A stretch of DNA of 64,000 bases, taken from contig JAFSSP010000002.1 in the NCBI GenBank assembly GCA_017450945.1, forward strand, positions 8,405 to 72,404, read 5' to 3'. The first letter of the stretch is position 1; the number at the start of each line of letters is the position of its first letter. The position numbers and the translations under genes were made by a program. This document shows, piece after piece, positions 1-64,000 of this stretch. The notes below the pieces were generated by a model. It searched no databases. It was not told the DNA's origin and saw only the letters and a list, made by a program, of their open reading frames with translations. The stretch is from Clostridia bacterium. Lineage in GTDB: Bacteria > Bacillota > Clostridia > Oscillospirales > CAG-272.

Positions 1-425
1 GCGGAGTCGGCAAATCCACGCACACCGCGCTCTGGATCAAAGCGATCCCCGGTGCCACCGTGCTCAACGGCGACAAGCCGCTCCTTCGCATGAATGCGGA
101 CGGCAGCGTGACCGCCTTCGGCACGCCCTGGTGCGGCAAAGAGGGCTGGGGGATCAATTCGAGCGCCCCGCTCGGCGCCATCTGCTTTCTCGAGCGCGGA
201 ACCGAAAACAAGATCCGCCGCGCCACCGAGGAAGAAGTGCTTTCCAAGATCGCCCACCAGCTTTACCTGCGCGGCACACGCACCACGATCGATCTGCAAT
301 TGCAACTGCTCAACCGGCTGGTATCCGCCCTTCCCTATTACGTCCTCTCCTGCACCATCTCGGAAGAGGCGGCAAAATTGGCTTACACAACAATGAAACG
401 AAACAAAGAGGAGTTTTCAAAATGA
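1..425 (+). CDS. HPr-kinase-like P-loop protein, C-terminal fragment (5' end outside window)
   Basis: Frame of ORF 60..425 stays open back to base 3 and reads GVGKSTHTALW (Walker-A-like) before the listed start. Its stop overlaps the next start (ATGA at 422-425). Confidence 0.5.
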   Translation, partial: GVGKSTHTALWIKAIPGATVLNGDKPLLRMNADGSVTAFGTPWCGKEGWGINSSAPLGAICFLERGTENKIRRATEEEVLSKIAHQLYLRGTRTTIDLQLQLLNRLVSALPYYVLSCTISEEAAKLAYTTMKRNKEEFSK

Positions 426-685
426 AGATCAATAAGGATTTTACCATTCAAAAAGTCGGCAGCTCGTTCGTTGCCGTCCCGGTCGGGGAAACCAGCAAAA
501 ACTTTCACGGCATGGTGCGTCTCAATGAGACCGGCGCGTTTCTCTGGAAAAAGCTGACCGAGGCCGACCAAACCGAGGATAGCCTTGTCGCCGCACTCCT
601 TGAGGAGTACGACGTTTCGGAGGAGCTCGCACGCAAAGACGTTCAAACGCTCGTTCATGCCCTGCAGGAGGGAAAAATCCTTTGA
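422..685 (+). CDS. PqqD-family peptide-binding (RRE-like) protein
   Basis: Internal ATG at 422 of ORF 131..685 gives 87 aa: MKINKDFTIQKVGSSFVAVPVGE..LNETGAFLWKKL..LEEYDVSEE. This is a typical PqqD/RRE pattern and size, and the gene is coupled to both neighbours. Confidence 0.7.
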   Translation: MKINKDFTIQKVGSSFVAVPVGETSKNFHGMVRLNETGAFLWKKLTEADQTEDSLVAALLEEYDVSEELARKDVQTLVHALQEGKIL

Positions 686-1158
686 TGGAAAACCGACTCA
701 GCATCGAAGAGCAACTCAAAAAAGAGGGCTTTTTTGTCAGCACCACGGCAGGCTACAGCATGTGGCCGATGCTCCGCAACCGCCGCGACCGCGTCATCAT
801 CCGCGCCTATGCGGAAAATGAGACGCCAAAAATCAACGACCTCGCCCTTTACCACCGCTCGGACGGCAAATATGTGCTTCACCGCATCCTTTGGGTCAAG
901 CCCACCCACTGCATCGCCCGAGGCGATAATACCTTTTTTCTTGAAAAGGTCAAATACAAAACCATCCTCGGCCGCGTCACCGAGTTCTATCGCAACGATA
1001 AGCACCATACGACCGACTCTTTTCTCTATCGGCTTTACGTCTGGGCCTGGCGCATTCTCTTCCCCGCCCGCTTCGTTTGCCACGCCTGCAAAATGATTTT
1101 TCATAAGCTTCTCTCCCGCGCAAAGCGCTTGGTGAAAAAGATCATAAAGAAAAAATGA
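685..1158 (+). CDS. S24/S26-family serine peptidase (SipW-like Ser/His type)
   Basis: GYSMWPML (nucleophile Ser box), VLHRIL (His where bacterial SPase I has Lys) and RGDN box. ATG at 685 overlaps the PqqD stop (TGATG). Confidence 0.65.
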   Translation: MENRLSIEEQLKKEGFFVSTTAGYSMWPMLRNRRDRVIIRAYAENETPKINDLALYHRSDGKYVLHRILWVKPTHCIARGDNTFFLEKVKYKTILGRVTEFYRNDKHHTTDSFLYRLYVWAWRILFPARFVCHACKMIFHKLLSRAKRLVKKIIKKK

Positions 1159-1165
1159 AAATGAT

Positions 1166-1441
1166 GCGGGAGGAACTTTTTGAAAAAAGTTCCTCCCGCA
1201 CCCTCTTCAAAAACTTGAACAAAAAGAAAAGCGCCTCGCCGGAATGACCGGTGCGGCGCTCTTCTATATCGTTCGTTTTTTCGGAAAGGGGACGAGCGCG
1301 ACCGCCCGCAGTGCGGGAAACAGGGAGCGGGAGGAGTGGCAGAGGTCGAAATTTTGGGAGCGCAAAGCGCGACCGAAAAATTTCGGGTACCTCAACAGGA
1401 ATGCGGGAAAACCTCTTTTTTTCAAAAAAGGGTTTTCCCGC
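1166..1441. repeat. Composite palindromic intergenic element, long form (hairpin A + central hairpin + module B + hairpin A)
   Basis: Collinear with 44710..44979. Hairpin GCGGGAGGAACTTTTTGAAAAAAGTTCCTCCCGC at 1166-1199 and GCGGGAAAACC..GGTTTTCCCGC at 1403-1441. Confidence 0.85.
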
Positions 1442-1451
1442 TCTCTTTCGT

Positions 1452-1811
1452 TACAGCTTCGCCTGTAAGCCGGGTTCTGTCATTGAAGACGGTCATCAAT
1501 CTTTGCGTCCCGTCGCCGGAAACGCTCCGGGCCGAAAATCGAGCCCGTGCCACCCCGGACATATGCCGGACAAGCGTCCTTGGGGTGTTGCTTCGGATAG
1601 GGTTTACAGCGGACCCATGTTACCATGGGAACGGGTGAGCTCTTACCTCGCCTTTCCATCCTTACCGCGTGCGCGGCGGTTTATTTCTGTTGCACTTTCC
1701 CGACGGTTACCCGTGGCTGACGTTATCAGCTATCCTGTCCTGCGAAGCCCGGACTTTCCTCACAAAACTACCTTGCGGCATGGTTCCGCGCGACCGTCCG
1801 GCGAAGCTGGT
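1452..1811 (-). ncRNA. rnpB: RNase P RNA, bacterial type A
   Basis: Minus strand carries GAGGAAAGUCCGGGCU, AGUGCAACAGAAAUAAACCGCC, GGUAAGAGCUCACC, AGAUUGAUGACCGUC and ACAGAACCCGGCUUA. P1 pairs CAGCUUCGCC with GGCGAAGCUG. Confidence 0.95.
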
Positions 1812-1817
1812 TGTTTC

Positions 1818-1846
1818 ATTATACCCAAAGAAGGCGGCTTTGTCAA
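1818..1846 (-). promoter_or_regulatory. Sigma-A promoter of rnpB (TTGACA-17-TATAAT)
   Basis: Minus strand reads TTGACAaagccgccttctttgggTATAAT, ending 7 nt before the predicted RNase P RNA 5' end. The -35 overlaps the stop codon of the upstream gene. Confidence 0.75.
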
Positions 1847-2391
1847 GCTCTCGAACGCATTTTAGAATAGAGCCGACTCAAGATCTGGTAAAGCGGCAGG
1901 ATCAAAAACCCGACCGCCAGATTTCCGACTGCGTGAACGCCGTCCCAGGGGAGGCCTGCTATGATCCAAGCGATCATTCCGTTCCAATCGAGATGGAAGA
2001 AAAGCGCCTGCGCCGGAGCGTAGAGTGTGCCGAAGAGTGCGCCGTGCAAACAGCAGACCAGGGGATAGATCACGATGGCCGCCCGCTTTTCGGGCAATTT
2101 TTTCGGCAGGAGCATGGTTACGCCCCAAAGGATCGTCCATAGGTAGCAGTAGGGGATCCACCAAACGTTAAATCCCGCATAAACTCCCTGGATCAGAACA
2201 TAGCAATAAATCGGAAAGAGCGCCTTCCAGCGAAAGGTAAGGGTATAGACCATGGTCAGCACGCCCAACAGATGAATGTTCGGCAGGAATTCCAAAGCGA
2301 GTTTGGAAACGAACATGAGGGCGCCGAGCATGGAAAAGAGCAACAATTCGAAAAGGCTGAGTTTGAGCTTATTTCGTGTAGGTGAAGCCAT
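1843..2391 (-). CDS. Small polytopic membrane protein, ECF-transporter S-component-like (candidate corrinoid-specific)
   Basis: 182 aa, hydrophobic throughout, with S-component-like size. Overlaps the DUF4430 gene by 23 nt and lies behind a B12-riboswitch-like leader. Confidence 0.5.
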   Translation of the reverse strand: MASPTRNKLKLSLFELLLFSMLGALMFVSKLALEFLPNIHLLGVLTMVYTLTFRWKALFPIYCYVLIQGVYAGFNVWWIPYCYLWTILWGVTMLLPKKLPEKRAAIVIYPLVCCLHGALFGTLYAPAQALFFHLDWNGMIAWIIAGLPWDGVHAVGNLAVGFLILPLYQILSRLYSKMRSRA

Positions 2392-2797
2392 ACTGCGTTC
2401 CGGCAGTTACGGGAGTGGAATCCACACCGGTCATTGCATAGTCGCTTCCAATGTAGAGCGCCCAGTATGCCTGGTCTTTCTCCCAGCTTGCTTCCATGCC
2501 GTTGACCTTATTGACCATAAGGCCGTAGGTGCTGTTTTCGCCTTCGATCAGTCCGTGCTCCAGGAGCGCGTCGCCGAGCATTTCTTTATCGGTCTTGATC
2601 GTAAAGGTCACACTCTGATCCTCGGCGATGACAACCAGCGTAATGGTGGTGGCACCTTTGCCGAAGGTTTTGTCGGTGTTGTAGGTAGCCTCTTTCCAGA
2701 GTCCTTCGCGGGCAACGCCTTTGACGCAGGCGGCAAACGCAAACAGGACAAACAGGAGAGCCAGGCTAAGCGACAGAATTTTTGCTGTCTTTCTCAT
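2369..2797 (-). CDS. DUF4430-type (transcobalamin-like) lipoprotein
   Basis: Lipobox LFAFAAC after a signal peptide. C-terminal pattern ALLEHGLIEG..YGLMVNKVNG..AYWALYI..GVDSTPVTAGTQYGFTY resembles the DUF4430 fold. Confidence 0.6.
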   Translation of the reverse strand: MRKTAKILSLSLALLFVLFAFAACVKGVAREGLWKEATYNTDKTFGKGATTITLVVIAEDQSVTFTIKTDKEMLGDALLEHGLIEGENSTYGLMVNKVNGMEASWEKDQAYWALYIGSDYAMTGVDSTPVTAGTQYGFTYTK

Positions 2798-2865
2798 GGT
2801 AAAAAATCCTCGTTTCTTTTGATTTCAAAAGAAAAAGAAAAGCACCCTCCCCAAGGAAGCGCGCC

Positions 2866-3105
2866 GAAAAAAGATACCCTGCGGTATCCCGATCCGACAG
2901 ACTCCCCACTGCCCGGGAGACGATTTTCGGACGCAGGCCGACGAGCATTCCGACTTGAGCGGTCGCAAGGGCGCCGCAGTTACGGTAATGGCTGTTGCGG
3001 CGGATTTTCACCGCCATTTCCTCCTCCCCGAAGAGGATCCTGCACCCTCCCCGACAACCGGCAAAAGGAGTTTCCTTTGCCGAGATGACCCACGGATTCT
3101 TTTGT
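2866..3105 (-). promoter_or_regulatory. Candidate cobalamin riboswitch leader with terminator hairpin
   Basis: About 300-nt leader containing GGAAAUGGCGGUGAAAAUCCGCC (the GGUGAAAAUCC core) and a B12-box-like AAGUCGGAAUGCUCGUCGGCC. It ends in GAUACC-GCAG-GGUAUC + U6 at 2866-2890. Downstream genes are of the kind typically B12-regulated. Confidence 0.5.
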
Positions 3106-3111
3106 AACCCC

Positions 3112-3140
3112 AGTATAGCACCCGAATCGACATTTTTCAA
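3112..3140 (-). promoter_or_regulatory. Promoter of the riboswitch leader (TTGAAA-17-TATACT)
   Basis: Minus strand reads TTGAAAaatgtcgattcgggtgcTATACT. Confidence 0.6.
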
Positions 3141-3163
3141 GGGCTCTTTCAAAAAAACCCGGG

Positions 3164-3192
3164 TTGCAAACTTTCCGCTTTTGTGTTATACT
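3164..3192 (+). promoter_or_regulatory. Promoter of hydrolase gene (TTGCAA-17-TATACT)
   Basis: TTGCAAactttccgcttttgtgtTATACT, 32 nt upstream of ATG 3224. Confidence 0.55.
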
Positions 3193-3223
3193 GTAACTGA
3201 AAAAATGATCAAGGAGGCCGACT

Positions 3224-4189
3224 ATGAAAACCTGGAAACTGCTTTTGGGGATCGGTGGCACGCTTGCGCTCGGAAGCGCCGCGGCAATGATCTGGACCTA
3301 TGAAAAAGCCTTTCGCCCACAAAACGCGCGCGAAAAGATCCCGGAAAACCTGCCGGATCTTCGTCAGGTAGACGACTACCGCGACGAGATCTTCCACAAC
3401 ATGGAAACCTTTCAGGCGCATGCGTGCGAAGAGGTTTTCATCCAATCTCAGGACGGCCTGCGTCTGCACGGGCGCTTTTACATGGGAGAGGCCGGCGCAC
3501 CGCTTGTGATCGCCTTTCACGGTTTTCGTTCCAGCTCTTTGCGCGATCTGAGCGGCGGTATGGAGTTTTACCGCTCGCACGGGCTGAGTCTGCTTTTGGT
3601 CGATCAACGCGCTTGCGGCGAAAGTGAGGGCCGGGCCATTACCTTTGGGATCAAAGAACGGTACGATTGCCTTGCCTGGGCGCTTTATGCCGATGAAAGG
3701 CTCGGCGGTAAGACGCCGATCTTCCTCTCGGGCATTTCGATGGGGGCTGCGACCGTGCTGATGGCCTCCGACCTCGATCTGCCTGCATCGGTCAAAGGGA
3801 TCATTGCCGACTGTCCCTACACCTCCCCCGAGGATATTCTGGTCAAAGCAGGCGGAGAGATGCACTTTCCGACGCTCCCCGCACGTCTTCTGCTCAGAAG
3901 CAGTGCAAGAGTGCTCGGCGGCTTTGGACTGAACGAATCCTCGGCCGAAAAAGCCGTTGCAAACACCAAAGTTCCGCTCCTCATTCTGCATGGAGAGGAC
4001 GATGATTTTGTTCCCACCGCCATGGGAGAGGCCATTGCAAAAACGGCAAAGGAAGGCATGGCCGAGTTTTACACCTTCCCGGGCGCCGCGCACGAATTCT
4101 CCTATCTCTCGGACAAAGAGAGATACCAAAGACTTGTCTGCGACTTTATTCTCAAAAACAGCGGGTATGATCTCTTAAAAAAAGCATAG
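3224..4189 (+). CDS. Membrane-anchored alpha/beta hydrolase (paralog 1)
   Basis: N-terminal TM helix, GISMGAAT nucleophile elbow, LHGEDD and PGAAH motifs. RBS AAGGAGG. Confidence 0.85.
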   Translation: MKTWKLLLGIGGTLALGSAAAMIWTYEKAFRPQNAREKIPENLPDLRQVDDYRDEIFHNMETFQAHACEEVFIQSQDGLRLHGRFYMGEAGAPLVIAFHGFRSSSLRDLSGGMEFYRSHGLSLLLVDQRACGESEGRAITFGIKERYDCLAWALYADERLGGKTPIFLSGISMGAATVLMASDLDLPASVKGIIADCPYTSPEDILVKAGGEMHFPTLPARLLLRSSARVLGGFGLNESSAEKAVANTKVPLLILHGEDDDFVPTAMGEAIAKTAKEGMAEFYTFPGAAHEFSYLSDKERYQRLVCDFILKNSGYDLLKKA

Positions 4190-4267
4190 AAACCGCCTTG
4201 TTTTTCTTGCAAAGAGCCGCGCTGTGTGATAGAATAGAAGCAAACAAAATCCGTAAGGAGATGCACG

Positions 4268-5644
4268 ATGTATTTTTCTCAAGATGCCGTTTGGAGACTG
4301 ATCCTGCAATTCATGATTCTGTTCGGTGCCATCCTCGCCGGCAACATGATCCGCAGGCAGATTCCGTTTATCCGTAAATTTTATATTCCCTCGGCGCTCA
4401 TCGGCGGGGTGATATTATTCGGGCTCAAACAGATCCCGGCCGTGGCAAACGTTCTGAACGACGACACCATGCAAATGGTCACCTACCACTGCCTGGGGCT
4501 TGGCTTTGCCGCCATGGCGATCAAAACGCCGAAGGAAAAGAAAAAAGTCCCGACCGTCAAAATTGTGGAAAGCGGCGCCATTATGGCAAGCTCCTATTTG
4601 CTCCAGGCCATTCTCGGCCTTGCCGTTTCGATCGCGCTCTTCTTTATCATGAAATCCTTTTATGCCGCAGGCCTGATTTTGCCGATGGGCTTTGGTCAGA
4701 GCACCGGCAGTGCGCTCAACTGGGGCAACATTTTTGAAGCAGAGCACGCCTTTGAGGGCGGTTCCTCCTACGGTCTTGCCGTGGCCTCGATCGGATTTCT
4801 CGTCGGCTCGGTCGTCGGCGTCATCTCGCTCAACCACTACATCCGCAAAGGAAAGGTCAAACCCAGACGTCAGAACACCGAAGAGGTCGAAGTGCTTTCC
4901 GAAAAGAACGAGATCCCGAATTCCGAGTCGGTCGACAAGCTCTCGATCCAGTTTTGCTTTGTTGCGCTCGCCTACGGACTTTCCTACGGCTTTATGAAAC
5001 TCCTCGCCCTGACCGGCGTCAAAGCTGTAGCCGAGCTTGCCTGGGGACTCAACTTCCTGTGGGCGCTCCTCTTTGGTTTTCTCATTCGCCTGACCGTGCA
5101 AGCGCTCAACAAACGCAAGATCGTCAACCACAATTACGTCAGCAATCACCTCATGGACCGCATCAGCGGATTCTGTTTTGACCTCATGATCGTTGCGGGC
5201 GTGGCGGCCATTGACTTTGAGGACATTCGCAAAAACTGGATTTTGCTCCTTGTCACCTGCACACTCGGCACCATTTTTACCTTCTTCTATGTCAAAAAAG
5301 CGACCAAGCAGGCCTACCCGGGATACGAGATCGAGGGCTTTGTCACCAACTTCGGCACGGTTACAGGCACGGTTTCTACCGGTATGATCCTGCTCCGCGA
5401 GATCGACCCCAGCTTTGTCACCCCCGCGGCCTCCAACATCGTCCTGCAAAACATCCCCTCGCTCGTCATGCTCTCGCCTCTGCTCCTTTTCATGAGCTTT
5501 GCGGCCTCGAGCCTGACCAACACCTTCATCATGCTCGGCGTGTATATTCTTTTGTTTGTCGCCTACAACCTCTTCTTATTCCGCAAAAAGATCTTCAAAA
5601 AGAAGTTTTCCAAAGCCGATGACGAGTGGAGTGAAGAGCAGTGA
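4268..5644 (+). CDS. gltS: Sodium/glutamate symporter family (GltS-like) transporter
   Basis: 458-aa polytopic protein. N-terminus IRKFYIPSALIGGVILFGLK parallels GltS FLKKYTIPEPVAGGLL. RBS AAGGAG. Confidence 0.65.
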   Translation: MYFSQDAVWRLILQFMILFGAILAGNMIRRQIPFIRKFYIPSALIGGVILFGLKQIPAVANVLNDDTMQMVTYHCLGLGFAAMAIKTPKEKKKVPTVKIVESGAIMASSYLLQAILGLAVSIALFFIMKSFYAAGLILPMGFGQSTGSALNWGNIFEAEHAFEGGSSYGLAVASIGFLVGSVVGVISLNHYIRKGKVKPRRQNTEEVEVLSEKNEIPNSESVDKLSIQFCFVALAYGLSYGFMKLLALTGVKAVAELAWGLNFLWALLFGFLIRLTVQALNKRKIVNHNYVSNHLMDRISGFCFDLMIVAGVAAIDFEDIRKNWILLLVTCTLGTIFTFFYVKKATKQAYPGYEIEGFVTNFGTVTGTVSTGMILLREIDPSFVTPAASNIVLQNIPSLVMLSPLLLFMSFAASSLTNTFIMLGVYILLFVAYNLFLFRKKIFKKKFSKADDEWSEEQ

Positions 5645-6810
5645 AGAAAAAAGCAAGAAGCGACAAATTTTACCGGAAGACCTTCCTCTTCTTTCGCCCG
5701 CTCTTTTGCCTGGTGGCAAAAATGAAACTCGGCGTAAAAGCAAAACAGCCGAAAAAGTTTGACGAACCGATCCTCATTTACTCCAACCACACGACCGACC
5801 TCGATTTTCTTGCGGTGTCGGCGCATATCAAAAATCATTTTTATCTGGTTTGCAGTCGCCACATCCTTGCAATGGGGCTGACCGGCTGGCTCATCGAAAA
5901 GCTCTTTCATCCGGTCGCGGTCTTCAAAGGCTCGGTCAAGGGCGGAGAGATGCTCGATCTGCTCCGCAGGATCAAGCGCGGCAACAACGTCCTCGTTTTC
6001 TGCGAGGGGCGCCTCTCGCACAACGGCAGGACACAGCCGATCGGCATTGCCGCAGCACAGCTTGCAAAGGCGGCTAAGTGTCGACTGGTCACCTTCCGCA
6101 CCGACGGTGGCTTTTTCAAGCAACCGCGCTGGCAAAAAGGCATGAACCCAGGCAAACTCTTTGACAGTGGGATCGTGAACGAATACTCAAAAGAAGAACT
6201 TGCCGCGCTTTCGGACGCAGAACTCCTTGAAAAAATCGAAAAGGATCTTTACACCGACGCCTACGAAGAACAAAAAAAGCGGATGCAAAAGCTCAAATTT
6301 CCGCACGGCGTGGGAGAGATTCTCAACTACTACTCGCTCTGCCCTGCCTGCCATGACGAAAGCCTGGTTTGCAAGGACGGCTTTACCCTTGCCTGCAAGA
6401 ATTGCGGCTATGAGATGCGCTGGAACGAGTACGGATTTTTTGAAAGCGAAAAACCGATCGTAAAAACGACCGCCGAATGGGAGGCACTCGAACAAAAGGC
6501 CTATTCTTCCCGCTTTTCAGAGGGCAAATTCCTTGCCGACGACGGCGTCTCGCTCTTTGCCACCGACGAAGCCTTTCAAAAAACGCCGCTCGGCACCGGG
6601 ACGCTTGCAAGCTCGGCCGAAGGCCTCTCGTTTGGAGAGCGATCTTTCCCCTTTTCCGAAATGGAAGGCCTCGAAGTGCTCGCGGGCGGCGCCTCGCTCG
6701 TCTTTTCCAGCAAGGGAGAGCATTTTCTTCTCACCACAGACGGCGGGAATCTTGCAAAATACCTCTACCTCTACGAGTGGGGGAAAAAGCAATCGACAAA
6801 AGAATCATAA
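5641..6810 (+). CDS. PlsC-type lysophospholipid acyltransferase with C-terminal zinc-ribbon extension
   Basis: HX4D box NHTTDLD, FCEGR (FPEG-like) box, and CPACH..CKNCG zinc ribbon. GTG start overlaps the gltS stop (GTGA). Confidence 0.75.
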   Translation: MKKKARSDKFYRKTFLFFRPLFCLVAKMKLGVKAKQPKKFDEPILIYSNHTTDLDFLAVSAHIKNHFYLVCSRHILAMGLTGWLIEKLFHPVAVFKGSVKGGEMLDLLRRIKRGNNVLVFCEGRLSHNGRTQPIGIAAAQLAKAAKCRLVTFRTDGGFFKQPRWQKGMNPGKLFDSGIVNEYSKEELAALSDAELLEKIEKDLYTDAYEEQKKRMQKLKFPHGVGEILNYYSLCPACHDESLVCKDGFTLACKNCGYEMRWNEYGFFESEKPIVKTTAEWEALEQKAYSSRFSEGKFLADDGVSLFATDEAFQKTPLGTGTLASSAEGLSFGERSFPFSEMEGLEVLAGGASLVFSSKGEHFLLTTDGGNLAKYLYLYEWGKKQSTKES

Positions 6811-6816
6811 AAACAA

Positions 6817-6840
6817 TTCCGGCGGGTCATCCCGCCGGAA
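6817..6840 (+). terminator. Hairpin after acyltransferase gene
   Basis: TTCCGGCGGG-tcat-CCCGCCGGAA, a perfect 10-bp stem. Confidence 0.6.
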
Positions 6841-6852
6841 AGTATAAAAAGC

Positions 6853-6881
6853 TTGACAATTCGAGTGGCAAGTGATAAAAT
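6853..6881 (+). promoter_or_regulatory. Promoter of tRNA-Ser (TTGACA-17-TAAAAT)
   Basis: TTGACAattcgagtggcaagtgaTAAAAT, about 19 nt upstream of the tRNA 5' end. Confidence 0.7.
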
Positions 6882-6899
6882 ACAAAAAACCGAATATAC

Positions 6900-6988
6900 G
6901 GAGAGGTATCGAAGCGGTCATAACGAGGCGGTCTTGAAAACCGTTTGACAGCAATGTCACATGGGTTCGAATCCCATCCTCTCCGCCA
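6900..6988 (+). tRNA. tRNA-Ser (anticodon UGA), CCA encoded
   Basis: GGAGAGG acceptor, anticodon loop CUUGAAA, long variable arm, GGGTTCGAATCCC T-arm, CCTCTCC-G-CCA. Confidence 0.93.
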
Positions 6989-7149
6989 AAATCAAAGGGG
7001 AGCCCCACAAGGGTTCCTTTTGATTTTGCGAAAGCGATGTGGATGAGAACACATCGCCGTTTTTGCAAAGCAAAAATCGGCATACGGAGGCGAAACCGAA
7101 AGCACGCAAGGGTGCTGTTTCGGCACCCTTTTGTTTTGCCCCGGAACAG

Positions 7150-7178
7150 TTGACATTTTGTCGAAAAAGGTTTAAAAT
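7150..7178 (+). promoter_or_regulatory. Promoter of the fakA-degV-plsX-acpP operon (TTGACA-17-TAAAAT)
   Basis: TTGACAttttgtcgaaaaaggttTAAAAT. Confidence 0.65.
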
Positions 7179-7232
7179 AATATATTAGTATAAAAGAACC
7201 GAACGAAGAAAGATTGCGAGGAACTTTTTTGA

Positions 7233-8870
7233 ATGGAAACCCGAGTGCTTGACGGCGAGCTGTTTTTGAAAATGGTGCGCTCCGGCGCGGCCAATCTGAA
7301 CGCAAAGAGACAGATCGTCAACGACCTGAACGTTTTTCCTGTCCCGGACGGTGACACCGGCGACAATATGTTTATGACCATCGACGCAGGTTGCGCGGAG
7401 TCTGCCGACAAATCGCTCGGAAAGACCGCAAAAACCGTGGCGGACGGCATGCTGCTCGGCGCCAGAGGCAACTCGGGCGTGATCCTCTCCAAGATCTTCT
7501 CGGGCATTGCAAACGGTCTTGCGGGAATCGAGAGCGCCGACGTCGGCGTCTTCGGGCAGGCCCTTGAAAAAGGGATTGAGTCCTCCTACGGAGCCGTTGC
7601 AAACCCGGTGGACGGCACCATCCTTTCGGTCAACCGCGACGCGGTCAAATTTGCAAATTCCAATCTCTCGGAGGGATCGACCTTCCAGAGCTATTTTGAT
7701 GATTTGATCGGCGAGATGAACGCGTCTCTCGAGCGCACGCCGGAGGAGCTCGCCGTCTTAAAAGAGGCCGGCGTGGTCGACAGCGGCGGCGCGGGACTCC
7801 TTTACATTGCCGAGGGCGCAAAAGCGCTGCTGGACGGATCCGAGCTTGCCTACACGGCAGGATCGGTATCGGCAAAAAAGATCGACGTCTCGACCTTTGA
7901 CGAGAACAGCACCCTCGAATTCGGCTACTGCACCGAATTTTTACTCCGCCTGCAAAACGCGAAAGTGCCGGTGGAAAGTTTTGACGAGCGCGTGATCGTC
8001 GACTACCTCATGGCAGTCGGAGAATCGGTCGTCGCCTTCCGCGAAGGGAGCATCTTAAAGGTGCACGTTCACACGATGCACCCGGGCGAAATTCTCAATG
8101 AATGCCAGAAGTACGGCGAATTTTTGACCTTGAAGATCGAAAACATGATGCTTCAGCACAACGAGGCGACCGTCAAAAATTCCTTTGAAACAAGAAAGCC
8201 GCACAAGAGATACGGGATCGTCTCGGTCGCATCCGGCGAGGGGATGAAAAAAACCTTTTTGGAGCTTGGCGTTGACTGCGTGATTGACGGTGGGCAGAGC
8301 ATGAATCCGCCGGTCGGAGATTTTCTCAGGGCCTTTGACGAGATCAACGCCGACGCGATTTTCGTCTTCCCCAACAATCCAAACATCCTGCTCACGGCAA
8401 AAGAAGCCGCGTCGCTTTACGATAAAAAAGCGATCCGCATCATTCCCTCGCGAACGGTCGGCGAAGGATACGCCGCAGTCTCCTGCCTCGACACCGAAAA
8501 TGAGAACGCCGACGAAGTCGAAGCCGGGGCGATCGAAATGATGGAGAGCGTGGTGACCGGCCTTGTTGCAAAGGCAAACCGGGATACCGAAAAGGATGAC
8601 GTTCTCGTCCGGGCCGGCGACTACATCGGCTACGACGGGCGCGAGAGGATCTACACCGACAAAAAGACAGCCGTGGAGGCCGCTCTTTCCCTTGCGGAGG
8701 CGTTAGGAGCAAAAAATTACGACGTTCTGCTTTTGATCTGCGGAAAGACCTCCGAAAAGGAGGCGGCCGACGGTCTTTGCGAAGTTCTTACAAAAAGTTA
8801 TCCGCGCACAGAAGTGATCAAGATCGACGGCGGACAGGCCGTGGAAGACTATATTTTGGTATTAGAATAA
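7233..8870 (+). CDS. fakA: DAK2-domain fatty acid kinase subunit (YloV/FakA family), copy 1
   Basis: NVFPVPDGDTGDNM DhaL/Dak2 motif. 545 aa, matching YloV/FakA architecture. Confidence 0.85.
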   Translation: METRVLDGELFLKMVRSGAANLNAKRQIVNDLNVFPVPDGDTGDNMFMTIDAGCAESADKSLGKTAKTVADGMLLGARGNSGVILSKIFSGIANGLAGIESADVGVFGQALEKGIESSYGAVANPVDGTILSVNRDAVKFANSNLSEGSTFQSYFDDLIGEMNASLERTPEELAVLKEAGVVDSGGAGLLYIAEGAKALLDGSELAYTAGSVSAKKIDVSTFDENSTLEFGYCTEFLLRLQNAKVPVESFDERVIVDYLMAVGESVVAFREGSILKVHVHTMHPGEILNECQKYGEFLTLKIENMMLQHNEATVKNSFETRKPHKRYGIVSVASGEGMKKTFLELGVDCVIDGGQSMNPPVGDFLRAFDEINADAIFVFPNNPNILLTAKEAASLYDKKAIRIIPSRTVGEGYAAVSCLDTENENADEVEAGAIEMMESVVTGLVAKANRDTEKDDVLVRAGDYIGYDGRERIYTDKKTAVEAALSLAEALGAKNYDVLLLICGKTSEKEAADGLCEVLTKSYPRTEVIKIDGGQAVEDYILVLE

Positions 8871-8887
8871 AAACGGAGGAAAACGTC

Positions 8888-9757
8888 ATGCTCAAACTGT
8901 TTACCGACACCGATACCGACATCACCCCGGAGGTTGCCCGCGAGTACGGCTACGAGCTCATCAGTATGCCCTACAGCGTGGACGGCAAAACCATTTACCC
9001 CTACGTTGATTTTGAAACATTCGATTCCAAAACCTTTTACAATATGCTCCGCGGCGGCGTGCTCCCCACGACCAGCGCCATCAGCGAGCAAAAATACGCC
9101 GAATACTTTGAGCCGCATTTTAAGGCCGGCGACGACATCCTCTACGTCCATTTCTCGGCGGCCATGACGGTCACCTTTGACGCCATGGATAAAGCGGTCG
9201 CCGCGCTGCTTGAAAAATACCCCGAGAGAAAATTCTATTCGATCGATACCAAGGGCATTACCATCGGAAGCTACAACATCGTCCGCGAGATCGGCGACCA
9301 GTATAAAGCCGGCAAGAGCGCAGACGAGATTGTTGAGTGGTCAAAGACCGAGATCGACAAATTTGCCACCTATTTCTTTGCCGACGATCTCAAATTTTTC
9401 CGCCACAGCGGCAGAGTCAGCGGTCTTGCGGCAGTCATGGGAACGCTCGTCGGCATCCGCCCGATCATCACCATGAATGCAGAGGGCAAAATGGTCAGCG
9501 TCGGCAAGGAGAAAGGACGCGTCAAGGCCATGGAGCGTCTGGTCGCACTCGTCGAAGAGCTCGGCGAGGACGTAAAAGATCATCGCATCATCGTGGGACA
9601 TTCGGATTCGCTTGACATTGCCGAAGAGGTCGGAAAAATGTTAAAAGAAAAGCTCGGCGGCGACCTGAACATTGAATACGTCGAGGTCAATCCGACGGCA
9701 GGCAGCCATTGCGGCCCCAACGGCGTGGGCGTTTGCTTCCACGCAAAGCACAGATAA
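8888..9757 (+). CDS. DegV-family fatty-acid-binding protein (FakB-like), copy 1
   Basis: Internal ATG at 8888 follows a GGAGGA RBS. LFTDTDTDITPE start and PTTSAIS (TSxPS-like) motif. Confidence 0.85.
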   Translation: MLKLFTDTDTDITPEVAREYGYELISMPYSVDGKTIYPYVDFETFDSKTFYNMLRGGVLPTTSAISEQKYAEYFEPHFKAGDDILYVHFSAAMTVTFDAMDKAVAALLEKYPERKFYSIDTKGITIGSYNIVREIGDQYKAGKSADEIVEWSKTEIDKFATYFFADDLKFFRHSGRVSGLAAVMGTLVGIRPIITMNAEGKMVSVGKEKGRVKAMERLVALVEELGEDVKDHRIIVGHSDSLDIAEEVGKMLKEKLGGDLNIEYVEVNPTAGSHCGPNGVGVCFHAKHR

Positions 9758-9766
9758 GGAGAAATC

Positions 9767-10888
9767 ATGGTTGTTGTAAAAGAGGTCAAAACCAAAAAGG
9801 AACAAAAAGAATTCCTTGATTTCCCGCTGAATTTGTACCGGGGCAACGATTGCTTTGTCCCGCCGCTCTACGGCGACGAAAAAAAGATCTTTCGCGCCGA
9901 CTATGTTTACAACGACACCTGCGACGCGGTCTACTTTAACGCCTACCGCGACGGAACGATCGTCGGGCGCATCTCGGGCATCATTCAGCGCGCCAGCAAC
10001 GAAAAACGGAATGAAAAGCGCGCCCGCTTTACGCGTTTTGACAGCATTGACGACGGCGAAGTTGCAAAGGCGCTCTTTGACGCGGTCGAGACTTGGGCAA
10101 AAGAAAAAGGGATGGACACCGTCTGCGGCCCGCTCGGATTTTCGGATCTGGAGCGCGAGGGGCTTCTCATCGAGGGCTTTGACCAGCTCTCCACCTTTGA
10201 GGAGCAGTACAACGCCGCCTACTACCAGACGCTCATCGAAAACCTCGGCTACAAAAAAGAGGTCGACTGGACCGAGAGCAAACTGCGTGCGCCGAAGGAC
10301 TACGACGGCTCGCTCGATAAAATGACCGAGTACATCATGAAGCGTTACAACCTGCATTTTGGCCCGGCAAAGAACGTAAACGATTTTCTTGACAAGTACG
10401 CCGACGGTTTTTTTGCCCTACTCGACGAATCCTACGACCAGATCTACGGCTCGGTCCCCTTTACCGACGCCATGAAAAAAATGATGATCGACAACTTCAA
10501 GCTCATCGTCGATCTGCGCTTTGTCGCCGTCATTCTTGACGAAAACGACAAAATCGTTTGTCTTGGCATCTGCTTCCCGTCGATCGCGCGCGCCGTGCAA
10601 AAATCGAAGGGCAGACTGACTCCGGCGGCACTTGTCCGCCTGCTTCGCGCCATCAAACACCCGAAGGTCATTGACTTGGGACTGGTCGGCGTTGCGCCCG
10701 AATACCTCAACCGCGGCATCAGCACCGCCATTTCGGCCGAACTCATCCGCATGCTCTCGAAGGACGGTATTGAGTACGCCGAAACCAACCTCAACCTTGA
10801 AAACAACTACGCGATCCAGAACCAGTGGAAGCGGTTTGACGAAACCAAGCACAAGCGCCGCCGCTCCTACGTCAAGCCTCTGGACTGA
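9767..10888 (+). CDS. Two-domain GNAT-fold acyltransferase-like protein
   Basis: 373 aa. C-terminal NRGISTAISAELIRML resembles GNAT motif A (R/Q-x-x-G-x-A). Sits between degV and plsX with 9-12 nt gaps. Confidence 0.5.
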   Translation: MVVVKEVKTKKEQKEFLDFPLNLYRGNDCFVPPLYGDEKKIFRADYVYNDTCDAVYFNAYRDGTIVGRISGIIQRASNEKRNEKRARFTRFDSIDDGEVAKALFDAVETWAKEKGMDTVCGPLGFSDLEREGLLIEGFDQLSTFEEQYNAAYYQTLIENLGYKKEVDWTESKLRAPKDYDGSLDKMTEYIMKRYNLHFGPAKNVNDFLDKYADGFFALLDESYDQIYGSVPFTDAMKKMMIDNFKLIVDLRFVAVILDENDKIVCLGICFPSIARAVQKSKGRLTPAALVRLLRAIKHPKVIDLGLVGVAPEYLNRGISTAISAELIRMLSKDGIEYAETNLNLENNYAIQNQWKRFDETKHKRRRSYVKPLD

Positions 10889-10900
10889 CGGAGGGAGAAC

Positions 10901-11917
10901 ATGGTAAAAATCATCGTTGACTGCTTTGGCGGCGACAAGAGCCCGGATGCAAACGTCGAAGGCTCTCTTGCCGCGCTCGAAAAATTTTCGGATCTTTCTT
11001 TGATCCTCACCGGCGACGAGAACATCTTAAAAGAAAAGCTCGAAGGCAAAAAATACGATCCTTCGCGCCTTGAAATTCTGCACGCACCCGAGGTCGTTGG
11101 CTGTGACGAAAAGCCGACCGACGTCATCCGGCTGAAAAAGGAAAGCTCGATGATGAAGGCGATAAAACTTTTGCGCGAGGATGACAGCATCTCTGGCATG
11201 GTCAGCGCGGGCTCGACCGGGGCACTTGTCGCCGCGGCGACCTTGCGCATCGGCCGCATCCGCGGGATCATCCGCCCGGCCTTTTGCCCGATTCTTCCCA
11301 CCATGAACGGCGGCATTGTCGGCATTTGCGACAGCGGCGCGAACGTCGATATCACGGCCGATTATCTCCAGCAGTACGCCATTATGGCCAGTGCCTATCT
11401 TGAGAGCGTCTACGGCATCGAACACCCGCGTGTGGCACTGCTGAACATCGGCACCGAAGAAACAAAAGGCGACGATCTGAGAAAGACCGCCTATCCCCTT
11501 TTGGAATCCACCAAGGGCATAAATTTTGTCGGCAACATGGAAAGCAGGGATCTGCTCACCGGCAAATACGACGTGGTGGTCTGCGACGGATTTTCCGGCA
11601 ACGTACTGGTCAAATCCACCGAAGGCGCCTGCCTGGAAATGCTCAAGCTACTCAAGCGGGATATTTCGTCGAGCATTTTCAATAAGATCGGCGCGCTCTT
11701 CATGTATAAGATGTTCATGAAGGAAAAAGAGTTTATGAACTATCAGAACTACGGCGGCAGCATCCTGCTCGGCACCGAAAAAACGGTGGTCAAGGGGCAT
11801 GGAAGCTCGAACGCCAGAGCCATTGAAAAGTGCATCGAGCAGGCCTACAAAACCAAAACAGGCGGCCTCTCGGAGCGCATTGAAGCGGCTCTTGCCGAAA
11901 ACCAAAAAGCCGAATAA
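10901..11917 (+). CDS. plsX: Phosphate acyltransferase PlsX
   Basis: MVKIIVDCFGGDKSP.. N-terminus and full-length PlsX-like sequence. Confidence 0.93.
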   Translation: MVKIIVDCFGGDKSPDANVEGSLAALEKFSDLSLILTGDENILKEKLEGKKYDPSRLEILHAPEVVGCDEKPTDVIRLKKESSMMKAIKLLREDDSISGMVSAGSTGALVAAATLRIGRIRGIIRPAFCPILPTMNGGIVGICDSGANVDITADYLQQYAIMASAYLESVYGIEHPRVALLNIGTEETKGDDLRKTAYPLLESTKGINFVGNMESRDLLTGKYDVVVCDGFSGNVLVKSTEGACLEMLKLLKRDISSSIFNKIGALFMYKMFMKEKEFMNYQNYGGSILLGTEKTVVKGHGSSNARAIEKCIEQAYKTKTGGLSERIEAALAENQKAE

Positions 11918-11932
11918 CGGAGGAATCACATC

Positions 11933-12160
11933 ATGTTTGAAGAAGTCAGAAAAGTTCTTGCAAAACAGCTTCGCGTGGACGAGACGATCATCACCCCGGC
12001 ATCGAAGATCAAGGACGACCTCGGCGCCGACTCGCTCGACGTTCTGCAACTGCTTATGACCATTGAGGAAGAGATGGGGATACAGGTGCCCGACGAGGAG
12101 CTTGCCGCCTTCAACACGGTCGGCGACGTTGTGGCCTATCTCGAAAGTCAGAAAAAATAA
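11933..12160 (+). CDS. acpP: Acyl carrier protein
   Basis: 75 aa with DLGADSLDVLQLLMTIEEE (DSL phosphopantetheine site). Confidence 0.93.
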   Translation: MFEEVRKVLAKQLRVDETIITPASKIKDDLGADSLDVLQLLMTIEEEMGIQVPDEELAAFNTVGDVVAYLESQKK

Positions 12161-12175
12161 TCGACCGATCCAATC

Positions 12176-12202
12176 AAAAAAGCGGCGCGTGCGCCGCTTT
12201 TT
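12176..12202. terminator. Bidirectional terminator between acpP and the convergent hydrolase
   Basis: AAAAAGCGGCGC-gt-GCGCCGCTTTTT. Confidence 0.8.
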
Positions 12203-13250
12203 ATTGTAGTGCTTTCTTTGCTGTTTCCTGCCTGAAAAACTCCAGTACCCCATCGAGAAACGCGGCGTTTGGCTCGCTGGCTCTCTCGTAGTCGATGCTT
12301 GTAAGAAAACTCTCTTTGACAGGCTCGGGAAGTCTGCCGCCGTATTGCTTTTGCAAGGTGATATACTCCTTTTCCACCGAGCGGACGTAGGCTCCCGCGC
12401 GCTCGGTCAGCCATGCGCCCGAGTGACCCGAGGAAAGCTCGGCGACCCGGACGTTTTGGTTGGTGATCCTATCTTTTCTGCCGGCAAGACTCGCTTCAAA
12501 CGGCACGACAAGATCCGCTTTATCTTGATAGAGCAGTACCGGCGTCTCGACCGCATTGATCGATTTGACGGCCGAGCGGTTCCCTTCCCTTCCAAAGGCA
12601 AAAAAGTCGCGCAGAGCAAGCGCCGGATACCCGAGGATCGAGAGCGCGCCCACGTGCAGTTTTGCGTGGTAGAACATGATCTCGGTCGGCAGATCAAATC
12701 CCGCAATGCAGGCCGCGGCCAGAACCGGCGCTTTTGAGAGATTCCTGCAGGCGGCGTAAGCCCCGGCGCTGTGCGCGTAGATCACGATCGGCAAATCCTT
12801 CTCTTCGGCAACGCAGGCAAGGGCCGCCGCAAGATCCCGCCCGGCCTGCGGAAGCCCGCGGACGCTTTTTCCCTCGCTCTTTCCAAGTGAGGTCGCATCA
12901 TAGGAAAAGACCTGCCAACCGTGATCGACAAAATAAGTGATCTCGGAGAGGTGCCCGTCGGCGGGGCATCCCGCCCCCGGAGCAACCAATATGAGTGCAG
13001 GGCTCTCGCGGTTCTCGTTTCCGTAAAAATAGCCGCAGAGCGAGCACCGGTGGCAGGAAAACCGGCATTCTTCTCTCGGGTAGCGCTCCGCATAGTGCGA
13101 ATACGGATACTGCACAAGAATCGATTTTTTTGCCATGGAGCGAAAGACCAGCCCCGAGATCACAACCGGAAGCACCAACGTTGGGAATAAAAGAAACGCC
13201 CACAAAATCCACAAACCATACCACCGCCTTACCGGTATAGTTTGGATCAA
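12201..13250 (-). CDS. Membrane-anchored alpha/beta hydrolase (paralog 2)
   Basis: N-terminal TM helix, YAHSAGAY elbow, DKADLVVP and SSGHSGAW motifs. TTG start at 13250 is uncertain because no clear RBS is present. Confidence 0.7.
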   Translation of the reverse strand: MIQTIPVRRWYGLWILWAFLLFPTLVLPVVISGLVFRSMAKKSILVQYPYSHYAERYPREECRFSCHRCSLCGYFYGNENRESPALILVAPGAGCPADGHLSEITYFVDHGWQVFSYDATSLGKSEGKSVRGLPQAGRDLAAALACVAEEKDLPIVIYAHSAGAYAACRNLSKAPVLAAACIAGFDLPTEIMFYHAKLHVGALSILGYPALALRDFFAFGREGNRSAVKSINAVETPVLLYQDKADLVVPFEASLAGRKDRITNQNVRVAELSSGHSGAWLTERAGAYVRSVEKEYITLQKQYGGRLPEPVKESFLTSIDYERASEPNAAFLDGVLEFFRQETAKKALQ

Positions 13251-13267
13251 AAAGAAAACAACTATGT

Positions 13268-13296
13268 AAAAAGCGGCGCCATAGGCGCCGCTTTTT
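13268..13296. terminator. Hairpin terminator
   Basis: AAAAAGCGGCGCC-atag-GCGCCGCTTTTT, downstream of gene 13314..13673 (minus strand). Confidence 0.8.
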
Positions 13297-13313
13297 ACAT
13301 TTTTGCGGGTATT

Positions 13314-13673
13314 TTATGCCACAACAGCCGTCCTGATGGCTTCTTCGATCTCTGCGGCGATGTCGGGCGTCTGGCTGATGGCGTACACGATCAACGCGAT
13401 CACAACCGGGACAAGAACGGTTGCAACGATGCTGATGATACCGCCGACGGTGCCGAGAACGCGGCCTACTCTCACTTTACCGGTAACCGGGACGCCGGCA
13501 TCTACGTACACATTGGATTTGCCTCTTGCGATAAAGCCGAAGATGATGCCGAGAAAGCTGAGCCAGAAAGTGCAAAGGAAGCTTACCGACAGGATTCCGA
13601 ACACCAGAATGGGCGTTCTTTTGGGAAGGTTTTGGGCCTTTACAACTTCTTGATTGGTTTCATTGTTTGCCAT
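13314..13673 (-). CDS. Small membrane protein (DUF4190-like)
   Basis: 119 aa with two hydrophobic hairpin segments. RBS AGGAGA 7 nt upstream. Confidence 0.65.
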   Translation of the reverse strand: MANNETNQEVVKAQNLPKRTPILVFGILSVSFLCTFWLSFLGIIFGFIARGKSNVYVDAGVPVTGKVRVGRVLGTVGGIISIVATVLVPVVIALIVYAISQTPDIAAEIEEAIRTAVVA

Positions 13674-13764
13674 GGTAGTTCTCCTTTCAAAAAAACAAAA
13701 TGTTTATACAAAACCAAAAGTCGGTTTTATATCAGTGGAATAATGGATCGTCAAAAGAGATTTC

Positions 13765-14337
13765 TCAGATCAACGATCCGGCTATTGCCCCGATCGTGAG
13801 CAAAATGAAGAAAATGCTCCAGATCACGGTCAGAACAATGCCGCAAACCAGTCCGAAAACGCCGAAAATTTTTCCGGTCGTGATCTTTCCGTCGCGAATT
13901 CCCTGCGCTGCATAGGAACTCGCTTTTCCCTTTGCAACCGCACCCAAAACAAGGGTTATAATGCTGGTGGAAAGGAAGATGGCCGAGTAGGTGTATAATC
14001 TTGCGATGATGTAATAGTAACTTCTGTATTCGGGGAGTACCACAAAGAAAAAGCCGAAAGAGCTCGTGATAAGAAACACCATCGCCAAGATCCCCAGTAC
14101 CAGGGGAGCGGCTACCGAACCGGTGGCAGGGGCAGGGGCATCCGGCGCCTGATAGGTATGCTGGGGTGCCTGATAAGTGGGTTGCGGAGCTTGGTAGGTC
14201 GTTTTGGGCGGGACTGCGGGCGCACTCCACTCTTCGGTGGACTGTGTTACGGGCTCGGCTCCCACTGCCGTACCGCAGTTGGGGCAAAAGGCCGCGTTGT
14301 CATCCAACTTGCTTCCGCATTTGGTGCAAAAAGCCAT
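13765..14337 (-). CDS. Zinc-ribbon / PQ-repeat / DUF4190-like membrane protein
   Basis: CTKCG..CPNCG ribbon, TYQAPQPTYQAPQHTYQAP repeats, then TM segments. The second ATG (14337) has better RBS spacing than 14343. Confidence 0.7.
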   Translation of the reverse strand: MAFCTKCGSKLDDNAAFCPNCGTAVGAEPVTQSTEEWSAPAVPPKTTYQAPQPTYQAPQHTYQAPDAPAPATGSVAAPLVLGILAMVFLITSSFGFFFVVLPEYRSYYYIIARLYTYSAIFLSTSIITLVLGAVAKGKASSYAAQGIRDGKITTGKIFGVFGLVCGIVLTVIWSIFFILLTIGAIAGSLI

Positions 14338-14397
14338 GATCATGTTCCTCTTTTCGTAAAATTTTTTTGAAGCTATAGTAAGCCGTGCAGGACGACA

Positions 14398-15351
14398 TTA
14401 CATCTTTTTTGCAGGCGCATCCACCGAATCAATAAACGCCTTGATCGCGGCGTCGTATTGCTCGGGAGCGTTGATCCGGATGCGCGAATGTCCTCCCTTT
14501 TCAAACCAGACAAGCTGTTTGTGTTTGGAGGGGCAAACGTCGTAGAGCTTTTGCGCTTTGTCGGGATCCGAATATTGATCCTCCCTGCCGTGTAGCATAA
14601 GGATCGGTTTTTGCAGGTTGAGAATCCTTTTTTTCGGGCCGTCGCCCACCGCGTCAGCGTGTGAAAAAACGCGGATGTAAAGCAAAACAAACCAGATAAA
14701 CGGATACTTCGGCCGCTTTTGCTCCTCCATGTGGCGAAGGAAGCTCGAATAGAAGCAGTCGTAGATCCCATCCACTGCAAGACCCACCACATAGTCGGGA
14801 CACTCGTTTGAGGCCGCCGCAAAGAGCGTGGTGGAAGAACCGATGCAAATGCCGTGCAGAAAGATCTTTTTCTGCCCTTTTTCATCGTGTAAAAACTTTG
14901 CCCAAGCGATCACATCGCGGTATTCTTTGTAGCCGATGCAGTTGAAGGTTCCCTCCGACAGGCCGTGACAGCGGTTGTCGATCACAAGGAAGTTACAGGC
15001 GGCCCCTTTGTAGGGAATGGCGTAATAGTAGGAGTAGCGCAGCGCCTCCATACGGCCGGGGACAATGATGGCCGTGCGGTCGTAGCCATAATCGTAGAAT
15101 TCGCCGGCCAGACGAAAACCGTCGCTGACGATCGAAACTTCGGATCTATAGGCCTCTTCGCCTTTGATCCATGCCTCGCCCTCGCGGTACATGCGGGCAA
15201 GCTCTTCATCGTCCGGCTCGCTGATCTCTCTTCCCCATTTGCCCGGTTTGTTGCGGACAAGAACAATGGTATAAACGATCCCGCCAACCAAAAATCCGGG
15301 GAACAGGAACAGCACAAAAATAATCAAAAAAACAATGAGTGCAATCTTCAA
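14398..15351 (-). CDS. Membrane-anchored alpha/beta hydrolase (paralog 3, Cys in nucleophile position)
   Basis: TTG start at 15351 follows GGAGGAA. TM helix present. Elbow reads GICIGSS where paralogs have GISMG. LHGREDQ and GGHSRI motifs. Confidence 0.75.
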   Translation of the reverse strand: MKIALIVFLIIFVLFLFPGFLVGGIVYTIVLVRNKPGKWGREISEPDDEELARMYREGEAWIKGEEAYRSEVSIVSDGFRLAGEFYDYGYDRTAIIVPGRMEALRYSYYYAIPYKGAACNFLVIDNRCHGLSEGTFNCIGYKEYRDVIAWAKFLHDEKGQKKIFLHGICIGSSTTLFAAASNECPDYVVGLAVDGIYDCFYSSFLRHMEEQKRPKYPFIWFVLLYIRVFSHADAVGDGPKKRILNLQKPILMLHGREDQYSDPDKAQKLYDVCPSKHKQLVWFEKGGHSRIRINAPEQYDAAIKAFIDSVDAPAKKM

Positions 15352-15365
15352 GGGGACTTCCTCCG

Positions 15366-17021
15366 TCAGACAAGGCCGATCATCCAGTGGTAGAGCGTCT
15401 GACCGCCGTACACCGGGCAAATTTCCAGCTCCGGGAAGGCATCGCCGAGGATCGTTTCCACATCGCCCGCACCGGCAAAGCCATCCTTGCCGCCGAACGC
15501 CATGCAAATCTCTTTTCCGTCGGGATCCAGATGTGCAAGACCAATGCGCAGAGCTTCTTTTAAGTCGTCCGAGGCCGCAACGATCTCGCCGTCGACCAGC
15601 GAAAGATATTGTCCTTTTTTCGCCGAAATCGTCTCTCCTTCAAAATCCTTGGTCGCAACCGTGAGAAGCAGAGCCGAAACGTTCTCGGCGCCGTCCTGCA
15701 TCAGACGAATACGATAGTCGGTATCCTCACTGCTCGCCACATCCATTTCGATGGCGCAGTATCCCTCGATCATGTTGGCGGTCGGGATCACGGTCACGCG
15801 GTCGGCTTTGCCCGAAAGAGAGGCCGCCTGGAGCGCCGCGCGAACCGAATTTTTGTTGTTGGGAAGGATCACGATGCGGTTTGCATTTGTTTTACGGATG
15901 GCGTCAAGGAATTCCTCGGCCGAGGTATTCATCTCGGAGGAGGCCTCGATCACCTTGGTGCAGCCGAGGTCGGTGAAAAGCGTTTTCATCTCTTCGCCGT
16001 TGACGACCGCAACGATGCCGAGCGGGGCAAGATCTCTCTCTCCCGCCTCTTTTTGCCGCTCGTTGTACTGGAGCTGCATGTTTTCGAGCTTGAAGGTCAA
16101 AAATTCGCCGTATCTGCGGGCAAACGCGATCACCTTTTCGGGCTCTTTGGTATGGACGTGCACCTTGAGCCGCGTGCCCTCGAGGACCGAGACGATCGAT
16201 TCGCCCATGGTTTCGAGCGTTGCAAGGAAGCTTTGCAGATCAAACTCCTTGTCATAGCCTTCGGTTTTGAGCAACCGGAGCAAAAACTCGGTGCAATAGC
16301 CTTTTTCAAAGCTGCTGGTTTCGTCAAAGAGGTCAAAGTCGGGAGTCTCTGCGACCGCGGAGGTTTCAAAATCGTTTTTTGCGAGGCTCTCGCCGGGCTT
16401 GCCTTCGAGAATGTCGCCCGAAAGGAACATGGCCATGCCCTCCACAAAAACGATATACCCCATCGCGCCGCTGTCAACGACGCCGGCTTTTCTCAAAACG
16501 TCGAGGAGCAGAGGCGTGTTGGCAAGGCTCTTTTTCATTTCTCTGACATAGAGCGAAAAGAGCTCCTTTGCGCCCTCGCACTCGTCAAGCTCGGGACGGA
16601 TATTTTCGAGGCCCTCTCTCGCCACGGTGAGGATCGTGCCCTCAACCGGGTGCGAAACCGCGGCGTATGCCTGACGGTAGCCGCTCTCAAAGGCGTCGAT
16701 GAGTTCCTTGTTGCCGATCTCTTCTTTCTCTTTTAAGGCGAGGTACCAGCCGCGGATGATCTGCGAGAGGATCACGCCCGAGTTGCCGCGCGCACCAAGC
16801 AGCGCGCCCGAGGAAAACTCGGAAAGATACTCTCCGACGCCGGGCTCGGGAGATGCGCTTCTAAGCCCCTTTTCGACGGTCAGGCGCATGTTGACGCCGG
16901 TATCGCCGTCGGCCACGGGAAAGACGTTGAGATCGTTAATTTTTTTCTCATGCAGACAGAGGTTGGCGTAGCCGTTTGCCAGCATTCCCTCCAGCTTCTG
17001 TCCGTCGATCCGATTGATCAT
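15366..17021 (-). CDS. DAK2-domain fatty acid kinase subunit (YloV/FakA family), copy 2
   Basis: NVFPVADGDTGVNM motif. ATG at 17021 follows AGGAGTG, so the longer TTG-start ORF to 17054 is less likely. Confidence 0.85.
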   Translation of the reverse strand: MINRIDGQKLEGMLANGYANLCLHEKKINDLNVFPVADGDTGVNMRLTVEKGLRSASPEPGVGEYLSEFSSGALLGARGNSGVILSQIIRGWYLALKEKEEIGNKELIDAFESGYRQAYAAVSHPVEGTILTVAREGLENIRPELDECEGAKELFSLYVREMKKSLANTPLLLDVLRKAGVVDSGAMGYIVFVEGMAMFLSGDILEGKPGESLAKNDFETSAVAETPDFDLFDETSSFEKGYCTEFLLRLLKTEGYDKEFDLQSFLATLETMGESIVSVLEGTRLKVHVHTKEPEKVIAFARRYGEFLTFKLENMQLQYNERQKEAGERDLAPLGIVAVVNGEEMKTLFTDLGCTKVIEASSEMNTSAEEFLDAIRKTNANRIVILPNNKNSVRAALQAASLSGKADRVTVIPTANMIEGYCAIEMDVASSEDTDYRIRLMQDGAENVSALLLTVATKDFEGETISAKKGQYLSLVDGEIVAASDDLKEALRIGLAHLDPDGKEICMAFGGKDGFAGAGDVETILGDAFPELEICPVYGGQTLYHWMIGLV

Positions 17022-17063
17022 GGAACGAACACTCCTGTTTGCTTCTTTTCTCAAAAGGAATTT

Positions 17064-18410
17064 TTATTTGTTGTCCTTTTTGCCCATCATTACAAGGCTC
17101 TTGGGGAGAATATAGGTTCCCGCAAATGCCACAAACATGGCGATGGCACAGATGAGGGTCATATAAGCCATTGCCTGCGAGCCCTCTTTTTTGCTTGCAT
17201 CCTTCAGGGCGACCAGCACCACGCCGGTTCCAAGCCCGGAAGCCACGCCGGAAAAGAGTCCCTGCACGGCAAAGTACATAGCCGAGTTGGAAATGCCGGT
17301 TCTTGCCTCTTCCTCAGCCGCAAGTTGAGCGGGGACCGAGTAAGCGACGGCAAAGAGCGAGCCGACCGCCATGGAGCAAATGAGTCCGCAGACCACCGAA
17401 AGGATGGTTTTGGGAAGTCCCGCACCAAGGAATTTGCCCACAAAGAACATGGCAAACATTCCGACGCCGAACAGAAGAAGAACATAGCGGAAAGCAAATC
17501 CGAATCCCTTTTTGCGCAGGATCACATTGTAAAGGATCAAGGTAAACGGAACCGGTGCAAAGGAGGTCGCCATGACCACCATCATATTGAGTCCCACAAA
17601 GGAGAAATACTCGTTGATGCCGCCGAGGAAAAGCTGTACGCCAAAGGTCATGAGCGCGTAGACGCACATCCAAAGCACATAGGTCTTGTTGCGGAAGGTG
17701 TGGCCGAGCGACTGAACGAGGTTGACCGATTTGACCTTTTCGACGTTCCCGAGTTCATCCTGGTTCTCTTTGATCATAAAGAGCGGAATGAGCATGGTCA
17801 GCGCCAGAGGCAGAACGATCAGCGCAACATACTTGATGTTGATACCGTTGAGCAAAATGCGAACCAGCACGTAGCCGATGATGAAATAGAAGATATCGCA
17901 AACCGACTTGACATTCGACATGAAGGTTCTGTCGGGCTCGTTGTCCACAATTTCGGTAAAGGTGGCGTAGTAGGTCACCATGGTCAGCGTATAGAAGCTA
18001 TAGAACACGCAAAGAACCACACCAAAGAAAATGGTGTTGCCGAGAGTGGCGCCCGAGGTGTTGGGAATGACAAGCGCAAACAGAAGGTAAGCCGCAACGG
18101 TCAGCACAAGGCCGATGAGGATCGACGGGCGGCGGCGCCCCCATTTGGTGCGCAAATTATCGGTAAAGGAAGCCATGGGAATGTCAATGATTCCGTCAAT
18201 GATCTTTGCAACCAAAACAAAGGTTGCCCAAACGGCGGCAACGACAAGATCCTTGCCAAGAAAAGTCTGGAAGGGGATCGCGTCAACACCGAATCCGCCG
18301 ACAAGCAGGGCGCTGCAAAGATAGGAGCCCATCATCAGGTTGAGCATATTGACGCCCATACCCGAGACGGCATAGACGAGCATTTGACTTCTTTTGGTTA
18401 ACCTTCTCAT
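17064..18410 (-). CDS. GPH (MelB/MFS_2) family cation symporter
   Basis: DGIIDIPMASFTDNLRTKWGRRRP matches the GPH loop signature (D..DP..G...D......GRRRP). Polytopic, 448 aa. Confidence 0.8.
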   Translation of the reverse strand: MRRLTKRSQMLVYAVSGMGVNMLNLMMGSYLCSALLVGGFGVDAIPFQTFLGKDLVVAAVWATFVLVAKIIDGIIDIPMASFTDNLRTKWGRRRPSILIGLVLTVAAYLLFALVIPNTSGATLGNTIFFGVVLCVFYSFYTLTMVTYYATFTEIVDNEPDRTFMSNVKSVCDIFYFIIGYVLVRILLNGINIKYVALIVLPLALTMLIPLFMIKENQDELGNVEKVKSVNLVQSLGHTFRNKTYVLWMCVYALMTFGVQLFLGGINEYFSFVGLNMMVVMATSFAPVPFTLILYNVILRKKGFGFAFRYVLLLFGVGMFAMFFVGKFLGAGLPKTILSVVCGLICSMAVGSLFAVAYSVPAQLAAEEEARTGISNSAMYFAVQGLFSGVASGLGTGVVLVALKDASKKEGSQAMAYMTLICAIAMFVAFAGTYILPKSLVMMGKKDNK

Positions 18411-18416
18411 TTTTCT

Positions 18417-19343
18417 TTAACCCTCCAGACATTTGGTCAGAATTTGTTTTTCGGCCTCAAGTCCCTCCGAGATCGGCGTGCCGACGTAGTAAGCGGCCAT
18501 AAGGCCGGGGCCTACGTTGATGCCGCAGGTGGGGTAAACGTCCTTGACGCAAACCTCCAGCGGGTGGAACTTCTCTTCGATCATGGCCTTATATTTTTCG
18601 GCCTGCGCCCTGCGGTTGCTCTGGGCGATGAAGATGACCTGTCCTTCGGGGTTGACAATGGTTTTTTCGATATAGCCGAGCAGAGCGGCGTAAGCGGCCT
18701 TCTCACCCTTGGCTTTTCCGATGACGGTGGTAAGCCCGTTGTAATCGAACTCGCCGATCGGTTTGATGCCGATGAGCGTGCCAAAGAAGGCGGCCGCGTG
18801 ATTGATGCGTCCCTTCTTTGCAACAAAGCTCAGATCGTCCAGCCAGCCTGCCTGGTGGTAAAGATTTTTGGTTTTTTCAAGCTCGGCCGCCGTTTCTTCC
18901 AGGCTGTGGCCCGCGGCACGGAACTTGGAGGCGTTGACCGCCATAAGACCGACTGCGGGGCCGAAGCGAAGCGAGTCGATCACTTCGATCTTGGCGTCCG
19001 GCATCTCTTCCAGCACCATGGCCTTTGCCTCGCACGCAAACTCGTAAGCGCCGCTGATCTTGCTTGAGAGCGCAAGGAACAGAACACCCTTCCCTTCGGA
19101 TACGATCTTCCGGAAAGCGTCGCGCACTTCGCCTGCGCTGGGGGGAGAGGTTTTGAAACGGTCGGGGTTTGCTTTGAGTGCGGAGTAAAACTCCTCTCTC
19201 GAAGTGGTTTCCCAACTGACAAAGGAATCGCTCTCCTTGCCGTCGATCACCAGATGTGCGATCAACATCTTGATCGAATACTTCTCCTGAAGATCCTTTT
19301 CCAGATCCGCGGAAGTATCTACCAAAATCTCAAAATCTGTCAT
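18417..19343 (-). CDS. DegV-family fatty-acid-binding protein (FakB-like), copy 2
   Basis: FEILVDTSADL start and FKTSPPS motif. 308 aa. Confidence 0.85.
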   Translation of the reverse strand: MTDFEILVDTSADLEKDLQEKYSIKMLIAHLVIDGKESDSFVSWETTSREEFYSALKANPDRFKTSPPSAGEVRDAFRKIVSEGKGVLFLALSSKISGAYEFACEAKAMVLEEMPDAKIEVIDSLRFGPAVGLMAVNASKFRAAGHSLEETAAELEKTKNLYHQAGWLDDLSFVAKKGRINHAAAFFGTLIGIKPIGEFDYNGLTTVIGKAKGEKAAYAALLGYIEKTIVNPEGQVIFIAQSNRRAQAEKYKAMIEEKFHPLEVCVKDVYPTCGINVGPGLMAAYYVGTPISEGLEAEKQILTKCLEG

Positions 19344-19357
19344 GTCGTTTTCCTTTC

Positions 19358-20305
19358 TTATGCTTCTGTATCGTCATTGAAACAGCGTTTCAAAAAACGG
19401 TCAACCGTTGTGTCGCCCTCCTCGGAGAGCTTTTGATAGCAAAGCGCGTGTGCCGCCCCCGGAACCGCAAGGAATTCCTTTTTGGAGGCACAGGCTTCAA
19501 AATTTTTGCGTCCGACCGAGATCGGGACTGTGCGATCCTCCTCGCCGTGGAGAAAGAGCGCGGGGATTTTTGTTTTTTTCAAGGATTCTTCAACCGAAAC
19601 CTTGAGGTCTTTGTGAAAGGCGCAAAGGCCGACCAGTCGTGCGACCGGCCGCATGAGGAAGATCGGCAGGTGCCTTTGTCTGGAATCACGAATGTACTGC
19701 CCGTATGGGCTTTCAAAGCCGCAATCAAGAATCATGCCCTTCACGCGACCGCCGTCCAGTTTGTCCGAGGCGTAGGCAATGGTGGCGCATCCCATGGAAA
19801 TACCCCAAAGAACGGCTTCCTCGGTATTGGTGTTTTCAAAAAGCCAGTCGATCCATTCTAAAAGATCCTCTTCTTCCACAACGCCGAGCGAGGGACGTCC
19901 CCCGCGGCTTGGTGTGTGCGCTCTGGAATAGGGGAGAAAAATGTTGTATCCTTTTTCGAGGAATTCGTTTGCGGCTCCGGCAAAATTGGTCAGCGGCCGC
20001 ACGCAAAATCCGTGGCAAAGAACAAGCGTTTTTTCGCTCTCCCCGGGATAGTAGTCGGCACAGAGCTGCAACTTTCCTTTGCGGCGCGCAACATGTTGCA
20101 CCGGGCGGCGCTCCAGACGTTCGACGTCGGCGCGCATCTCTTCAAGATAGGGTGCGGCGCTATCCTCTTCGGGGTGCTTTTCTTCCCAGGGATATTTCGG
20201 GGTTTTCTGGCGGAACACACCGAGAAAGGAGGCGATGACAGGCCCCACGATGAACAAAAGGTAGAGCCCGATCAGAGAGAGCAGAATAATCCAGAAGATT
20301 TCCAT
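19358..20305 (-). CDS. Membrane-anchored alpha/beta hydrolase (paralog 4)
   Basis: TM helix, GISMGCAT, LHGEEDRTVP and PGAAHA motifs. Closest to paralog 1. RBS AAGAGG. Confidence 0.85.
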   Translation of the reverse strand: MEIFWIILLSLIGLYLLFIVGPVIASFLGVFRQKTPKYPWEEKHPEEDSAAPYLEEMRADVERLERRPVQHVARRKGKLQLCADYYPGESEKTLVLCHGFCVRPLTNFAGAANEFLEKGYNIFLPYSRAHTPSRGGRPSLGVVEEEDLLEWIDWLFENTNTEEAVLWGISMGCATIAYASDKLDGGRVKGMILDCGFESPYGQYIRDSRQRHLPIFLMRPVARLVGLCAFHKDLKVSVEESLKKTKIPALFLHGEEDRTVPISVGRKNFEACASKKEFLAVPGAAHALCYQKLSEEGDTTVDRFLKRCFNDDTEA

Positions 20306-20314
20306 AAAACCTCT

Positions 20315-21262
20315 TTACAGGGAAATTGCTTTTTGTGCCGGAACAAGCTTTTGCAGGGATCTGCCCATCTTTGCTTCGTAGCGCCAGATGAGCGCCACGC
20401 GCGCGGAGTCTCCGCAAAGGGCAAGATACAGCGGAGGCGTCCCCTCATAAATGCCACAGAGGGACAGGGCGTTCTCTTTGAGAGAGGATTGCCGATAGAC
20501 TTCTCGCGCCCGCTCTTCCACTTCGCGACAGAAAAGCTCCTTCTCTCCCGCGGGGATCTCTTTTGCAAACAGCCCGACCGGCTCCTGCGAAACGGCGACA
20601 AGCGCGGCGGTATCGGTGGTGCAGATCGAAAACCGGAAAATCCCGGACACAAAGCCGGATTTGGTTCTTTTGAGCTTCCAGTTCTTTGGTTCGTAGGCAA
20701 GACTTTTTGAGACGGCATGCCCCAAAAGCGTCCAGGCAAACAGTTCTTTTTGGCTCTTTTCCGGCGGCATCTTTTTGATGGCGCGCAGAAGCGCTTTTGG
20801 CAAAGGACTGTCAAGCGGGGGCAATTCCTCCGAAAAGGACGCGATATAGACGTCAAGCACCGGACGCGCGCGCCAGCTTTTGCGCGCGGCCTCCTCCAGT
20901 TCGCAAAAATGTCTGCCGAACACGCACTCGTTGGCAAAATGCTCGCAGTTGTTCTTGAGAATGTCGTAACCGCCTTCTCCGATCCTTTCGCGGGCGATCT
21001 TCATCGTTTTTTTCGGAGAAAAGCGACTCCGCCGCTCGGCGCGGTCGAGCGAGGCGACCTCCACCAGCTTGCCGGCGGAAAACTCGTCAATGCTCACACT
21101 TTTTACAAAGATTTTGGAGGCGTCGCGGTTCAGCCCGTCGAGCGGTGCGTCTCCGAACTCGATGACCTCATCGTCCGAGCAGTAAACGCCGTAGTGACAA
21201 ATGGCGCCCACATGGATGCGGATCATATCTCCCGGAGAGCAATCGGCAAGGATCCACTTCAT
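20315..21262 (-). CDS. LRAT/PLAAT-like (permuted NlpC/P60) domain fused to a Sfp-type PPTase-like domain
   Basis: N-terminal half has GDMIRIHVGAICHYGVY (His box) and NNCEHFANECVFG (Cys box). C-terminal half parallels Sfp (PEKSQK.., LLGHAVSKSL, FRFSICTT..LVAVSQEPVGLFAKE), but the GxD Mg site is not conserved. Confidence 0.6.
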   Translation of the reverse strand: MKWILADCSPGDMIRIHVGAICHYGVYCSDDEVIEFGDAPLDGLNRDASKIFVKSVSIDEFSAGKLVEVASLDRAERRSRFSPKKTMKIARERIGEGGYDILKNNCEHFANECVFGRHFCELEEAARKSWRARPVLDVYIASFSEELPPLDSPLPKALLRAIKKMPPEKSQKELFAWTLLGHAVSKSLAYEPKNWKLKRTKSGFVSGIFRFSICTTDTAALVAVSQEPVGLFAKEIPAGEKELFCREVEERAREVYRQSSLKENALSLCGIYEGTPPLYLALCGDSARVALIWRYEAKMGRSLQKLVPAQKAISL

Positions 21263-21510
21263 TTCAGTTTTTTCTCGATGTAATCGACCACGTCGCCAAG
21301 CGTAACAAAATCGTTCATGCCGACGTTGTCAAAACGCATGGAAAAAGTCTCCTCAATGGCAAGGATCATATAGAGCATCCCGATCGAGGAAAGACCGACG
21401 TCGCTGGTGAGATTGGAATTTTCTTCAATCGCGTCCAACGAGTCTCTTTTGGCCGGGTCGGCTGAGAGCAGAATGCTTTTGAGCGTATCGATGATCTGTT
21501 GTCTTTCCAT
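21259..21510 (-). CDS. Acyl carrier protein, non-canonical attachment motif
   Basis: 83 aa. DVGLSSIGMLYMILAIEE occupies the place of DLGxDSLD. Overlaps its neighbours by 4 nt on one side and is 1 nt from the other. Confidence 0.75.
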   Translation of the reverse strand: MERQQIIDTLKSILLSADPAKRDSLDAIEENSNLTSDVGLSSIGMLYMILAIEETFSMRFDNVGMNDFVTLGDVVDYIEKKLK

Positions 21511-21511
21511 A

Positions 21512-23023
21512 TCAGTTCTTTTCCAGTTTGTAGCGGATGATCTTCATGCTGGGCGTGCGGACAAAATCGGTCTCGCGGATCACGATCTTCTGCGCGCGCT
21601 CGTAAGCCGGGAGCGATTGATTGACCTTCACCAGCTCGGCCATGAGAACTTCCATCGGCTTCTCGGCGCCGAGCTTTGCGATCTCGGTCATACGCGGGAC
21701 GACCTCAAGCGAGAGATAGTGCTTGCCGTTCTCGTCGACCGCCTCGAAGATCTGGCTGTCCTGCACAAGTTCGATCTTGTTGAAGAAGGCTTCGACTTCG
21801 GCGGGAGAAATGTTCTCTCCGTTGTCGAGAATGATGAGTTCCTTTTTGCGGCCGGTGATGTAGAGGAAGCCCTCGTCGTCAAAGCGGACAAGGTCGCCGG
21901 TCTTGAACCAACCGTCTTCAAAGGCGGCCGCGTTCTCCTCGGGATCGCCCACATAGCCGTCCATCAGGTTTGCACCCTTGAGCCAGAGCTCGCCGTCCAC
22001 GATCTTTACCTCCTGGTTTGGGTAAAGGAGGCCGACCGAATCCGGCTTTGCGAGGAAATCCGGGTTGCCGGAAACCAGGTTCGCAGTTTCGGTAAGTCCG
22101 TAGCCCGGGCAAAGGTGAATGCCCATTTTCTCATACTCGGTTACAAGGTAGGGGGCAACTGCGGCCGCGCCGCAGATGATGTATTTCATATCCTCGCCGA
22201 GCATGTTCTTGCCGAATCTGCGCGAGAGGGCGAGCGCCATCTCGGCAAGCGCCGGAACCACCACCAGCATGGTGGGGCGGAACATGGCGATATCGCGGAA
22301 GAGATCCTTGTTATCCTTGCAGATAAAGAGCGCGCTTCCGGTGTAAAGCGAGGTCAGAAGGTTGCGGATAAGTCCAAAGACGTGCGAGAGCGGGATGGCG
22401 AGCAGATAGCGCTGGCCGTACACCACCTCCAGACCGTAACAGCCGTTTGCGGTGCCTTGCATGACCGCGCGGTTGGAAAGCAGAGCTCCCTTGCTCTTGC
22501 CAGTCGTGCCGCCGGTGAACATGATGGCGCAGCCGTCCTCGGGTTTTACGTTTTTGTTGATCGGGCTTCCCTTCTCCGCCGCCGCATCGGTAGAAATGCA
22601 GGGAATGCCTTTTGCCTTTGCGATGTTCAGTTTGCCCTCCAGCACGGGAGCATACAGGATCGCCTTGGCCGAAAACTTCATGGTCACGCCGAACAGACTC
22701 ATCTCGTCGAGCTGTGCAGGAATCACGGCGGCGGTCATGCCGCTGGTCGAAACGGCAAGAAAAGCCTTGACAAACTCATAGGAGTTGGGGGCAAAGACCG
22801 AGACCCGGTCGCCGGCCTTGAGTCCGGCACCCAGAAGCGCGGTGCGAAGGATCGCCGCGTCGGCTTCCAATTCCGAGAAGGTGTGGGTTTGTCCATCGTA
22901 AACGATGGCCGGGCTGTCGGCATACTTCATAAGGCAGTTCTCCCACATCTCGCTTGTTGTGCCAAAGGCGCGGATGCTCGAGAAGAGCTCGGGGGACTGG
23001 TAATCTGCAAAGGTCTTTTTCAT
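21512..23023 (-). CDS. Acyl-AMP forming fatty-acid ligase (AMP-binding family)
   Basis: FTGGTTGKSKG, GYGLTET and GWFKTGDLVRFDDEGFLYITGRKKELII motifs. Confidence 0.88.
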   Translation of the reverse strand: MKKTFADYQSPELFSSIRAFGTTSEMWENCLMKYADSPAIVYDGQTHTFSELEADAAILRTALLGAGLKAGDRVSVFAPNSYEFVKAFLAVSTSGMTAAVIPAQLDEMSLFGVTMKFSAKAILYAPVLEGKLNIAKAKGIPCISTDAAAEKGSPINKNVKPEDGCAIMFTGGTTGKSKGALLSNRAVMQGTANGCYGLEVVYGQRYLLAIPLSHVFGLIRNLLTSLYTGSALFICKDNKDLFRDIAMFRPTMLVVVPALAEMALALSRRFGKNMLGEDMKYIICGAAAVAPYLVTEYEKMGIHLCPGYGLTETANLVSGNPDFLAKPDSVGLLYPNQEVKIVDGELWLKGANLMDGYVGDPEENAAAFEDGWFKTGDLVRFDDEGFLYITGRKKELIILDNGENISPAEVEAFFNKIELVQDSQIFEAVDENGKHYLSLEVVPRMTEIAKLGAEKPMEVLMAELVKVNQSLPAYERAQKIVIRETDFVRTPSMKIIRYKLEKN

Positions 23024-23691
23024 GATCTATCTCCTTCTGCAATTTTTTTGAGTTCTGCTTCTTTTTCTCTTAAAAATTCACTGAATTTCTGAATGCTGTC
23101 CATGGACGGCATGGCGCCAAGCCTCTCTCGGACGTCGATCGGCTCGCCGATGCAATAAACCGTGCGGCGATACCATTTTTCGGGCGTTTTTGAATAGATC
23201 GGAACGATCGGAACGCCGCTCCGGATCGCCATCATCACCAAGCCGGATTTGAAAACGTCCACCTCGGCTTCACTGGCGTTCACATGCCCTTCGGGATAGA
23301 TCGAAACGATGTTCCCAGCGGTCAGGTGATCGGTGATCTCGCGGAAGGTGCCGAGATTGAAGTTTTTGCGGTTCACCTCGATGCAGTGAAAGGCGTAGGT
23401 GAAGAGCCAGCGGGTAAACTTTTTTTCAAAAAGCTCGTCGGCGGCAACAAAGTGCATGCGCCGGTACCAAATTGAAAACTGGTCGCGCGCGGGATCGAGA
23501 AGACCTGTGTGGTTAAAAGACAGGACGGCACCGCCGCAGATCTTCTTTTTTGCGGCCGCATTCTCAAATCTCCACTTGGGCCGCAGAATGAGAAGCCAGC
23601 CCGGTGCGGCCAGAAGCCGACCAAAATCGTACAGAGCGTAGCGAAGATCGATGATGCGCGCTTTTTTATTTCTTTGCTTTTTTTGCTTCAT
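23020..23691 (-). CDS. PlsC-type acyltransferase (LPLAT) B
   Basis: ATG at 23691. NHTGLLD (HX4D) and IYPEGH boxes. Overlaps the upstream LPLAT by 26 nt and the downstream ligase by 4 nt. Confidence 0.75.
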   Translation of the reverse strand: MKQKKQRNKKARIIDLRYALYDFGRLLAAPGWLLILRPKWRFENAAAKKKICGGAVLSFNHTGLLDPARDQFSIWYRRMHFVAADELFEKKFTRWLFTYAFHCIEVNRKNFNLGTFREITDHLTAGNIVSIYPEGHVNASEAEVDVFKSGLVMMAIRSGVPIVPIYSKTPEKWYRRTVYCIGEPIDVRERLGAMPSMDSIQKFSEFLREKEAELKKIAEGDRS

Positions 23692-24313
23692 ACTCTTCCA
23701 AAAGATCGCCCAGTTCCATGATCCTTTCCCGGTATTTTTCCGAAATGCGGGCGAGCTGTTCCTTTTCGGACAGCGACGTGTCAAGATAGGCCAAGGTATC
23801 GATCGGTTTCCCGATCAAAACCGAAAGGCGTTTCTTTTTGAAATAAGAGCCGTTGGTATAAACCGGGATTACCGGAACGCCGCTCGAGAGGGCGAGGTAG
23901 GCCACGCTCGGCACAAAGGGGAGCGGCCGCGCCTCACCCGGAAGCGGAAGCCGACTCTCCGGGAAGACCAGAACCACGCCGCCCTTTTCCAGAATCTTTT
24001 TGGATTTTTCCACAAATCCGTAGTCATGGGCCTTGCGATCCACGCGGATGCCGCCCAGCCATTTGAGCAGGATGCGCAGTCCCTTTTTTTCAAAGAGGAC
24101 TTCGGCCATCTGCGCCCGGACGGTTCTGAAGAAAAAGACAAACAGGATCGCGACATAATCGAGGACCGAGGTGTGGTTGCTGATGATGATCGCGGGCCCT
24201 TTGATCCTTTTGCTTTGTATTTGTTTATCCTCGTAAAAGACGCGCGGCCGAAAGCAAATCACTTCGGTAAGCCAGCCCGTGATCTTTACGAAGGTGTTCC
24301 AAAATGTTATCAT
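23666..24313 (-). CDS. PlsC-type acyltransferase (LPLAT) A
   Basis: NHTSVLD (HX4D) and VFPESRL boxes. RBS AAGGAAG. Confidence 0.8.
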   Translation of the reverse strand: MITFWNTFVKITGWLTEVICFRPRVFYEDKQIQSKRIKGPAIIISNHTSVLDYVAILFVFFFRTVRAQMAEVLFEKKGLRILLKWLGGIRVDRKAHDYGFVEKSKKILEKGGVVLVFPESRLPLPGEARPLPFVPSVAYLALSSGVPVIPVYTNGSYFKKKRLSVLIGKPIDTLAYLDTSLSEKEQLARISEKYRERIMELGDLLEEYEAKKAKK

Positions 24314-24343
24314 GTATTCTTCCTTTTCAAGAAGCGTTTCGGG

Positions 24344-26278
24344 TCAGCTTTTCTTTTGCTCCCGGATGTAGTCGGCGATCTGTCCTATGGTGCAAAGATT
24401 CAACCCGCCCGAGACCGGGAAGGGTACCGAAAACTCTTTTTCGATCCGCACGGCCAAAGAAAAGTAATCGAGGCTTGTGCCTTCCCCGTCCGAGAAAAAG
24501 TGGTAATCCTCTCCCATGGTATCAACCGGACGGCCGAGCGCCTCCGAAAAGAGGAGCGCCACGCGCCGGGATAGCTCGTCGCCAAGTTCAGAGGTCGCGC
24601 TCCCAAAGGTCAGTTCGGGATATGCGCCTTCTTGGTAGCGTTTTGCGATGCGCCTGCGGTTGAGCTTGATCTCGTCACCAAAAAGCAGGTCTTTCGAGGT
24701 CAGACAGATCTTCCTGATCTGCCCGGTCAGCTGCAATTCGTCCAGCTTTTTTTGCAGAGCGGCGCGCAGGCCGTCGGCAGTCTCTTGATTGATCCTGCGG
24801 TCGACCGAGGCAATGAGAAGAGGCTCGACCCGACTCTCTTTTTTGATGCCGACAAGGCAAATACTCTGCAAGTGCTCGATCTTTGAGAACGCGGCCTCGA
24901 TGATCGTGGGGTTGAGATTTTCCCCGGCCTCTGAGACGACCAGATCGTCGGACCTGCCGAGGATGAAATATCTCCCCCGCTCCTGCTTTGCAAGATCCTT
25001 TGATAAAAACCAGCCGTTCTTTTCGATGCGGCGGTCTCCTTCCAGAACATACTTTGCCGCGGCCGTGGACTTGATGAGAAGCTGACCGCCTTCGTCGACC
25101 GAATACTGCGCCGAGGGGAGCGGTTTTCCGACCGAGCCGCCGTCAAGGATCCTTTTGTCATCCGAAAGCTCCACCGAGGTGATCCCCACCTCGGTCATGC
25201 CGTAACCGTTGGAAAGATGGTAGCCGATCGCGTTGAAGAATTCCAGAACCTCACCGTGGATCTCACTGCCGCCGGTGATCATATAGCTTATGCTTTCGCC
25301 AAAGAGTTTTTCACGCACCTCTTTATAGGCCAGGCGCGAGAACAGCCGCTCGATCGCCGGGAATTTTTGCAGTTTGCGCGAGAGCTCCATGCCCTTTTGA
25401 AACTTCTTTGCAGTCTCTTCCTTGGCTCCGATGGTCTTCATCGCCTCGGCATAGACCCGGTTCCAGAACAGCGGCACGGCAAACAGGTGGGTGACCTTGT
25501 GGCGGCGGATGGTGGAAAGAATGGTATCGGGCGAAAGATCTTTGAGCTCCACCAGCGTGCGCGAGAAAAAGGTGAACCAGGCGTAAAGTGCCACAAACCC
25601 AAAGATGTGATAGAAAGGCAGAAAGGCGAGCAGCTTAAGCTCTCCTTCATAGTGCCGTTTGATCAGTTTGGACTCGGCAAGGATCTCTCTGGTATCAAGG
25701 ATCTGGCAGGCCAACTCTTTTGCCGAGTAAGCGCAGATCTTGACCGTCTCGGACGTGCCGGAAGACATAAAATAAAACTCCTCGCCGAAAGGGGCGTTTT
25801 GGGGAAGCGCGGCGTCGGAGGGTTTCATCTCGTCCGTCCGGATGGTGCGGATCGAAAATTCTTCTCCACCCGAGATCACGGCAACCGCCTTCATGCGGGC
25901 AAGCGCGTCCTCCAGGATCTCTTTTCCGAGGCGCGCGTTCAAAAGCAGTGGGCAAAAGCCTGCTCTGAGGATCGCCCAATAGCACTCGATCCAGGCAAGG
26001 CCGTTTTCAAGAAAGAGGCCTACCGCACTGCCGGTCGGCGCATCCGAAAGCATCTGTTTCAGCCCCGGGGCAAGACGCTCGATCTCATCCTTGCATTCCC
26101 CGTAGGTCGTTTTCTTGATGCGATAGCCCTCGCTGCTCTCAAATAAAATATTCTCCCGCTCGGAAAACATGAGTTCATAGAGCGCAGAGAAGGATCTATC
26201 TGTTTGTTCCAACCTGCCGAGCTTCCAGGAAACATACTGATCGATGCTTCTGAAGCCGGCCAAATTCTGAATTTTCAT
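24344..26278 (-). CDS. Acyl-AMP ligase fused to a C-terminal carrier (PP-binding-like) domain
   Basis: ATG at 26278. SSGTSETVK, GYGMTE and GWFLSKDLAKQERGRYFILGRSDDLVV motifs. C-terminus DGEGTSLDYFSLAVRIEKEF resembles a carrier Ser motif. Confidence 0.8.
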   Translation of the reverse strand: MKIQNLAGFRSIDQYVSWKLGRLEQTDRSFSALYELMFSERENILFESSEGYRIKKTTYGECKDEIERLAPGLKQMLSDAPTGSAVGLFLENGLAWIECYWAILRAGFCPLLLNARLGKEILEDALARMKAVAVISGGEEFSIRTIRTDEMKPSDAALPQNAPFGEEFYFMSSGTSETVKICAYSAKELACQILDTREILAESKLIKRHYEGELKLLAFLPFYHIFGFVALYAWFTFFSRTLVELKDLSPDTILSTIRRHKVTHLFAVPLFWNRVYAEAMKTIGAKEETAKKFQKGMELSRKLQKFPAIERLFSRLAYKEVREKLFGESISYMITGGSEIHGEVLEFFNAIGYHLSNGYGMTEVGITSVELSDDKRILDGGSVGKPLPSAQYSVDEGGQLLIKSTAAAKYVLEGDRRIEKNGWFLSKDLAKQERGRYFILGRSDDLVVSEAGENLNPTIIEAAFSKIEHLQSICLVGIKKESRVEPLLIASVDRRINQETADGLRAALQKKLDELQLTGQIRKICLTSKDLLFGDEIKLNRRRIAKRYQEGAYPELTFGSATSELGDELSRRVALLFSEALGRPVDTMGEDYHFFSDGEGTSLDYFSLAVRIEKEFSVPFPVSGGLNLCTIGQIADYIREQKKS

Positions 26279-26348
26279 AAACACCTCAAACTCGGCCGAA
26301 AGAAGGGCTTTCGATCGAAAAGATGCGAATTTTGAAATATATAGTAGT

Positions 26349-26377
26349 ATTATAACATAACTATAGTCTGCTGTCAA
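26349..26377 (-). promoter_or_regulatory. Promoter of the 11-gene lipid operon (TTGACA-17-TATAAT)
   Basis: Minus strand reads TTGACAgcagactatagttatgtTATAAT, about 64 nt upstream of ATG 26278. Confidence 0.7.
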
Positions 26378-26483
26378 CCATAATTTGCGTTCCGCGCCCT
26401 CCATTTTTTCCCTTGCAAGGAGTCGGCGCAATTCTTTGATCCCGCTTCTCCTGTAAACAATTTATGAACTTTTTTCCCGCTTC

Positions 26484-26512
26484 TTGACATCCTCTGAAAA
26501 CCGTTTTATAAT
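26484..26512 (+). promoter_or_regulatory. Promoter of the abrB-like/ABC operon (TTGACA-17-TATAAT)
   Basis: TTGACAtcctctgaaaaccgtttTATAAT. Confidence 0.7.
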
Positions 26513-26549
26513 TTTGTAAGAAAAGTAAGAAATGTAAGGAGGATAAAGA

Positions 26550-26759
26550 ATGAAAGAACAAACGGAAGACCGCTTTATCGTCAGCGTCAAAGTCGGTCCA
26601 AAAGGGCAAATCACCATTCCCGCCGAGGCGCGGAAAATGTTTGATATCAAAGAGGGGGACACCCTCATGGTAATGGGCGACCGGGCGCGCGGCATTGCGC
26701 TGGTCAAGTCCGACGCGTTTTATTCTTTGATGGGAGGTGCATTCCATGTCGATCATTAA
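26550..26759 (+). CDS. AbrB/MazE/SpoVT-family DNA-binding protein
   Basis: VKVGPKGQITIPAEARKMFDIKEGDTLMV is a swapped-hairpin SpoVT-AbrB motif. RBS AAGGAGG. Confidence 0.8.
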   Translation: MKEQTEDRFIVSVKVGPKGQITIPAEARKMFDIKEGDTLMVMGDRARGIALVKSDAFYSLMGGAFHVDH

Positions 26760-27483
26760 AACCGAAAAACTGCGCAAGGTTTACAAGGACGTCGTGGCGC
26801 TCGAAGGGCTTGATCTTGCCATCGAGGAGGGCGAGCTCTTCTCGCTTCTCGGAGTCAACGGCGCCGGAAAAACCACAACGCTCAAAATGCTGACCGGTCT
26901 TACAAAGCCGACCGGCGGCGACGCGATCCTTTGCGGGCACTCGATTCTGACCGAATCCGATCGTCTCCGCGGCCTTGTCGATATCTCGATGCAGGAGACC
27001 GCCGTTGCGCGCAAGCTGACCGTGGAAGAGAACATCGCCTTTTACGCCGAGCTCTGCGGACAAACAAAAAAAGAGCAGGCCGAAACGGTCGCCTCGCTCT
27101 CCAAAACCTTTGGATTTGAAAAAGTCCTCAACAAACAGGCGCAAAAGCTCTCGGGCGGCTGGCAGAGAAAGCTCTCGATCGCCCTCGCGCTCGTCTCCAA
27201 CCCGAAAATCCTTTTCCTCGACGAGCCGACGCTCGGCCTTGACGTGCTGGCCCGTCGCGAGCTCTGGAACACCATTTCCTCGCTCAAAGGGAAAATGACC
27301 ATCATTCTGACCACGCACTACATGGAAGAGGCCGAGGCCCTCTCGGATCGCATCGGCGTTCTCAAAGACGGCCGTCTCCTGTTTGTCGGCAAAAAGGAAG
27401 AACTGTTTGCGCTGACCGACAAAAATTCGGTGGAAGAAGCCTTTATTGAACTGGTTTCCGGGAAAGGAGGACAGCCCGCATGA
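26746..27483 (+). CDS. ABC transporter ATP-binding protein
   Basis: GVNGAGKTT Walker A, LSGGWQRKL signature, ILFLDEPT Walker B. ATG at 26746 follows GGGAGGTG. Confidence 0.9.
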   Translation: MSIIKTEKLRKVYKDVVALEGLDLAIEEGELFSLLGVNGAGKTTTLKMLTGLTKPTGGDAILCGHSILTESDRLRGLVDISMQETAVARKLTVEENIAFYAELCGQTKKEQAETVASLSKTFGFEKVLNKQAQKLSGGWQRKLSIALALVSNPKILFLDEPTLGLDVLARRELWNTISSLKGKMTIILTTHYMEEAEALSDRIGVLKDGRLLFVGKKEELFALTDKNSVEEAFIELVSGKGGQPA

Positions 27484-28232
27484 AACAATCGCTTGCAAGG
27501 ATCCGCGCCCTGACCGGCCGGAATATAAAAGAACTTCTTCGCGATCCGCTCTCGCTCGTCTTCCTGATCCTCATGCCGCTCGGCATGGAGATCCTGTTTT
27601 ACTTTTTGTTCAGCAAACTGACCTCGCAGTTCCAGATGAAGTATCTCGCGCCCGGTATCGTGGTCTTCTCGCAATCCTTCCTCACGCTCTTCTCTGGCCT
27701 TATGATCGCCGTCGACCGCTCGAGCGCCTTTTTGACCCGGCTTTACGTTTCCAGCGCAAAGCCGCATGAGTTCATTTTTGGCTATGCCTTCTCTCTTTTG
27801 CCGATCTCGCTCGCCCAGTCGATCCTCTTCTTTGTCGTCGGCGGCATCATCGATCCCTCGCTCTTCTCGGCCCGCATGATCGCAGCCGTGGCAGTCTCGC
27901 TGATCCCGGCGGTCTTCTTTATCGGCAGCGGGATCTTATTCGGCTCGCTCTGCACCGAAAAATCGATCGGAGGAGTTGCCTCGATCCTCATCGCCGGACA
28001 GTCGATGCTCAGCGGCATGTGGTATCCCATCGACGGACTCGGAAAAGGAATGCTCACGCTGATGAACGTCCTGCCCTTCCGCCCCGCAACCCTGCTCGTG
28101 CAAAATCTTTTGGGCGGCGTTGCCTCGCCCTTTGACGATTTTGTAAAACCGCTCCTCATCGTCCTTGCCTATACCGTCGCCATCTTCACCGCCGCCATCT
28201 TCGCCTTCGGCAGTAAGATGAAGGCGAAATAA
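27480..28232 (+). CDS. ABC-2 type exporter permease
   Basis: 250-aa polytopic protein. ATGA overlap with the ATPase gene. Confidence 0.8.
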   Translation: MKQSLARIRALTGRNIKELLRDPLSLVFLILMPLGMEILFYFLFSKLTSQFQMKYLAPGIVVFSQSFLTLFSGLMIAVDRSSAFLTRLYVSSAKPHEFIFGYAFSLLPISLAQSILFFVVGGIIDPSLFSARMIAAVAVSLIPAVFFIGSGILFGSLCTEKSIGGVASILIAGQSMLSGMWYPIDGLGKGMLTLMNVLPFRPATLLVQNLLGGVASPFDDFVKPLLIVLAYTVAIFTAAIFAFGSKMKAK

Positions 28233-28244
28233 TGGGGAAGTTTT

Positions 28245-28404
28245 GCGGGGGTGCCTTTTTGAAAAAAGCGCACCCCCGCACCCCCTTGAAAAACTGCAAA
28301 CAATAGCAAAAACGCTCGCCGGAACGATCGGCGAGCGTTCTATTTTTTGGTTAAAGTTTTTGAAAAGGGTGCGGGAGAAACTTTTTTCAAAAAGTTTCTC
28401 CCGC
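28245..28404. repeat. MITE-like palindromic element, short form (about 50-bp inverted ends around a terminator-like hairpin)
   Basis: Left end GCGGGGGTGCC..GCACCCCCGCACCCCCTTGAAAAACT. Right end is its inverted counterpart AGTTTTTGAAAAGGGTGCGGGAGAAAC..GTTTCTCCCGC. Centre is AACGCTCGCCG-gaacgat-CGGCGAGCGTT. Confidence 0.85.
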
Positions 28405-28423
28405 AATCATTTCCCTTTTCCCC

Positions 28424-29851
28424 TTACTTACACTTTCCTACCAGCAGTTCGCTGCCTTTGCCTTTTTTGGTGATTTCATTCGGGGCAAGTCCGAATTCCT
28501 TTGCCAAAAGCTCCATGACGAGCGGTTGGCAGAAGCCCCCTTGGCAGCGACCCATGCCGGCTCTGACGCGGCGTTTGACACCGTCAACGTCGGTTGCCTT
28601 GGGGTTTTCGCGCATAGCGCGCAGGATCTCGCCCTCGGTGACCATCTCGCAGCGGCAGATCATGCGGCCGTAAGCGGGCTCTTTTTGGATAAGGGCGTTT
28701 TTCTCCTCAAACGAGAGATTCTTGAAGAAGTAATCGGGCGTGCGGATCGGATTGAAGGTCGGATTTTTCTCAAGCGCAAAGTATTTTGCAACCAGCTCTT
28801 CGACCACAAATTTTGCGATGGCGGGAGCCGAGGTCAGCCCCGGGGATTCGATGCCCGCGCAGTGGAAAAAGCCCTTTGCGGCTTTGCTCTCTTCGAGGAT
28901 AAAATCGTGGCGATCGCAGTAGGCGCGCACGCCGGTAAAGCCGGTGACTTTGGTGCCTAAGGGGAGATTTTCGCACATCTCCTGCGCCTTTTTGAGAATG
29001 GCGGCCTGCCCAACTGCGGTCGTGGCGCGGTCGTCCTCTTCGACCTCCTCGGCGGTGGGGCCGAGCAGGATGTTATTGTCCACCGTTCTGGAAACGAGGA
29101 TTCCCTTGCCCTTTGCGGTCGGGGTAAAGAAAAGCGTGTTGTGGACGAACTCCGGGTCGTGGTCGAGCAGAATATACTCGCCCTTGCGCCCGCCGATGGT
29201 AAAGGAGTTGTCTCCCACAAGGTTTGCGATTTTCTGCGAGCCGAGCCCCGCGCAGTTGATGATCGCCTTTGCTTCCACGACCTGTCCGTCCTCGGCGAAG
29301 ATGCGGTAGGAAGGATACCCCCCCTCGATCTTTGTCACGGCAAAATTGCAGAACAGATCGGCTCCGTTGTCCATGGCGTTGCCGATGGCGGCAATGGTCA
29401 GCTCATAGGGGCAAACGATGCCGCCGGTTTTGGCGTGGAGCGCGCCGAGCGCGTTCTTTGAAATGTTGGGTTCAAGCTCACGAAGGCGCTCGCGGTCGAT
29501 GATCTCAAGCCCTTCGACGCCGTTTTGTTCGCCTCGTTGTTTGAGTATTTCAAGCGTCGCCAGCTCTTCATCCGAAAAAGCGACGACCAGCGAGCCGTTG
29601 TTCTCATATTTGACGCCGAGCTCGCGCGTGACTTCGGGCATCATTTTGGAACCGAGCAGGTTGAATTTTGCCTTGAGCGAACCTGCCGCCGCGTCAAAGC
29701 CGGCGTGGGCGATGCCGCTGTTGGCCTTGCTTTGCCCCATGGCCACATCGTTTTCCTTTTCGAGCAAGCAAACCTTCAGTTGATATTTGGAAAGTTCGCG
29801 TAAAATCATTCCGCCGACGACTCCGCCGCCGATGACCGCAAGATCGTACAT
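28424..29851 (-). CDS. FAD-dependent oxidoreductase with BFD-like [2Fe-2S] domain (anaerobic glycerol-3-phosphate dehydrogenase-like)
   Basis: MYDLAVIGGGVVGG dinucleotide fold. ICRCEMVTEGE..GMGRCQGGFC cysteine motifs. Confidence 0.7.
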   Translation of the reverse strand: MYDLAVIGGGVVGGMILRELSKYQLKVCLLEKENDVAMGQSKANSGIAHAGFDAAAGSLKAKFNLLGSKMMPEVTRELGVKYENNGSLVVAFSDEELATLEILKQRGEQNGVEGLEIIDRERLRELEPNISKNALGALHAKTGGIVCPYELTIAAIGNAMDNGADLFCNFAVTKIEGGYPSYRIFAEDGQVVEAKAIINCAGLGSQKIANLVGDNSFTIGGRKGEYILLDHDPEFVHNTLFFTPTAKGKGILVSRTVDNNILLGPTAEEVEEDDRATTAVGQAAILKKAQEMCENLPLGTKVTGFTGVRAYCDRHDFILEESKAAKGFFHCAGIESPGLTSAPAIAKFVVEELVAKYFALEKNPTFNPIRTPDYFFKNLSFEEKNALIQKEPAYGRMICRCEMVTEGEILRAMRENPKATDVDGVKRRVRAGMGRCQGGFCQPLVMELLAKEFGLAPNEITKKGKGSELLVGKCK

Positions 29852-29972
29852 AAAAGCGCTCCTTTTTATCAGTCTTCGAGTTTATTTTATCACGCTTTTG
29901 GGTCAAATGCAATCGTTTGCCGCAAAAAGGAGAAGTTTTTTTCAAAAATGGCAACTCTTCACAATAACTTTG

Positions 29973-30001
29973 TTGACAGGACATCCTACTTTTGGTATAA
30001 T
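29973..30001 (+). promoter_or_regulatory. Promoter of GH36-like/GT operon (TTGACA-17-TATAAT)
   Basis: TTGACAggacatcctacttttggTATAAT. Confidence 0.7.
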
Positions 30002-30034
30002 GAATAAAAAGAATTCTATAAAAAGGGGATCAAA

Positions 30035-31651
30035 ATGACCATCATTTATGAGATCGGCGGTGTGCTATGCAACAGTGACCTGCAGGAGAATGAAGATTTT
30101 CTTTTGACGATCAAAGAGGAAAACGGCATCTTTGAAGCTTTGATCACGGCAAAGCGCGAAATGACTTTGCGCTATGCCGAGCGTTCAGTCCCCCACAAAT
30201 TCGGAAAAAAGGATCTCATCTTTGCCAACGGCTACCAGTCCTGGACCGAGACAAAAGAGTTTGCCAAGGGCGAAGGGCTCAACGACCTCTCAAAGGTGCC
30301 GAAGTTCCTTGAGAAAAAATTTGCCTTTTTGTCTTACGGCTCGCAGTATTTTGTCAAGCAACCCAAGGGAACGCTCATCGGCTTTGACCTTGCCTACGTC
30401 CGTGGGGAGAACGAGATCTTATTCGGCAACCGCAACTACCGCGCGGCCTATCTTCTCATTCGTCCCGAGCAAAAGGAGAACCGCATTCTCCTGCAAAGCG
30501 ACCTTTGGGGACGCCATCTTGCCGCGGGCGAGAGCTTTCCTGTTTTCCGTTATCTGACGCGGCAAAACGTGGAGGAAGGGCTGAAAGAATACTTCTCGAC
30601 CATGACGCCGCGCACAACCGAAAAGCACTTTGGATACACCTCCTGGTACAACCACTACCAGAACATCAACGAGCCGCTCATGAACGAGGTGCTCAACGGT
30701 CTTGACAACCGCTTTGATCTTTTCCAGATCGACGACGGCTTTGAGCCCTTTGTCGGAGACTGGATGCAGACCGACACAAAAAAATTTCCGAACGGACTTT
30801 CCCCCATTGTGGAAAAGATCCACAAAAAAGGCATGCTCGCCGGCATCTGGCTGGCTCCCTTTGCGGCCGAAAAGGCTTCGGCCCTCTACAAAGAGCATCC
30901 CGAATATCTGGCAAAAGGCCCGGACGGAAAACCAATCCTTGCCGGCGGAAACTGGAGCGGCTTTTCTCCGCTCGATCTCAACTGCCCGCAGGCGGTCGAT
31001 CACATCCGCTGGGTACTCCGCCACTATGTGGAGCTCGGATTTGATTTCTTCAAGCTCGATTTTCTCTACGCCGCAAACCTTTTGCCGCTGAACGGCAAAA
31101 CGAGGGCCGAGACCGCCGAGTTTGCCTACTCGCTGCTTCGCGAAGAGCTGGGCGACCGCCTCATCCTGGGTTGCGGAGCCACGCTCTCAAACGGTTTTGA
31201 ACGCTTTGACTATATGCGCATCGGCCCGGACGTCTCGCTCAAATTCGACGACGTCGCCTACATGCGCAAATTCCACCCCGAGCGCATTTCGACCAAGGTC
31301 ACGCTCTGCAACACGATCTTCCGCAGTCCGATGAACCGACACGCCTTTGGCAACGATCCCGACGTGTTCCTCCTCCGCGAGGAAGGGCTCTCGCTCTCGG
31401 CCGATCAGCGCTACGCGCTCTCGGTCATCAACGCCCTGTTCGGCTCGCTCCTTATGACCTCCGACAATCCGGGGATCTACAACGAAGAGCAAAACAAGAT
31501 CCTTTCCAAAATCCTTGAGATCTCCAAGACCGGCGAGGTGGATGGCTACGAGCGCAAAGGCAATCAGATCCATGTTCGCTACACCCTCGGCGGGGCTCCG
31601 CGCTCGCTCGTTTATCACATCAAAAAAGGAGTGATTTTACGTGAAAGATAA
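30035..31651 (+). CDS. GH36-like alpha-galactosidase family protein
   Basis: FQIDDGFEPFVGDW and FFKLDFLY resemble the melibiase catalytic regions. Confidence 0.6.
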   Translation: MTIIYEIGGVLCNSDLQENEDFLLTIKEENGIFEALITAKREMTLRYAERSVPHKFGKKDLIFANGYQSWTETKEFAKGEGLNDLSKVPKFLEKKFAFLSYGSQYFVKQPKGTLIGFDLAYVRGENEILFGNRNYRAAYLLIRPEQKENRILLQSDLWGRHLAAGESFPVFRYLTRQNVEEGLKEYFSTMTPRTTEKHFGYTSWYNHYQNINEPLMNEVLNGLDNRFDLFQIDDGFEPFVGDWMQTDTKKFPNGLSPIVEKIHKKGMLAGIWLAPFAAEKASALYKEHPEYLAKGPDGKPILAGGNWSGFSPLDLNCPQAVDHIRWVLRHYVELGFDFFKLDFLYAANLLPLNGKTRAETAEFAYSLLREELGDRLILGCGATLSNGFERFDYMRIGPDVSLKFDDVAYMRKFHPERISTKVTLCNTIFRSPMNRHAFGNDPDVFLLREEGLSLSADQRYALSVINALFGSLLMTSDNPGIYNEEQNKILSKILEISKTGEVDGYERKGNQIHVRYTLGGAPRSLVYHIKKGVILRER

Positions 31652-33077
31652 AAGCAGTGTGATCTTCGGCAATCCGATCCCGAAAAAAATCGTAAAGCAG
31701 GCCGAAAAAGCAAAAGCCGGCTATCTCAAAAAGTACGGCGACGACTCAAACGCAAACTACCGTCTCGCCACTTCTCCGATCGACGCGCTCGACTTTCTCG
31801 GCGTGAAAAACCTCGTCTTTGGAGAGACGGCCGCCGACCTTGGCGCAAAGCCGCTGGTGGTCGGCAACATCCGCATGGGCTTTGGCCATTACCGCATTTC
31901 GATCGCCATGGCCTCCTGCGCCCGCGCGCTCGGGTACGACCCTTACTGGCTCGACCTTGCCGGCTTTGACGCCACCGGCTCCAAAATGATCCGCGAGCAA
32001 AACGATCTCTATTCGCTCGCTTCGCGCATTTCGCAAAAATCAAAACTGTTCAACCATTTCATCTGGGAACCGCTCAACTCGGAGGGCTTTCGCAAGATCA
32101 CCTACAACGCAAAGGATCAAAAGAATTCCGAACTGCTTGTCCCGATCTTCTCTTCGCTTCCAAAGGAGATTCCCTATATCGCCACGCACGTCTGGCCGGC
32201 GCAGGGCGCCATCCACGCGGGGCTTACCCATGTGGTCAATGCCATCCCGGACAACTGGCCGATGGGACTCCACCTCGCAGAGGGCGCGATCCACACCGTG
32301 CAGACGCCCTTTGCCTACTACGGCTACAAAACCTTGCGCGGGTTTGACAAAAAGCCGCTGAAAGGCATTCCGGAATCCGAGCTCAAAATGGTCGGCAGAT
32401 ACGTCGATCACGAGCTTCTCGTCAACCTGAGAGAGGACAACGCCGCTCGCCGAGAGCGCGCTCTCTCGGGCGCTCCGATGCGATTCCTCATGACCGTGGG
32501 CGGCGCCGGAGCCGGGTACAGACAGTTCCTCTCGATGGTTCGCCACCTGCTCCCCTACATCAAAGAGGAAAAGGCGACCCTGCTGATCAACTTCGGCGAC
32601 CACAAGGACGCTTTTGAACGCTTGAAAGCCGACCTTGCCCTCCCGGATATCAAGACCTATTTCAACGATTACGAGGGGCTCAAGGCTCTGGTTTCGTCTC
32701 TTCGCGAAAATGATCTTACCGGTATCACCGCGATCTACAACGAGGATATCTTCCAGGCCGTCTATTCGACCAACCTGCTCATGCCCGAGTGCGATATCCT
32801 TGTGACCAAGCCCTCCGAGCTCGCCTACTACCCGATCCCGAAGCTCTTTATGCGGCATATCGGCGGCCATGAGGTCTACGGCGCGGTCTGTTCGGCAGAG
32901 GCAGGCGACGGCTCGCCCGAGTGCGATACCGAGGAAAAGGCGGACGAGGCGATCGACCGCTTCCTCTCGGACAAAGAGCTCTTCTGCCACATCTGCGACC
33001 GCATCGACGAGCTTCAAAAAAGCGGCGCCTATCACGGTGCTTACGAATGCGTGAGGCTCGCGGCGGGAGAAGAATAA
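31641..33077 (+). CDS. GT-B fold glycosyltransferase-like protein (MGDG-synthase/UgtP-like)
   Basis: GNIRMGFGHYRISIAMAS (like the GxGH..A N-terminal motif) and DILVTKPSELAYYPIPKLF (like ITKPGG..E). GTG start overlaps the GH36-like gene by 11 nt. Confidence 0.5.
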   Translation: MKDKSSVIFGNPIPKKIVKQAEKAKAGYLKKYGDDSNANYRLATSPIDALDFLGVKNLVFGETAADLGAKPLVVGNIRMGFGHYRISIAMASCARALGYDPYWLDLAGFDATGSKMIREQNDLYSLASRISQKSKLFNHFIWEPLNSEGFRKITYNAKDQKNSELLVPIFSSLPKEIPYIATHVWPAQGAIHAGLTHVVNAIPDNWPMGLHLAEGAIHTVQTPFAYYGYKTLRGFDKKPLKGIPESELKMVGRYVDHELLVNLREDNAARRERALSGAPMRFLMTVGGAGAGYRQFLSMVRHLLPYIKEEKATLLINFGDHKDAFERLKADLALPDIKTYFNDYEGLKALVSSLRENDLTGITAIYNEDIFQAVYSTNLLMPECDILVTKPSELAYYPIPKLFMRHIGGHEVYGAVCSAEAGDGSPECDTEEKADEAIDRFLSDKELFCHICDRIDELQKSGAYHGAYECVRLAAGEE

Positions 33078-33089
33078 AAGCAAATGATT

Positions 33090-33367
33090 GCGGGAAAAAC
33101 TTTTTGGAAAAAGGGACGAATGCGACCGCCGCCTGTGGCGGAAGAAGGGAGCATGAGGAGTAGCCGCGGTCGAAGAAAAGCAGGTATGGTTTTACCATGC
33201 CTGCTTTTTTCGGAAACCGCAATAGTTGCTCTTTTCCCGCACCCTTTTCAAAAACTTTTAACAAAAAAGAAAAGAGCGCACTCTTGTCGATGGTGTGCTC
33301 TTTTTTTATTGGTTGAAGTTTTTCAAGGGGGTGCGGGGGTGGGCTTTTTTCAAAAAGGCACCCCCGC
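33090..33367. repeat. Composite palindromic element with module B nested in a hairpin-A loop
   Basis: GCGGGAAAAAC..(module B 33118-33230)..CTCTTTTCCCGC, then ACCCTTTTCAAAAAC, a central hairpin, and the inverted end ..GTGCGGGGGTGGGC..GCACCCCCGC. Confidence 0.8.
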
Positions 33368-33383
33368 ATTTCCCTTCAATAAC

Positions 33384-34880
33384 TTAAACCACCAAAAATT
33401 TTACTCCACTGAGGGAGTCGGAGGAAAGGCTATTTGCTTCGGCGAGAGAGGAGCGGGACACGCCATAGCGTTTGCCGAGGCTCCAGAGGGTATCCCCGGG
33501 TGCGGGGTAGCAGACGCGCAGAGTCGAAGCGGGGGTTGCGATCTCCCCCCCGATGGTCAAAGAGACGGCGCGGGTAATTTCCTCCTGTCCCGACAGGGTA
33601 TAGGAGACGGCGATCTCGCCTTCCAGAGCGAGGTGGTCGCCTTCTTTTCTGGCGTTGCAAAAGAGCGCGTCGGCGAGGGCGCGGATGTCTTTGATCGCGG
33701 CCTTCGGGCAGGCGCCTGCGTCGTAGCGGAAGGGGACTTCAAACTCGGAGGTCGTCCATTCGTCACCCGAAGAGATCACGGCTTGCGCACGGCATTTTCC
33801 GCTAAAGGTCAGGCGGCCGTCTTCGCCCGAGGCCTCCTCGATTACGGGAATCAAGGTAAGATCCTCGAGCCGCTGTCCTTTTGCAAGGCCCGCATCGGCA
33901 AGCGGCACTCTTGCAGAGAGCGTAAAGTTTCCAAAGCCGGAAGCGATCGCACTTGGGTAGGCAAGCGTTTCAAACGTCGGCGTGGACTCTTTGCCGAGCG
34001 CATAAAGATCGCGGGTATAGGTCAGGCGATCCTCCCCGAGGGCGCGCGCAAAAAGGCGCATTTCGACATCGAGAAGGATCCGTGTATCCTCAACCGTCAC
34101 AACCGTATCGGTCACGCATCCGTTGACCGAGACCATGGCGTCCGGCGTAAGGCCGTCCACCGGGATCATGACGTCAAAGGGCAGTTTGCGTAAGACCGCC
34201 TCGGGTCGCTCTCCACTTCCCTCTTTGACGGTCAGCAGTTTGACAACAACTTCGCCGCGAGCGAGCAGACTGCCCTCCTCCGGCGTCGCGTCCTCCACAA
34301 GGACTTTGCCCCGGCAAAGCACGACACGGATCGGGGCCTCGCCGTTTTCAAGAGGGATCTCATCCGAGAGACGAACCGGCTCGCTCTCGCCCAAAAAGTG
34401 ACGTGCGCAAACGGTTTCCTCTGTGAGCATCTCGCAATCGCATCCCTCGGGGAATTCCTCCTCGATCAGGCGCTCGCCGTAAAGCCGGATCTCGCTGTGG
34501 AGCCGGGTCTTGACCAGAAATTTTCGCGGGGAAAGCAGGCGACCGGTCGTCGCCTCGGTAAAGATATCGGCGTCGCATAGGATCCCCGCATCAAACGCGG
34601 CGTCTCCCGGAAATTCCACCGACTGCAAAACTCTGTAGTCCCCCTCAAAGGGCGCGCCGTAGATCTCTCCGTCCTCGCCGAGATAAAAAAGCGTGTACTC
34701 GACCTTGCCCGAAAACTCGGCACTGCCCGGGCCAACATAGCGGTCTGCCGGCATGGCAACCGCCTCGATCCGTAAGATCCGCTTGATCTCAGGCTGGTAA
34801 TCCGGGATCGTAAACTCCTCCGAAAGATCGGTCAAAACCGTTTTTTGCAGCATCGGGACCTGAATTTTTTGTTGTTCCAT
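33384..34880 (-). CDS. DUF3794 (SPOCS)-domain protein with C-terminal LysM
   Basis: FTIPDYQPEIKRIL-type repeats typical of DUF3794. C-terminus GDTLWSLGKRYGVSRSSLAEANSL is a LysM domain. RBS GAGGAGG. Confidence 0.7.
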   Translation of the reverse strand: MEQQKIQVPMLQKTVLTDLSEEFTIPDYQPEIKRILRIEAVAMPADRYVGPGSAEFSGKVEYTLFYLGEDGEIYGAPFEGDYRVLQSVEFPGDAAFDAGILCDADIFTEATTGRLLSPRKFLVKTRLHSEIRLYGERLIEEEFPEGCDCEMLTEETVCARHFLGESEPVRLSDEIPLENGEAPIRVVLCRGKVLVEDATPEEGSLLARGEVVVKLLTVKEGSGERPEAVLRKLPFDVMIPVDGLTPDAMVSVNGCVTDTVVTVEDTRILLDVEMRLFARALGEDRLTYTRDLYALGKESTPTFETLAYPSAIASGFGNFTLSARVPLADAGLAKGQRLEDLTLIPVIEEASGEDGRLTFSGKCRAQAVISSGDEWTTSEFEVPFRYDAGACPKAAIKDIRALADALFCNARKEGDHLALEGEIAVSYTLSGQEEITRAVSLTIGGEIATPASTLRVCYPAPGDTLWSLGKRYGVSRSSLAEANSLSSDSLSGVKFLVV

Positions 34881-34967
34881 TGCTTCTGCCTCCTCACAAT
34901 TTGCGCCATGCGCAGTTTGAATCGGTACAGTCTATGAGAGAGGGGGGAGGATTATGAAAAGAAAAAT

Positions 34968-35002
34968 GCGGGAAAAACTTTTTGGAAAAAAGTTTCTTTC
35001 GC
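34968..35002. repeat. Solo hairpin-A repeat
   Basis: GCGGGAAAAACTTTTTGGAAAAAAGTTTCTTTCGC. Confidence 0.7.
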
Positions 35003-35099
35003 AATTTTTTTATAAAACTATTTTGTTCCAAATGATATAACGGAAGTATGAAAAGAGGATGCCGAACAATCGGGCAAGTGGTGGAAGAGCGGTTTTTGC

Positions 35100-35250
35100 C
35101 AGCCTTCCCCCTTGAGGGGAAGGGGGACCACCGCAGGTGGTGGATGAGGGTATTCTTCAAGAAACATTTATAAAAGAGTAAAAAGGTTGCGCTTTATCAC
35201 CCTCATCCGTCACGGCTTCGCCGCGCCACCTTCCCCTCAAGGGGGAAGGC
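35100..35250. repeat. Family-C composite element (inverted about 50-bp ends around an AT-rich core), copy 1
   Basis: Ends carry CCCTCATCC-[hairpin]-CCTTCCCCTCAAGGGGGAAGGC in inverted orientation (35100-35151 and 35199-35250). Confidence 0.85.
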
Positions 35251-35380
35251 TTAAAAGCCAGCTGTTCCAAGTGGATAGAATGTTTGCAAAGAGCAAATAT
35301 TTTATAGAAGATATGGCGCACCCCATCCAAAAAACGAGCGACAAGAAAAATCCCCTTTCCGTAAGAAAGGGGAAATTTTT

Positions 35381-36760
35381 TTATTCTGTCTCGAGGAACT
35401 TCAAAAGTGCATCGAGCTGTTTTTGCACCGAGTCAGGCCCGGTCGAACCTTCCGAGATCCGTTTTTTTACGCAGGTTTCCAGAGCAATCTCTTCGTAAAG
35501 ATCGGTCTCAAAAAGCTCCGAGAAAGTCTTGTATTCTTCGAGCGGGAGGCTGTCAAGCGTTTGTTTGTTCTCCACGCAGTGCGCGACCAGCTTCCCAACC
35601 GTCTTGTAGGCGGTGCGGAAGGGCATTCCCTTTTTGACCAGGTAATCGGCGAGGTCGGTCGCGTTGAGAAATCCTTTTTTTGCCGCCTCGTACATGTTCT
35701 CCCGCTTGACCTTCATGGTGTCGATCATGCCGCTCATCACGGGCAGGCAGGCCTTTACCGTATCAAAGGCGTCAAAAATTGCCTCTTTGTCTTCCTGCAA
35801 ATCCTTGTTGTAGGCAAGCGGAAGCCCTTTGAGCATGGTCAGCGTCCCCACAAGGTCGCCGAACACCCTGCCCGACTTGCCGCGGATGAGCTCGGCCATA
35901 TCCGAATTCTTCTTTTGCGGCATGATCGAAGAGCCGGTGGTGTAGGCGTCGTCAAGCTCGACAAAAGAAAACTCAAAGGAAGTCCAAAGCAATAATTCCT
36001 CGGACAGGCGGGAAAGATGCACCATGACAAGTGAAAGATCCGAGAGCAGTTCCACGCAAAAATCGCGATCCGAAACGCCGTCCAGGCTGTTTGCGCATGG
36101 CCCCGAAAAGCCGAGTCTTGCGGCCACTGTCTGCCGATCGATCGGGTGGGTCGTTCCGGCCAGCGCGGCAGAACCGAGCGGCGAGAGATTCATGCGGGCG
36201 ACTGCATCCGAAAGGCGGGAAAGATCCCGCTTGAACATTTCCGCATAGGCGAGAAGATGCTGGCCGAAGGTGATCGGCTGCGCGCGTTGCAGGTGGGTGT
36301 ATCCCGGCAGGATGGTCTCCTTCTCGGCGTTTGCTTTTTCATAGAGCGCCCGGAGAAGATCAAAGAGGCTTTTGCGCAAATTGGTGCACTCGCCCTTCAG
36401 ATAGAGGCGCAGATCAAGCGCGACCTGATCGTTCCGGCTCCTTGCGGTATGGAGTTTTTTGCCGGCATCGCCGATCCGCTCGGTGAGCGTCGCTTCGATA
36501 AAGCTGTGAATGTCCTCGGCCTCGGGATCAATGGCAAGGCTGCCGCTCTCAATATCGTCAAGGATACCTTGCAGACCGTCGATGATCGCGTCGGCGTCGG
36601 AAGAAGAAAGAATCCCGACCGCCGAAAGCATGGCGGCGTGCTCCATGGATCCCGCGATGTCCTCGCGGAACATGCGCGAGTCGACCCGGATCGAAGAATT
36701 GAAATCGTTTGCGGCCTTGGCGAGTTTCCCCTCGGCACGGCCTGACCAAATTTTTTCCAT
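35381..36760 (-). CDS. argH: Argininosuccinate lyase
   Basis: ATG at 36760 gives MEKIWSGRAEGKLAKAANDFNSSI... Full-length ArgH-like sequence with the GSSIMPQKKN signature. Confidence 0.93.
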   Translation of the reverse strand: MEKIWSGRAEGKLAKAANDFNSSIRVDSRMFREDIAGSMEHAAMLSAVGILSSSDADAIIDGLQGILDDIESGSLAIDPEAEDIHSFIEATLTERIGDAGKKLHTARSRNDQVALDLRLYLKGECTNLRKSLFDLLRALYEKANAEKETILPGYTHLQRAQPITFGQHLLAYAEMFKRDLSRLSDAVARMNLSPLGSAALAGTTHPIDRQTVAARLGFSGPCANSLDGVSDRDFCVELLSDLSLVMVHLSRLSEELLLWTSFEFSFVELDDAYTTGSSIMPQKKNSDMAELIRGKSGRVFGDLVGTLTMLKGLPLAYNKDLQEDKEAIFDAFDTVKACLPVMSGMIDTMKVKRENMYEAAKKGFLNATDLADYLVKKGMPFRTAYKTVGKLVAHCVENKQTLDSLPLEEYKTFSELFETDLYEEIALETCVKKRISEGSTGPDSVQKQLDALLKFLETE

Positions 36761-36767
36761 AAAATGC

Positions 36768-38003
36768 TTACTTCCCTTTGTTTGCGTTCTTTTTGGCAAC
36801 GGCGGCGGCGACAGAGGCAGGAAGTCCCCAAAGGTTGATGAATCCCGCGCTGTCCTTCTGGTCATAGACGCTGTCCTCGCCGAAGGTGGCGATCTCCTCC
36901 GAGTAGAGCGACCAGTCGCTCCAAGCGCCGGCCTTGATGATATTGCCCTTGTAGAGTTTGAGTTTTACCTTGCCGGTGACGTGTTCCTGCGTTTTATCAA
37001 CAAAGGCAGAGAGCGCCTCGCGCAGAGGCGAGAACCACTGGCCGTTGTAAAGCAGTTCGCCGAAGGTGATGGCAAGTTCCTGCTTTTTGTGCATGGTCAT
37101 TTTGTCGAGGCAAAGCGTTTCGAGATACTCGTGCGCCGCATAGAGGATGGCTCCTCCGGGCGTTTCGTACACGCCGCGGCACTTCATGCCGACCAAGCGG
37201 TTTTCCACGATGTCAAGCAGTCCCACGCCGTTCTTGCCGCCAAGCTCGTTGAGCTTTAAGATGATCTCTTTTGCGCTCATCTTTTTACCGTTGAGTGCAA
37301 CAGGAGCACCTGCCTCAAATTCGAGTTCGAGATAGGTGGGAGTATCCGGTGCTTCGATCGGCGAGACGCCCATTTCCAAAAAGCCCTTCTTTTCGTAGAG
37401 CGGTTCGTTGCCGGCGTCCTCGAGGTCGAGGCCCTCGTGCGAGAGGTGCCAGAGGTTTTTATCCTTGGAGTAGTTGGTCTCGCGGCTGATCTTGAGCGGC
37501 ACGCCGTGCGCTTCGGCATAATCGATCTCCTCGTCGCGCGACTTGATCGACCACTCGCGCCAGGGGGCTATGATCTTCATGCCGGGCGCAAAGGTCTTGA
37601 TGGCAAGCTCAAAGCGGACTTGATCGTTCCCTTTGCCGGTGCAGCCGTGGCAGATCGCGTCGGCGCCCTCGGCAAGTGCGATCTCGGCCAAGCGTTTTCC
37701 GATGACCGGACGCGCAAGCGCCGTGCCCATCATGTAATGCTCGTACATGGCACCCGCCTTGACGGTCGGGATGATCATGTCCTCGACAAAGCTATCGGTC
37801 AGATCCTCGATATAAATTTTGGACGCGCCGGTCTTCAGCGCCTTTTCCTCAAGGCCTTCCAGTTCATCGGCTTGCCCGACGTTGCCCGATACGGCAATGA
37901 TCTCCGGGTCGTCATAGTTTTCCTTGAGCCACGGAATGATCACCGATGTATCCAGCCCTCCGGAGTAGGCCAAAACGATTTTTTTGATTTTTTTTGATTC
38001 CAT
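36768..38003 (-). CDS. argG: Argininosuccinate synthase
   Basis: [12 protein letters not shown]-binding motif. 411 aa, ArgG-like throughout. Confidence 0.95.
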
Positions 38004-38015
38004 ATTCGCTCCTTA

Positions 38016-38061
38016 GTGAATAAAATTCACAAATTTTATTATTGTATGCATAATTATACAA
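38016..38061. promoter_or_regulatory. Two ARG-box-like palindromes (ArgR/AhrC operator) upstream of argG
   Basis: GTGAATAAAATTCAC (38016-38030) and TTGTATGCATAATTATACAA (38042-38061), in the AT-rich argG leader/promoter. Confidence 0.6.
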
Positions 38062-38280
38062 TCATAAGAAGAGTTTGTCAAGAGGTTTTGCAAAGTTTAT
38101 GCGTTTTTCCATATTTTGCACAAGGCTTTCGTTTTGAAAAGAGATTTTCCGTTCATTCTTATGAAAAAGCAATTACGGAGTTGCAAAACCAAAGAAATTG
38201 TGGTACACTACAGTCGTGGGATTCCGCTTCTCCCTTGTCGCAGCAAAGACTCGAATGAAACGGGAAAGGGGATTCTCACC

Positions 38281-39240
38281 ATGAAACTTTCCAACAATTT
38301 CAAAGGCAGCGCAATTCTCGTCTTTACCGCCCTTCTCTGGGGCAGTACCTTTGTGATGCAGGCCTATGCCGCGGAATACCTGCCGCCCTTTTTTGTCAAT
38401 GCGTTCCGTTCGATCGTGGGCGCATTGTTTTTGTTTGCGTTTCTTGCAATTCGCTCGCTTGTCAAAAAAGTTCCGATCTTCCCGCGGGGAAAGGAAAAGA
38501 TCCGCGAGCTGCTGCTCGGCACGGTGATCTGCGGCGTCCTACTGACGATCAGCGTCAACCTGCAACAGTTCGGCATTTCCGCCTATCCCGCAGGCGTTTC
38601 GAGCGAGGCAAGAGGCGGCTTTTTGACCGCGCTCTACGTCGTACTCGTCCCGCTCTTTGCGATCTTTTTCAAAAAGCGCCCGCACCCGCTCGTCTGGTTT
38701 GCCGGATTCGTGGCGCTCGGCGGCATCGCGCTCCTCTGCTTTGCCGGTGAAGTTGGGGGCGTTTATCTCGGCGATGTTTATATGCTTCTCTGCGCCATTT
38801 CCTTTACCTTTCACATTTTCGCCGTGGCGAAGTTCGGCGCAAGCATTGACGGCCCTCTCCTTTGCATGGCGCAGTTTCTCGTTTGCTCGATCCTTTCCTT
38901 GATTCTTTCCTTCGTTACGGGAGAGGTTGCGGCGATTACGAAGACCGCCTTTTTGTCGGGACTTCCCTATCTGCTCTACGTCGGCGTGGTTTCGAGCGGA
39001 ATCGCCTACACGCTCCAGATTGTCGGCCAGAAATACGCCGAACCCGCAATCGCCTCGCTTTCGATGAGTATGGAAAGCGTTTTTGCTGCGCTTTGCGGCT
39101 GGATCTTCCGCGGCAGTAAACTCTCCTTCCGCGAAGTGGTCGGCTGCGCGGTCGTTTTCCTTGCCATCGTCATGGCGCAGATCCCGGATCTGATCAAACG
39201 CAAAGCCGATAAATCCAAAAACGAGCCCGAAAAAGTTTGA
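38281..39240 (+). CDS. DMT/EamA-family transporter
   Basis: ATG at 38281. Two EamA-like halves. 319-aa polytopic protein. Confidence 0.8.
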   Translation: MKLSNNFKGSAILVFTALLWGSTFVMQAYAAEYLPPFFVNAFRSIVGALFLFAFLAIRSLVKKVPIFPRGKEKIRELLLGTVICGVLLTISVNLQQFGISAYPAGVSSEARGGFLTALYVVLVPLFAIFFKKRPHPLVWFAGFVALGGIALLCFAGEVGGVYLGDVYMLLCAISFTFHIFAVAKFGASIDGPLLCMAQFLVCSILSLILSFVTGEVAAITKTAFLSGLPYLLYVGVVSSGIAYTLQIVGQKYAEPAIASLSMSMESVFAALCGWIFRGSKLSFREVVGCAVVFLAIVMAQIPDLIKRKADKSKNEPEKV

Positions 39241-39249
39241 AAAAAGGGC

Positions 39250-39278
39250 TTGACAACGCGGAAACCCCATGTTATAAT
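39250..39278 (+). promoter_or_regulatory. Promoter of tRNA-Met/tRNA-Glu (TTGACA-17-TATAAT)
   Basis: TTGACAacgcggaaaccccatgtTATAAT, 20 nt before the tRNA. Confidence 0.8.
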
Positions 39279-39298
39279 GGTTGAGCGTTCCAATCAAC

Positions 39299-39375
39299 GG
39301 CGGGATAGCTCAGTTGGCTAGAGCAACCGGTTCATACCCGGTAGGTCAAGGGTTCAAGTCCATTTCCCGCTACCA
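39299..39375 (+). tRNA. tRNA-Met (anticodon CAU, elongator-like), CCA encoded
   Basis: GGCGGGA acceptor, anticodon loop UUCAUAC, ..CCCGCT-A-CCA end as in Bacillus elongator tRNA-Met. A lysidine tRNA-Ile2 identity cannot be excluded by eye. Confidence 0.85.
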
Positions 39376-39376
39376 T

Positions 39377-39451
39377 GGCCCGTTGGTCAAGAGGTTAAGA
39401 CACCGCCCTTTCACGGCAGTAACAGCAGTTCGATTCTGCTACGGGTCACCA
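39377..39451 (+). tRNA. tRNA-Glu (anticodon UUC), CCA encoded
   Basis: GGCCCGTTGGTCAAGAGGTTAAGACACCGCCCTTTCACGG.. is nearly identical in pattern to Bacillus tRNA-Glu. Confidence 0.9.
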
Positions 39452-39453
39452 CG

Positions 39454-39490
39454 AAAAAGCAGTGGTTTGTTTATCAAACCACTGCTTTTT
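39454..39490 (+). terminator. Terminator after the tRNA pair
   Basis: AAAAAGCAGTGGTTTG-tttatc-AAACCACTGCTTTTT. Confidence 0.85.
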
Positions 39491-39494
39491 CAAC

Positions 39495-39673
39495 GAAATC
39501 CGTCCTTACGGACGGGTGAAATCCACCTACGATGGGTGAAATCTGCTTTGCCGGTGATATCCGCACTTCGTGCGGGTAAACGGACGGATTTCATTTCACC
39601 GTGCGCGAAGTGGACGATTTCACCTGAGGGCACAGCCCGAAGATTTCACCGCAACGCCAGTTGCGATTTCACG
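39495..39673. repeat. Array of short variable hairpins each flanked by a GGTGAAATC / GATTTCACC core
   Basis: At least 7 copies of the 8-9 nt core: 2-3 forward, then 4-5 reverse. Cores are separated by small stem-loops such as GTCC-ttac-GGAC, CGCAC-ttc-GTGCG, GGGC-aca-GCCC and GCAAC-gcca-GTTGC. Confidence 0.75.
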
Positions 39674-39706
39674 ACTTTTAACTTGTTCTCGAAAGGAGAG
39701 ATTGCT

Positions 39707-40060
39707 TTGGCAGAAAATAAACTTTCTAATCTTTCAATGGCTTTTGCAATTGAGATTTTGAAGCTTTGCGAACAGATCAAAGGGCATTATTCTCTTGTCA
39801 ATCAGCTGGAAAGATCGGCAACATCGATTGGAGCAAACATCAGGGAAGCAAATTATGCGCATAGTAAAGCGGATTTTATTTCAAAACTTCAAATTGCTTT
39901 GAAAGAATGCTACGAGACCGAATACTGGCTCGAACTTATGCAAAAAGCGGAAATATTGTCTGCAGATGCATCTTCATCGCTTTTACATGACTGCGGTTCC
40001 ATTCGGCGTATGCTCATTTCATCTGTTAATACTGCCAAAAGAAATCAAAGCACAAATTAA
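39707..40060 (+). CDS. Four-helix-bundle protein (23S rRNA intervening-sequence protein / Avd-like family)
   Basis: TTG start follows AGGAGAG. ..LERSATSIGANIREA..SKADFISKLQIALKECYETEYWLEL.. is the family signature. Low-GC gene. Confidence 0.75.
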   Translation: MAENKLSNLSMAFAIEILKLCEQIKGHYSLVNQLERSATSIGANIREANYAHSKADFISKLQIALKECYETEYWLELMQKAEILSADASSSLLHDCGSIRRMLISSVNTAKRNQSTN

Positions 40061-40085
40061 AAACTCGGTATTTATGGAGTAAAGT

Positions 40086-40412
40086 ATGAATGATTTTAGC
40101 ATTAATGAGATGTTGGAAATGCAAAAGGCACTACAAAGAAAGTATCAAGATAAATGGAAGCTGATTTGCCCAGATAGAGGAAAGGATCAACTTCTATGGA
40201 TGATTGGTGAAATAGGCGAAGTGATTGATATAATCAAAAAGAATGGTAGCGAAGCTGCATCTCAAAGTGATGCACTGCGAAAGAATCTAATAGAAGAATT
40301 GGCAGATGTTTTGATGTATTACAATGACGTATTACTTTGCTATGGAATTTCAGCATACGAATTAAAAAGATCCTATACCGATAAGTTTGAACGGAATATG
40401 AGCCGTTGGTAA
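40086..40412 (+). CDS. MazG-like all-alpha nucleoside triphosphate pyrophosphohydrolase
   Basis: MIGEIGEV...IEELADVLMY metal-binding EExxE/D pattern. 108 aa. Low-GC gene. Confidence 0.7.
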   Translation: MNDFSINEMLEMQKALQRKYQDKWKLICPDRGKDQLLWMIGEIGEVIDIIKKNGSEAASQSDALRKNLIEELADVLMYYNDVLLCYGISAYELKRSYTDKFERNMSRW

Positions 40413-40457
40413 ATTCCAACTTGCTAAGCTACGCAACCTATATACTACCTTTGATAT

Positions 40458-40497
40458 AAAAAGAGTCGATTTGTCCTTTGACAGATCGACTCTTTTT
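40458..40497. terminator. Bidirectional terminator between the MazG-like and GH20 genes
   Basis: AAAAAGAGTCGAT-..-ATCGACTCTTTTT. Confidence 0.8.
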
Positions 40498-40548
40498 CAA
40501 CAAAAGTTTCGTAACAAAATAAATTTGCTTTCTCGACGCTTCTTTTTT

Positions 40549-42384
40549 TCAAGGCAACGACACGTAGGGGCTGGTGAACCACCGGGCGTAGTACTTGCAA
40601 GGGTAACCGCCGTCGAACGGATCGTTCAGAGGGAGCTTTTCTTCATCGAGTTCGGGGAGCGAATCGATTTTGCCGTTCAGATATTCTTCGATTCGCAGAG
40701 AGGCTTCGACAAGCCGCGCGCGCAGAGCGCCGAGCCTGCCTTCGATCACTTCAAGTCCAAAGGGCTTGTTTTCTTGATGCCAAGAGACGCGGACGGTTTT
40801 TGCCAAGGCGTCGAGTTCACGGATCGATTTTTCGACTGTATTCAAGCGGTAGTCGGCAAGGGCTTCTTTGTTGCCTGCGTGGTAGAGCCTTGCAAGATCG
40901 TTGCCCATATTGGCTTTGCGCGAGAGGAATTTGCAAAGTGCGGCCGACTCGTCAAAGAGGTACTTCCACTCCACACTTACACGGTGCGCGGCCAAATTCA
41001 GGCGGTGCGCGGCGGTCTTGTAATAATCCTTTGCGTCCTCTCCGACGTGATAATCCATCATGCCGTAAAGCGGATCGTTCAGCGTCAGGTACTTGGCCGG
41101 ATTTGCTCTGCGGGCATTTGGATTGCGGTAACCGTTGGGCAGATCGAGAAGCAGAAAGTCCTTCCACTCTGCGCCTACAACGGCCGAAAACAGTTTTGCG
41201 GCAAAAGAAACGTCGGTCGCATCAAAATAGCAAAGTGCGGCAAAATAAACGATTTGCGGGAGCGCCGCAAAGAGCGGGCAGGCCGCGCCGTCGTCTCCCC
41301 ACGCGGCAAGAGATACAGTCTTCAGGCCGTGCCGTTTTGCCGATTCGACTCCGGGCTTGATATGCACCATTCCGTAACGGTTCTGCGGTGCGGGGCCAAG
41401 CCATTTCCAGACGCCCGCGGTGAATTCTACCGACGGTAGAGCCGCCATATAGGCGTTCAAGCGAATATCATAGTGTTTGCGGTGGCGGCTGAAATAGTCC
41501 CAATAGATATAGTCCACGCCGTCGGGCAAGTCTTTCTCTCCGACCAGCTTGTTGTCCTTGAAGAACATATCGGCGTAGATCTTGCAGCGGAAGCCGTAGG
41601 TTGCGGCGATCTCAAGCACCTTTGCAAGATGGCGGCGAAGCAAAATTCCTTTGTCCTCATAGCCTTTTTCGTCAAGGTATTTTCCGCGGCCGGCGTGGTA
41701 GGATTCGTCGTAACCGATGTGAATGGTGTTCGACGAAAAAGCCGCGCGGGCGCTTGCAAACATCTTTTCGATGAGCACATAGGTTTTTTCCTCGTCAACA
41801 AGAAGACAGTCATAGGTGTCGTGCAGATCGTTGTAGGTTGGCCAAACAAACATCCCGCCAAGGTGCGCGAGCGTCTGGATGCAGGGGATCAGCTCAATGC
41901 CGAATTGTTTTGCATAGGCGTCGATCTCGCGGATCTCGTTGCGGGTATATCTGCCGCGTAGATGCCCGAAATAGGGCTCGTCCTCGATCTCGTAGGTGTC
42001 CTCGGTATAAAGCTCCAAACCGGTGTAGCCGAGCTTGGCGAGCAGGACGATGAGCTTTTTGCAGGTCGCGACCGTCGGAACGGCGGCTCTCGATGCGTCG
42101 GCCATAAAGATCATCGACTCAAAGGAAGAAGATTTTATATAGGAAAACGCCGTTTCCTCTGCGCGCGCCGAAAGGAGCGTGAGCGCATGGAAAAGCTGAC
42201 TTTCGCGTTCCAGCGTGATCGTCACATTTTTCCCTTTTTTGAGGATCACATAAGGCTTGCCAAAGGAAACCGAAACGGTCAATTCTCCGTCCCCCGCAAG
42301 GGCGATTCCCGGAAACTGCGAAAGGACAAAGGCAAGATAGGCTTTGTCCGGGTAAAAAAAGTTTTGAATGGTAATTTTTTTCAT
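40549..42384 (-). CDS. GH20-family beta-N-acetylhexosaminidase-like protein
   Basis: ATG at 42384. IFMADASR and IHIGYDESYH resemble the GH20 TIM-barrel motifs (MxDxxR, HIGGDE). No signal peptide. Confidence 0.65.
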   Translation of the reverse strand: MKKITIQNFFYPDKAYLAFVLSQFPGIALAGDGELTVSVSFGKPYVILKKGKNVTITLERESQLFHALTLLSARAEETAFSYIKSSSFESMIFMADASRAAVPTVATCKKLIVLLAKLGYTGLELYTEDTYEIEDEPYFGHLRGRYTRNEIREIDAYAKQFGIELIPCIQTLAHLGGMFVWPTYNDLHDTYDCLLVDEEKTYVLIEKMFASARAAFSSNTIHIGYDESYHAGRGKYLDEKGYEDKGILLRRHLAKVLEIAATYGFRCKIYADMFFKDNKLVGEKDLPDGVDYIYWDYFSRHRKHYDIRLNAYMAALPSVEFTAGVWKWLGPAPQNRYGMVHIKPGVESAKRHGLKTVSLAAWGDDGAACPLFAALPQIVYFAALCYFDATDVSFAAKLFSAVVGAEWKDFLLLDLPNGYRNPNARRANPAKYLTLNDPLYGMMDYHVGEDAKDYYKTAAHRLNLAAHRVSVEWKYLFDESAALCKFLSRKANMGNDLARLYHAGNKEALADYRLNTVEKSIRELDALAKTVRVSWHQENKPFGLEVIEGRLGALRARLVEASLRIEEYLNGKIDSLPELDEEKLPLNDPFDGGYPCKYYARWFTSPYVSLP

Positions 42385-42489
42385 GAAAAACCTCGCAAAG
42401 CACATTTTTCAAAGAGCGGCACAAAATGACGTCTTTCATAGGAATATTACTCCATGAAGGATGAAGTTTGCTATGAACGGCTTCCGTTA

Positions 42490-42637
42490 GCCTTCCCCCT
42501 TGAGGGGAAGGTGGCACGGCTCGCCGTGACGGATGAGGGTGGTGAAGGTAAAACTTTTTTCTTTTTTATAGATAGTTTCCCTTGGATACCCTCATCCACC
42601 ATCTTCGATGGTCCCCCTTCCCCTCAAGGGGGAAGGC
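42490..42637. repeat. Family-C composite element, copy 2 (reverse orientation relative to copy 1)
   Basis: Ends at 42490-42540 and 42588-42637. The AT-rich core is the reverse complement of the copy-1 core with scattered substitutions. Confidence 0.85.
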
Positions 42638-42754
42638 TGACAAAAGCCGCAGTTTAGCAGCTCACCCCAAACATAGCAGATGCATGGCGCTCTTTTCTGC
42701 TATGAGAATAGCACAGAAAGTCTGCTTTGTCAAGTAAAATCGCGGCTTTTCGGC

Positions 42755-42783
42755 TTGACAAGTGCCGCTTTTCATGCTATAAT
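42755..42783 (+). promoter_or_regulatory. Promoter of nagB-nagA (TTGACA-17-TATAAT)
   Basis: TTGACAagtgccgcttttcatgcTATAAT. Confidence 0.75.
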
Positions 42784-42822
42784 GAGGGCTCAAAAAGGAA
42801 AGACAAGGAACAGAACCAAAGC

Positions 42823-43572
42823 ATGAAACTCATTCTCGCGCAAAACGAAGCCGACCTCGGCAAAAAAGCCGCCGCCATTTTTCTTGACACCATTCAAAAA
42901 AAGTCCCATGCAACCTTGGGACTTGCCACGGGGTCATCGCCCATCTCCACCTACGCCGCTCTTATAAACGCTTATCAAAAAGGACTCGTTTCCTTCTCGC
43001 GCGTTCACACGCTGAACCTCGACGAATACGTGGGGCTCGCTCCCGAAAACGATCAGAGTTACCACTATTTTATGAAGCAGAATCTGTTTGATTCAATTGA
43101 TATTGACCCGGCAAACACCCACCTGCCGACTGCAGACGCCGCCGATCTTGACGCCGCCTGCAAAGAATATAACGATCTGATCGACCGTTTCCCGATTGAT
43201 CTGCAACTGCTTGGCATCGGCGGCAACGGACACCTCGGCTTCAACGAGCCCGGCACGCCCTTTGATATCCGCACCCATCTCGTTGATCTCACCGAAAAGA
43301 CGCGCAAAGACAACTCCCGCCTCTTTCCTTCGCTCAACTGCGTTCCCAAACAGGCGATCACAATGGGGATCGGCGATATTCTAAAAGCAAAAGCAATTCT
43401 GCTGATCGCCTTTGGGGAAAACAAGGCCAGCGCCATCGAGAACATGCTGAAGGGCCCCATCTCTCCGGCCTGCCCGGCATCTGTCCTGCGCACACACCCA
43501 AACGTCACGCTCGTCGCCGACGCGGCAGCGCTCAAAAATCTTGACAAAAAGGATTTGGAAATTCTATCATGA
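42823..43572 (+). CDS. nagB: Glucosamine-6-phosphate deaminase
   Basis: ATG at 42823. LGLATGSSP, NLDEYVGL and GIGGNGHLGFNEPG motifs. Confidence 0.93.
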   Translation: MKLILAQNEADLGKKAAAIFLDTIQKKSHATLGLATGSSPISTYAALINAYQKGLVSFSRVHTLNLDEYVGLAPENDQSYHYFMKQNLFDSIDIDPANTHLPTADAADLDAACKEYNDLIDRFPIDLQLLGIGGNGHLGFNEPGTPFDIRTHLVDLTEKTRKDNSRLFPSLNCVPKQAITMGIGDILKAKAILLIAFGENKASAIENMLKGPISPACPASVLRTHPNVTLVADAAALKNLDKKDLEILS

Positions 43573-44699
43573 AAACCTTCCGGAATGCAACCGTTTACCT
43601 TGATGGTCGGGGCCTTACCAAAACCGACCTCTCTTTTGACGCGCGCATCCGGGATATAGAGAAGCCCCTGCCCGGGGAGGAGATCCTTCTCCCTGCCGGG
43701 GCGATCGTGCTCCCCGGTTTTATCGACGAGCACATTCACGGCGCCGCCGGGTGCGATGGGATGGACGGAACCAAAGAGGCGCTCTCAACGCTCTCCAAAG
43801 CACTCCCAAAAGAAGGGACTACTTCTTTTTTGGTCACGACCATGACAAGCGAGCCGGAAATCCTTTGCCGCGCCCTCTCTGCCGTGTCCGACTATGGCGA
43901 CAAGGTTGGCGGCGCGCGCATTTTGGGCGTGCATCTCGAAGGCCCCTTCCTCTCGTCGGCCTATGCGGGCGCGCAGGCAAGCGAACAGCTCGCTCCCTGC
44001 TCCTGGAACCTGTTTGACCGATTCCAGACCGCGGCGGGCGGAAAAATTCGCCTTGTGACCCTTGCACCCGAACTGCCCGGCGCCATGGAGCTCACCAAAT
44101 ACCAAAAACAAAGCGGCGTTGCCGTCTCGCTCGGCCACTCGGCCGCAAGCTATGAAGAATCTCTTGCCGCAGTTGCCGCGGGCGCCGATTCGGTCACGCA
44201 CATCTATAATGCCATGTCTCCCTTTGGGCATCGGTCGCCCGGGCTCGTCGGCGCCGCACTCCTGTGCGACGACCTCTATTGCGAGCTCATCTGCGACGGA
44301 AAACATGTTCTGCCCCCGGCGATTGAACTGCTTCTCAAAAATAAACCAAAGGACAAACTCATTCTCATCACCGACAGCATGCGGGCCAAATACCTGCCCG
44401 ACGGCATCTCCGAGCTTGGCGGCAAGACCGTGATCGTAAAAGGCGGCGAAGCGCGCTTGGAGAATGGAACCTTGGCCGGAAGCCTGCTCAAAATGAACGA
44501 AGCGGTGAAAAATCTCGCCGCGTTCTCCTCTTGCGACCTCCTTTTTGCCGTCGATTGCGCCACTAAGAATCCGGCGCTCCACCTCGGCATCTATGAGGAA
44601 TGCGGCAGCATTGCGCCCGGTAAGCGCGCCGACTTTGCCATCGTCAACCAAAACCTCGACATGATCGCAACCTATGTTGGAGGAGAACGGGTGTTTTGA
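43569..44699 (+). CDS. nagA: N-acetylglucosamine-6-phosphate deacetylase
   Basis: PGFIDEHIHGAAGCD metal-binding motif. ATGA overlap with nagB. Confidence 0.92.
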   Translation: MKTFRNATVYLDGRGLTKTDLSFDARIRDIEKPLPGEEILLPAGAIVLPGFIDEHIHGAAGCDGMDGTKEALSTLSKALPKEGTTSFLVTTMTSEPEILCRALSAVSDYGDKVGGARILGVHLEGPFLSSAYAGAQASEQLAPCSWNLFDRFQTAAGGKIRLVTLAPELPGAMELTKYQKQSGVAVSLGHSAASYEESLAAVAAGADSVTHIYNAMSPFGHRSPGLVGAALLCDDLYCELICDGKHVLPPAIELLLKNKPKDKLILITDSMRAKYLPDGISELGGKTVIVKGGEARLENGTLAGSLLKMNEAVKNLAAFSSCDLLFAVDCATKNPALHLGIYEECGSIAPGKRADFAIVNQNLDMIATYVGGERVF

Positions 44700-44709
44700 G
44701 AGAAGAAAT

Positions 44710-44979
44710 GCGGAGGAAACTTTTCGCGAAAAGTTTCCTCCGCACCTCTTTCAAAAGCCTGAAACAAAAAAAGAACGCTCGCCGGAACGATCGGTAAGCG
44801 CTTTTTATATATTGTTCGTTTTTTAGGAGGGGACGAGTGCGACCGCCCGCGGCGCGGGAAACAGGGAGCGCGAGGAGTGGCCGCGGTCGAAGAAAATCAA
44901 GCGGTATAAGCCGCGCAGATTTTTTCGGGTACCGCAACAGGAAAGCGGGAACCTCTTTTTTTCAAAAAAGGGTTCCCGC
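44710..44979. repeat. Composite palindromic element, long form (homolog of 1166..1441)
   Basis: Same order of hairpin A, ACCTCTTTCAAAAGC flank, central hairpin, module B (44836-44940) and terminal hairpin A. Confidence 0.85.
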
Positions 44980-44996
44980 ATTCTCTTTTCCTTCCT

Positions 44997-45473
44997 TTAT
45001 CCTTTCCCCAATTCCAACAGGAGCATTGAAAAAGCCGTTCTGGCGGCCGACACGCGGACTTCCTCTCTTGACGCGTTCGGGCAAGAGATGCAGAGCGAGG
45101 TCGTATGCTCGGGGGTATGGAAGCCGAGGTAGACCGTACCGACCGGGTGATTCTTGTCTCCCCCGCCGGGGCCTGCAAAGCCTGTCGTCGAGAGGGCATA
45201 GTCGGTCGAAAATCTTTTTGCCGCTCCGCTTGCCATGGCGACGGCGCAGGCGGCACTGACTTCGGTCTCTTTTTCGATCACTTCCCCGGGCACGTCGAGA
45301 AGATTCATTTTGATCTCGTTCTGGTAGGCGACCACACCGCCCGGAAAGACGGCGGACGCGCCCGGAATGTCGGTCACAAGTTTTGCCAAAAGTCCCCCGG
45401 TGCAGGATTCGGCCACCGAGAGCGTTTTTCCTTTCTTGGCAAGCCCTGCGACGATCGCAGAGGCAAGATCCAA
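44997..45473 (-). CDS. CinA C-terminal domain protein (nicotinamide-nucleotide amidase PncC-like)
   Basis: LSVAESCTGGLLA and STTGFAGPGGG motifs. No in-frame ATG after the cysS stop, so a TTG at 45473 is proposed. Confidence 0.75.
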   Translation of the reverse strand: MDLASAIVAGLAKKGKTLSVAESCTGGLLAKLVTDIPGASAVFPGGVVAYQNEIKMNLLDVPGEVIEKETEVSAACAVAMASGAAKRFSTDYALSTTGFAGPGGGDKNHPVGTVYLGFHTPEHTTSLCISCPNASREEVRVSAARTAFSMLLLELGKG

Positions 45474-45477
45474 AAGA

Positions 45478-46896
45478 TCATCCGATGCGATAGGTGGTTC
45501 CTTCTTTGGTGTCAATGAGTGTGACCCCCTTTGCGAGAAGCTCGGCGCGGATGCGGTCGGCTTCGGCGTAATTTTTGGCGGCCTTTGCGGCCTTGCGGGC
45601 TTCGATCGCCGCTTCGATCTCGGCGGCAAAAGCAGAATCCACGGCTGGAGCCGCCTCCTCTTTTGCGAGCTTTTCCGCGTTTTCGAGAAGTCTCAGGCAG
45701 AGGACTTTGTCAAAATCTGCAATCGCCGCGCGTTTGGTAGCGCCGCTTGCGTTGAGCTTTAGCACGTCGTAGAGCGCAGTCACGGCAAGAGAGGTGTTCA
45801 GATCGTTGTCGAGTGCGGCCCGGAAGGATGCCCTTGCCGTCTCGAGCGCGGCTTCGTCCACGCCACCCTCATTTTTGATCGACGCGATCTTCTGGAGCAG
45901 TTTTTCGTAGGCGACCTTGGCATTGTCGAGATTCTCCCAGGAGAAGACGAGCGATTTGCGGTAGTGCGATTGCAGGCAGAAGAAGCGGTAGACCATCGGG
46001 TCATAGCCCTTTTCTCTCAGCAGAGAGACGGTTAAAAACTCGCCCTTCGACTTGCTCATCTTGCCCGAGGTGGTATTCAGGTGCAGAACGTGCATCCAGT
46101 AGTTGCACCACTTGTGTCCGAGATAGGCCTCGGACTGCGCGATCTCGTTGGTGTGGTGCGGGAAAGCGTTGTCAATGCCGCCGCAGTGGATGTCGAGTTT
46201 TTCTCCGAGATACTTCATGCTGATGCAGGAGCACTCGATGTGCCAGCCCGGGTAGCCAAGCCCCCAAGGACTCTCCCATTTGAGCTCCTGGTCTTCAAAC
46301 TTGGATTTGGTGAACCAGAGGACAAAGTCGGCTTTGTTGCGTTTGTTGCCGTCGGCCTCCACGCCGTCTCTGACGCCAACCTCCAGGTCTTCCTCTTCAA
46401 AGTTGTGGAAGACGTAGTATTGTTCGAGCTTGGAGGTATCAAAATAGATGTTGCCGCCGGCTTCGTAGGCATATCCCTTTTCGATGAGTTTTTCGATCAC
46501 GCGGATGAACTCGTCGATGCAGGAAGTGGCCGGAACCACTTTGTCGGGGCGACGGATCTCGAGCGCGTCGGCGTCCTCAAAGAATTTGTCGGTATAGAAT
46601 TTTGCCACTTCCATGACCGTTTTGTGCTCGCGCCTCGCACCCTTGAGCATTTTGTCTTCACCGGTGTCGGCATCGCTTGTCAGGTGTCCCACGTCTGTGA
46701 TGTTCATCACGCGACTTACGTCATAACCGAGATAGCGGAGATAACGGTCGAGGATATCCTCCATGATGTAGGAGCGCAGATTGCCAATATGTGCATAATG
46801 GTAAACGGTAGGCCCGCAGGTATACATGCTGACCTTGCCGGGTTCATTCGGAACGAACTCCTCTTTTTGTCTTGAGAGAGAATTATATAAAAGCAT
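45478..46896 (-). CDS. cysS: Cysteine--tRNA ligase
   Basis: [13 protein letters not shown] (HIGH) and KMSKS motifs. 472 aa. Confidence 0.95.
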
Positions 46897-46904
46897 TTGA
46901 CAAA

Positions 46905-47492
46905 TTATCCTTTCGATGATTTTCGGGGGGATTTTTTCTTTTTGACACTGCCGCCAAAGCCGCCGAGCTTGCGCCCTATGGGACAGTATTCGCCATGGGC
47001 AAAGGAGATGAGGTTTGCGCGCTCGAGGTGCAGTTTTCCTTTTTCGTCAAGCAGGCTTTCCTCAATGTCGATCTGCAAAATATCGGCCAAAAACATATGA
47101 TGACTGCCGAGCGGGATCACATCGGTCACGCGACACTCAAAGGCCATGGGGGCGGCCGAGAGCACCGGCGCTAAGACCTGATCGGCCGGCTCGGTCGCAA
47201 GGTGATACTTTTTGAATTTGTCCACCTTTTTGCCGGAATAGATCCCACAGCCGTCGGTGGCGGCAAGCAGGTCTTTTGTTGCCGGATGCAGGACAAATTC
47301 GCGGCTCGCTTGGAGCATCTCAAAAGAATAGCGCTCCGGCCGCACCGAAATGTAGAGCTTGGGGGGATGAGAATTGACGATCCCGGTCCAGGCGATGGTC
47401 AGAATATTTTGCTTTTCCCCATCGGCCACCGTCACAAGAGCGACTGGCAGAGGGGCGAGCAACGCACTGCCCTTCCATTTGACTTTTGCCAT
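46905..47492 (-). CDS. Flavin reductase-like (FMN-binding split-barrel) protein
   Basis: ATG at 47492 follows AGGAGGAG. NILTIAWTG..S..P pattern of the flavin reductase family. Confidence 0.75.
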   Translation of the reverse strand: MAKVKWKGSALLAPLPVALVTVADGEKQNILTIAWTGIVNSHPPKLYISVRPERYSFEMLQASREFVLHPATKDLLAATDGCGIYSGKKVDKFKKYHLATEPADQVLAPVLSAAPMAFECRVTDVIPLGSHHMFLADILQIDIEESLLDEKGKLHLERANLISFAHGEYCPIGRKLGGFGGSVKKKKSPRKSSKG

Positions 47493-47522
47493 AGGATCTC
47501 CTCCTTTCTCCATTCCGGTTGC

Positions 47523-47551
47523 ATTGTAACATAAAAAGCGCTTTTTGTCAA
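47523..47551 (-). promoter_or_regulatory. Promoter of the flavin reductase-cysS-cinA operon (TTGACA-17-TACAAT)
   Basis: Minus strand reads TTGACAaaaagcgctttttatgtTACAAT. Confidence 0.65.
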
Positions 47552-47573
47552 GGCGCGCAAGCAGAAAACCGAG

Positions 47574-47608
47574 CAGGCGAAAGACCGCCGGGAGGGGCTT
47601 TCGCCTGC
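47574..47608 (-). terminator. Hairpin after gene 47615..48070
   Basis: GCAGGCGAAAG..CTTTCGCCTGC stem. Confidence 0.6.
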
Positions 47609-47614
47609 AAAATT

Positions 47615-48070
47615 TTATCTCAGATAGGCCTTCATTTCTTCGACTACGCTCTCCTCGTAGCGCAGTACTTCCTCAAGGAGCGCTTTTGCCCGGGGACCTA
47701 CGTCGCCATCTTCTGCCGCGTGAAGCTGGCGACAGAGATCGTTTATTCCCATCGTGGCTCCTTTGATCATCATTTCGGCCAGATGATCGGGTGAGGAATC
47801 CACCAGCGTGTTGAAAAACGTCCCGACTTTTGCTCCCGCGCGGGCGATCGGCGTTTCTTCCTTTGGCGTCACCCCTTCGGCGTCAAGCTCTTTTGCCGCA
47901 CGCGAGGCGTACTCTTCAAAGCAGGAGAGCTCGACCGTCAGATCGCTCATCATCTGCTCGTTTTCCACATGCGGAAGGATCGACGAGATCGAATCGGCCG
48001 CCATGCGGACGTTTTTGTAAAGGGCGGAAAGCACCTCGGCCGTATCCACCCGTTCTGTCAGTTGTGCCAT
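47615..48070 (-). CDS. Hypothetical protein (predicted all-helical)
   Basis: 151 aa. ATG follows a GAGAGGAAA RBS. I do not recognise a motif. Confidence 0.55.
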   Translation of the reverse strand: MAQLTERVDTAEVLSALYKNVRMAADSISSILPHVENEQMMSDLTVELSCFEEYASRAAKELDAEGVTPKEETPIARAGAKVGTFFNTLVDSSPDHLAEMMIKGATMGINDLCRQLHAAEDGDVGPRAKALLEEVLRYEESVVEEMKAYLR

Positions 48071-48086
48071 TTTGTTTCCTCTCTTT

Positions 48087-49226
48087 TTAAGCTGCCGCCC
48101 GATCCTTTTCGACCAAGGGCAGATGCGTCAGCATATTTTCAATAAAGATCCCGTAACCTGTCGTCGGCTCGTTGATGAGCACGTGCGTCACGGCGCCCAC
48201 GAGCTTTCCGTCCTGCAAAATCGGACTGCCCGACATACCCTGCACGATCCCGCCGGTCGCCTCCAGCAGTTCGGGATCGATCACTTTGATCATAAAGCAC
48301 TTGGATCCGGTCTCGCCGCGGCTGATCGAAGAGATCTGTACGCGGTATTCCTTGACGCCCTCCTCCGAGGTCGTGCAAAGGATGGTCGCCTCTCCCTCTT
48401 TGACTTCATCGCGCAAGCCGACCGGGATCGCTTTTCCGGCATCGGCGGGCAACCTGTCATAGATTCCCCAGACGCCGCAGGTCGCGTTGCCAAAGAGCGT
48501 GCCGACCACGCCGGGATCAAAATAGCCCTTGAGCTCACCCGGGTCGCCCGCCGTTCCTTTTTTCACGTCGTGGATCGTCACATTCTGCACCACGCCGCTT
48601 TGCATCGGAATGAGTGTTCCGGTATCGGCGTCGCAGATCCCGTGCCCGAGTCCTGCAAAAACAAGACTGCCGGGCAGAATAAAGGTCACGGTTCCGATCC
48701 CGGCGCCGCTGTCCTGGAGCAAAAGCCCGATCTGGTAACTGCCGTCCGCGGGATTCTTTTCGGGTTGCACTTTTGCGGTAAACTTTTTGCCGGCGCGACG
48801 GCAGGTCAGATAAAGGGTTTTCCCTTCGCTCTCGGCCACCAGCTCGGAGAGCCGTGCGGCGTCGCTCAAACTCTCTCCGTTGCAGGCAAGGATATAGTCC
48901 TTTTGCCTGATCCCAGCCGTCTCGGCAGGGTTTTGCCCCATGGAAAGGTTGGAAAACCCGACGACAAGAAGCCCGTCGGTTCGGTATTTGGTTCCAAAGG
49001 CCATGCCGCCCGGGATCACCGAAAGGCCGCGCACCTCTTCCCTTCTATAAGGAAGGAACTCTTCCGCGCCGACCGTTGCCGCCACCGAGATCTCGGCATC
49101 GTCGTCCACAAAATTCATCACCGCCCTTATCGGCGTGTCCCCAAAGACAGGCGAGATGCAGGTGAACACGGTAAGTGTCATCAACAAAAAGCACCCGATT
49201 GTTTTCAAGATTCGTTTTTGATTCAT
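48087..49226 (-). CDS. spoIVB: Sporulation stage IV signalling peptidase SpoIVB (S55)
   Basis: Signal anchor, PDZ-like region, and GIGTVTF..GHGI..QGMSGSPIL..GAVTHVL catalytic pattern. Confidence 0.88.
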   Translation of the reverse strand: MNQKRILKTIGCFLLMTLTVFTCISPVFGDTPIRAVMNFVDDDAEISVAATVGAEEFLPYRREEVRGLSVIPGGMAFGTKYRTDGLLVVGFSNLSMGQNPAETAGIRQKDYILACNGESLSDAARLSELVAESEGKTLYLTCRRAGKKFTAKVQPEKNPADGSYQIGLLLQDSGAGIGTVTFILPGSLVFAGLGHGICDADTGTLIPMQSGVVQNVTIHDVKKGTAGDPGELKGYFDPGVVGTLFGNATCGVWGIYDRLPADAGKAIPVGLRDEVKEGEATILCTTSEEGVKEYRVQISSISRGETGSKCFMIKVIDPELLEATGGIVQGMSGSPILQDGKLVGAVTHVLINEPTTGYGIFIENMLTHLPLVEKDRAAA

Positions 49227-49336
49227 GGTTGCTCTTTCCTCTCTTGTAAAAAAGCAGTTCGGCTCGTCGCCGCTCTGCCAAATTACTGTATGCGTTTTCG
49301 CGCTTTTTTATCAATAACAATTCTGCCCAAAAACAA

Positions 49337-49366
49337 AAAAGCCACCCGCAAAAACGAGTGGCTTTT
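49337..49366 (-). terminator. Terminator of the nucleoside ABC operon
   Basis: Minus strand reads AAAAGCCACTCG-ttttt-GCGGGTGGCTTTTTT. Confidence 0.8.
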
Positions 49367-49388
49367 GAAAAAATCTGTTTGGAAATTT

Positions 49389-50366
49389 TTACCGATCTTC
49401 TCGGAAGTAGGAGAGCCCGAGCGCGCCGGGCGCCTGATTCTCGCGCTTGTTGCGGATACTGGTAAAGACCAGCACCACGACGGTGATCACGTAGGGCAAA
49501 AGTTTGAGAAGTTCCTTTTGCGCGGAGGTTCCGTTCAGAACGAAGGCCGCGATCGACAAAGCGCCAAAGAGGATCGAGCCGAAAATGCTGATGCCCGGCT
49601 TCCAGAGCGTGAAAATGACGAGCGCGATCGCAAGCCATCCAAAGGCTTCGATGGTAGACGCGTTCTCCCAGGAACCTTTGAGATAGTCCATGGTGTAGAA
49701 AAGTCCGCCAAAGCCGGCAACCGCACTTCCGACAAGGATCGATACATATTTGTAAGCCGTCACATTGACGCCGGCGGCATCGGCAGTCGCAGGGCTTTCT
49801 CCGACCGCACGCAGGTGCAGTCCCACGCGGGTGCGTTTCAGAACGATTGCAAACAGAATCGCAAGCAGAATCGCGAAATAGACGAAAAATCCGTGCGAGA
49901 AGAAAACTTTCAGCACGCCGTTTGCGTCGGGATCGTTCACAATGCCTTTTGCAAAAAGTTTGCTTGCGACGCCAAAGTAGCTGTCACGGAGAGCACGCGG
50001 AACGTAAGTATCCATAATGAACTGCGAAAGACCCGCGCCGAAGGTGGTCACGGCAAGACCGGTGATGTTCTGGTTGCAGCGAAGTGTTACCGTGAGAAAG
50101 GCGTAGATTGCGCCGGTCGCGGCGGAAAACAGGATGGAAAACAGGATCGAAACGAGCAAAAGCGGCAACCACTTCGCGTCGGTCTCCTGGGCAAGCCCCT
50201 TCATGTAGAGAAGGGCGCCAAAGCATCCGCCCGCGGTACCCATGCACATAATTCCGGGAATTCCGAGGTTGAGATGTCCCGCTTTTTCCATGAGCGTCTC
50301 GCCAAGGCATCCGTAAAGAAGGACAACGCCGAGCGCAATCGCGCCGACAAGGAAGGTCACAAGCAT
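49389..50366 (-). CDS. ABC transporter permease (BMP/nucleoside type)
   Basis: 325-aa polytopic protein, contiguous with the upstream permease. Confidence 0.85.
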   Translation of the reverse strand: MLVTFLVGAIALGVVLLYGCLGETLMEKAGHLNLGIPGIMCMGTAGGCFGALLYMKGLAQETDAKWLPLLLVSILFSILFSAATGAIYAFLTVTLRCNQNITGLAVTTFGAGLSQFIMDTYVPRALRDSYFGVASKLFAKGIVNDPDANGVLKVFFSHGFFVYFAILLAILFAIVLKRTRVGLHLRAVGESPATADAAGVNVTAYKYVSILVGSAVAGFGGLFYTMDYLKGSWENASTIEAFGWLAIALVIFTLWKPGISIFGSILFGALSIAAFVLNGTSAQKELLKLLPYVITVVVLVFTSIRNKRENQAPGALGLSYFREDR

Positions 50367-51473
50367 TTATTTGTCCTCCTTTTTGCGGAATACGATCTTA
50401 TAGTTGACAAAGAAGGCACAGGCAATCACGCAGAAGTAGACGAGGCCTACCACGATGTTGGCGATCGAGTCACTGCTGAGTCCGAAATCGGTTCGCACCT
50501 GCAGCATTCCTTTGCTGATAAAGGAGATGAAGAAGCAGGTCAGCATCATCACGAGCGGATTGAAGGCGGCGAGCCAGGAGGTCATGATCGCGGTAAAGCC
50601 CATGTTGTTCGCCGCGGCGTCGCTGACGGTATGATCGACGGCTCCTGCAATGAAGAAGCCGACAAGGCCCGCGATGGCGCCCGAGAGGATCATGGTACGA
50701 ATGATGACTTTACTCACGTTGATGCCGACGTATTTTGCGGTGTTGACGCTCTCGCCGACGACCGAGATCTCATAGCCGTGCTTGCTGTACTTGAGGTAGA
50801 CAAACATAAAGAGCGTCAGGATCACGAAAACGAGAATGGTCAGCAATTGGTCGTTGTAGAGTTTGGGGAGATTACCATATCCGATCGGCGTCAAAACGCC
50901 CGAACCGCTCTTGACCCAGGAGGCAATGCAGAAGCGGACAAGCCCTATGGCAATGTAGTTCATCATCAGGGTAAAAAGCGTTTCGTTGGTGTTGAAAAAG
51001 GCCTTGAAGAGTGCCGGGATCAACGCCCAGATGATTCCTGCGGCAACGCTGGCCAGAAACATGATGAAAATCAAAAGTCCGTTTGACACTTTACCGCCGA
51101 GAAAGTTCATGCAGGCGACGGCAGAAAGGCAACCAACAAGGATTTGTCCATTGCCACCGAGGTTCCAGAACTTCATTTTGAAGGCCGGGATCAGTGCAAT
51201 CGAAGTGCCGAGGAGCAGGGCCATATCAAGGAGCAATACCCAGATTCTTCTGGAGGATCCGAATGCACCCTTGAACAGGTAGACAAAGAAATCAACCGGA
51301 CTTTTTCCCGCAAATCCGGCGCAGATGAGGCTGGAAAGAAGCAGGCCGGTAATGATTGCAACAGCGTAAATCAGGATCTTTTTCCAAACCGGGATGTTGA
51401 TCCGTTTGATGACGTGAAAGGGCAGGCTGAAACGCTGTTTTGTGGTTTCTTTCGATTCATTCGTTTTATCCAT
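50367..51473 (-). CDS. ABC transporter permease (BMP/nucleoside type)
   Basis: 368-aa polytopic protein. Overlaps the ATPase gene by 8 nt. Confidence 0.85.
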   Translation of the reverse strand: MDKTNESKETTKQRFSLPFHVIKRINIPVWKKILIYAVAIITGLLLSSLICAGFAGKSPVDFFVYLFKGAFGSSRRIWVLLLDMALLLGTSIALIPAFKMKFWNLGGNGQILVGCLSAVACMNFLGGKVSNGLLIFIMFLASVAAGIIWALIPALFKAFFNTNETLFTLMMNYIAIGLVRFCIASWVKSGSGVLTPIGYGNLPKLYNDQLLTILVFVILTLFMFVYLKYSKHGYEISVVGESVNTAKYVGINVSKVIIRTMILSGAIAGLVGFFIAGAVDHTVSDAAANNMGFTAIMTSWLAAFNPLVMMLTCFFISFISKGMLQVRTDFGLSSDSIANIVVGLVYFCVIACAFFVNYKIVFRKKEDK

Positions 51474-53172
51474 TTGCGTTGCCCTCCCCTCCGTCTGTTT
51501 TGGTCATGAGGAAGCCGACTTCCTCTTTGGTCACGGTGCGCGCGTCAAGAATCCCCGCCACACGTCCGGAATTGATCACAAGGATCCTGTCGCAAAGGCC
51601 GAGCAGAACGTCAAGGTCTTCGCCGACAAAAATTACGGCCACGCCTTCTTTTTTCTGTTTGTTGAGCAGATTATAGATCAGATACGACGAGTTGATATCA
51701 AGGCCTCTGACCGGATAGGCAGCCATAAGCACCTTGGGAGCGAGCGAAATTTCGCGACCGACCAGCACCTTTTGCACGTTACCGCCCGAGAGCTTGCGCA
51801 CCGGGGTATGCAGATCGGGAGTGACGACCTCCAGGTCTTTTACGATGGTATCGGCAAGCGACTCGGGCTTTTTGCGATTGAGAAGCGCCGAGTTCCCTTT
51901 GCGGTAACTGCGAAGCATCATGTTGTCGACCAGATCCATGTTGCCGACCAGTCCCATGCCAAGCCGGTCTTCGGGAACGAAGGAAAGTCGGACGCCGAGC
52001 TCGCGGATCTGGAGCGGCGTTTTGTCGCGCAGACTCATAACCTCGTCCTCGTTGAAGAGGATCTTGCCGTCGTTCACCAGTTTTTTGATCTCGCTATTGC
52101 TCTTGCCCGAAAGATCGACAGGCGTTCCGTCTTCATAATGGAATCTGCCCTCTTTGGCAAGGAATTTGACCTCATTTAAGGTTTTGTGGTAGAAGGAGAC
52201 CGGCAAATTCTTTTTCGGGCGATTGAAAATGATCTCACCCGAATCGAGCTTTTGAAGGCCTGCGATTGCTTCCAAGAGTTCTCTCTGCCCGCTTCCCGCA
52301 ATGCCCGCAATGCCGAGGATCTCGCCCGAACGGGCGGTAAAGGAAACGTGATCAAGCACTTTCACGCCTTCGAGATCGGTGCAGTTGAGATCCATCACCA
52401 AGAGGCGATCCTGCGGGTTTTCGACCAGACTGCGGTCGATGTTGAGCGTCACTTTTTTGCCGACCATCATCTCGGTCAGCTCCTGCTCGTTCGTTTCGGT
52501 CGTATTGACCGTTGCGATGTGCTTGCCCTTGCGGAGCACGGCAACGCGATCCGAAATCTCCATGACCTCGTTGAGCTTGTGGGTGATGATGATAATGGAT
52601 TTGCCGTCGGCGCGCATGGCGCGAAGCACGTCGAAGAGTTTGCGGATCTCCTGCGGCGTGAGCACGGCGGTCGGCTCGTCCAGAATGAGGATATCGGCGC
52701 CGCGATAGAGCACCTTGATGATCTCAACCGTCTGCTTTTCCGAGACCGACATCTCATAGATCTTTTTATCGGGATTTATATGAAAACCGTACCGGTCGCA
52801 CATCTCGCCGATCCGTTTTTTGACGTTCTTTAGGTTGTATTTGCTGCCGTCCTTGACGCCGAGCACAACATTCTCGGCGGCGGAAAACACGTCGATGAGC
52901 TTGAAATGCTGGTGGATCATGCCGATCTTATAGCGAAAAGCGTCCTTCGGCGAGTGAATCAGCACTTCCTTGCCGCCGATAAGGATCTTTCCGCCGTCCG
53001 GATAGTAAATTCCGGCAAGCATGTTCATAAGGGTGGTCTTTCCACACCCATTTTCCCCCAAAACCGAGAGGATCTCGCCTTTGCGAATATCCATATTGAC
53101 CCCGGCGTTGGCCGTGATCGAGCCAAAGGTTTTGGTGATATTCTGAAATTCAATCAAAACTTCGTTTGTCAT
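51466..53172 (-). CDS. ABC transporter ATP-binding protein, duplicated ATPase
   Basis: ATG at 53172 gives MTNEVLIEFQNITKTF. GENGCGKTT Walker A plus a second LSGGNVQK signature. Confidence 0.9.
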   Translation of the reverse strand: MTNEVLIEFQNITKTFGSITANAGVNMDIRKGEILSVLGENGCGKTTLMNMLAGIYYPDGGKILIGGKEVLIHSPKDAFRYKIGMIHQHFKLIDVFSAAENVVLGVKDGSKYNLKNVKKRIGEMCDRYGFHINPDKKIYEMSVSEKQTVEIIKVLYRGADILILDEPTAVLTPQEIRKLFDVLRAMRADGKSIIIITHKLNEVMEISDRVAVLRKGKHIATVNTTETNEQELTEMMVGKKVTLNIDRSLVENPQDRLLVMDLNCTDLEGVKVLDHVSFTARSGEILGIAGIAGSGQRELLEAIAGLQKLDSGEIIFNRPKKNLPVSFYHKTLNEVKFLAKEGRFHYEDGTPVDLSGKSNSEIKKLVNDGKILFNEDEVMSLRDKTPLQIRELGVRLSFVPEDRLGMGLVGNMDLVDNMMLRSYRKGNSALLNRKKPESLADTIVKDLEVVTPDLHTPVRKLSGGNVQKVLVGREISLAPKVLMAAYPVRGLDINSSYLIYNLLNKQKKEGVAVIFVGEDLDVLLGLCDRILVINSGRVAGILDARTVTKEEVGFLMTKTDGGEGNANG

Positions 53173-53284
53173 GGGCTTTTTCTTCCCTTTCCGTAGAACC
53201 GGTATAAAATGACAGGTAGGGTTGCCGCATAATGCGGCAGCCCTATGGTCTGTCTTATCTGATCTGTCCTCTTTTGAAGCGATC

Positions 53285-54538
53285 TTATTTGATGGTAATA
53301 CCGTCGATGATGATATCGAAGTAAGGAGCCGAACGGAATTCGCTCTCTGCGAAGTAGGTGATGCCGCCGGCGGTCTTGATGACGTTGGTCTCACCAACAT
53401 AGGTGCCGTCGTCGTTGACGTCTGCGTTGTAAGCGGTCAGATGTCCGGACTCATCCATCGTGATATATGCGGCTTTGCTGAAGTCGGAAGTGTCAGCCTT
53501 TGCGTTCTTCACAGTGAAGGTAGAGCAATCAAACACTTTGCGAGTGCCGTTTGCAAGCTCTGCTTTGACAGCGGCGAGTTTCTCAGCGGTGCCGGCAGCA
53601 GCGGCGGAGCCGAGTTCGGTGAGAAGAACCGAGTTGGTATCAACGGTACCGGTCCAGCTGTCGTCAATGTTCTTGCCGTTCATTGCGCAGTCAATGGCAT
53701 ACTCGAAGTAAGGCTGCCAGTTGATTCTGGAAGCGACCACGAAGGAGTTCTTGCCGGTCACGCCGTTGTAGGAGACGTTGGGAATATTTCTCTCTTCGCA
53801 AGCGGTGGGAGCACCCATCGAGTCAGCGTGCTGGGAGATGAGTTTGCAGCCTGCGTCGATCAGAGCCTGCGCGGTAGACTTCTCGGCAACTTCATCGTAC
53901 CAGGAGGAGGTGTAGCGGACTTCCATGGTCACGTTGGAAACGACGCTCTTGACGCCGAGGTAGAAGGAGGTATAACCGGAGATGACTTCTGCATAGGGCC
54001 ATGCGCCGACGTAACCGATCTTTGCGTTCTCGTCGGAAACGTTGCCTTCTGCATCACCATAAAGCTCCACGAGCTTGAGTCCTGCGGCAACGCCTGCAAG
54101 GTAGCGGCCTTCATAAATGGAAGCGAATGCGTTCTGGAAGTTGGAAACACCGGCGGTGTGTCCCTGCGTACCGGTAGCATGGCAGAACTGGACGTTCGGG
54201 AATTCCTTTGCGGCCTTGAGCATGTACTGCTCATGTCCGAAGGAGTCTGCAAAGACGATGCCGTAGCCGTCGTCTGCAAATTCAGCAGCTTTGTTGTAGC
54301 ACTCGTTGCCTTCGGGGATCTCGGTCACAACGGTGCCGGTCACATTCTTGGCATCGCAAGCGGCCTTGAACGCGTCAATGAAGTTTTTGTCGTAGGTGGA
54401 GCTGTCACCGTGCAGGCAAATAAGAGCGGCCTTGAAGTTGGTCTCATCCTGCTTCTTGCAAGAAGCGGTGGCAACGACAAGGGTTGCGATCATGAGCACT
54501 GCCAGGACAACGGACAGAATTTTCTTGAACATTTTCAT
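53285..54538 (-). CDS. BMP-family (PnrA-like) substrate-binding lipoprotein
   Basis: ATG at 54538 follows AGGAGGA. Lipobox VATASC. BMP-like sequence. Confidence 0.88.
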   Translation of the reverse strand: MKMFKKILSVVLAVLMIATLVVATASCKKQDETNFKAALICLHGDSSTYDKNFIDAFKAACDAKNVTGTVVTEIPEGNECYNKAAEFADDGYGIVFADSFGHEQYMLKAAKEFPNVQFCHATGTQGHTAGVSNFQNAFASIYEGRYLAGVAAGLKLVELYGDAEGNVSDENAKIGYVGAWPYAEVISGYTSFYLGVKSVVSNVTMEVRYTSSWYDEVAEKSTAQALIDAGCKLISQHADSMGAPTACEERNIPNVSYNGVTGKNSFVVASRINWQPYFEYAIDCAMNGKNIDDSWTGTVDTNSVLLTELGSAAAAGTAEKLAAVKAELANGTRKVFDCSTFTVKNAKADTSDFSKAAYITMDESGHLTAYNADVNDDGTYVGETNVIKTAGGITYFAESEFRSAPYFDIIIDGITIK

Positions 54539-54620
54539 GTTCCTCCTAAAATAATTTTTATTTATTGGGGATGGGGACCCCGATAAATCGAAAACAGAAA
54601 GAGGGCGGCGCAGTCCTGCC

Positions 54621-55193
54621 TTAGCAGAACTTGATTCCGTCCTCCGGCGACATGGAGGCGATCCGGGCAAGAGATTCCACACGGATCCCTTTGCCGCGAA
54701 TGAGGTTGCCCCCGTCTTGATATGCTTTTTCGATCACAATGCCGCAGCCCACGACTGTGGCTCCTGCTTTTTTGCAGAGCTCGATGAGCGCAGAGAGGGC
54801 GCTGCCGTTTGCAAGGAAGTCGTCGACGATCAGGACGCGATCCTCTTTGGAGAGGTACTCGCTCGAGACGCGAATGACGTGATCGGTGTTATGGGTATAG
54901 GAATGCGCCATGGCCTCGTAGACCTTGTCCGAGAGGTTCGAGGTCTTTGCCTTTTTGGCAAACAGCACCGGGCAATGAAAAAATTGCGCTGTCAAACAAG
55001 CTACACCGATGCCGCTGGCCTCGATGGTAAGGATCTTGTTTACACCGCAATCCCGGTAGAGGTTGTAGAACTCTTTGCCTATTTCGCAGAGGAAGTCCAC
55101 GTCGATCTGGTGGTTGAGGAATCTGTCGACCTTCAGAACATCGCAGGGGTAGACTTTGCCCTCTGCCATGATCTTCTGCTCCAACAGTTTCAT
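54621..55193 (-). CDS. xpt: Xanthine phosphoribosyltransferase
   Basis: VLKVDRFLNHQID.., VLIVDDFLANGSA (PRPP motif) and RVESLARI are collinear with Bacillus Xpt. Confidence 0.92.
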   Translation of the reverse strand: MKLLEQKIMAEGKVYPCDVLKVDRFLNHQIDVDFLCEIGKEFYNLYRDCGVNKILTIEASGIGVACLTAQFFHCPVLFAKKAKTSNLSDKVYEAMAHSYTHNTDHVIRVSSEYLSKEDRVLIVDDFLANGSALSALIELCKKAGATVVGCGIVIEKAYQDGGNLIRGKGIRVESLARIASMSPEDGIKFC

Positions 55194-55245
55194 CGTGGGT
55201 ACCCTCCTCAAAGCAAGAATTCTCGCGAAGAAAAATTACACTTTT

Positions 55246-55274
55246 ATTTTACCAAAACCGCCGCTTTTTGTCAA
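55246..55274 (-). promoter_or_regulatory. Promoter of xpt (TTGACA-17-TAAAAT)
   Basis: Minus strand reads TTGACAaaaagcggcggttttggTAAAAT. Confidence 0.65.
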
Positions 55275-55348
55275 TCGTCAAAGAGGCAAAAAACGACAAG
55301 TTTCAAGAATCTTTTTTGGCAGTTTTCACAAAGAGTTCCCCCGGAAGA

Positions 55349-55400
55349 GCCCTCATCCGTCACGGCTGCGCCGTGCCACCTTCCCCTCAAGGGGGAAGGC
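55349..55400. repeat. Solo family-C repeat unit
   Basis: GCCCTCATCCGTCACGGCTGCGCCGTGCCACCTTCCCCTCAAGGGGGAAGGC. Confidence 0.85.
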
Positions 55401-55479
55401 TTTAAAAATCAGCGATTCCAAGCAAAAAAATCAAAGAAAACGGATGATATCCCTCGTCAATTGTTTCCCTTTTGGCCGT

Positions 55480-55530
55480 TTTTCTGAAAGGGTGCGGGAG
55501 AACTCTTTTTTCAAAAAAGAGTTCTCCCGC
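55480..55530. repeat. Solo hairpin-A repeat with flank
   Basis: TTTTCTGAAAGGGTGCGGGAGAACTCTTTTTTCAAAAAAGAGTTCTCCCGC, just downstream of the ppiB-like gene. Confidence 0.8.
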
Positions 55531-55547
55531 CACATTCTTCCTTCCCT

Positions 55548-56048
55548 TTATTCCTCCACAATCTCCACGCTCTCGATGACGACGGGAGTTTTGGGAACGT
55601 CGTCGAACCAGCCCATGCGTCCGGTGGGGACGGCGGCAATTTTATCGAGGACGTCAAAGCCGTCGGTGAGTATCCCGAAGGCGGCGTACTGGCCGTCGAG
55701 GTAGGGTGCATTGGCGTGCATGACAAAAAACTGCGAGGAAGCCGAGTTCGGCTGGTTGGTGCGCGCCATTGAGAGGACGCCGCGCTGATGCTTCAGATCG
55801 TTTTTTGCAAATCCGTTGGAGGCGAACTCGCCGCGGATCGCGGGGGTATCGGTCTCGGAAAAGTCGGCGCGATAACCGCCGCCCTGGATCATAAAGCCGG
55901 GGATGATGCGGTGAAAGATGAGGCCTTCAAAAAAGCCGTCTTTTGCCAGGTTCAAAAAATTGGCGACGGTCAGCGGCGCTTTGTCGGGATAAAGCTCAGC
56001 GGTCATACTGCCGAAGTTTTTCACGTTGATTTTGACGATGGGATTCAT
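55548..56048 (-). CDS. ppiB: Cyclophilin-type peptidyl-prolyl cis-trans isomerase
   Basis: FHRIIPGFMIQGG and SQFFV motifs. Confidence 0.92.
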   Translation of the reverse strand: MNPIVKINVKNFGSMTAELYPDKAPLTVANFLNLAKDGFFEGLIFHRIIPGFMIQGGGYRADFSETDTPAIRGEFASNGFAKNDLKHQRGVLSMARTNQPNSASSQFFVMHANAPYLDGQYAAFGILTDGFDVLDKIAAVPTGRMGWFDDVPKTPVVIESVEIVEE

Positions 56049-56066
56049 AGGTTGATTCCTTTCTTT

Positions 56067-56447
56067 TTATATAACTTCTTCATCGGGGTAAGCAAGGGCG
56101 AAAAGCTCGTCGATCCGCGCCTTTTTGCCGCTCAGGTGCAGGTAGCCGAACAGCACCTCCATGCCGGTGGCAGCGCGATACTCTCCGACGGTGGCAGACT
56201 TGGGCGTTTGCGTATGCCCCATATTGCGGCCGCGCTTGAAATAGGCAAGCTCGGTCTCATCGAGAGCCGGGAGCAATCGTTTCATTGCCTGCGCCTGCGC
56301 CGGAGCGCGAACAAAATCAAGCGCCGCGCGGTTGAGATGCGCCGAGGTGGAAAGCCCTTTTTTGACAAGGTGCTCCCTCACGCAGAGTTCCAGCACGCAG
56401 TCGCCGAGATAGGCAAGCGCCGGGACGCTTTGGTCGATAGGTTCCAT
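56067..56447 (-). CDS. mrnC: Mini-ribonuclease 3
   Basis: ATG at 56447 follows GGAGG. ALAYLGDCVLELCVREHLV and ATGMEVLFGYL motifs. Confidence 0.85.
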   Translation of the reverse strand: MEPIDQSVPALAYLGDCVLELCVREHLVKKGLSTSAHLNRAALDFVRAPAQAQAMKRLLPALDETELAYFKRGRNMGHTQTPKSATVGEYRAATGMEVLFGYLHLSGKKARIDELFALAYPDEEVI

Positions 56448-56548
56448 AGTTGCCTCCGAGAGTGTTTCGATCACCTTTATTATACCGAAAAGGCGGCAAA
56501 AAATCAAGGGGCACGCGAAAAAAGGCTCCTTCAAATTGCAAAAAATCA

Positions 56549-56577
56549 TTGACTTTTTCCGGAATATAGGATACAAT
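56549..56577 (+). promoter_or_regulatory. Promoter of the yicC-remA-gmk-rpoZ block (TTGACT-17-TACAAT)
   Basis: TTGACTttttccggaatataggaTACAAT. Confidence 0.6.
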
Positions 56578-56611
56578 AAATATGTATATTCTTCTAAAAG
56601 GACGTGAAAGA

Positions 56612-57499
56612 ATGGCAAACAGCATGACCGGATTCGGGCGCTCGCGCAAGACGGTGGACGGTCTTGACATCACCGCCGAGATCAAATCGGTCAACAGCCG
56701 GTTTTTTGACTGCTCAACTAAGATCAGCCGCGCTTACGGCTATCTGGAAGAGCGCGTCAAGCCCTTTTTGCAGTCGCTCGGCGTCGTCCGCGGAAAAGTG
56801 GACGTCTATCTCTCGGTCGAGTCTTCGGGTTCCACCTCCAACAAGGTGCGCCTTGACCGCGACTATCTCGAAAGCTACCTCGAGGCGCTTGACGTGCTGC
56901 ACGAGGATTATCGCCTCAAGGATGACCGCTCGGTCATGAAGGTGGCCTCCCTTCCCGGGCTCTTCCTCTCGGAAAAACCGAACGAGGACGTCGAGGAGGA
57001 CTGGCGGCGGGTTTCGGAAGTCTTGAAAGAAGCCGCCGAAAAGTTCTTTGCCGCACGCAAAGCCGAGGGTGCGTCTCTTGCCGCAGATCTTCTCAAAAAG
57101 CTCGATGGGATCGAAGCCGTGGTCGGCCAGATCGAAGAGCTTTCCAAAGACGACATCGAACATTACAGAGAGCGACTTGCCGAGCGCGTGAGAAACGCGC
57201 TGGCCGACAACCAGATCACCATTGACGAGAGCCGGATTCTCACCGAGTGCGCAATCCACGCCGACAAAGTGGCGGTGGACGAAGAGCTGGTGCGTCTGAG
57301 AACGCACATCGCGTCCTTCCGAAAAATTCTTGCCACGGAAGATGCAGTCGGCCGAAAGCTCGATTTTCTCATGCAGGAGATGAACCGCGAGATCAACACG
57401 ACCGGTTCCAAATGCTCGGATGCCGCCATCGCCGCGCTGGTGGTCGACGTCAAGTGCGAGCTGGAAAAAATGCGCGAACAGATCCAGAATCTGGAGTAA
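56612..57499 (+). CDS. yicC: YicC-family protein
   Basis: MANSMTGFGRS.. N-terminus, with the C-terminal EMNREINTTGSK motif. Confidence 0.88.
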   Translation: MANSMTGFGRSRKTVDGLDITAEIKSVNSRFFDCSTKISRAYGYLEERVKPFLQSLGVVRGKVDVYLSVESSGSTSNKVRLDRDYLESYLEALDVLHEDYRLKDDRSVMKVASLPGLFLSEKPNEDVEEDWRRVSEVLKEAAEKFFAARKAEGASLAADLLKKLDGIEAVVGQIEELSKDDIEHYRERLAERVRNALADNQITIDESRILTECAIHADKVAVDEELVRLRTHIASFRKILATEDAVGRKLDFLMQEMNREINTTGSKCSDAAIAALVVDVKCELEKMREQIQNLE

Positions 57500-57515
57500 G
57501 ATAGCGAGGTAAACC

Positions 57516-57785
57516 ATGAAATTCATCAACATCGGATTTGGAAACATGGTGGCGGCCGACCGCGTGGTGGCCATCGCCAATCCGGATTCGGCGCCGATCA
57601 AGCGCCTCATTCAGGACTCAAAGGACGACGGCAGAGCGGTTGACGTCACCTGCGGCCGCCGCACGCGCGCCGTGATCATCACCGACTCGGAGCACGTCAT
57701 TCTCTCGGCCATTCAGGCCGAAACGATCGCCAACCGCCTCGACAACAGCGAGCTTGACGATGAGGACGAGGAGGAAGAGGAATAA
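57516..57785 (+). CDS. remA: RemA/DUF370 regulatory protein
   Basis: [39 protein letters not shown], plus an acidic tail. Confidence 0.9.
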
Positions 57786-58453
57786 TGCACGGACAGCTTT
57801 TGGTCGTCTCCGGCCCTTCCGGGAGCGGCAAGGGAACGGTTGTCGAGTTCCTGAAAAAGACGCCCGGCTACGATTTTTCGGTCTCGGTCACCACACGCGC
57901 CCCGCGTGTCGGCGAGGTCGAGGGCGTCAACTACTATTACATCACAAACGAACGCTTTGAAGAGCTGAAACAGGCGGGCGAGCTGCTGGAATTTACCAGC
58001 TTTTGCGGTACCTCTTACGGAACGCCTGTCTCCGAGATCAAAAAGGCCGAGAAGCTCGACCGGGCGCTGGTCTTTGACATTGAGACCGAAGGGGCGGCGA
58101 ACGTCAAACGCCTTCGCCCCGAGGCCATCCTTGTTATGCTGATCCCGCCCACCTTCCAAGAACTCGAGCGCAGACTGCGCGGGCGCAAGTCCGAAAGCGA
58201 GGAAAAGATTGCAAACCGCCTTGCAAAGGCAAAACAGGAGATTCTGCTTTTCGGCAACTACGACTATATCGTGGTCAACGAGACCGGAGGGCAGGAGGAA
58301 GCCGCAAAGGTTCTCGACGCCATTGTGCGCGCAAAGATCTGTCTTGCCGCCGGCGGCCCGAAAAACAAAGCGGACGAAGAACTTCTTGCATTCGTTTCCA
58401 AGTTTGAAACCAAAAGCCATCCCGACGTCGTCGAAAAATTCTTTTGCAACTGA
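57785..58453 (+). CDS. gmk: Guanylate kinase
   Basis: GPSGSGKGT P-loop. SVTTRAPRVGE motif. Confidence 0.93.
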   Translation: MHGQLLVVSGPSGSGKGTVVEFLKKTPGYDFSVSVTTRAPRVGEVEGVNYYYITNERFEELKQAGELLEFTSFCGTSYGTPVSEIKKAEKLDRALVFDIETEGAANVKRLRPEAILVMLIPPTFQELERRLRGRKSESEEKIANRLAKAKQEILLFGNYDYIVVNETGGQEEAAKVLDAIVRAKICLAAGGPKNKADEELLAFVSKFETKSHPDVVEKFFCN

Positions 58454-58493
58454 CCCGGTTTCCGGGAAATCTATCGTTTGAGGAGAACAAACC

Positions 58494-58781
58494 ATGCTTC
58501 ACCCTACCATTGACGAATTGACCAAAGGAAAAATGAACCGCTATGAGCTGGCACTTGCCACCGCAAAATGCGCGCGACTTATCACCGACGAGTACGTGCG
58601 TCAGCACGACGCCGCCGAGCGGGCGCAGACCGGCAACAAAGAGACCGACAAGCCCATTCAATCCATGATCGACCGCGAACTGCGCGACGAAAAGGCCGTG
58701 CAGGTCGCCGTGGGCCGCCTCTATCGCGGCGAATACGTCATCGACCTTCCCGACGAGAAGGATTTCTCGGACGAGATTTGA
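58494..58781 (+). CDS. rpoZ: DNA-directed RNA polymerase subunit omega
   Basis: NRYELALATAKCARLI pattern and conserved position after gmk. Confidence 0.85.
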   Translation: MLHPTIDELTKGKMNRYELALATAKCARLITDEYVRQHDAAERAQTGNKETDKPIQSMIDRELRDEKAVQVAVGRLYRGEYVIDLPDEKDFSDEI

Positions 58782-58784
58782 CCG

Positions 58785-61280
58785 ATGGAAAAGCCTGCCT
58801 TCCCTGTCCCCGGGATCGCCGGCATTTGCCTTTTGGACAATCCCTTTTCCATTGACGGCGAATACGATTACAGGATCCCGGAGGAGCTTTTGGGCGACGT
58901 TTACCCCGGCCGTTTTGTGTCTGTCCCCTTTGGGGGCGCCAATCGCAAGCATCAGGCCCTGGTTTTGCGTCTCAAAGAAAGCTCCGAGTACAAAGACCTA
59001 AAACCCATTCTTTCGGTTTTCTCCCCCAACCTTTCTCTTGATCGGGAAATGCTGGGGCTTTGTGCGTTTATGAAGCAGAGGACTCTCTGCTCTGTCGGGG
59101 ACGCCGTTCACTCGATGATCCCAAGCGCCGCGCTCTCTCGGCTTGTTTCCTATTATTCGATCCGAGAGGAACAGGTGCTCTCAAGCCCGGAAGAGCTTTC
59201 GGCCGGCGACTACGAGCTTTACGATTTTATCAGATCAAAAGGGAAAGCCACCGACAGCGGCCTTTTTGAAAAATTCGGCGCGGGCGTGGAATTGCGCGAG
59301 CGCCGACTGGTTGCAAAAGGCTATCTTGTACGCGAAGAAGTTTTCAAAGACTCTGGCGAAGGGCTTTTACAAAAAACCTATTGTCTTGCCGTCTCCCCCG
59401 ACGAGGCCGGAGAACTTCCCGAATCGGTCGGAAAATTGACCTCCAAACAGCAAAAAGCGATCGTTTCGGCCTTACAGACTTCGGAATCCCCGCTCCCCAT
59501 GGAGGAGATTTGCCGCCAAGCAGGTACGAGCGAAGCGCCTGTTCGCACGCTTGTCAAGCGCGGAATCCTCATGGAGCTTGCCACGCCTGTGGATCGCAAC
59601 CCCTATGCGTCTCTTCCCTATCTCGGAAGGCTTCCGCTCACCCTCAACGACGAGCAGACAAACGCTTATAGGACGCTCCGCGAGCTTGCCTTTTCGGGCG
59701 AGCCCAAGGCTGCGCTCCTCTACGGCGTGACCGGAAGCGGCAAGACCGCCGTCATGGAAAAGCTCATCGACGATCTTCTTGACGCGGGCAAAGGCGTTAT
59801 TCTCCTGCTCCCCGAAATTTCTCTGACCCCGCAGACGCTCTCGGTCTTTTGCGCGCGCTACGGCGACAAGGTGGCCGTGATCCACTCTGCCCTCTCGGCA
59901 GGCGAGCGCTACGACGCCTACCGGAAGATCCGCGAAGGTCGGGCAAAGCTGGTCGTGGGAACCCGCTCGGCCGTCTTCTCCCCGGTAGAGAATCTCGGCG
60001 CGATCCTCATTGACGAGGAACAGGAGCATACCTACAAATCCGATCAAAGTCCGCGCTACCATGCGCGGGACATCGCGCGCTACCGCTGTGCGCACAACAA
60101 GTGCCTCATGCTTCTCGCTTCGGCCACGCCGTCGATCGAGAGTTTTTATAAGGCCAAAGAGGGTGTTTATACTCTTTTAAGGCTCAAAAACCGCTACGGT
60201 GATGCCACTCTACCGAACGTAGAGATCGTCGATCTGCGCAGGGAAACAAAGAGCGGCGCCATCTCCCCGCTCTCGCGCCGTCTTCTCGACGAGCTCTCGC
60301 ACAGAAAAGCCGACGGCGAGCAATCCATCCTGTTTCTCAACCGCAGAGGCTATCATCATTTCGTCTCCTGCCGCTCCTGCGGCGAGGCGCTGACCTGCCC
60401 CAACTGCTCGGTCTCGCTGACCTATCACACAAGCCCCGGCAAATACGACGCGGGCTACCTTTCCTGCCATTTCTGCGGGCATAGAGAACCCCTGCCAAAA
60501 GTTTGTCCCAACTGCTCCTCGCCGCACCTCGCCCCGTTCGGGTTCGGGATCCAACGGGTGGAGGAGGAACTCAAAGCGGCCTTTCCGGATCTTCGCCTTT
60601 TGCGCATGGATTCGGATACCACCGCCACAAAATTCGCCTATGAAAAATTGCTCGGCGACTTCCGTGCGCACAAGGCCGATCTTCTTCTCGGCACGCAAAT
60701 GGTCACAAAGGGACACGATTTCCCGGATGTGACGCTGGTCGGCGTGCTCTCGGCCGACGCCTCGCTCTACCTCGACGACTTCCGCGCCACCGAGCGCACC
60801 TTTTCGATGCTCACGCAGGTCATCGGCCGTGCCGGTCGGCACGAAAAAGAAGGCCTTGCCGTCATTCAGTCTGCCAATCCCGATCACGAAGTCATCCGTT
60901 TGGCCGCACGCCAGGATTACGAAGGTTTTTACGAGCGCGAGATCCGTTTGCGTAGGCTTCTCACCTTCCCGCCCTTCTGCGACATTGCCCTTTTGACCCT
61001 GACCGGCAAAGAGGAAGGGCGACTGCAAAAGTGCGCGCTGCTTCTTTCCGAGGAGATCAAGGATCTGCAAAAGGAATTTACCGAGGTCGAGTTTGTCGCC
61101 TTCGGGCCGTTTGAGGCACCGGTTTACCGCGTGGAAAACAAATACCGGATGCGCATGGTGCTCAAATGCAGACTTGGCCGCACGACCTATGAGTTTTTCG
61201 CCAAACTTCTCTGCCGCTTTACCGAAAAAGCCGGGAGGCTTGCAAGCCTTTCGATCGATTTCAACCCATCCAGTTTGTAA
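58785..61280 (+). CDS. priA: Primosomal protein N' (replication restart helicase PriA)
   Basis: GVTGSGKT Walker A, IDEEQE (DExx) box, and CxxC..CxxC zinc-binding insert. Confidence 0.95.
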   Translation: MEKPAFPVPGIAGICLLDNPFSIDGEYDYRIPEELLGDVYPGRFVSVPFGGANRKHQALVLRLKESSEYKDLKPILSVFSPNLSLDREMLGLCAFMKQRTLCSVGDAVHSMIPSAALSRLVSYYSIREEQVLSSPEELSAGDYELYDFIRSKGKATDSGLFEKFGAGVELRERRLVAKGYLVREEVFKDSGEGLLQKTYCLAVSPDEAGELPESVGKLTSKQQKAIVSALQTSESPLPMEEICRQAGTSEAPVRTLVKRGILMELATPVDRNPYASLPYLGRLPLTLNDEQTNAYRTLRELAFSGEPKAALLYGVTGSGKTAVMEKLIDDLLDAGKGVILLLPEISLTPQTLSVFCARYGDKVAVIHSALSAGERYDAYRKIREGRAKLVVGTRSAVFSPVENLGAILIDEEQEHTYKSDQSPRYHARDIARYRCAHNKCLMLLASATPSIESFYKAKEGVYTLLRLKNRYGDATLPNVEIVDLRRETKSGAISPLSRRLLDELSHRKADGEQSILFLNRRGYHHFVSCRSCGEALTCPNCSVSLTYHTSPGKYDAGYLSCHFCGHREPLPKVCPNCSSPHLAPFGFGIQRVEEELKAAFPDLRLLRMDSDTTATKFAYEKLLGDFRAHKADLLLGTQMVTKGHDFPDVTLVGVLSADASLYLDDFRATERTFSMLTQVIGRAGRHEKEGLAVIQSANPDHEVIRLAARQDYEGFYEREIRLRRLLTFPPFCDIALLTLTGKEEGRLQKCALLLSEEIKDLQKEFTEVEFVAFGPFEAPVYRVENKYRMRMVLKCRLGRTTYEFFAKLLCRFTEKAGRLASLSIDFNPSSL

Positions 61281-61294
61281 GGAGATACCCTATC

Positions 61295-61750
61295 ATGGCA
61301 AAACTACACATTGTAAAACTCGGCGATGACGTTCTTCGCAAAACCGCGCGCCCGGTCGAGGCCATCACACCTCGCATCCTCACCCTGCTTGACGACATGC
61401 TGGAAACCATGCACGACGCAGGAGGCGTGGGCCTTGCCGCGCCGCAGGTCGGCGTGCTTCGCCGCATCTGCGTGATCGAGGTCGAGGAGGGTCACCCGAT
61501 CGAGCTCATCAACCCGAAGATCATCGCCTACTCGGGCGAGCAGGAGGCCGAGGAGGGCTGTCTTTCCATCCCGAACAAATGGGGCATTACCAAGCGCCCG
61601 ATGCACGTCACGGTGCGCGCCATGAACCGCGAGGGCGAGACTTTTGACATCACCGGCTCGGATCTTCTTGCCCGCGCCTTTTGCCACGAGATCGACCACC
61701 TCGACGGAAAGCTCTTCATCGACTGCATGGTCGAAGAGATCGAGGAATAA
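61295..61750 (+). CDS. def: Peptide deformylase
   Basis: GVGLAAPQVG, EGCLS and HEIDHL motifs. Confidence 0.96.
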   Translation: MAKLHIVKLGDDVLRKTARPVEAITPRILTLLDDMLETMHDAGGVGLAAPQVGVLRRICVIEVEEGHPIELINPKIIAYSGEQEAEEGCLSIPNKWGITKRPMHVTVRAMNREGETFDITGSDLLARAFCHEIDHLDGKLFIDCMVEEIEE

Positions 61751-61756
61751 TTCTTT

Positions 61757-62710
61757 ATGGAAAAACTCAGAATTCTGTTTTTGGGGACTCCAGACTTTGC
61801 CCTCTTTTCCCTCCGCGCCCTTTCTGAAGCGGGATATGAGATCGTCGGCGTGGTCACCCAACCGGATAAACCCAAAGGCCGCGGCTATGAGCTTCTGCCC
61901 CCGCCGGTCAAGGTCTTCGCACTCGAAAAAGGACTTTCGGTCTACCAGCCGAACACCTTGCGCGATGAGGCGTTTGCCGAGCTTCTCTCCGGGATCGATC
62001 CCAACCTCATTGTAGTGGTCGCCTACGGAAAGATTTTGCCCGAGAATGTTCTCGATTATCCGAAATTCGGCTGTATCAACGTCCACGGCTCGCTCCTTCC
62101 CGAGTATCGCGGCGCGGCTCCCATGCAGCGGGCGATCATCGACGGCAAAAAGATGACCGGCATTACCACCATGAAAATGGAGGCCGGGCTTGACACCGGC
62201 GAGATGTACGAAAAAGCGGCCCTTGCGATCGGTGAGAACGACAATTTTGAAGTCGTTCACGACGCTTTGGGAGAGCTTGGCGCAAAGTTGCTTCTCTCCA
62301 CCATCCAAAAGCTGGAAGCCGGTCAATTAAAAGGCACCCCGCAGGACGACTCCAAGGCCACTTACGCCAAAAAAATTGAAAAAGAAGATTGCAGGCTGGA
62401 TTTTTCCGGATCCGCAACCAAACTTCACAACCTCATTCGCGGGCTCTCCCCGATGCCGCTTGCCGTCACAACACTGCCCGACGGCAAACTGCTCAAGGTC
62501 GTCGAATCGCGGGTATCCGATTTGACGCTCTCCGGCGCGCCCGGAACGATCCTTTCGACCGACGGTGGGAAAATCACGGTCGCCTGCGGATGTGGAGCGA
62601 TCGATCTTCTGACCCTGATTCCGGAAGGAAAAAAGAAGATGTCGGCAAAAGATCTGATCAACGGCCGCCGTGTTTCTGTCGGCGACCGGCTCGGTGACAG
62701 CTGTGGCTGA
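61757..62710 (+). CDS. fmt: Methionyl-tRNA formyltransferase
   Basis: FLGTPDFA.., NVHGSLLPEYRGAAP motif. Confidence 0.95.
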   Translation: MEKLRILFLGTPDFALFSLRALSEAGYEIVGVVTQPDKPKGRGYELLPPPVKVFALEKGLSVYQPNTLRDEAFAELLSGIDPNLIVVVAYGKILPENVLDYPKFGCINVHGSLLPEYRGAAPMQRAIIDGKKMTGITTMKMEAGLDTGEMYEKAALAIGENDNFEVVHDALGELGAKLLLSTIQKLEAGQLKGTPQDDSKATYAKKIEKEDCRLDFSGSATKLHNLIRGLSPMPLAVTTLPDGKLLKVVESRVSDLTLSGAPGTILSTDGGKITVACGCGAIDLLTLIPEGKKKMSAKDLINGRRVSVGDRLGDSCG

Positions 62711-63968
62711 CGCGCGGGGCCTTGCCCTCTTAGTGCTGGAAAAGTGCGAGGCAGGACAATACGCCTCGCTTGCACTCGACACGGCGATCAAACGGAACAA
62801 TCTCTCGCCCGCCGACCGGGCGCTTCTCTCCACGCTGGTTTACGGCGTGCTGGAAACAAGGCTGACGCTCGACTATGCCATTGACCGGCTCTCGGAAAAC
62901 AAAAAAATCGAGCCTGTCGTGCGTAATCTGCTCAGGCTCGGGCTTTATCAGCTCGCCTATCTCGAAAAAATTCCGGATCACGCCGCGGTCAACGAAACGG
63001 TGGCCGCCTCTCCCGCACGCGCAAAAGGCTTTGTCAACGCGATCCTGCGCTCTTTTTTGCGCTCTGGGAAAGAGATGCCCCTGCCCGACAAAAATATCGA
63101 TCCTCTACCCTATCTTTCGGTTCGCTATTCGGTCTGCCTTGCGCTGGTGGAAGAATTTGTCCGTGCCTTTGGAACCGATCGCGCCGAAGCCATCCTTGCC
63201 GCCTTTTCGGAGCGGCCGGGACTGGATCTGCGGATCAATACCCTGAAAACTTCGACCGCCGACTATCAAAAGCTCCTCGCGGAGCACGGCATTGAGGCAA
63301 AACCGCTCGACTGCGACGGTCTGACACTTGCCGAAAGTCTGCCGGTTTCCAGGATCCCCGGATTTGACGAAGGGCTCTCCTTTGTGCAGGACGAGGCCTC
63401 GCAACTGGCGGTCAAAGCCCTTGGTGCACGCCCGGGAGAGATCATTCTTGACGCCTGCGCTTGCCCGGGTTCCAAATCGTTCGGGCTTGCCATTGATATG
63501 AAAAACGAGGGTACCCTGATTGCCTGCGACCTGCACGAAAGCAAGCTTTCGCTTGTCAAGACCGGGGCCGAGCGGCTCGGCATCTCAATTCTTTCGGTCG
63601 AGCAAAAGGATGCAAGGGCCGATCGCCCCGCATGGCACGGCTTTTTCGACCGCATTCTTTGCGACGTTCCCTGCTCGGGATTCGGCGTGCTTGCCAAAAA
63701 GCCGGAGCTTCGCTACAAGGATCCGGCCGAAAGTATCGCGCTCCCGGGTATCCAGCAGGAGATCCTCTCGCGCTCGGCGGAGTTCCTCAAGGTCGGAGGC
63801 TCTTTGCTCTACTCCACCTGCACCCTGCTTGAGCGTGAAAACGGCGACGTGGTAAGAGATTTTTTGGCGAAAAACAAGCAGTTTTCGCTCGTCGAGGAAA
63901 GAACGCTTTTCCCCGACCGCGATCACACCGACGGATTTTACTTTGCACTGCTGAAAAAAGAAGCATAA
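62670..63968 (+). CDS. rsmB: 16S rRNA (cytosine967-C5)-methyltransferase
   Basis: NusB-like N-domain, then DACACPGSKS (SAM) and DVPCSGFG / YSTCT catalytic Cys motifs. Start is uncertain, with GTG candidates at 62670, 62694 and 62703. Confidence 0.9.
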   Translation: MFLSATGSVTAVADARGLALLVLEKCEAGQYASLALDTAIKRNNLSPADRALLSTLVYGVLETRLTLDYAIDRLSENKKIEPVVRNLLRLGLYQLAYLEKIPDHAAVNETVAASPARAKGFVNAILRSFLRSGKEMPLPDKNIDPLPYLSVRYSVCLALVEEFVRAFGTDRAEAILAAFSERPGLDLRINTLKTSTADYQKLLAEHGIEAKPLDCDGLTLAESLPVSRIPGFDEGLSFVQDEASQLAVKALGARPGEIILDACACPGSKSFGLAIDMKNEGTLIACDLHESKLSLVKTGAERLGISILSVEQKDARADRPAWHGFFDRILCDVPCSGFGVLAKKPELRYKDPAESIALPGIQQEILSRSAEFLKVGGSLLYSTCTLLERENGDVVRDFLAKNKQFSLVEERTLFPDRDHTDGFYFALLKKEA

Positions 63969-64000
63969 AAACTCTCAAAACGAACATTCTATCAAGGAGG

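Follow-up and report, generated by a model that had tools for sequence, protein, structure and literature searches.

A conserved three-gene operon of gut Clostridia encoding an HprK/PEPCK-fold protein, a PqqD-family protein and an S26-like peptidase: putative core of a RiPP-like maturation system

Three short genes lie at the very start of the 64,000-nucleotide stretch of clostridial DNA analysed here (the window), and the question they raise is whether they serve the maturation of a RiPP and, if so, where the rest of such a system is encoded. A first-pass annotation had read them as the tail of a RiPP-like cassette continuing off the 5' edge, with an HPr-kinase-like P-loop protein (O1), a PqqD/RRE protein (O2), and a Ser/His peptidase (O3). 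The features concerned are the following.

Positions 3 to 425 (part 1..425), plus strand: O1, partial open reading frame with its 5' end cut by the window edge; begins with GVGKST (Walker A).
Positions 422 to 685, plus strand: O2, 87 aa; PqqD family.
Positions 685 to 1158, plus strand: O3, 157 aa; GYSMWP, LHRI, and GDN boxes.
Positions 1163 to 1202 (10479-10518 of contig L001), no strand assigned: hairpin with an 18-bp G+C-rich stem, 5 nt past the O3 stop, found by a terminator scan.

Inspection of the sequence showed that window 1-1158 holds three translationally coupled plus-strand genes, the O1/O2 junction being a 4-nt ATGA overlap (422-425) and the O2/O3 junction a TGATG with a 1-nt overlap (683-687), all of which lie where they had been placed before. 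The DNA beyond the window edge was supplied by a 292-kb contig (L001) that is 100% identical to the window. Only 98 codons (294 nt) of O1 turned out to lie there, and the extent implied by the first-pass annotation was in this respect a factual error. The full O1 gene occupies L001:9025-9741, starts with TTG, and has 141 of its 238 codons, the 3' two thirds, in the window. Ahead of the TTG start are a promoter-like TTGCAA-17-TAGAAT with an upstream TG and a Shine-Dalgarno sequence. At the other end, the hairpin separates O3 from the convergent RNase P RNA gene and is probably where the operon ends; since its T-run is on the minus strand only, while on the plus strand an A-tract precedes the stem, termination of plus-strand transcripts at this site is presumptive. 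Window 1-1158 covers all but the 5' end of an intact, self-contained three-gene operon with its own promoter-like site.

Upstream of the trio on L001 we found thiT with a TPP riboswitch, a lipoprotein gene, mfd, and pth, which refutes a cassette continuing off the 5' edge. No precursor, cyclase, or radical SAM gene is present in the 9.3 kb upstream of O1, nor are an Asn-synthetase-like macrolactam synthetase or a transglutaminase-like B2 protease. The first-pass annotation had itself named upstream DNA lacking any precursor or modification enzyme as evidence against its reading, and at this locus that is literally what the extension held. The leader-family peptides, radical SAM maturases, PF14907 genes, and dedicated exporters described below for distant relatives are missing both from these 9.3 kb and from the whole 64-kb window, which yielded neither the radical SAM maturase homologue nor the 322-aa cluster protein sought in the window. 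Three leader HMMs, each broader than the last, were run against the window and the loci L001 to L095 and gave zero window matches. What generally defines a RiPP cluster, namely a precursor gene with a conserved leader and a variable core beside the enzymes, is absent from both the window and L001. A known defence system was ruled out as well, PADLOC returning no match for the locus.

We then determined what the three proteins are. O1 has 1873 homologues in the protein collection, with 60 to 65% identity, across Clostridia MAGs, and carries the invariant motifs YCESICxYRxIC, SGVGKSTH, NGDKP, GTPWxGKE, and HQLYLRG. Its AF2 model (pLDDT 93) matched PEPCK (E 3.8e-7) and the L. casei HprK/P (E 1.1e-6) at the top of the Foldseek results, with a probability of 1.00; the fold was found by this structure search, the sequence search of O1 against PDB giving noise only. 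Neither Hpr_kinase_N nor Hpr_kinase_C of Pfam matched O1, whether cut by the window edge or complete, at E up to 1, and the local copy of Pfam, which is without PF27840, returned nothing. The precomputed match to PF27840 is marked "weak" and is unmarked for many homologues. Sub-threshold similarity was seen to the ScmC model TIGR04249 (16.3 bits against a cut-off of 125, E 0.005) and to HprK_rel_A (E 0.026, far below the cut-off). The N-terminal 75 residues differ from those of HprK/P, and the N-terminal part is rich in Cys; six Cys of O1 are invariant. As judged from its predicted structure, O1 is a P-loop protein of the HprK/PEPCK fold, as first proposed, which we tentatively call ScmC-like. 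It is not a genuine HprK/P, a placement by profile search that would have spoken against the first proposal.

O2 matched Pfam PF05402 (PqqD) with an E of 1.5e-17 and 64.1 bits (cut-off, 23.4) over model positions 3 to 66 of 67, while its matches to the lasso, GeoRSP, SCM, and HPr-rel-A PqqD chaperone models were sub-threshold. The profile match, above the gathering score, leaves the PqqD/RRE identity proposed earlier in place. O2 can be assigned as a discrete PqqD-family protein, a RiPP recognition element, with leader binding as a putative function suggested by genomic association in relatives.

O3 has the motifs GYSMWP at residues 23-28, LHRI at 65-68, and GDN at 80-82. Among 37 sequences of the family (80 homologues were found in the protein collection) the residues S25 (in GxSMxP), H66 (in LHR), R79-G80-D81-N82-T, Y118, W122, and R129 are invariant. 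The peptidase domain spans approximately residues 1-110 and is followed by a long basic amphipathic helix (113-156). Since the hydrophilic N-terminus (MENRLSIEEQLKKEG) runs straight into the Ser box and there is no N-terminal TM segment, O3 is apparently cytoplasmic; a membrane anchor with an extracytoplasmic catalytic domain was not found, the AF2 model (pLDDT 88.7) having the basic C-terminal helix only. Foldseek related this model to the LexA C-domain, UmuD', SpsB, SEC11A, and SipA, with modest E values from about 3e-3 and a TMt of 0.5 to 0.63, and a profile search against PDB placed the Ser and His where signal peptidase I has its Ser and Lys. The archaeal/ER-type model TIGR02228 was matched by 32 of the 37 family members (best E 1e-6, below the 51.85-bit cut-off), the Ni-SOD maturation protease model (sod_Ni_protease) by 31, and the SipW model by 15, again below its cut-off. 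Window O3 gave an E of 0.067 with TIGR02227 and nothing with Pfam, in which S24 and S26 each matched a single family member at an E above 0.01; none of the curated S26 cut-offs was reached. The predicted fold and the profile matches make O3 a clan-SF (LexA/signal-peptidase fold) Ser/His S26B-like peptidase domain, probably closest to the archaeal/SipW-type S26, and the SipW/ER-type Ser/His arrangement recognized at first holds up in the invariant S25, H66, and GDN, in the fold, and in the TIGR02228 matches, all of them sub-cut-off.

How widely the trio occurs was determined next. About 66 of the 80 genome loci anchored on O1 have O1, O2, and O3 side by side in this order, the co-occurrence that the first-pass annotation had asked for, and O3 directly follows O2 in 66/70 O1-anchored and 37/39 peptide-anchored loci. 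This conserved adjacency, the Pfam match of O2, and the homologues of O1 and O3 indicate that none of the three is a chance open reading frame. O1 patterns matched 358 species-level genomes of gut and rumen Clostridia, and in about 62 such species-level genomes the compact trio is contiguous in unrelated and variable contexts, with reading frames and gene overlaps intact. The dN/dS is about 0.1 to 0.25 for O1, O2, and O3, and the trio is under purifying selection. Clustering of the neighbour genes of all 80 loci showed nothing conserved beyond the trio. Clustering of small open reading frames within 600 to 700 nt of the 62 compact trios likewise revealed no universal precursor; it gave only off-frame shadows of neighbour genes and a DUF3006-like reading frame (10 loci). 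Around the trio, both here and in 61/62 compact loci, there is no gene for a precursor, a radical SAM protein, a nucleotidyltransferase, or an exporter. The single compact-trio locus with a leader-family peptide within 6 kb was L025, where O1 is 63% identical and the peptide lies 500 nt upstream.

The distant relatives gave a different picture. Beside their trio lies a new family of small peptides with the conserved leader MKYEKAxAEVVLFDNSDVxT[AT]S (DV[VI]T in a second form) and a hypervariable core (alignment A8), which no Pfam or NCBIfam model matches. Peptides of this family adjoin the trio in nine O1-anchored loci. Searches starting from the peptides agreed: the peptide P0250 is 125 nt upstream of an O1 gene, and a metagenome scan found trio genes in 46/55 peptide loci and, on peptide-anchored contigs of at least 5 kb, in 38 of 40. 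In all three peptide-anchored look-ups on long contigs the order was O1-O2-O3-peptide-Radical_SAM-ABC; for the remaining related loci, the scan used custom models alone (leader peptide, O1, O2, O3, maturase, PF14907, and 322-aa protein). The genes that accompany trio and peptide in relatives encode a radical SAM/SPASM maturase, with ScmE among its best NCBIfam matches, a PF14907 nucleotidyltransferase, and an ABC exporter. Compared with one complete cluster, the window proteins O1, O2, and O3 show 45%, 46%, and 37% identity, respectively. In two loci (L145 and L148) the ABC_membrane/ABC_tran exporter encoded beside a precursor gene carries at its N-terminus a fused O3 domain in which S, H, and GDN are intact. 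Near-identical or related peptides also occur without the trio on the short contigs of L105 and L163. The RiPP-like character assigned to the window genes is seen in their relatives, whose neighbours encode precursor peptides, radical SAM/SPASM and PF14907 proteins, and ABC exporters, but not in a precursor at this locus.

Some of the linked cores contain no Ser, Thr, or Tyr, e.g., GPDFDEGDVGFGW in L076, so that a simple role of O1 as a Ser/Thr kinase of the core misfits some cases. Two other groups of genes were considered and rejected. Lipoproteins rich in S, T, and E beside O1 (L076, L093, and L078) are unconserved and missing at most loci, which argues against their being substrates, and the large secreted proteins encoded before several precursor genes do not form one family, since they share only a short C-terminal similarity and have different Pfam domains.

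Comparison with known systems shows where the trio is familiar and where it departs from them. SynChlorMet (ScmC, the PqqD protein ScmD, and the radical SAM/SPASM proteins ScmE and ScmF; TIGR04248-04251) likewise combines a ScmC-like protein with PqqD, and the radical SAM/SPASM likeness is seen in the trio relatives, though not in the window, which has PqqD but no radical SAM gene in the 9.3 kb upstream or the 64 kb. It differs further in that O1 scores only about 16 bits against the ScmC cut-off of 125, that the S26-like peptidase is an extra invariant member, and that the hosts are gut Clostridia. The TIGRFAMs description of SCM is not known to name a precursor either. With the S26B signal peptidases (SipW, Sec11, and archaeal SPase I) O3 shares GxSMxP, a His at the position of the catalytic Lys, the GDN box, and the clan SF fold, and with SodX, the cytoplasmic S26 protease of Ni-SOD maturation, the lack of an N-terminal membrane anchor; unlike all of these, it falls below every curated cut-off, has the long basic C-terminal helix, and is always paired with a PqqD protein. 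The O3-exporter fusions of L145 and L148 follow the logic of PCATs (C39 fused to an ABC exporter), i.e., leader cleavage at export, except that the peptidase domain is S26-like Ser/His rather than C39 Cys and that window O3 is free-standing, with no exporter linked. The split-B pair of lasso clusters (the PqqD-type RRE B1 plus the protease B2) similarly couples a small PqqD protein to a small anchor-less protease expected to cut the leader, whereas O3 has an S24/S26 (clan SF) Ser/His fold and B2 a transglutaminase-like Cys protease fold. Finally, the paeninodin and pseudomycoidin systems (PadeK/PsmK plus PsmN; PMC6993621) resemble the trio relatives in having an HprK-fold enzyme, and often a PF14907 nucleotidyltransferase, in a Firmicute RiPP-type cluster. 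That likeness provides a precedent for phosphorylation of a precursor followed by decoration of the phosphate: the HprK-family PsmK phosphorylates the precursor peptide and the NTP-transferase PsmN decorates the phosphate (PMC6993621). O1, in contrast, lies outside the Pfam Hpr_kinase models and has a Cys-rich N-terminal part, the C-termini of the trio-linked peptides are not a conserved Ser, and the window operon has no PF14907 gene.

The reading we favour, with a probability of roughly 0.6, is that the trio forms the invariant core of a system by which gut Clostridia mature RiPP-like peptides; this core would combine RRE-guided phosphotransfer with a leader peptidase and act on precursors encoded elsewhere. 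O2 would bind the beta-strand-forming leader of small precursor peptides and hand it to its translationally coupled partner O3, which through Ser25/His66 would remove the leader, most plausibly after the small-x-small motif T-[AT]-S. Small residues at -3 and -1 are the established specificity of type I signal peptidases. In relatives O3 may act at, or fused to, the ABC exporter. O1 would perform an ATP-dependent phosphotransfer on the peptide, and in relatives the PF14907 nucleotidyltransferase and/or the radical SAM/SPASM maturase may add further modifications. Since the precursor, tailoring, and export genes are unlinked in the lineage of the window, the trio would have to act there in trans, on substrates presumably encoded elsewhere in this genome.

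A bolder version, which we entertain only tentatively, would have the trio define a RiPP class not yet described from the gut microbiome, with a class-defining modification by an HprK/PEPCK-fold enzyme, an RRE-dependent S26-type leader peptidase docked on or fused to the exporter, and the stand-alone trio as a trans-acting hub. The chemistry of O1 might then be other than Ser phosphorylation, for instance a reaction that activates an acidic side chain or one that modifies the invariant residues at the leader junction, and the precursor genes of the hub could be scattered through an Oscillospirales-like genome, often just after genes for large secreted proteins.

Alternatively, the compact trio could have been co-opted for the maturation of an ordinary cellular protein, in place of a secreted RiPP, by RRE-guided removal of an N-terminal pro-sequence and phosphorylation, as the cytoplasmic SodX does for Ni-SOD. 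The lack of any linked precursor, tailoring, or export gene would fit, as would the strong and even conservation across many genera (O1 identity, 60 to 65%), the housekeeping-like and variable contexts, the Ni-SOD maturation protease matches of 31/37 O3 family members, and the missing N-terminal anchor of O3. We nevertheless consider it unlikely, because every relative with a guessable substrate is tied to small leader-family peptides, the compact-clade locus L025 with its 63% identical O1 has such a peptide 500 nt upstream, and no candidate gene for a cellular substrate is conserved beside the trio. A still less probable reading is that the trio descends from a full RiPP cluster, has been left behind by the loss of the precursor and tailoring genes, and is now decaying without any function: the genes missing here and in 61/62 compact loci could be read in this way, but a dN/dS of about 0.1 to 0.25, the invariance of all catalytic-looking residues, frames and overlaps intact in about 62 species, and an operon with its own promoter-like site and Shine-Dalgarno sequence all argue against decay.

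The comparison with paeninodin made at the outset would have the trio be the tail of a lasso-peptide cluster with its cyclase and precursor beyond the window edge. Firmicute lasso clusters do pair a discrete PqqD protein with an HprK-fold protein (PMC7533575; PMC6993621), and O2 has its sub-threshold matches to lasso PqqD models. For this locus, however, that origin is refuted by the upstream thiT, lipoprotein gene, and mfd, and it has very little to commend it for the family: neither an Asn-synthetase-like cyclase (the macrolactam synthetase of lasso clusters) nor a transglutaminase-like B2 recurs among 99 neighbours of 21 distant relatives, both Pfam families are absent from the gene tables of the three complete peptide-anchored clusters, the protease is S26-like, and the associated maturase is a radical SAM/SPASM enzyme. 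A role of O1 in carbon catabolite control, as a true HPr kinase/phosphorylase with unrelated neighbours, can be practically dismissed, since, its P-loop and HprK/P fold aside, the protein matches neither Hpr_kinase model at E up to 1, differs from HprK/P in its N-terminal 75 residues, and is tied to PqqD and O3 in 66/80 loci.

The searchable literature on ScmC/SynChlorMet, S26 and RiPP, HPr kinase with radical SAM/RRE, and PF14907/PF27840 yielded no description of the trio system. RRE-dependent maturation of peptides is well known as such, and two parts look new here. One is O3, an apparently cytoplasmic Ser/His S26-type putative leader peptidase, always paired with PqqD and in two loci fused to an exporter. 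The other is the peptide family with its conserved leader, which suggests candidate substrates for ScmC-like proteins, for which the TIGRFAMs description is not known to name one. The strong conservation of a maturation module in genomes that have no linked substrate poses the puzzle of what its role there is. If the proposed model holds, the trio and the leader motif would offer those who mine genomes for RiPPs a new, class-independent handle.

The first 1158 nt of the window carry three translationally coupled genes, O1, O2 and O3, joined exactly as the first-pass annotation had read them. Exact-protein look-ups led to a 292-kb metagenome scaffold (L001; position = window position + 9316), 100% identical to the window across the 1300 bases compared.

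Window edge to 425 (whole gene L001 9025-9741), plus strand: O1, 238 aa, the first window residues being the Walker A motif GVGKST
From the ATGA overlap with O1 at 422-425, plus strand: O2, 87 aa
From the TGATG junction with O2 at 683-687 to 1158, plus strand: O3, 157 aa
1163-1202: 18-bp hairpin 3' of O3
1450-1809, minus strand: RNase P RNA, bacterial class A, full length (236.5 bits), convergent with the trio

Just 98 codons of O1 lie beyond the window edge, and the gene is preceded by a promoter-like TTGCAA-17-TAGAAT with an upstream TG and by a Shine-Dalgarno sequence, 3' of the thiT hairpin. The 9.3 kb upstream were found to hold PPDK, pth, mfd, a gene for a 440-aa lipoprotein, a TPP riboswitch and thiT, which refutes, at this locus and by the criterion that the first-pass annotation itself had set, the expectation of further RiPP genes past the edge. 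At the other end, the RNase P RNA gene comes after the hairpin of O3. O1-O2-O3 is an operon complete in itself, with three genes, rather than the last part of some larger cassette.

Public gene calls over the RNase P RNA gene (small ORFs of 30 and 74 aa) are spurious. The TPP riboswitch, with its terminator-like hairpin, lies about 320 nt from its thiT gene (L001 7789-8252); the gap holds a 34-nt inverted repeat (L001 7962-7995 and 8153-8186, 94% complementary) flanking an AT-rich spacer of 157 nt, and looks like a MITE-type insertion splitting riboswitch from gene. Elsewhere in the window, two plus-strand tRNA genes are directly followed by a Gut-1 RNA (RF01706, 64.8 bits; 39299-39565), and another tRNA gene lies at 6900-6985.

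A species-level scan (one genome per species, O1 patterns as query) returned 358 relatives, and the 80 loci examined were all from gut, rumen or faecal Clostridia. O2 was present in 75 and O3 in 71 of them; O2 stood directly 3' of O1 in 66 loci, and O3 directly 3' of O2 in 66 of 70. Around the compact trios nothing beyond the three genes was conserved, the neighbours varying among GH31, GerA/asd, ABC transporters and thiT. The pairwise dN/dS against the window's genes was 0.11 to 0.25 for O1, O2 and O3, with dS saturated. The stand-alone trio is kept by selection. A clade-specific 57-aa DUF3006-like ORF (MEPKNY.VTRIEGEYAYL...) was seen 9 to 55 nt 3' of O3 in 10 of 62 compact loci (L020 7490-7663 and nine others); it does not look like a precursor.

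The second gene proved to be a PqqD/RRE protein as proposed, O2 matching the whole Pfam PqqD model (E 1.5e-17, 64 bits, cut-off 23.4). The boxes described for O3 were also in place (GYSMWP 23-28, LHRI 65-68, GDN 80-82); S25, H66, R79-G-D-N-T, Y118, W122 and R129 were invariant in 37 sequences of the family, and O3 has 80 detectable homologues. In a profile comparison with the PDB, the Ser aligned to the signal-peptidase Ser and the His to the signal-peptidase Lys. The predicted model (pLDDT 88.7) has a beta-barrel domain and a C-terminal helix of 44 residues, and matched the LexA C-domain, UmuD', SpsB, SEC11A and SipA (Foldseek). The archaeal/ER-type model TIGR02228 was matched by 32 of 37 family members (best E 1e-6), the Ni-SOD maturation protease by 31, the bacterial SPase I model by 17 and SipW by 15, all under cut-off; an N-terminal membrane anchor is absent. 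The Ser/His, SipW-like arrangement suggested earlier was supported, but O3 is an outlying, apparently cytoplasmic relative and not a signal peptidase.

In distant relatives (O1 identity 36 to 50%), the trio is accompanied by a PF14907 nucleotidyltransferase (E 1e-43 to 1e-64), radical SAM/SPASM proteins and exporters of the ABC_membrane or Wzm/Wzt type. Small ORFs with a common N-terminal motif adjoin nine of these loci, and their profile recovered 70 more peptides. The leader, MKYEKAxAEVVLFDNSDV[VI]T[AT]S, is strongly conserved (D17 and S22 invariant), while the cores are hypervariable and frequently Cys-rich or acidic; no Pfam or NCBIfam family matched. As an independent test of the association, peptide-first look-ups on long contigs gave, in three of three, the order ScmC-like, PqqD, 143-aa O3, peptide, Radical_SAM and ABC exporter, and a fourth peptide lay 125 nt upstream of an O1 gene. 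In a metagenome scan, trio genes occurred in 46 of 55 peptide-anchored loci (on contigs of 5 kb or longer, 38 of 40), with all three in 32, a c93-type radical SAM maturase in 24, PF14907 in 31 and two to four tandem precursors in 20; in the L138 architecture the radical SAM enzyme is a different one. Compared with the trio proteins of a complete cluster, the window's O1, O2 and O3 show 45%, 46% and 37% identity.

Several other features were observed in these clusters. Leader-family peptide genes repeatedly lie 20 to 70 nt past the stop of a gene for a large secreted multidomain protein (L025 1442-4401; L105; L092 1663-5917; L076 1021-4730; L162 1-1951; L163 887-2111), which carries Listeria-Bacteroides repeats, LamG/TIG or no Pfam match; the similarity common to these proteins is short and C-terminal only. 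Within and around the complete Lachnospiraceae-type clusters L096-L104 there are three to five AAA-ATPase_like plus PDDEXK_9 genes (about 530 to 600 aa) per cluster. In L096 and L097 the cluster is flanked on one side by GDP-mannose-dehydratase-type epimerase genes and on the other by a Bac_transf sugar transferase gene; in the remaining loci of the group, too, the transferase gene comes 3' of the cluster. A Wzm/Wzt-type ABC-2 exporter replaces the ABC_membrane type in L074, L076, L077, L089 and L090, and three of the scanned Wzt proteins have a glycan-binding Wzt_C domain, a hint that the product is glycosylated or linked to a glycopolymer. Several distant loci have, immediately next to O1, a gene for a Ser/Thr/Glu-rich low-complexity lipoprotein or membrane-anchored protein (L076 5578-5985; L093 5467-5946; L078 6760-7206; L081 1799-2239); these proteins are not conserved over the family.

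Two loci, each with a precursor gene immediately 5' of O1, encode a 688-aa protein in which an ABC_membrane/ABC_tran exporter bears the O3 domain at its N-terminus (L145 5289-7352; L148 9143-11206). The fused domain retains GTSMRP, LHRI and RGDNT, and its C-terminal helix leads directly into the exporter. The design resembles C39-type peptidase-containing ABC transporters, and would be one of these with a Ser/His domain in place of the C39 Cys peptidase. The fusion argues that O3 would be the leader peptidase and its helix an exporter-proximal element. The O2-O3 adjacency holds even where O1 sits elsewhere in the cluster, which fits an RRE-plus-protease pair like lasso B1/B2. Type I signal peptidases follow a -3/-1 small-residue rule, and cleavage after the leader's end, T-[AT]-S, where we infer the site to be, would be consistent with it.

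The HprK-like reading of O1 held at the level of the fold, its predicted model (pLDDT 93) matching PEPCK and HprK/P (Foldseek E 4e-7 to 1e-6). A genuine HprK/P, the alternative raised in the first-pass annotation, was not borne out: O1 matched no Pfam Hpr_kinase model, and the closest curated models, ScmC (E 0.005) and HprK-related kinase A (E 0.026), were far under cut-off. The model thus suggests a protein that would work like an HprK-fold phosphotransferase outside HprK/P. O1 has 1873 homologues, 60 to 65% identical across uncultured Clostridia; its invariant motifs are YCESICxYRxIC, SGVGKSTH, NGDKP, GTPWxGKE and HQLYLRG. Six Cys (C24, C59, C63, C69, C159 at nt 181-183, and C215 at nt 349-351) are invariant in 24 diverse sequences, five being retained in distant relatives, and may form a metal or Fe-S site in this anaerobe's kinase-fold protein. 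The HprK-family kinases PsmK and PadeK phosphorylate a precursor Ser, and the NTP-transferase PsmN then adds a hexose to the phosphate (PMC6993621; PMC7533575); the frequent pairing of O1 with PF14907 mirrors this system. Clusters L092, L145 and L076 lack both core Cys and a radical SAM gene, which suggests for O1 a part as core modifying enzyme and not as an accessory. Some of their cores, however, contain no hydroxyl residue at all (GPDFDEGDVGFGW), so that O1 may act on the invariant leader-junction T/S or on an acidic side chain. The role of O1 is the weakest step of the model; an ATP-dependent phosphotransfer to the peptide is proposed with modest confidence.

Neither the 64-kb window nor the 9.3 kb upstream was found to contain a leader-family peptide, a maturase, a PF14907 gene or a dedicated exporter. 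In the compact clade, a nearby leader-family peptide was seen at one locus only, L025, where it lies 500 nt 5' of O1. Short contigs also carry near-identical or related peptides with no trio beside them. The likeliest reading is that the window trio acts in trans, on substrates whose genes are unlinked; in the main rival reading it was recruited to a cellular protein substrate.

By family, only O2 could be placed, in PqqD; HprK/P, the ScmC equivalog, S26 signal peptidase I and lasso clusters did not accommodate the system. It would work like a split-B lasso leader-processing pair and a PadeK/PsmK-type kinase combined, and its relatives resemble the SynChlorMet-type ScmC/PqqD/radical SAM cassette plus a PCAT-like export step. 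Literature searches found no paper describing the O1-O2-O3 system, and PADLOC gave no match for the trio. The general kind of system, RRE-dependent peptide maturation, is known; the chief interest here lies in a putative S26-type, RRE-partnered leader peptidase, in a precursor family that is new, and in the puzzle posed by an orphan yet conserved trio.

Follow-up and report, generated by a model that had tools for sequence, protein, structure and literature searches.

A stretch of about 23 kb in this Clostridia genome is crowded with genes of acyl-lipid chemistry, which raises the question of whether these genes form one system and what such a system would do with acyl chains. Pfam and NCBIfam scans confirmed the cluster where the initial annotation had placed it: acyl-lipid domains occur in 17 of the region's 22 genes and in none of about 25 genes scanned outside it (Fisher p = 1e-8). 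Conserved synteny, described below, is stronger evidence for the cluster than this domain count. While the concentration of genes is real, it is not a single unit; it divides into three transcription units, each with its own promoter and terminator: M1 (esterase, GltS-fold transporter and LPLAT; 3224-6810, plus strand), M2 (fakA-fakB-tandemGNAT-plsX-acpP; 7233-12160, plus strand) and M3, a tightly packed operon of 13 genes (26377-13264, minus strand). The scans recovered the reported two Fak systems (two three-domain FakA and two DegV/FakB proteins), PlsX and three carrier units (a canonical ACP, a free-standing 83-aa carrier and a ligase-fused carrier domain), two AMP-binding ligases and four alpha/beta-hydrolases. 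However, four LPLATs had been claimed and only three PF01553 proteins were found; two further genes are acyltransferase-like, one encoding an LRAT/PLAAT-type protein and the other a tandem GNAT. The genes listed as exceptions to the lipid content (a GltS-fold transporter, a tRNA-Ser and two small membrane proteins) are present, but the list omitted an MFS_2 transporter. Domain scans of the window (the whole 64-kb stretch of DNA analysed), the region included, detected no fab, acc or fapR genes, and no condensing, reducing or carboxylating enzymes. Acyl activation is represented by the Fak systems and by a pair of ligases with carriers, alongside PlsX and five acyltransferase-type genes, and the content is biased, as had been proposed, toward the activation and re-esterification of preformed acyl chains.

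Conservation was assessed in 80 sampled GTDB species loci, retrieved via the LRAT-PPTase gene of M3. M2 and M3 are each strongly conserved in relatives, but the 23-kb region as a whole is not: PlsX, AcpP, FakA1 or DegV1 adjoin the minus-strand M3 operon in none of the 80 related loci. The whole concentration is therefore specific to this genome, to which, among the loci compared, the adjacency of M2 and M3 is limited.

M1 starts with an esterase-type alpha/beta-hydrolase (3224-4189, plus strand; Pfam Hydrolase_4 and Abhydrolase_1) that carries a GISMG nucleophile elbow and is anchored to the membrane at its N-terminus, its one hydrophobic segment spanning residues 6-24. The second gene (4268-5644, plus strand) encodes a 10-TM transporter with the Glt_symporter fold (PF03616, 48.8 bits). 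Its assignment as a GltS orthologue was rejected, TIGR00210 (gltS) giving 37.5 bits against a cut-off of 310.75, and none of its 3346 homologues, Bacteroidales among them, carries a name. In 16 of 80 metagenome loci, from distant lineages, an LPLAT gene lies directly upstream of the homologue on the same strand. Of the "gltS" listed as a non-lipid exception the fold thus stands but not the orthology, and, as it recurs beside an LPLAT gene, it may be no true exception at all. The third gene (5641-6810, plus strand), whose start overlaps the stop codon of the transporter gene, encodes a PlsC-type LPLAT (PF01553, with weak matches to TIGR00530 and PRK08633) with the HX4D motif HTTDLD and a C-terminal extension of about 230 aa bearing CxxC...CxxC. 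M1 may be a third, smaller module of the same salvage and remodelling kind as that considered below for M3. Between M1 and M2 lies the tRNA-Ser(UGA) gene (6900-6988, plus strand; ARAGORN and Rfam), a separate unit with its own promoter-like site (6853-6881) and terminator-like hairpins (7034-7057 and 7108-7130); it is not part of the lipid system.

M2 corresponds to the route by which Firmicutes normally use exogenous fatty acids, in which the acid is bound by FakB and phosphorylated by FakA, and the acyl group is shifted between phosphate and ACP by PlsX; a tandem GNAT is embedded in it. Downstream of a promoter-like site (7150-7178; TTGACA-17-TAAAAT, 11/12 matches), the plus strand encodes successively FakA1, the ATP-binding subunit of the fatty-acid kinase (7233-8870; Dak2, FakA-like_M and FakA-like_C domains; TIGR03599, 480 bits against a cut-off of 396), the FakB-type fatty-acid-binding subunit DegV1 (8888-9757; PF02645, 185 bits; TIGR00762, 203 bits against 100), the tandem-GNAT acyltransferase-fold protein (9767-10888; weak Pfam GNAT match), the acyl-ACP:phosphate transacylase PlsX (10901-11917; PF02504, 321 bits; TIGR00182, 351 bits against an equivalog cut-off of 243) and the canonical acyl carrier protein AcpP (11933-12160; PF00550; TIGR00517, 83 bits against 70). 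FakA1 contains both the Asp pair of DGDTG and the zinc motif GYCTEF...VHVHT, the roles of these residues being taken from PMC10848957. The tandem GNAT, whose AF2 model (pLDDT 84.7) best matches the tandem GNATs 7q3a, 2wpw and 5kf1 in Foldseek, is a highly conserved member of the operon: its homologues number over 6200, with identities of 71-98% among the top 120, and it occupies the degV-plsX interval in L084, L085 and L168-L171. The M2 gene order is identical in four of four other Clostridia contexts inspected, a fifth (L086) being without plsX and carrying the GNAT in the degV-acp interval. The absence of fab and fapR beside plsX-acpP, pointed out previously, is confirmed, but that of fab is uninformative here: fakA-fakB-X-plsX(-acp) without fab is normal in other Clostridia. 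In Enterococcus, plsX-acpB is likewise cotranscribed without fab genes, and PlsX-AcpB channels exogenous acyl groups (PMC6509188).

The M3 block is conserved in 69 of the 80 loci, 40 of which have the long form found here and 29 a short form. Two ligases each with its own carrier, two PlsC-like LPLATs, the LRAT-PPTase, an MFS_2 transporter, a membrane-anchored esterase and a small zinc-ribbon membrane protein make up the invariant core, and the core genes are found in 49-53 of the 53 loci with sufficient upstream DNA. The long form adds FakA2/FakB2, a second esterase and a Cys-nucleophile alpha/beta-fold protein; DegV2, FakA2 and the latter protein (H3) are present in all 30 long-form (type A) loci with sufficient downstream DNA. 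The HX4D motif of both LPLATs and the carrier serines are kept across orthologues, and, as the flanking genes vary between loci, the block has sharp boundaries. The signature LRAT-PPTase gene occurs in at least 486 GTDB species and forms 641 50%-identity clusters at E <= 1e-30, and M3 recurs in many uncultured Oscillospirales and Christensenellales of the gut and rumen. A literature search found no published description of this 13-gene operon, which is shared by hundreds of uncultured Clostridia of the gut and rumen. Domains, motif conservation, operon structure and synteny are all directly observed.

M3 is preceded by a perfect promoter (26349-26377; TTGACA-17-TATAAT with an extended -10 TG), opposed by a perfect divergent promoter at 26484-26512 on the plus strand; the features that follow are all on the minus strand. 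From the first ligase to the zinc-ribbon gene, intergenic gaps range from -26 to +54 nt. Gene 1 (24344-26278; PF00501 and PF00550) encodes a divergent adenylate-forming ligase with a C-terminal carrier domain (GEGTSLD); it is present in 52/53 loci and the carrier serine motif is conserved. Two PlsC-type LPLATs (PF01553) follow: LPLAT2 (23666-24313; HTSVLD motif), found in 53/53 loci and having T. maritima PlsC 5kym as its sole meaningful PDB relative (E = 4e-7), and LPLAT3 (23020-23691; HTGLLD motif), found in 50/53 loci, with TIGR00530 and PRK08633 matches below cut-off. Gene 4 encodes the adenylate-forming acyl ligase AMP2 (21512-23023; PF00501, 206 bits), the best PDB relatives of which are FadD13, MenE and oxalate-CoA ligase. 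Its stop codon is 1 nt from the start of gene 5 (21259-21510; PF00550), which encodes the dedicated 83-aa acyl carrier protein; the GLSSI serine motif is conserved in orthologues and the score lies below every NCBIfam ACP cut-off. The signature gene 6 (20315-21262) joins an LRAT/PLAAT-type Cys-His acyltransferase domain (PF04970, 69.5 bits), with NCEHF in 76/76 orthologues, to an Sfp-type PPTase domain. In the AF2 model (pLDDT 85.9), the LRAT half superposes on the human phospholipase/acyltransferases PLAAT3/HRASLS2-4 (Foldseek TM 0.72-0.82) and the C-terminal half matches Sfp, AASDHPPT and PptT. The PPTase motifs GxDxE and WxxKE are present in 54 of 61 full-length orthologues and absent in this genome, where the domain keeps its fold but has lost these catalytic motifs.

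The distal half of M3 starts with the membrane-anchored alpha/beta-hydrolase H4 (19358-20305; Pfam; GISMG elbow), present in 29/30 type A loci and related in sequence to esterases and haloperoxidase-type hydrolases of the PDB. It is followed by the FakB-type fatty-acid-binding protein DegV2 (18417-19343; PF02645, 198 bits) and the MFS_2 (GPH-type) transporter (17064-18383; PF13347, 99 bits; about 11-12 TM segments). The transporter is present in 22/30 type A loci; in type B loci, an MFS gene of 31-36% identity separates the first ligase from LPLAT2. Comparison with E. coli LplT detected no similarity, and none of the PDB relatives was informative. Next come FakA2, the second fatty-acid kinase subunit (15366-17021; three FakA domains; TIGR03599, 473 bits against a cut-off of 396), and the membrane-anchored alpha/beta-hydrolase-fold protein H3 (14398-15351; Pfam), which has a cysteine in its nucleophile elbow (GICIG), G-[IV]-C-I-G being found in every counted orthologue. 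The last two genes encode a zinc-ribbon protein with 3 TM segments (13765-14343; PF13240 and TM scan), related Zn-ribbon/TM genes (ZnR, U0) following the operon in many loci, and a 119-aa small membrane protein of family U1 (13314-13673; an ORF called as a gene in L001), with homologues at the same position in 8 loci. M3 ends at an intrinsic-type terminator-like hairpin (13264-13300; 17-bp stem with 9 GC pairs and a T-rich tail). Downstream of it, and present in 22/30 type A loci, is the fourth alpha/beta-hydrolase, H2 (Pfam Hydrolase_4; AHSAG elbow), which spans 12201-13163 or 12201-13250 depending on the start codon, the longer ORF adding a hydrophobic N-terminus.

The second FakA had been regarded as an unusual duplication; it is instead a standing component of a widespread operon and has its own lineage. 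FakA2 is 36% identical to FakA1 and DegV2 26% identical to DegV1, and all related-species counterparts are closer to the M3 copies (32/32 for FakA2, 40/40 for DegV2). DGDTG is found in 32/32 FakA2 orthologues, the Cys/His-x-His zinc motif is kept, and 40 loci carry the pair. Judged by these sequence comparisons, FakA2/FakB2 is an old, distinct lineage and no recent duplicate.

What M3 does with acyl chains, that is its substrates, direction of flux and physiological role, we infer from this gene content. Among several readings, we tentatively favour a role of M3 in the salvage and re-esterification of preformed acyl chains, which the three neighbouring units would all process. Ester lipids or lysolipids of the gut or rumen would be imported by the MFS transporter and deacylated by the esterases and the LRAT domain; the freed fatty acids would be re-activated as acyl-phosphate by Fak2 and as acyl-S-carrier thioesters by the two ligases; and the two LPLATs would re-esterify the acyl groups onto a glycerol-based acceptor. 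Several points count against this scheme. The short form lacks any Fak, M2 and M3 are never neighbours in the related loci, MFS_2 could be an exporter, and the ligases, whose nearest types are MenE, oxalate-CoA ligase and FadD13, belong to the ANL enzymes in a generic way, so they could activate acids besides long-chain fatty acids. Moreover, Fak and PlsX alone suffice for fatty-acid incorporation in known Firmicutes, which leaves no evident need for two further ligase-carrier pairs, and it is specialised-metabolite pathways, more than bulk salvage, that typically have carriers and an Sfp-type PPTase of their own.

An alternative that we consider unlikely, albeit worth weighing, is that M3 serves the biosynthesis of a specialised acylated product, either a lipid or a small molecule; di- or tri-acylated head groups, lipoamino acids and signalling lipids would be examples. 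Two carrier-loaded fatty acids would be transferred to a specific acceptor by the LPLATs and the LRAT domain, the Fak pair and esterases would supply or trim acyl chains, and the MFS protein, encoded within the cluster, would export the product. The sub-threshold scores of the dedicated carriers and the intact PPTase of most orthologues fit this scheme, as do the sharp edges of a block portable among varied genomic contexts. Ligase-carrier pairing is also seen in fatty-acid-amide clusters of gut Clostridia (PMC13310621) and in the AasR/AcpR pair for sphingolipids (PMC9386255). However, condensation, glycosyltransferase, aminotransferase or head-group-forming enzymes lie in or beside the block in none of the 80 loci, the presence of a fatty-acid kinase and as many as three esterases suggests turnover over assembly, and some lineages, this one among them, have retained the operon although its PPTase has decayed or disappeared.

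Rather doubtful is the proposal that the organism is a fatty-acid auxotroph devoid of FASII, with the 23-kb region as its integrated lipid-acquisition island. The source is an uncultured ruminant-gut MAG, many uncultured gut species lack fatty-acid synthesis (PMC6784871), and the shared handling of preformed chains by M1, M2 and M3 would suit such an island, as would the missing fab and acc genes; but the 64 kb cover little of the genome and fakA-plsX operons of Clostridia normally have no adjacent fab genes. Neither is an island apparent from the GC content, which is uniform across the window. In relatives, the three units do not lie side by side, and the M2 ACP, which scores as a canonical AcpP, would also fit with FASII genes located elsewhere. 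Finally, that M3 serves membrane defence or repair, re-acylating lysolipids made by host or competitor phospholipases and esterifying the toxic free unsaturated fatty acids abundant in the rumen and gut, for protection and not nutrition, is improbable. In its favour, the carriers of the operon are all gut or rumen organisms, its esterases and small membrane proteins are membrane-anchored, it has several parallel routes of fatty-acid activation, and its closest functional analogue, LplT-Aas, protects E. coli against phospholipase A2 (PMC11416262), but no stress regulator or efflux component was found conserved with the block, the promoter is of a perfect, constitutive type, and the proposal overlaps mechanistically with salvage, from which sequence alone does not separate it.

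Read as a salvage and remodelling operon, M3 would work similarly to LplT-Aas of Gram-negative bacteria (PMC11416262) joined to a Fak system. Its enzymes, though of the same families, come from different lineages, and it is not an LplT-Aas orthologue. The closest resemblance of LPLAT2 and LPLAT3 is to PlsC and to the LPLAT domain found in Aas/LplT-Aas fusions, and AMP2 is 29% identical to the ligase domain of E. coli Aas (E = 8e-31). M3 may likewise be likened to Fak-PlsX, as a means of salvaging preformed acyl chains.

The 23-kb region between positions 3224 and 26278 is composed of three transcription units and is not a single island. ORF calling followed by Pfam and NCBIfam scans reproduced, almost gene for gene, the inventory of the initial annotation, in which the region had been described as a concentration of acyl-lipid genes. 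Acyl-lipid domains were found in 17 of the 22 genes of the region, versus none of the ~25 genes scanned outside (p = 1e-8); the remainder of the window encodes an ABC-2 exporter, a glycerol-3-phosphate-dehydrogenase-like flavoprotein, sugar and amino-sugar enzymes, ArgG/ArgH, CysS, PriA, RsmB and others. One count had to be corrected: instead of four LPLATs, three PF01553 genes were identified (41–64 bits for a cut-off of 23), no fourth being found in Pfam scans of the window ORFs, and the other acyltransferase-type genes encode an LRAT-family protein and a GNAT protein. The reported absence of fab, acc and fapR from the region was confirmed by the Pfam/NCBIfam scans, which detected none in the remaining part of the 64-kb window either. 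A horizontally acquired island was considered and rejected, as the GC content is flat across the region (0.52–0.55). The window sequence is identical to part of a ruminant gastrointestinal metagenome contig.

The first unit, M1 (3224–6810, + strand), encodes a membrane-anchored alpha/beta-hydrolase identified by ORF calling and Pfam (H1, 3224–4189), a Pfam-defined Glt_symporter-fold protein with 10 TM segments (4268–5644) and the PF01553 acyltransferase LPLAT1, which is extended by a long C-terminal segment (5641–6810). The second, M2 (7233–12160, + strand), encodes FakA1 (7233–8870), DegV1 (8888–9757), a tandem GNAT protein (9767–10888), PlsX (10901–11917) and a canonical ACP (11933–12160). 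The tRNA-Ser gene located between them (6900–6988, + strand) has its own promoter-like and terminator-like sites and a promoter-like site with 11/12 matches precedes fakA1 (7150–7178), indicating that M1 and M2 are separate. On the minus strand, a perfect TTGACA-17-TATAAT promoter with an extended -10 element (26377–26349) and a terminator with a 17-bp stem (13300–13264), directly past a 119-aa ORF, delimit genes with intergenic gaps of -26 to +54 nt from the first ligase gene to the zinc-ribbon gene. These signals and the tight packing therefore define M3 as a 13.1-kb, 13-gene unit. It encodes AMP1, an AMP-ligase with a fused carrier domain (26278–24344), two small PF01553 proteins, LPLAT2 (24313–23666) and LPLAT3 (23691–23020), a second AMP-ligase, AMP2 (23023–21512), the 83-aa carrier protein ACP2 (21510–21259), the LRAT-family protein (21262–20315), the H4 hydrolase (20305–19358), DegV2 (19343–18417), an MFS_2 transporter (18383–17064), FakA2 (17021–15366), the H3 hydrolase (15351–14398), a zinc-ribbon membrane protein (14343–13765) and a 119-aa membrane protein (13673–13314). 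The fourth hydrolase, H2 (start at 13163 or 13250, end at 12201, minus strand), lies beyond the M3 terminator.

The M3 promoter is one of a divergent pair of perfect 12/12 sigma-70-type promoters (26349–26377, minus strand; 26484–26512, plus strand); the second drives a MazE/AbrB-like 69-aa gene and an ABC-2 exporter (26737–28232), a flank also present in the closest relative. Just beyond the region, a flavoprotein gene (28424–29851, minus strand) combines DAO and BFD-like [2Fe-2S] domains, as is usual for anaerobic glycerol-3-phosphate dehydrogenase-type enzymes; with it, the glycerolipid theme may reach further.

To follow M3 across genomes, the LRAT-family protein was used as a probe, being encoded by the most distinctive gene, in mid-operon. 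A protein search returned 114 clusters, the majority with both PF04970 (LRAT) and PF01648 (PPTase), 641 clusters were obtained at E ≤ 1e-30 when 1.84 billion representatives were searched exhaustively with a profile, and a profile-guided scan of one genome per species located relatives in at least 486 GTDB species. Eighty loci with 10-kb flanks were taken from the GTDB scan, and every ORF they contain was labelled by BLASTP against the window proteins. Two arrangements emerged. Type A (40/80 loci, plus the window) has the order ligase-carrier, LPLAT, LPLAT, ligase, ACP, LRAT-PPTase, hydrolase, DegV, (MFS), FakA, hydrolase, small Zn-ribbon/TM proteins, hydrolase. Type B (29/80 loci), which has no Fak genes, reads ligase-carrier, MFS, LPLAT, LPLAT, ligase, ACP, LRAT-PPTase, hydrolase, Zn-ribbon/TM protein. 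The remaining 11 loci lie on truncated contigs. Among loci with enough DNA, the six core genes are present in 49–53 of 53, and the type A loci contain DegV2, FakA2 and H3 in 30/30 cases each, H4 in 29/30 and the MFS transporter in 22/30. In the closest relative (LRAT identity 60%) the operon is the same, and the genes flanking the block vary between loci. All relatives found are uncultured gut or rumen MAGs, Oscillospirales or Christensenellales-type. The synteny comparison therefore upheld clustering in part: M3 is kept as a block in relatives, but M2 and M3 do not form one conserved island, as PlsX, AcpP, FakA1 and DegV1 occur within 10 kb of the LRAT gene in 0/80 loci, the contig of the closest relative stopping too early for a verdict.

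The window encodes two Fak pairs. Both FakA proteins contain all three Pfam domains (DhaL/Dak2 N-domain, middle domain and DegV-like C-domain) and exceed the TIGR03599 cut-off of 396 bits (480 for FakA1, 473 for FakA2). Both copies have the DGDTG Asp pair for Mg-ATP and, in the middle domain, the Cys/His zinc motif, residues whose roles have been described for streptococcal and staphylococcal FakA (PMC10848957); among FakA2 orthologues, DGDTG is found in 32/32 and GYC.E plus H.H[TS] in 32/32. Both DegV proteins score above the TIGR00762 cut-off, DegV1 adjoining FakA1 and DegV2 lying one gene away from FakA2. By these sequence features, both pairs are predicted to have Fak function, i.e., to produce acyl-phosphate from free fatty acid. 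FakA2 is 36% identical to FakA1, and DegV2 26% identical to DegV1. The FakA proteins of type A loci are nearer the M3 copy than the M2 copy in 32/32 cases (mean 45% versus 37%) and the DegV proteins in 40/40 (mean 55% versus 26%). The FakA2/DegV2 pair is therefore an old operon-specific lineage, and a recent FakA duplication is ruled out, since the type A orthologues side with FakA2.

The signature protein of M3 is an LRAT-PPTase fusion. PF04970 matches its N-terminal 120 residues (69.5 bits for a cut-off of 24), the catalytic residues H23 and C106 are invariant in the orthologue alignment, and the NCEHF motif is found in 76/76 orthologues. In the AF2 model (pLDDT 85.9), the LRAT half superposes on human PLAAT2-4 (TM 0.72–0.82) and the C-terminal half has a fold like those of Sfp, AASDHPPT and PptT. 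Of the 61 full-length orthologues, 54 have intact GxDxE and WxxKE motifs in the PPTase half, and eight lineages retain the LRAT half alone. In the window protein, in which Pfam did not detect PF01648, and in its nearest relative P0002 (60%), both motifs are missing. As these motifs are lost (domain at 20315–20900, minus strand) whereas the phosphopantetheine serine is kept in both ACP2 and the AMP1 carrier, the carriers must rely on another PPTase. In public gene calls, the start of the LRAT gene is placed 12 codons too far downstream (303 aa); the orthologue alignment supports an upstream ATG (21226–21262, minus strand; 315 aa), which overlaps the ACP2 stop codon by 4 nt.

The other M3 proteins belong to broad families. 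AMP1 and AMP2 are generic ANL enzymes. The HX4D motif reads HTTDLD in LPLAT1, HTSVLD in LPLAT2 and HTGLLD in LPLAT3, and is kept in the M3 LPLATs, including the listed orthologues. In NCBIfam, LPLAT2 and LPLAT3 match best to PlsC and to LplT-Aas fusions in their LPLAT segment (PRK08633), always below cut-off, and Thermotoga maritima PlsC is the sole meaningful PDB sequence relative of LPLAT2. The transporter is of the MFS_2/GPH type according to Pfam/NCBIfam; PDB sequence searches gave spurious phage-protein matches only, and orthology to LplT was rejected, BLASTP and phmmer searches with E. coli LplT giving 0 matches to the window protein. The hydrolases H1, H3 and H4 each have a single N-terminal hydrophobic anchor, and have carboxylesterases and monoglyceride-lipase-type enzymes as PDB sequence relatives. 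In every orthologue counted, the nucleophile elbow of H3 carries a cysteine within G-[IV]-C-I-G (GICIG in the window), the corresponding residue of H4 and H2 being a serine; the cysteine hints that H3 may be a thioester-forming transferase rather than a simple esterase. Apart from the generic YloV and DegV models, no curated NCBIfam family was reached by the M3 core proteins, and in public annotations the M3 proteins appear only as 'lecithin retinol acyltransferase family protein', 'acyl-CoA ligase' or 'hypothetical'.

The chemistry of these families is well defined. FakB and FakA turn free fatty acids into acyl-phosphate, PlsX moves acyl groups between phosphate and ACP in both directions, and ANL ligases make acyl-thioesters with carrier proteins; PF01553 enzymes transfer acyl groups from thioesters to glycerol-phosphate-type acceptors, and PLAAT/LRAT enzymes move a phospholipid acyl chain to their own cysteine and from there to water or another lipid. 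No chain-building enzyme is encoded in M3, which offers three routes of activation, two or three enzymes for transfer, at most three esterases and one transporter. On this content we therefore propose, tentatively and as a reading close to evenly balanced, that M3 serves the salvage and remodelling of preformed acyl lipids, with substrates that we infer; lipids would be taken up, deacylated, re-activated and re-esterified. The main rival, in which M3 would direct the biosynthesis of a specialised acylated product, is possible but doubtful: the dedicated carriers with an in-cluster PPTase, and a ligase-ACP logic resembling that of the fatty-acid-amide (FAA) clusters of gut Clostridia (PMC13310621), speak for it, but no condensation or head-group enzyme accompanies the M3 block, condensation domains being absent from the window genes scanned with Pfam and from the recurrent families beside the block in the 80 loci. 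We consider it somewhat unlikely that the organism is a fatty-acid auxotroph, a stronger form of the reading in the initial annotation; the loss of fatty-acid synthesis has been documented for numerous uncultured gut species (PMC6784871). A role in defence or repair, the mechanism of which overlaps with that of salvage, is unlikely.

In a bolder reading, which we regard as rather unlikely taken as a whole, M3 would be a previously unrecognised Gram-positive lipid-acquisition machine, a functional counterpart of LplT-Aas, importing lysolipids or glycerophosphodiesters and rebuilding diacyl lipids on private carriers, while acyl-phosphate from FakA2/DegV2 would be fed to H3, a new type of acyl-phosphate-dependent acyltransferase. 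If this were true then, with the tandem GNAT, exogenous-lipid use in gut Clostridia would have at least two enzyme steps outside current pathway maps, which could explain the lipid dependence of many uncultured Oscillospirales.

M2 is a housekeeping Fak-PlsX operon with an additional conserved gene. PlsX is an equivalog-level match (TIGR00182, 351 bits for a cut-off of 243). The additional gene encodes the 373-aa tandem GNAT, which has no Pfam family and at most a weak GNAT match, but more than 6200 homologues, the best 120 being 71–98% identical across Clostridia. The fakA-degV-X-plsX(-acp) order of the window, in which X is the tandem GNAT, recurs in four independent contexts, one of them a Lachnospiraceae MAG, and a fifth context has fakA-degV-X-acp without plsX; in all contexts inspected, the gene lies between fakB and plsX (or acp) (L084, 3305–4429; L086, 6001–7122; L168, 7001–8125; L170, 7001–8131). 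PDB searches by sequence returned nothing, the fold search alone being informative: the AF2 model (pLDDT 84.7) matched MAB_4324, the clavulanate-pathway tandem GNAT and the Clostridium acetobutylicum glucosamine N-acetyltransferase. No description of a GNAT in fakA-plsX operons was found in the literature searched, and the protein may represent an unrecognised step of the exogenous fatty-acid pathway. At 9987–13416 of L168, which comes from a different Clostridia genome, genes for an MFS_1 transporter and for a 630-aa protein that combines AMP-binding and PP-binding domains as AMP1 does lie just downstream of fakA-degV-GNAT-plsX; a DedA(VTT)-LPLAT fusion is encoded upstream of this operon. Other genomes therefore also have lipid genes grouped around it.

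In M1, the gene annotated as gltS does not encode a GltS equivalog: it scored 37.5 bits with TIGR00210, far from the cut-off of 310.75, and matched the Pfam fold family alone (48.8 bits). Its product has 3346 homologues, many in Bacteroidales and all unnamed. An LPLAT1-like gene is found directly upstream of the GltS-like gene, on the same strand, in 16 of 80 distant metagenome loci; in the window, the GltS-like stop codon overlaps the LPLAT1 start, and in one locus, L048, an LPLAT/GltS-like/hydrolase trio, in an order different from that of the window, adjoins a type B operon. These data suggest that the GltS-like protein is a lipid-linked transporter. A conserved H1-GltS-LPLAT1 trio was rejected, since the LPLAT/GltS-like pair alone recurs and the trio was seen again only in L048. 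The ~230-aa C-terminal extension of LPLAT1 (5641–6810, + strand) carries a CPAC...CKNC zinc-ribbon-like motif and has no Pfam match.

Several features elsewhere in the window were also recorded. The RNase P RNA (bacterial class A, 236 bits) is encoded at 1450–1809 on the minus strand, which explains why the long ORFs in 1250–2400 have no protein-family matches. At the window edge, a 184-aa protein (131–685, + strand) has a C-terminal PqqD domain of the RiPP-recognition-element type, and the ORF beside it (682–1158) has no family match; 131–1158 may be a remnant or the edge of a peptide-modification locus. A Gut-1 sRNA (Rfam RF01706, 64.8 bits; 39491–39565, + strand) directly follows a tRNA-Met and tRNA-Glu pair (39299–39451). 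A 1004-aa ORF (48072–51086, + strand) has zero Pfam matches, and a two-domain DUF6937 plus DUF6938 protein is encoded at 31641–33077 (+ strand).

Exogenous fatty-acid use decides whether FASII-targeted antibiotics work and shapes the handling of dietary and host lipids by gut bacteria, and current models, with one FakA, PlsX and PlsC, are built on few pathogens. Many uncultured Clostridia of gut and rumen share a far more elaborate and strongly conserved operon, with an additional kinase, two ligase-carrier pairs, two LPLATs and the LRAT-PPTase fusion. We found no description of the M3 operon or of a second operon-bound FakA in the literature searched (FakA paralogues, Oscillospiraceae fatty-acid kinase, fatty-acid auxotrophy), nor, in the literature searched, of an LRAT-PPTase fusion. 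All M3 parts come from known families; the conserved second Fak system and the fusion gene would surprise lipid specialists. As a clonable gene set, M3 allows a test of whether an LplT-Aas-like system for lysolipid repair or uptake exists in Gram-positive bacteria, and it bears on which lipids media might need for growing these organisms.

Compared with known systems, M2 resembles the described FakA/FakB, PlsX and auxiliary ACP systems (S. aureus, streptococci, E. faecalis AcpB) in having FakA, FakB, PlsX and ACP in one operon, and both window FakA copies share their three-domain organisation, Asp pair and zinc motif. However, in the described systems one FakA serves several FakB proteins, whereas the window has a second FakA that is inherited together with a FakB of its own in another operon; and the described Fak-PlsX pathway has no tandem GNAT, in contrast to M2, which has a conserved one between fakB and plsX. 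The E. faecalis plsX-acpB pair, in which AcpB takes exogenous acyl groups from acyl-phosphate via PlsX (PMC6509188), is similar to M2 as a plsX-acp pair without fab genes, but the M2 ACP differs from such an auxiliary ACP in being a canonical AcpP by score. The LRAT half of the fusion shares its Pfam family, fold and catalytic His and NCEHF Cys with mammalian PLAAT/HRASLS/LRAT enzymes; the mammalian PLAAT enzymes have a C-terminal membrane anchor, whereas the M3 protein is soluble and fused to an Sfp-type PPTase.

Two systems share with M3 a ligase and its own carrier. In the FAA NRPS-like clusters of gut Clostridia (OaaA/OaaACP/OaaC), a free-standing adenylating enzyme loads exogenous fatty acid on a dedicated carrier (PMC13310621), as could occur in M3, also from gut Clostridia. 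These clusters have a condensation domain, whereas transfer in M3 would be by PlsC-type LPLATs and the LRAT domain, and M3 differs further by its two ligase-carrier pairs, esterases and kinase. In the AasR/AcpR system of Rhodobacteria, a ligase and private carrier send fatty acids into one lipid class, sphingolipids (PMC9386255); the acceptor enzyme there is serine palmitoyltransferase, whereas in M3, which lacks PLP enzymes, LPLATs take this place. The closest functional analogue of M3 would be LplT-Aas (E. coli b2835-b2836; fused forms PRK08633), identified so far in Gram-negative bacteria only (PMC11416262), with which M3 has in common an MFS transporter, a PlsC-type LPLAT, an adenylate-forming acyl-ACP synthetase and a carrier. 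Identity with Aas amounts to 29% for AMP2 (ligase domain) and 23% for the LPLAT, a likeness at family level only, with NCBIfam scores far below equivalog cut-offs, and the M3 transporter is unrelated to LplT beyond the superfamily. Aas is a bifunctional LPLAT-ligase, whereas in M3 the two activities are encoded by separate genes, each present twice; LplT-Aas uses the housekeeping ACP, whereas the M3 carriers are dedicated; and the LRAT-PPTase, the esterases and the Fak pair are additional in M3. With family-level likeness for ligase and LPLAT and none for the transporter, M3 would work like LplT-Aas without being a member of that system.

Follow-up and report, generated by a model that had tools for sequence, protein, structure and literature searches.

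We found, on the minus strand of the 64,000-nucleotide stretch of DNA analyzed here (the window), an operon of eleven genes (g01-g11) that is characterized by its domains, its conserved gene order, its gene fusions and its paralogy to housekeeping genes, and we give an even chance to its encoding a carrier-dependent pathway of lipid salvage and re-acylation that resembles a pair of split Aas modules and is kept separate from housekeeping fatty-acid metabolism. No published description of this gene combination was found in the literature searched, in agreement with an earlier sequence-only reading of this DNA, which knew of no described system that combines these parts. That reading had also proposed lipid scavenging and re-acylation; the conserved unit, the analogy to Aas and the extra FakA/DegV paralogs all speak for its outline, whereas its secreted hydrolases are not supported by the predicted topology of g07 and g11.

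The unit begins at a sigma-70-type promoter (26377-26349, minus strand) whose TTGACA-17-TATAAT elements match the consensus at 12/12 positions, as had been claimed, and which carries a TG extended -10; about 65 nt downstream of it comes the first ATG, at 26278, preceded by GAGG. We base this call on the perfect match and on position rather than on counts, since promoter-like matches across the region show no enrichment over shuffled sequences (9 versus 8.1 ± 3.7). No conserved gene lies upstream of the promoter in related loci. The eleven minus-strand ORFs follow with junctions of, in order, +30, -26, -4, +1, -4, +9, +14, +6, +42 and +14 nt, exactly reproducing the range originally given, and the g04/g05 and g05/g06 pairs show translational coupling in both the source genome and its relatives. 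The earlier statement that no terminator hairpin separates the genes also held, as the minus-strand terminator-like hits within 14398-26278 are all short stems of 5-8 bp inside coding sequence and do not exceed shuffled expectation (32 versus 25.2 ± 4.5). Where does the unit end? The limit first proposed, 14398, is too short: there is no intrinsic terminator directly after g11, and the first strong one downstream of the promoter, with a 17-bp stem containing nine GC pairs, is found at 13300-13264 on the minus strand, so the unit probably extends past g11 through two small membrane-protein genes. The first of these, g12 (13765-14343, minus strand), encodes a protein with a zinc ribbon (Zn_Ribbon_1) and three transmembrane (TM) helices and is separated from g11 by 54 nt that contain no terminator; in 34 loci, Zn-ribbon membrane ORFs lie downstream of the cluster in the same orientation. 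The second (13314-13673, minus strand) encodes a 119-aa protein with no Pfam hit and possibly has a weak promoter of its own (TTGACG-17-TATAAA).

Are the g01-g06 acylation genes and the g07-g11 FakA/FakB-hydrolase genes two independent modules that are merely adjacent and share read-through? We consider this very improbable. Of the GTDB species loci, which number more than 534, our locus comparison covered the closest 80. At least 25 of these species-level loci keep the exact g01-g11 order at amino-acid identities of 35-65%, with junctions only a few nucleotides long (medians of -35 to +20 nt over dozens of species), so that the cluster behaves as a single conserved unit, as had been claimed. 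Furthermore, the g06/g07 gap of 9 nt leaves no space for an intergenic promoter, and the transporter g09 is common to both halves, being located between DegV and FakA in these full-length (type I) loci and beside g01 in shorter, type II loci. It is the type II loci that give the two-module idea its substance: their core consists of the ligase-carrier, the MFS_2 transporter, two LPLATs, the ligase, the ACP, the LRAT-PPTase and a hydrolase, so these loci contain the first module but lack FakA, DegV, g07 and g11. In addition, the order of the two modules differs in one locus (L055). Judged by gene content, the FakA/FakB-hydrolase half is an accessory module, because the type II loci lack it, and the second carrier is not obligatory, because g04-g05 are absent from four otherwise complete loci among the closest 80. 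No other recurrent neighbors were seen in those 80 loci, which makes the gene set self-contained. All carriers of the cluster that we found are metagenome-assembled genomes of uncultured gut and rumen Clostridia, and their habitat is restricted to the lipid-rich gut and rumen.

The core chemistry is that of paired acyl activation and acyl transfer. Two PlsC-family (LPLAT) acyltransferases, g02 (23666-24313, minus strand; PF01553, 2e-17) and g03 (23020-23691, minus strand; PF01553, 2.5e-17), overlap by 26 nt and have HX4D motifs (NHTSVLD and NHTGLLD, respectively); g02 also has FPESR, and its best PDB match is PlsC (5kym). Each of the two adenylate-forming ligases has a carrier. The 503-aa g04 (21512-23023, minus strand; PF00501, 1e-60) is of the fatty-acid type, with long-chain-fatty-acid ligases as its best NCBIfam matches, all under cut-off, and FadD13 and FadD5 among its PDB matches; 1 nt away is the dedicated 83-aa acyl carrier protein g05 (21259-21510, minus strand; PF00550 and ACP models), whose serine motif G(L/F)(S/N/T)S(V/I) is kept in about 67 of 73 copies and which is 32% identical to the housekeeping AcpP. 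The 644-aa g01 (24344-26278, minus strand; PF00501, 9e-37) has a C-terminal carrier domain of its own (PF00550, 5e-6) with a GGTSLD-type serine motif that its homologs retain, and is a generic ANL ligase whose best matches (MenE, 4-chlorobenzoate and fatty-acid ligases) all fall far below cut-offs. Gene fusions tie these proteins together: g02 and g03 are fused in three loci (L026, L031 and L042), and g03 and g04 in two species (L046 and L064) as a single Acyltransferase + AMP-binding protein of 705-722 aa. The L064 fusion aligns in one stretch (positions 440-1063) with both domains of the Aas-type model PRK08633, an acyl-[ACP]--phospholipid O-acyltransferase (NCBIfam) representing fused MFS-acyltransferase-ligase proteins, so the LplT/Aas analogy that had been drawn from domain content gains independent support.

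The likeness to the LplT-Aas pair thus comprises an MFS transporter, a PlsC-type acyltransferase and an adenylate-forming acyl-carrier synthetase in one unit, the fusion of the latter two in Aas order in two relatives, and, as we propose for the operon, delivery of activated acyl groups to a dedicated acyltransferase, as in Escherichia coli, where the acyl-ACP made by Aas goes solely to the acyltransferase domain of Aas itself (PMC6167442). The differences are also considerable. LplT/Aas is described as a Gram-negative lysolipid remodeling pair (PMC11416262), whereas the operon occurs in Gram-positive Clostridia; it has two acyltransferases and two ligases where Aas has one of each, and private carriers, one fused and one stand-alone, where Aas uses the housekeeping ACP; its transporter belongs to MFS_2 and not to the LplT family; and its proteins score 25-160 bits against Aas equivalog models with cut-offs of 886-1349. 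In Chlamydia trachomatis the acyl-ACP synthetase AasC and the lysophospholipid acyltransferase LpaT, which activate exogenous fatty acids, are likewise encoded by separate, adjacent genes (PMC6167442), but there the ACP is the housekeeping one, acyl-ACP enters FASII, and private carriers, a PPTase, an LRAT domain, FakA/FakB and a linked transporter are lacking.

The operon also encodes a fusion, g06 (20315-21262, minus strand), of an N-terminal PLAAT/LRAT-type Cys-His domain (PF04970, 4e-19) to a C-terminal PPTase domain of the Sfp fold; we found no description of an LRAT-PPTase fusion in the literature searched. Profile searches matched PLAAT2/3/4 and Sfp, and the AF2 model (pLDDT 86) matched PLAAT3 (TM 0.78-0.81) and Sfp (E 1e-4) in Foldseek. 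Unlike the mammalian PLAAT/HRASLS-LRAT thiol acyltransferases/phospholipases A1/2, whose fold and Cys and His it shares and which have a C-terminal membrane anchor, g06 is a cytoplasmic bacterial protein. Since it shares the PLAAT3 fold and its NCEHF cysteine and histidine are invariant in all 73 homologs, the LRAT-type domain is expected, by analogy, to take an acyl group from a lipid ester or thioester onto its cysteine as an acyl-Cys thioester. The C-terminal half is more variable. Although the g06 family matches PF01648 and Sfp there, and 57 of 73 homologs have intact GxDxE and WxxKE motifs, both motifs have been lost, with the fold kept, in the source genome and about 9-15 other lineages. 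In the source genome this half has no Pfam hit, being recognized through homologs, profile and fold only, and it is degenerate and predicted to be inactive; this is the sole point at which the original domain calls, otherwise all upheld by Pfam/NCBIfam, needed amendment.

Two further proteins belong to the FakA/FakB (DegV)-PlsX pathway of Firmicutes: g08 (18417-19343, minus strand), a DegV/FakB-type fatty-acid-binding protein (PF02645, 2e-58; TIGR00762, 205 bits versus a cut-off of 99.7), and g10 (15366-17021, minus strand), a FakA-type fatty acid kinase with all three domains (Dak2, FakA_M and FakA_C; TIGR03599, 473 bits versus a cut-off of 396) and a DGDTG motif. A housekeeping fakA-degV (fakB)-plsX-acpP set lies within the window 3 kb from the operon, with its FakA at 7233-8870, and we consequently regard the operon copies as dedicated paralogs; g10 is 36% identical to the housekeeping FakA and g08 26% identical to the housekeeping DegV. 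In contrast to the canonical pathway, the operon pair are second copies placed among carrier-dependent acyltransferases, and no description of an operon-linked second FakA was found in the literature searched. With this pair the operon encodes three fatty-acid activation routes, not the two parallel ones first supposed.

The transporter g09 (17064-18410, minus strand; PF13347, 3e-28) is conserved more strongly than any other protein of the cluster, its homologs being 63-72% identical. The assignment to the GPH/MFS_2 (MFSD2A-MelB) family stands, and with it g09 is ruled out as an LplT-family protein. Its top Foldseek matches, MFSD2A with LPC (7mjs) and MelB, are equally close, at about 14-16% identity and beyond the reach of sequence profiles for either; although MFSD2A is a Na+-dependent lysophosphatidylcholine symporter, the substrate of g09 is not inferable from the likeness. 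A DxxxD-P motif in helix 2 has D72 and D76 invariant in A2 (read by eye), which we take to be the counterparts of the cation-site aspartates of MelB and MFSD2A. Eight otherwise complete Ruminococcus-type loci among the closest 80 lack g09, so import through it, as originally envisaged, is not obligatory.

Three alpha/beta hydrolases accompany the system. Both g07 (19358-20305, minus strand; Abhydrolase_1, Hydrolase_4), with a serine nucleophile in a GxSxG elbow (GISMG), and g11 (14398-15351, minus strand; Hydrolase_4, Abhydrolase_1), with a cysteine nucleophile (GICIG) found at the elbow in 37 of 38 homologs and a TTG start preceded by GGAGG, are membrane-tethered. Because positive charges follow the N-terminal helix (K/R mainly after the single TM helix in 39 of 45 homologs of g07, and after it in 33 of 37 of g11), their catalytic domains are predicted to lie on the cytoplasmic side, and the suggestion that they act outside the cell is not sustained. 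Only g13 (12201-13250, minus strand; Hydrolase_4, AHSAG), which lies 3' of the terminator at 13300-13264 and outside the region first delimited, looks exported, with K/R before the TM helix of its signal-anchor; hydrolases of the g13 type are found beside the cluster in 36 loci, and type II loci have no other hydrolase.

These observations bear on whether the acceptor is foreign or the cell's own. The same chemistry could serve self-repair, with re-acylation and acyl-chain editing of endogenous lysolipids that arise from the turnover of lipids or lipoproteins or from attack by bile, host or competitor phospholipases, the role that LplT/Aas has in the Gram-negative envelope. The cytoplasm-facing g07 and g11 and the eight loci that keep everything but the transporter fit such a role, as do the guarding of E. 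coli by LplT/Aas against phospholipase attack (PMC11416262) and the reported in situ remodeling of acyl chains by PLAAT-type enzymes (PMC4624172). We nevertheless think it unlikely, as the transporter, where present, is the most conserved protein, the exported-type g13 hydrolase is syntenic, the cluster is confined to its gut and rumen habitats, and the extra FakA/FakB pair suggests the use of exogenous fatty acids.

Alternatively, is this a specialized-metabolite cluster, NRPS-like or lipid? The A-PCP protein g01 and the g04/g05 pair would then each load a different acid, of which one or both might not be a fatty acid, and which the PlsC-type pair and the LRAT-type enzyme would join on a small acceptor, with FakA/FakB supplying only one building block and the MFS_2 protein exporting the product or importing the acceptor. 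MFSD2B is one lipid exporter of that family. Private carriers with a fused, dedicated Sfp-type PPTase are a hallmark of secondary metabolism and more typical of such clusters than of salvage, the ligases are just 26% identical and may therefore differ in substrate, and the sub-threshold matches of g01 do not fix its specificity; aryl-polyene clusters reportedly also have ACPs, an AMP-ligase and an LPLAT, with which a special acid is attached to a lipid anchor (PMC8253772). However, no KS, KR, DH, C domain, TE, reductase, methyltransferase or glycosyltransferase is linked in any of the 80 loci, both ligases resemble fatty-acid/ANL class I enzymes and not amino-acid A domains, the g03-g04 fusion has Aas architecture, and FakA/FakB, DegV and the lysophospholipase-type hydrolases belong to salvage, so we hold a metabolite cluster to be possible but rather unlikely. 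Other points also weigh against salvage: three activation systems are unexplained by simple two-position re-acylation, g09 is indistinguishable by fold from a sugar symporter, and our comparison of loci showed no linked head-group enzyme from which the acceptor could be named.

For the salvage pathway that we favor, we infer the substrate, the direction of transport, the role of the LRAT domain and the re-acylation logic as follows. Outside the cell, lysolipids and free fatty acids would be released by an exported hydrolase of the g13 type or by phospholipases from the host, the diet or bile, and an amphipathic lysolipid-type acceptor would be taken up or flipped by g09. The ligase g04 would adenylate a fatty acid and load g05, while g01 would adenylate and load its own carrier domain in cis. 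In most species the Sfp-type half of g06 would prime both carriers; in the source genome, because that half is inactive by prediction, another PPTase would be required. Next, g02 and g03 would move the carrier-bound chains to a glycerol-based acceptor to give a diacyl lipid. The Cys-His domain of g06 and the cysteine enzyme g11 may form acyl-thioester intermediates, by which acyl groups are either moved or edited between lipid and carrier or removed from wrongly loaded carriers. In the type I form, FakA/FakB and the serine hydrolase g07 would add an acyl-phosphate route for ester-bound or free fatty acids. By its route, with no homology seen, the pathway can be likened to that of mitis-group streptococci (and of yeast Gpc1/Ale1), Gram-positive commensals that rebuild a diacyl phospholipid, phosphatidylcholine, through successive acylations of scavenged host glycerophosphocholine/lysoPC (PMC6805115). 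The streptococcal route uses choline lipids, whereas the acceptor here is proposed only as lysolipid-type. The acylation genes are reportedly left unassigned in the streptococcal glycerophosphocholine study. If our reading of the operon is true, its private carriers would keep foreign acyl chains out of the FASII/AcpP pool of these Clostridia.

The eleven open reading frames, g01 to g11, lie back to back on the minus strand, from 26.4 down to 14.4 kb. A pattern scan and a reading of the sequence confirmed the perfect TTGACA-17-TATAAT promoter that the sequence-only reading had reported, at 26377-26349 (-) and with a TG-extended -10; it stands about 65 nt upstream of the first ATG (26278, preceded by GAGG), and no riboswitch or other Rfam family was found in or near the 5' leader. 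When the starts with the best support are taken, the gene junctions measure +30, -26, -4, +1, -4, +9, +14, +6, +42 and +14 nt, the range that had been claimed. Promoter-like matches inside the region show no enrichment (9 versus 8.1 ± 3.7 expected by chance) and terminator-like matches number 32 versus 25.2 ± 4.5 expected by chance; those on the minus strand within the operon are all short stems in coding sequence, in keeping with the claim that no terminator separates the genes. As there are only weak intragenic pattern matches at chance frequency, we rejected a split of the unit by internal promoters or terminators. The 3' end, by contrast, had been misplaced at 14398, as the unit probably continues past g11 through a Zn-ribbon membrane-protein gene (g12, 13765-14343, minus strand, 54 nt after g11) and the gene of a 119-aa membrane protein (13314-13673, minus strand) to the first strong terminator, with a 17-bp stem, at 13300-13264 (-). 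Beyond this terminator, on the same strand, is g13, an alpha/beta hydrolase gene (12201-13250). On the other side, a divergent perfect TTGACA-17-TATAAT at 26484-26512 (+) stands back to back with the operon promoter, 107 nt apart, and heads a plus-strand unit (26484-28339) of an AbrB/MazE-fold gene (69 aa, 26550-26759), an ABC ATPase (26737-27483) and an ABC-2 permease (27480-28232), closed by a bidirectional terminator at 28311-28339.

Pfam and NCBIfam searches bore out all domain assignments from g01 to g11, with the exception of the PPTase half of g06, which has no Pfam match in the window's protein. The set comprises AMP-binding plus PP-binding (g01), two PF01553 acyltransferases with HX4D visible in the sequence (g02 and g03, or LPLAT A and LPLAT B), a fatty-acid-ligase-like AMP-binding protein (g04), an ACP (g05), an LRAT protein (g06), a Ser alpha/beta hydrolase (g07), a DegV protein above the TIGR00762 cut-off (g08), an MFS_2 transporter (g09), a Dak2 + FakA_M + FakA_C protein above the TIGR03599 cut-off (g10) and an alpha/beta hydrolase with GICIG (g11). 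Within NCBIfam, none of g01-g11 reached the model of a characterised equivalog, and no equivalog scored above its cut-off for g01-g07, g09, g11 or g13.

When GTDB species representatives were scanned, relatives of g06 turned up at more than 534 loci, and the best 80 of these, which were mapped, all come from Clostridia of gut, rumen or faeces, mostly MAGs assigned to Oscillospiraceae, Ruminococcus and "Eubacteriales". Gene order proved to be conserved: the complete g01-g11 series (type I) is present in at least 25 loci, with more on contigs cut at their ends, and a Ruminococcus-type variant (8 loci) is without g09 only. At least 22 further loci have a shorter arrangement (type II) in the order g01, MFS_2, g02, g03, g04, g05, g06 and usually a g13-type hydrolase, without FakA, DegV, g07 and g11; g04-g05 are absent from four loci. 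That type II loci exist might suggest that the operon joins two unrelated modules, but the gene order is fixed, only 9 nt separate g06 from g07, and the MFS gene shifts its position between both halves, and we consider such a chance association highly improbable. Median identity to the window's proteins is 34-56%, indicating deep divergence, and the relatives have junctions estimated to be no looser than those of the window (medians -35 to +20 nt).

Clustering of 471 ORFs flanking the 80 loci gave just two recurrent neighbours, a Zn-ribbon membrane protein in 34 loci and a g13-type hydrolase in 36. These lie mostly downstream, all of the Zn-ribbon ORFs and most of the hydrolases being on the cluster strand, and no recurrent neighbour was found upstream of g01 in the 80 loci, leading to the conclusion that g01-g13 is a conserved block with g01 as its first gene, which agrees with the position of the promoter. 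Head-group genes (GDPD, CDP-alcohol transferase, kinase, glycosyltransferase) do not recur among the 471 ORFs; a single glycosyltransferase lies beside one locus, L038. For ten homologue clusters, every NCBI member comes from a MAG with generic annotation, under database names such as "MFS transporter" and "lecithin retinol acyltransferase family protein", and the window's own protein was found in metagenome assemblies only.

The operon's fatty acid kinase genes are clear members of their families. The g10 protein has the domains of a FakA (PF02734, PF21645 and PF13684), with DGDTG present and a TIGR03599 score of 473 bits versus a cut-off of 396, and g08 has those of its DegV partner (PF02645, 2e-58; TIGR00762, 205 bits versus 99.7); the S. 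aureus FakA/FakB1 equivalogs were not reached (NF038248, 347 bits versus 975; NF038249, 107 versus 350). The same window holds a plus-strand housekeeping locus for exogenous fatty acids and phospholipid initiation (7233-12160), which converges on g13 and consists of fakA (7233-8870), degV/fakB (8888-9757), the gene of a 373-aa protein with a weak GNAT match (9767-10888), plsX (10901-11917) and acpP (11933-12160). Identity to these housekeeping copies is 36% for the operon's FakA, 26% for DegV and 32% for the ACP, values so low that we regard the operon as an additional dedicated system rather than the general route of the cell. The literature that we searched held no description of an operon-linked second FakA/FakB pair.

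Other parts of the window also deserve mention. A second possible hydrolase-transporter-acyltransferase trio occupies 3224-6810 (+), with a Hydrolase_4 alpha/beta hydrolase (3224-4189), a Glt_symporter-like membrane protein (4268-5644) and a 389-aa PlsC-family acyltransferase (5641-6810) whose gene overlaps that of the transporter by 4 nt, and is followed by tRNA-Ser (6900-6988); the lipid-related share of the window is about 23 kb. At the left edge, the gene of a 184-aa protein with a C-terminal PqqD-family (RiPP recognition element-like) domain (131-685, +) is followed by two ORFs without Pfam matches. RNase P RNA of bacterial class A (236 bits) lies at 1450-1809 (-), and the 204-aa ORF that overlaps it (1251-1865, +) is probably not a gene. 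Farther to the right, a two-domain DUF6937 + DUF6938 protein with very strong Pfam matches is encoded at 31641-33077 (+), its gene overlapping the preceding melibiase-like gene (30035-31651) by 11 nt, and tRNA-Met, tRNA-Glu and a Gut-1 RNA (RF01706, 64.8 bits) follow one another at 39299-39565 (+), covered by a mechanical ORF (39281-40060) of which the C-terminal part alone matches the 23S rRNA-intervening-sequence protein family.

The LRAT domain of g06 scores 69.5 bits with PF04970 (cut-off 24.3), its Cys106 (in NCEHF) and His23, the catalytic pair of the permuted NlpC/P60 fold of PLAAT/LRAT thiol acyltransferases, are invariant in our alignment of the family (A1) and in 73/73 homologues, and its AF2 model (pLDDT 86) matched PLAAT3 in Foldseek with a TM of 0.78-0.81. 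The other half is Sfp-type in most species: PF01648 is present in most homologues, and the family profile matched Sfp, AcpS, PLAAT2/3/4 and an LRAT chimera in the PDB. In the window's g06 and its closest relative, on the other hand, alignment shows GVDIE replaced by GLFAKE and the WTxKES/WxxKE region deleted, and the window's protein lacks the PF01648 match, GxDxE and WxxKE(S/A)xxK of an Sfp-type PPTase. As these PPTase motifs are intact in 57 of the 73 homologues in which NCEHF and the His never vary, the LRAT half is the indispensable one. The model of the window's g06, the one degenerate copy modelled, still matched Sfp (E 1e-4), suggesting that the fold is kept despite the decay of the motifs, and the degenerate domain may survive as a carrier-docking module. 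The degenerate half lies at 20315-20860 (-), and the minority of relatives with the same losses includes several Ruminococcus-type loci, with g06 proteins of 255-283 aa.

The full-length LRAT-PPTase architecture was seen in about 100 of the best 150 50%-identity clusters (633 clusters at E <= 1e-30), and such fusions are not described in the literature searched. S. aureus LnsA is an NlpC/P60 enzyme that acts as a lipoprotein N-acyltransferase (PMC7387801). We rejected a similar role for g06, which lacks both a signal sequence and a TM helix and whose fusion partner is a cytoplasmic PPTase fold.

No protein of the set is more constrained than the transporter g09 (63-72% identity among the best 120 of 1,778 matches at E <= 1e-10), which belongs to GPH/MFS_2 by its PF13347 score (99 bits versus a cut-off of 27), although it is below the cut-off of the NCBIfam gph model (49.6 versus 231). 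In Foldseek, its AF2 model (pLDDT 74), with the 12-TM fold of the MFS, had MFSD2A, a lysophosphatidylcholine symporter, and MelB, the melibiose permease, as its best and equally ranked matches, with a TM of about 0.7. By sequence, neither was reached: the profile of the g09-family alignment (A2) found only the loop-2/3 motif of plant SUC1, and phmmer against the PDB gave only spurious phage matches. We take D72 and D76, in an invariant DxxxD-P, to resemble the cation-site aspartates of both transporters, a lead from alignment by eye. The type II MFS_2 proteins (e.g., L038, 5002-6924) have about 640 aa, with a C-terminal extension of about 200 residues that has no Pfam match and resembles further membrane helices, and their gene directly follows g01 instead of standing between DegV and FakA.

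The hydrolases had been thought to be secreted or anchored. Judged by the positive-inside rule, g07 and g11 would not act outside the cell, since K/R follow a single N-terminal helix in both and the catalytic domain is predicted to be cytoplasmic; the g13-type hydrolases, with K/R before the helix, are predicted to have an exported domain. PDB matches of g07 and g11 were uninformative (generic esterases and haloperoxidase-fold proteins). The nucleophile elbow of g11 has Cys in 37/38 homologues (G-I/V-C-I-G), while g07 and g13 have Ser, and an elbow Cys is typical of acyl-transferring enzymes (PHA synthase, BAAT, dienelactone hydrolase) rather than simple esterases. Hydrolases predicted to face the cytoplasm, like the loci without g09, would suit a system in which the same chemistry serves to repair endogenous membrane lipids, a reading that we consider unlikely.

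It is the acyltransferases and ligases that invite comparison with LplT/Aas, the likeness to which was part of the original proposal. Both LPLATs have the HX4D of PlsC (NHTSVLD in g02 and NHTGLLD in g03; PF01553, 2e-17 each), and the carrier Ser is present in g05 (GLSSI) and g01 (GTSLD), these motifs being kept in most homologues. In L046 and L064, g03 and g04 form a single protein of 705-722 aa, Acyltransferase then AMP-binding, and that of L064 matches positions 440-1063 of PRK08633 in one continuous alignment, an MFS-acyltransferase-ligase model named "acyl-[ACP]--phospholipid O-acyltransferase"; by sequence, this fusion has the architecture of Aas. Three other loci have g02 and g03 as one protein. 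The two kinds of fusion link LPLAT B with the g04/g05 activation pair and with LPLAT A. E. coli Aas channels acyl-ACP solely to its own acyltransferase domain, and Chlamydia has a split AasC/LpaT version (PMC6167442); a further account presents LplT/Aas as serving remodelling and repair in Gram-negative bacteria (PMC11416262). The likeness stands for the similar working and the Aas-order fusion but does not extend to membership of the family. Acyltransferase and ligase are separate genes in the window, their fusion being found only in L046 and L064; the Aas equivalog models (PRK08043, PRK08633, PRK06814; cut-offs 886-1349) give g02/g03 18-48 bits and the fused relatives 115-160; and g09 has MFS_2 as its best Pfam match, with NCBIfam GPH/MelB matches below their cut-offs, and is not of the LplT family. 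Gene fusion, equivalog scores and transporter family therefore all place the operon outside LplT/Aas, whereas it does contain bona fide members of the FakA, DegV and LRAT families and, in most species, an Sfp-type enzyme.

Private carriers with an Sfp-type PPTase would also be expected of a cluster for a specialised acylated metabolite. However, no NRPS/PKS release or chain domain (condensation, ketosynthase, thioesterase, reductase) was found among the 11-13 genes, nor any NRPS/PKS-type domain among the recurrent neighbours in the best 80 of the more than 534 loci; a metabolite cluster without chain-building, condensation or release enzymes, and with an Aas-like g03-g04 fusion, seems to us unlikely.

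Domains, gene order, conservation, fusions and paralogy were all observed directly. The most likely mechanism, which we hold with about even confidence, is a doubled, split Aas system with private carriers, for which we infer the substrates, the direction of transport, the pairing of LPLATs with carriers and the role of the LRAT domain. In this mechanism, g04 would load g05 and g01 its own carrier, both carriers being primed in most species by the PPTase half of g06, and g02 and g03 would move the acyl chains to an acceptor of the lysoglycerolipid type supplied by g09. The private carriers would provide an Aas-like insulation in trans, the thiol enzymes (the LRAT domain of g06, and g11) might transfer or edit acyl thioesters, g13 would perform an extracellular lipase step, and the type I extension (g07, g08, g10, g11) would add a fatty-acid-kinase route.

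A more far-reaching reading, quite improbable as a whole, is that the operon is the missing gene set by which Gram-positive gut anaerobes make diacyl phospholipid, independently of de novo assembly, out of lysolipid or glycerophosphodiester that host or diet supplies, and that the PLAAT-PPTase is a new enzyme type. Examples would be the conversion of lysoPC or GPC to PC, or the use of plant lyso-galactolipid in the rumen. The PPTase-fold half would dock the carrier protein while the LRAT half shifted acyl chains between phospholipid esters and the phosphopantetheine thiol of the carrier, an ATP-independent loading or unloading, and such docking and transacylation would explain why the PPTase fold was kept after its catalytic motifs decayed.

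A route in mitis streptococci that scavenges GPC or lysoPC to give PC (PMC6805115) is the nearest physiological analogue of the operon, and a choline-lipid substrate in the present case would be hypothetical. The acylation genes of the streptococcal route have reportedly been left unassigned. The full-text literature searched offered analogues only and no description of the cluster itself, in agreement with the earlier statement that no such combined system was known.

We conclude that the operon offers a well-supported lead: it is widely conserved and amenable to experiment, and we infer its biochemistry entirely. Oscillospiraceae and related Clostridia are abundant in the human gut and the rumen and most are uncultured; to our knowledge, there is little insight into how these bacteria deal with the large flux of lipids from diet, bile and host. 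An operon that is conserved and self-contained, duplicates the logic of Aas and adds private carriers, a PLAAT-like enzyme and a second fatty acid kinase could represent a new way for Gram-positive anaerobes to assimilate lipids or edit their membranes. If true, this would account for the separation of foreign acyl chains from FASII, supply candidates for the genes of lysolipid or GPC acylation pathways that, as far as we know, are known only biochemically, give bacterial LRAT/PLAAT homologues fused to PPTases their first functional context, and provide markers of lipid-scavenging capacity in metagenomes.
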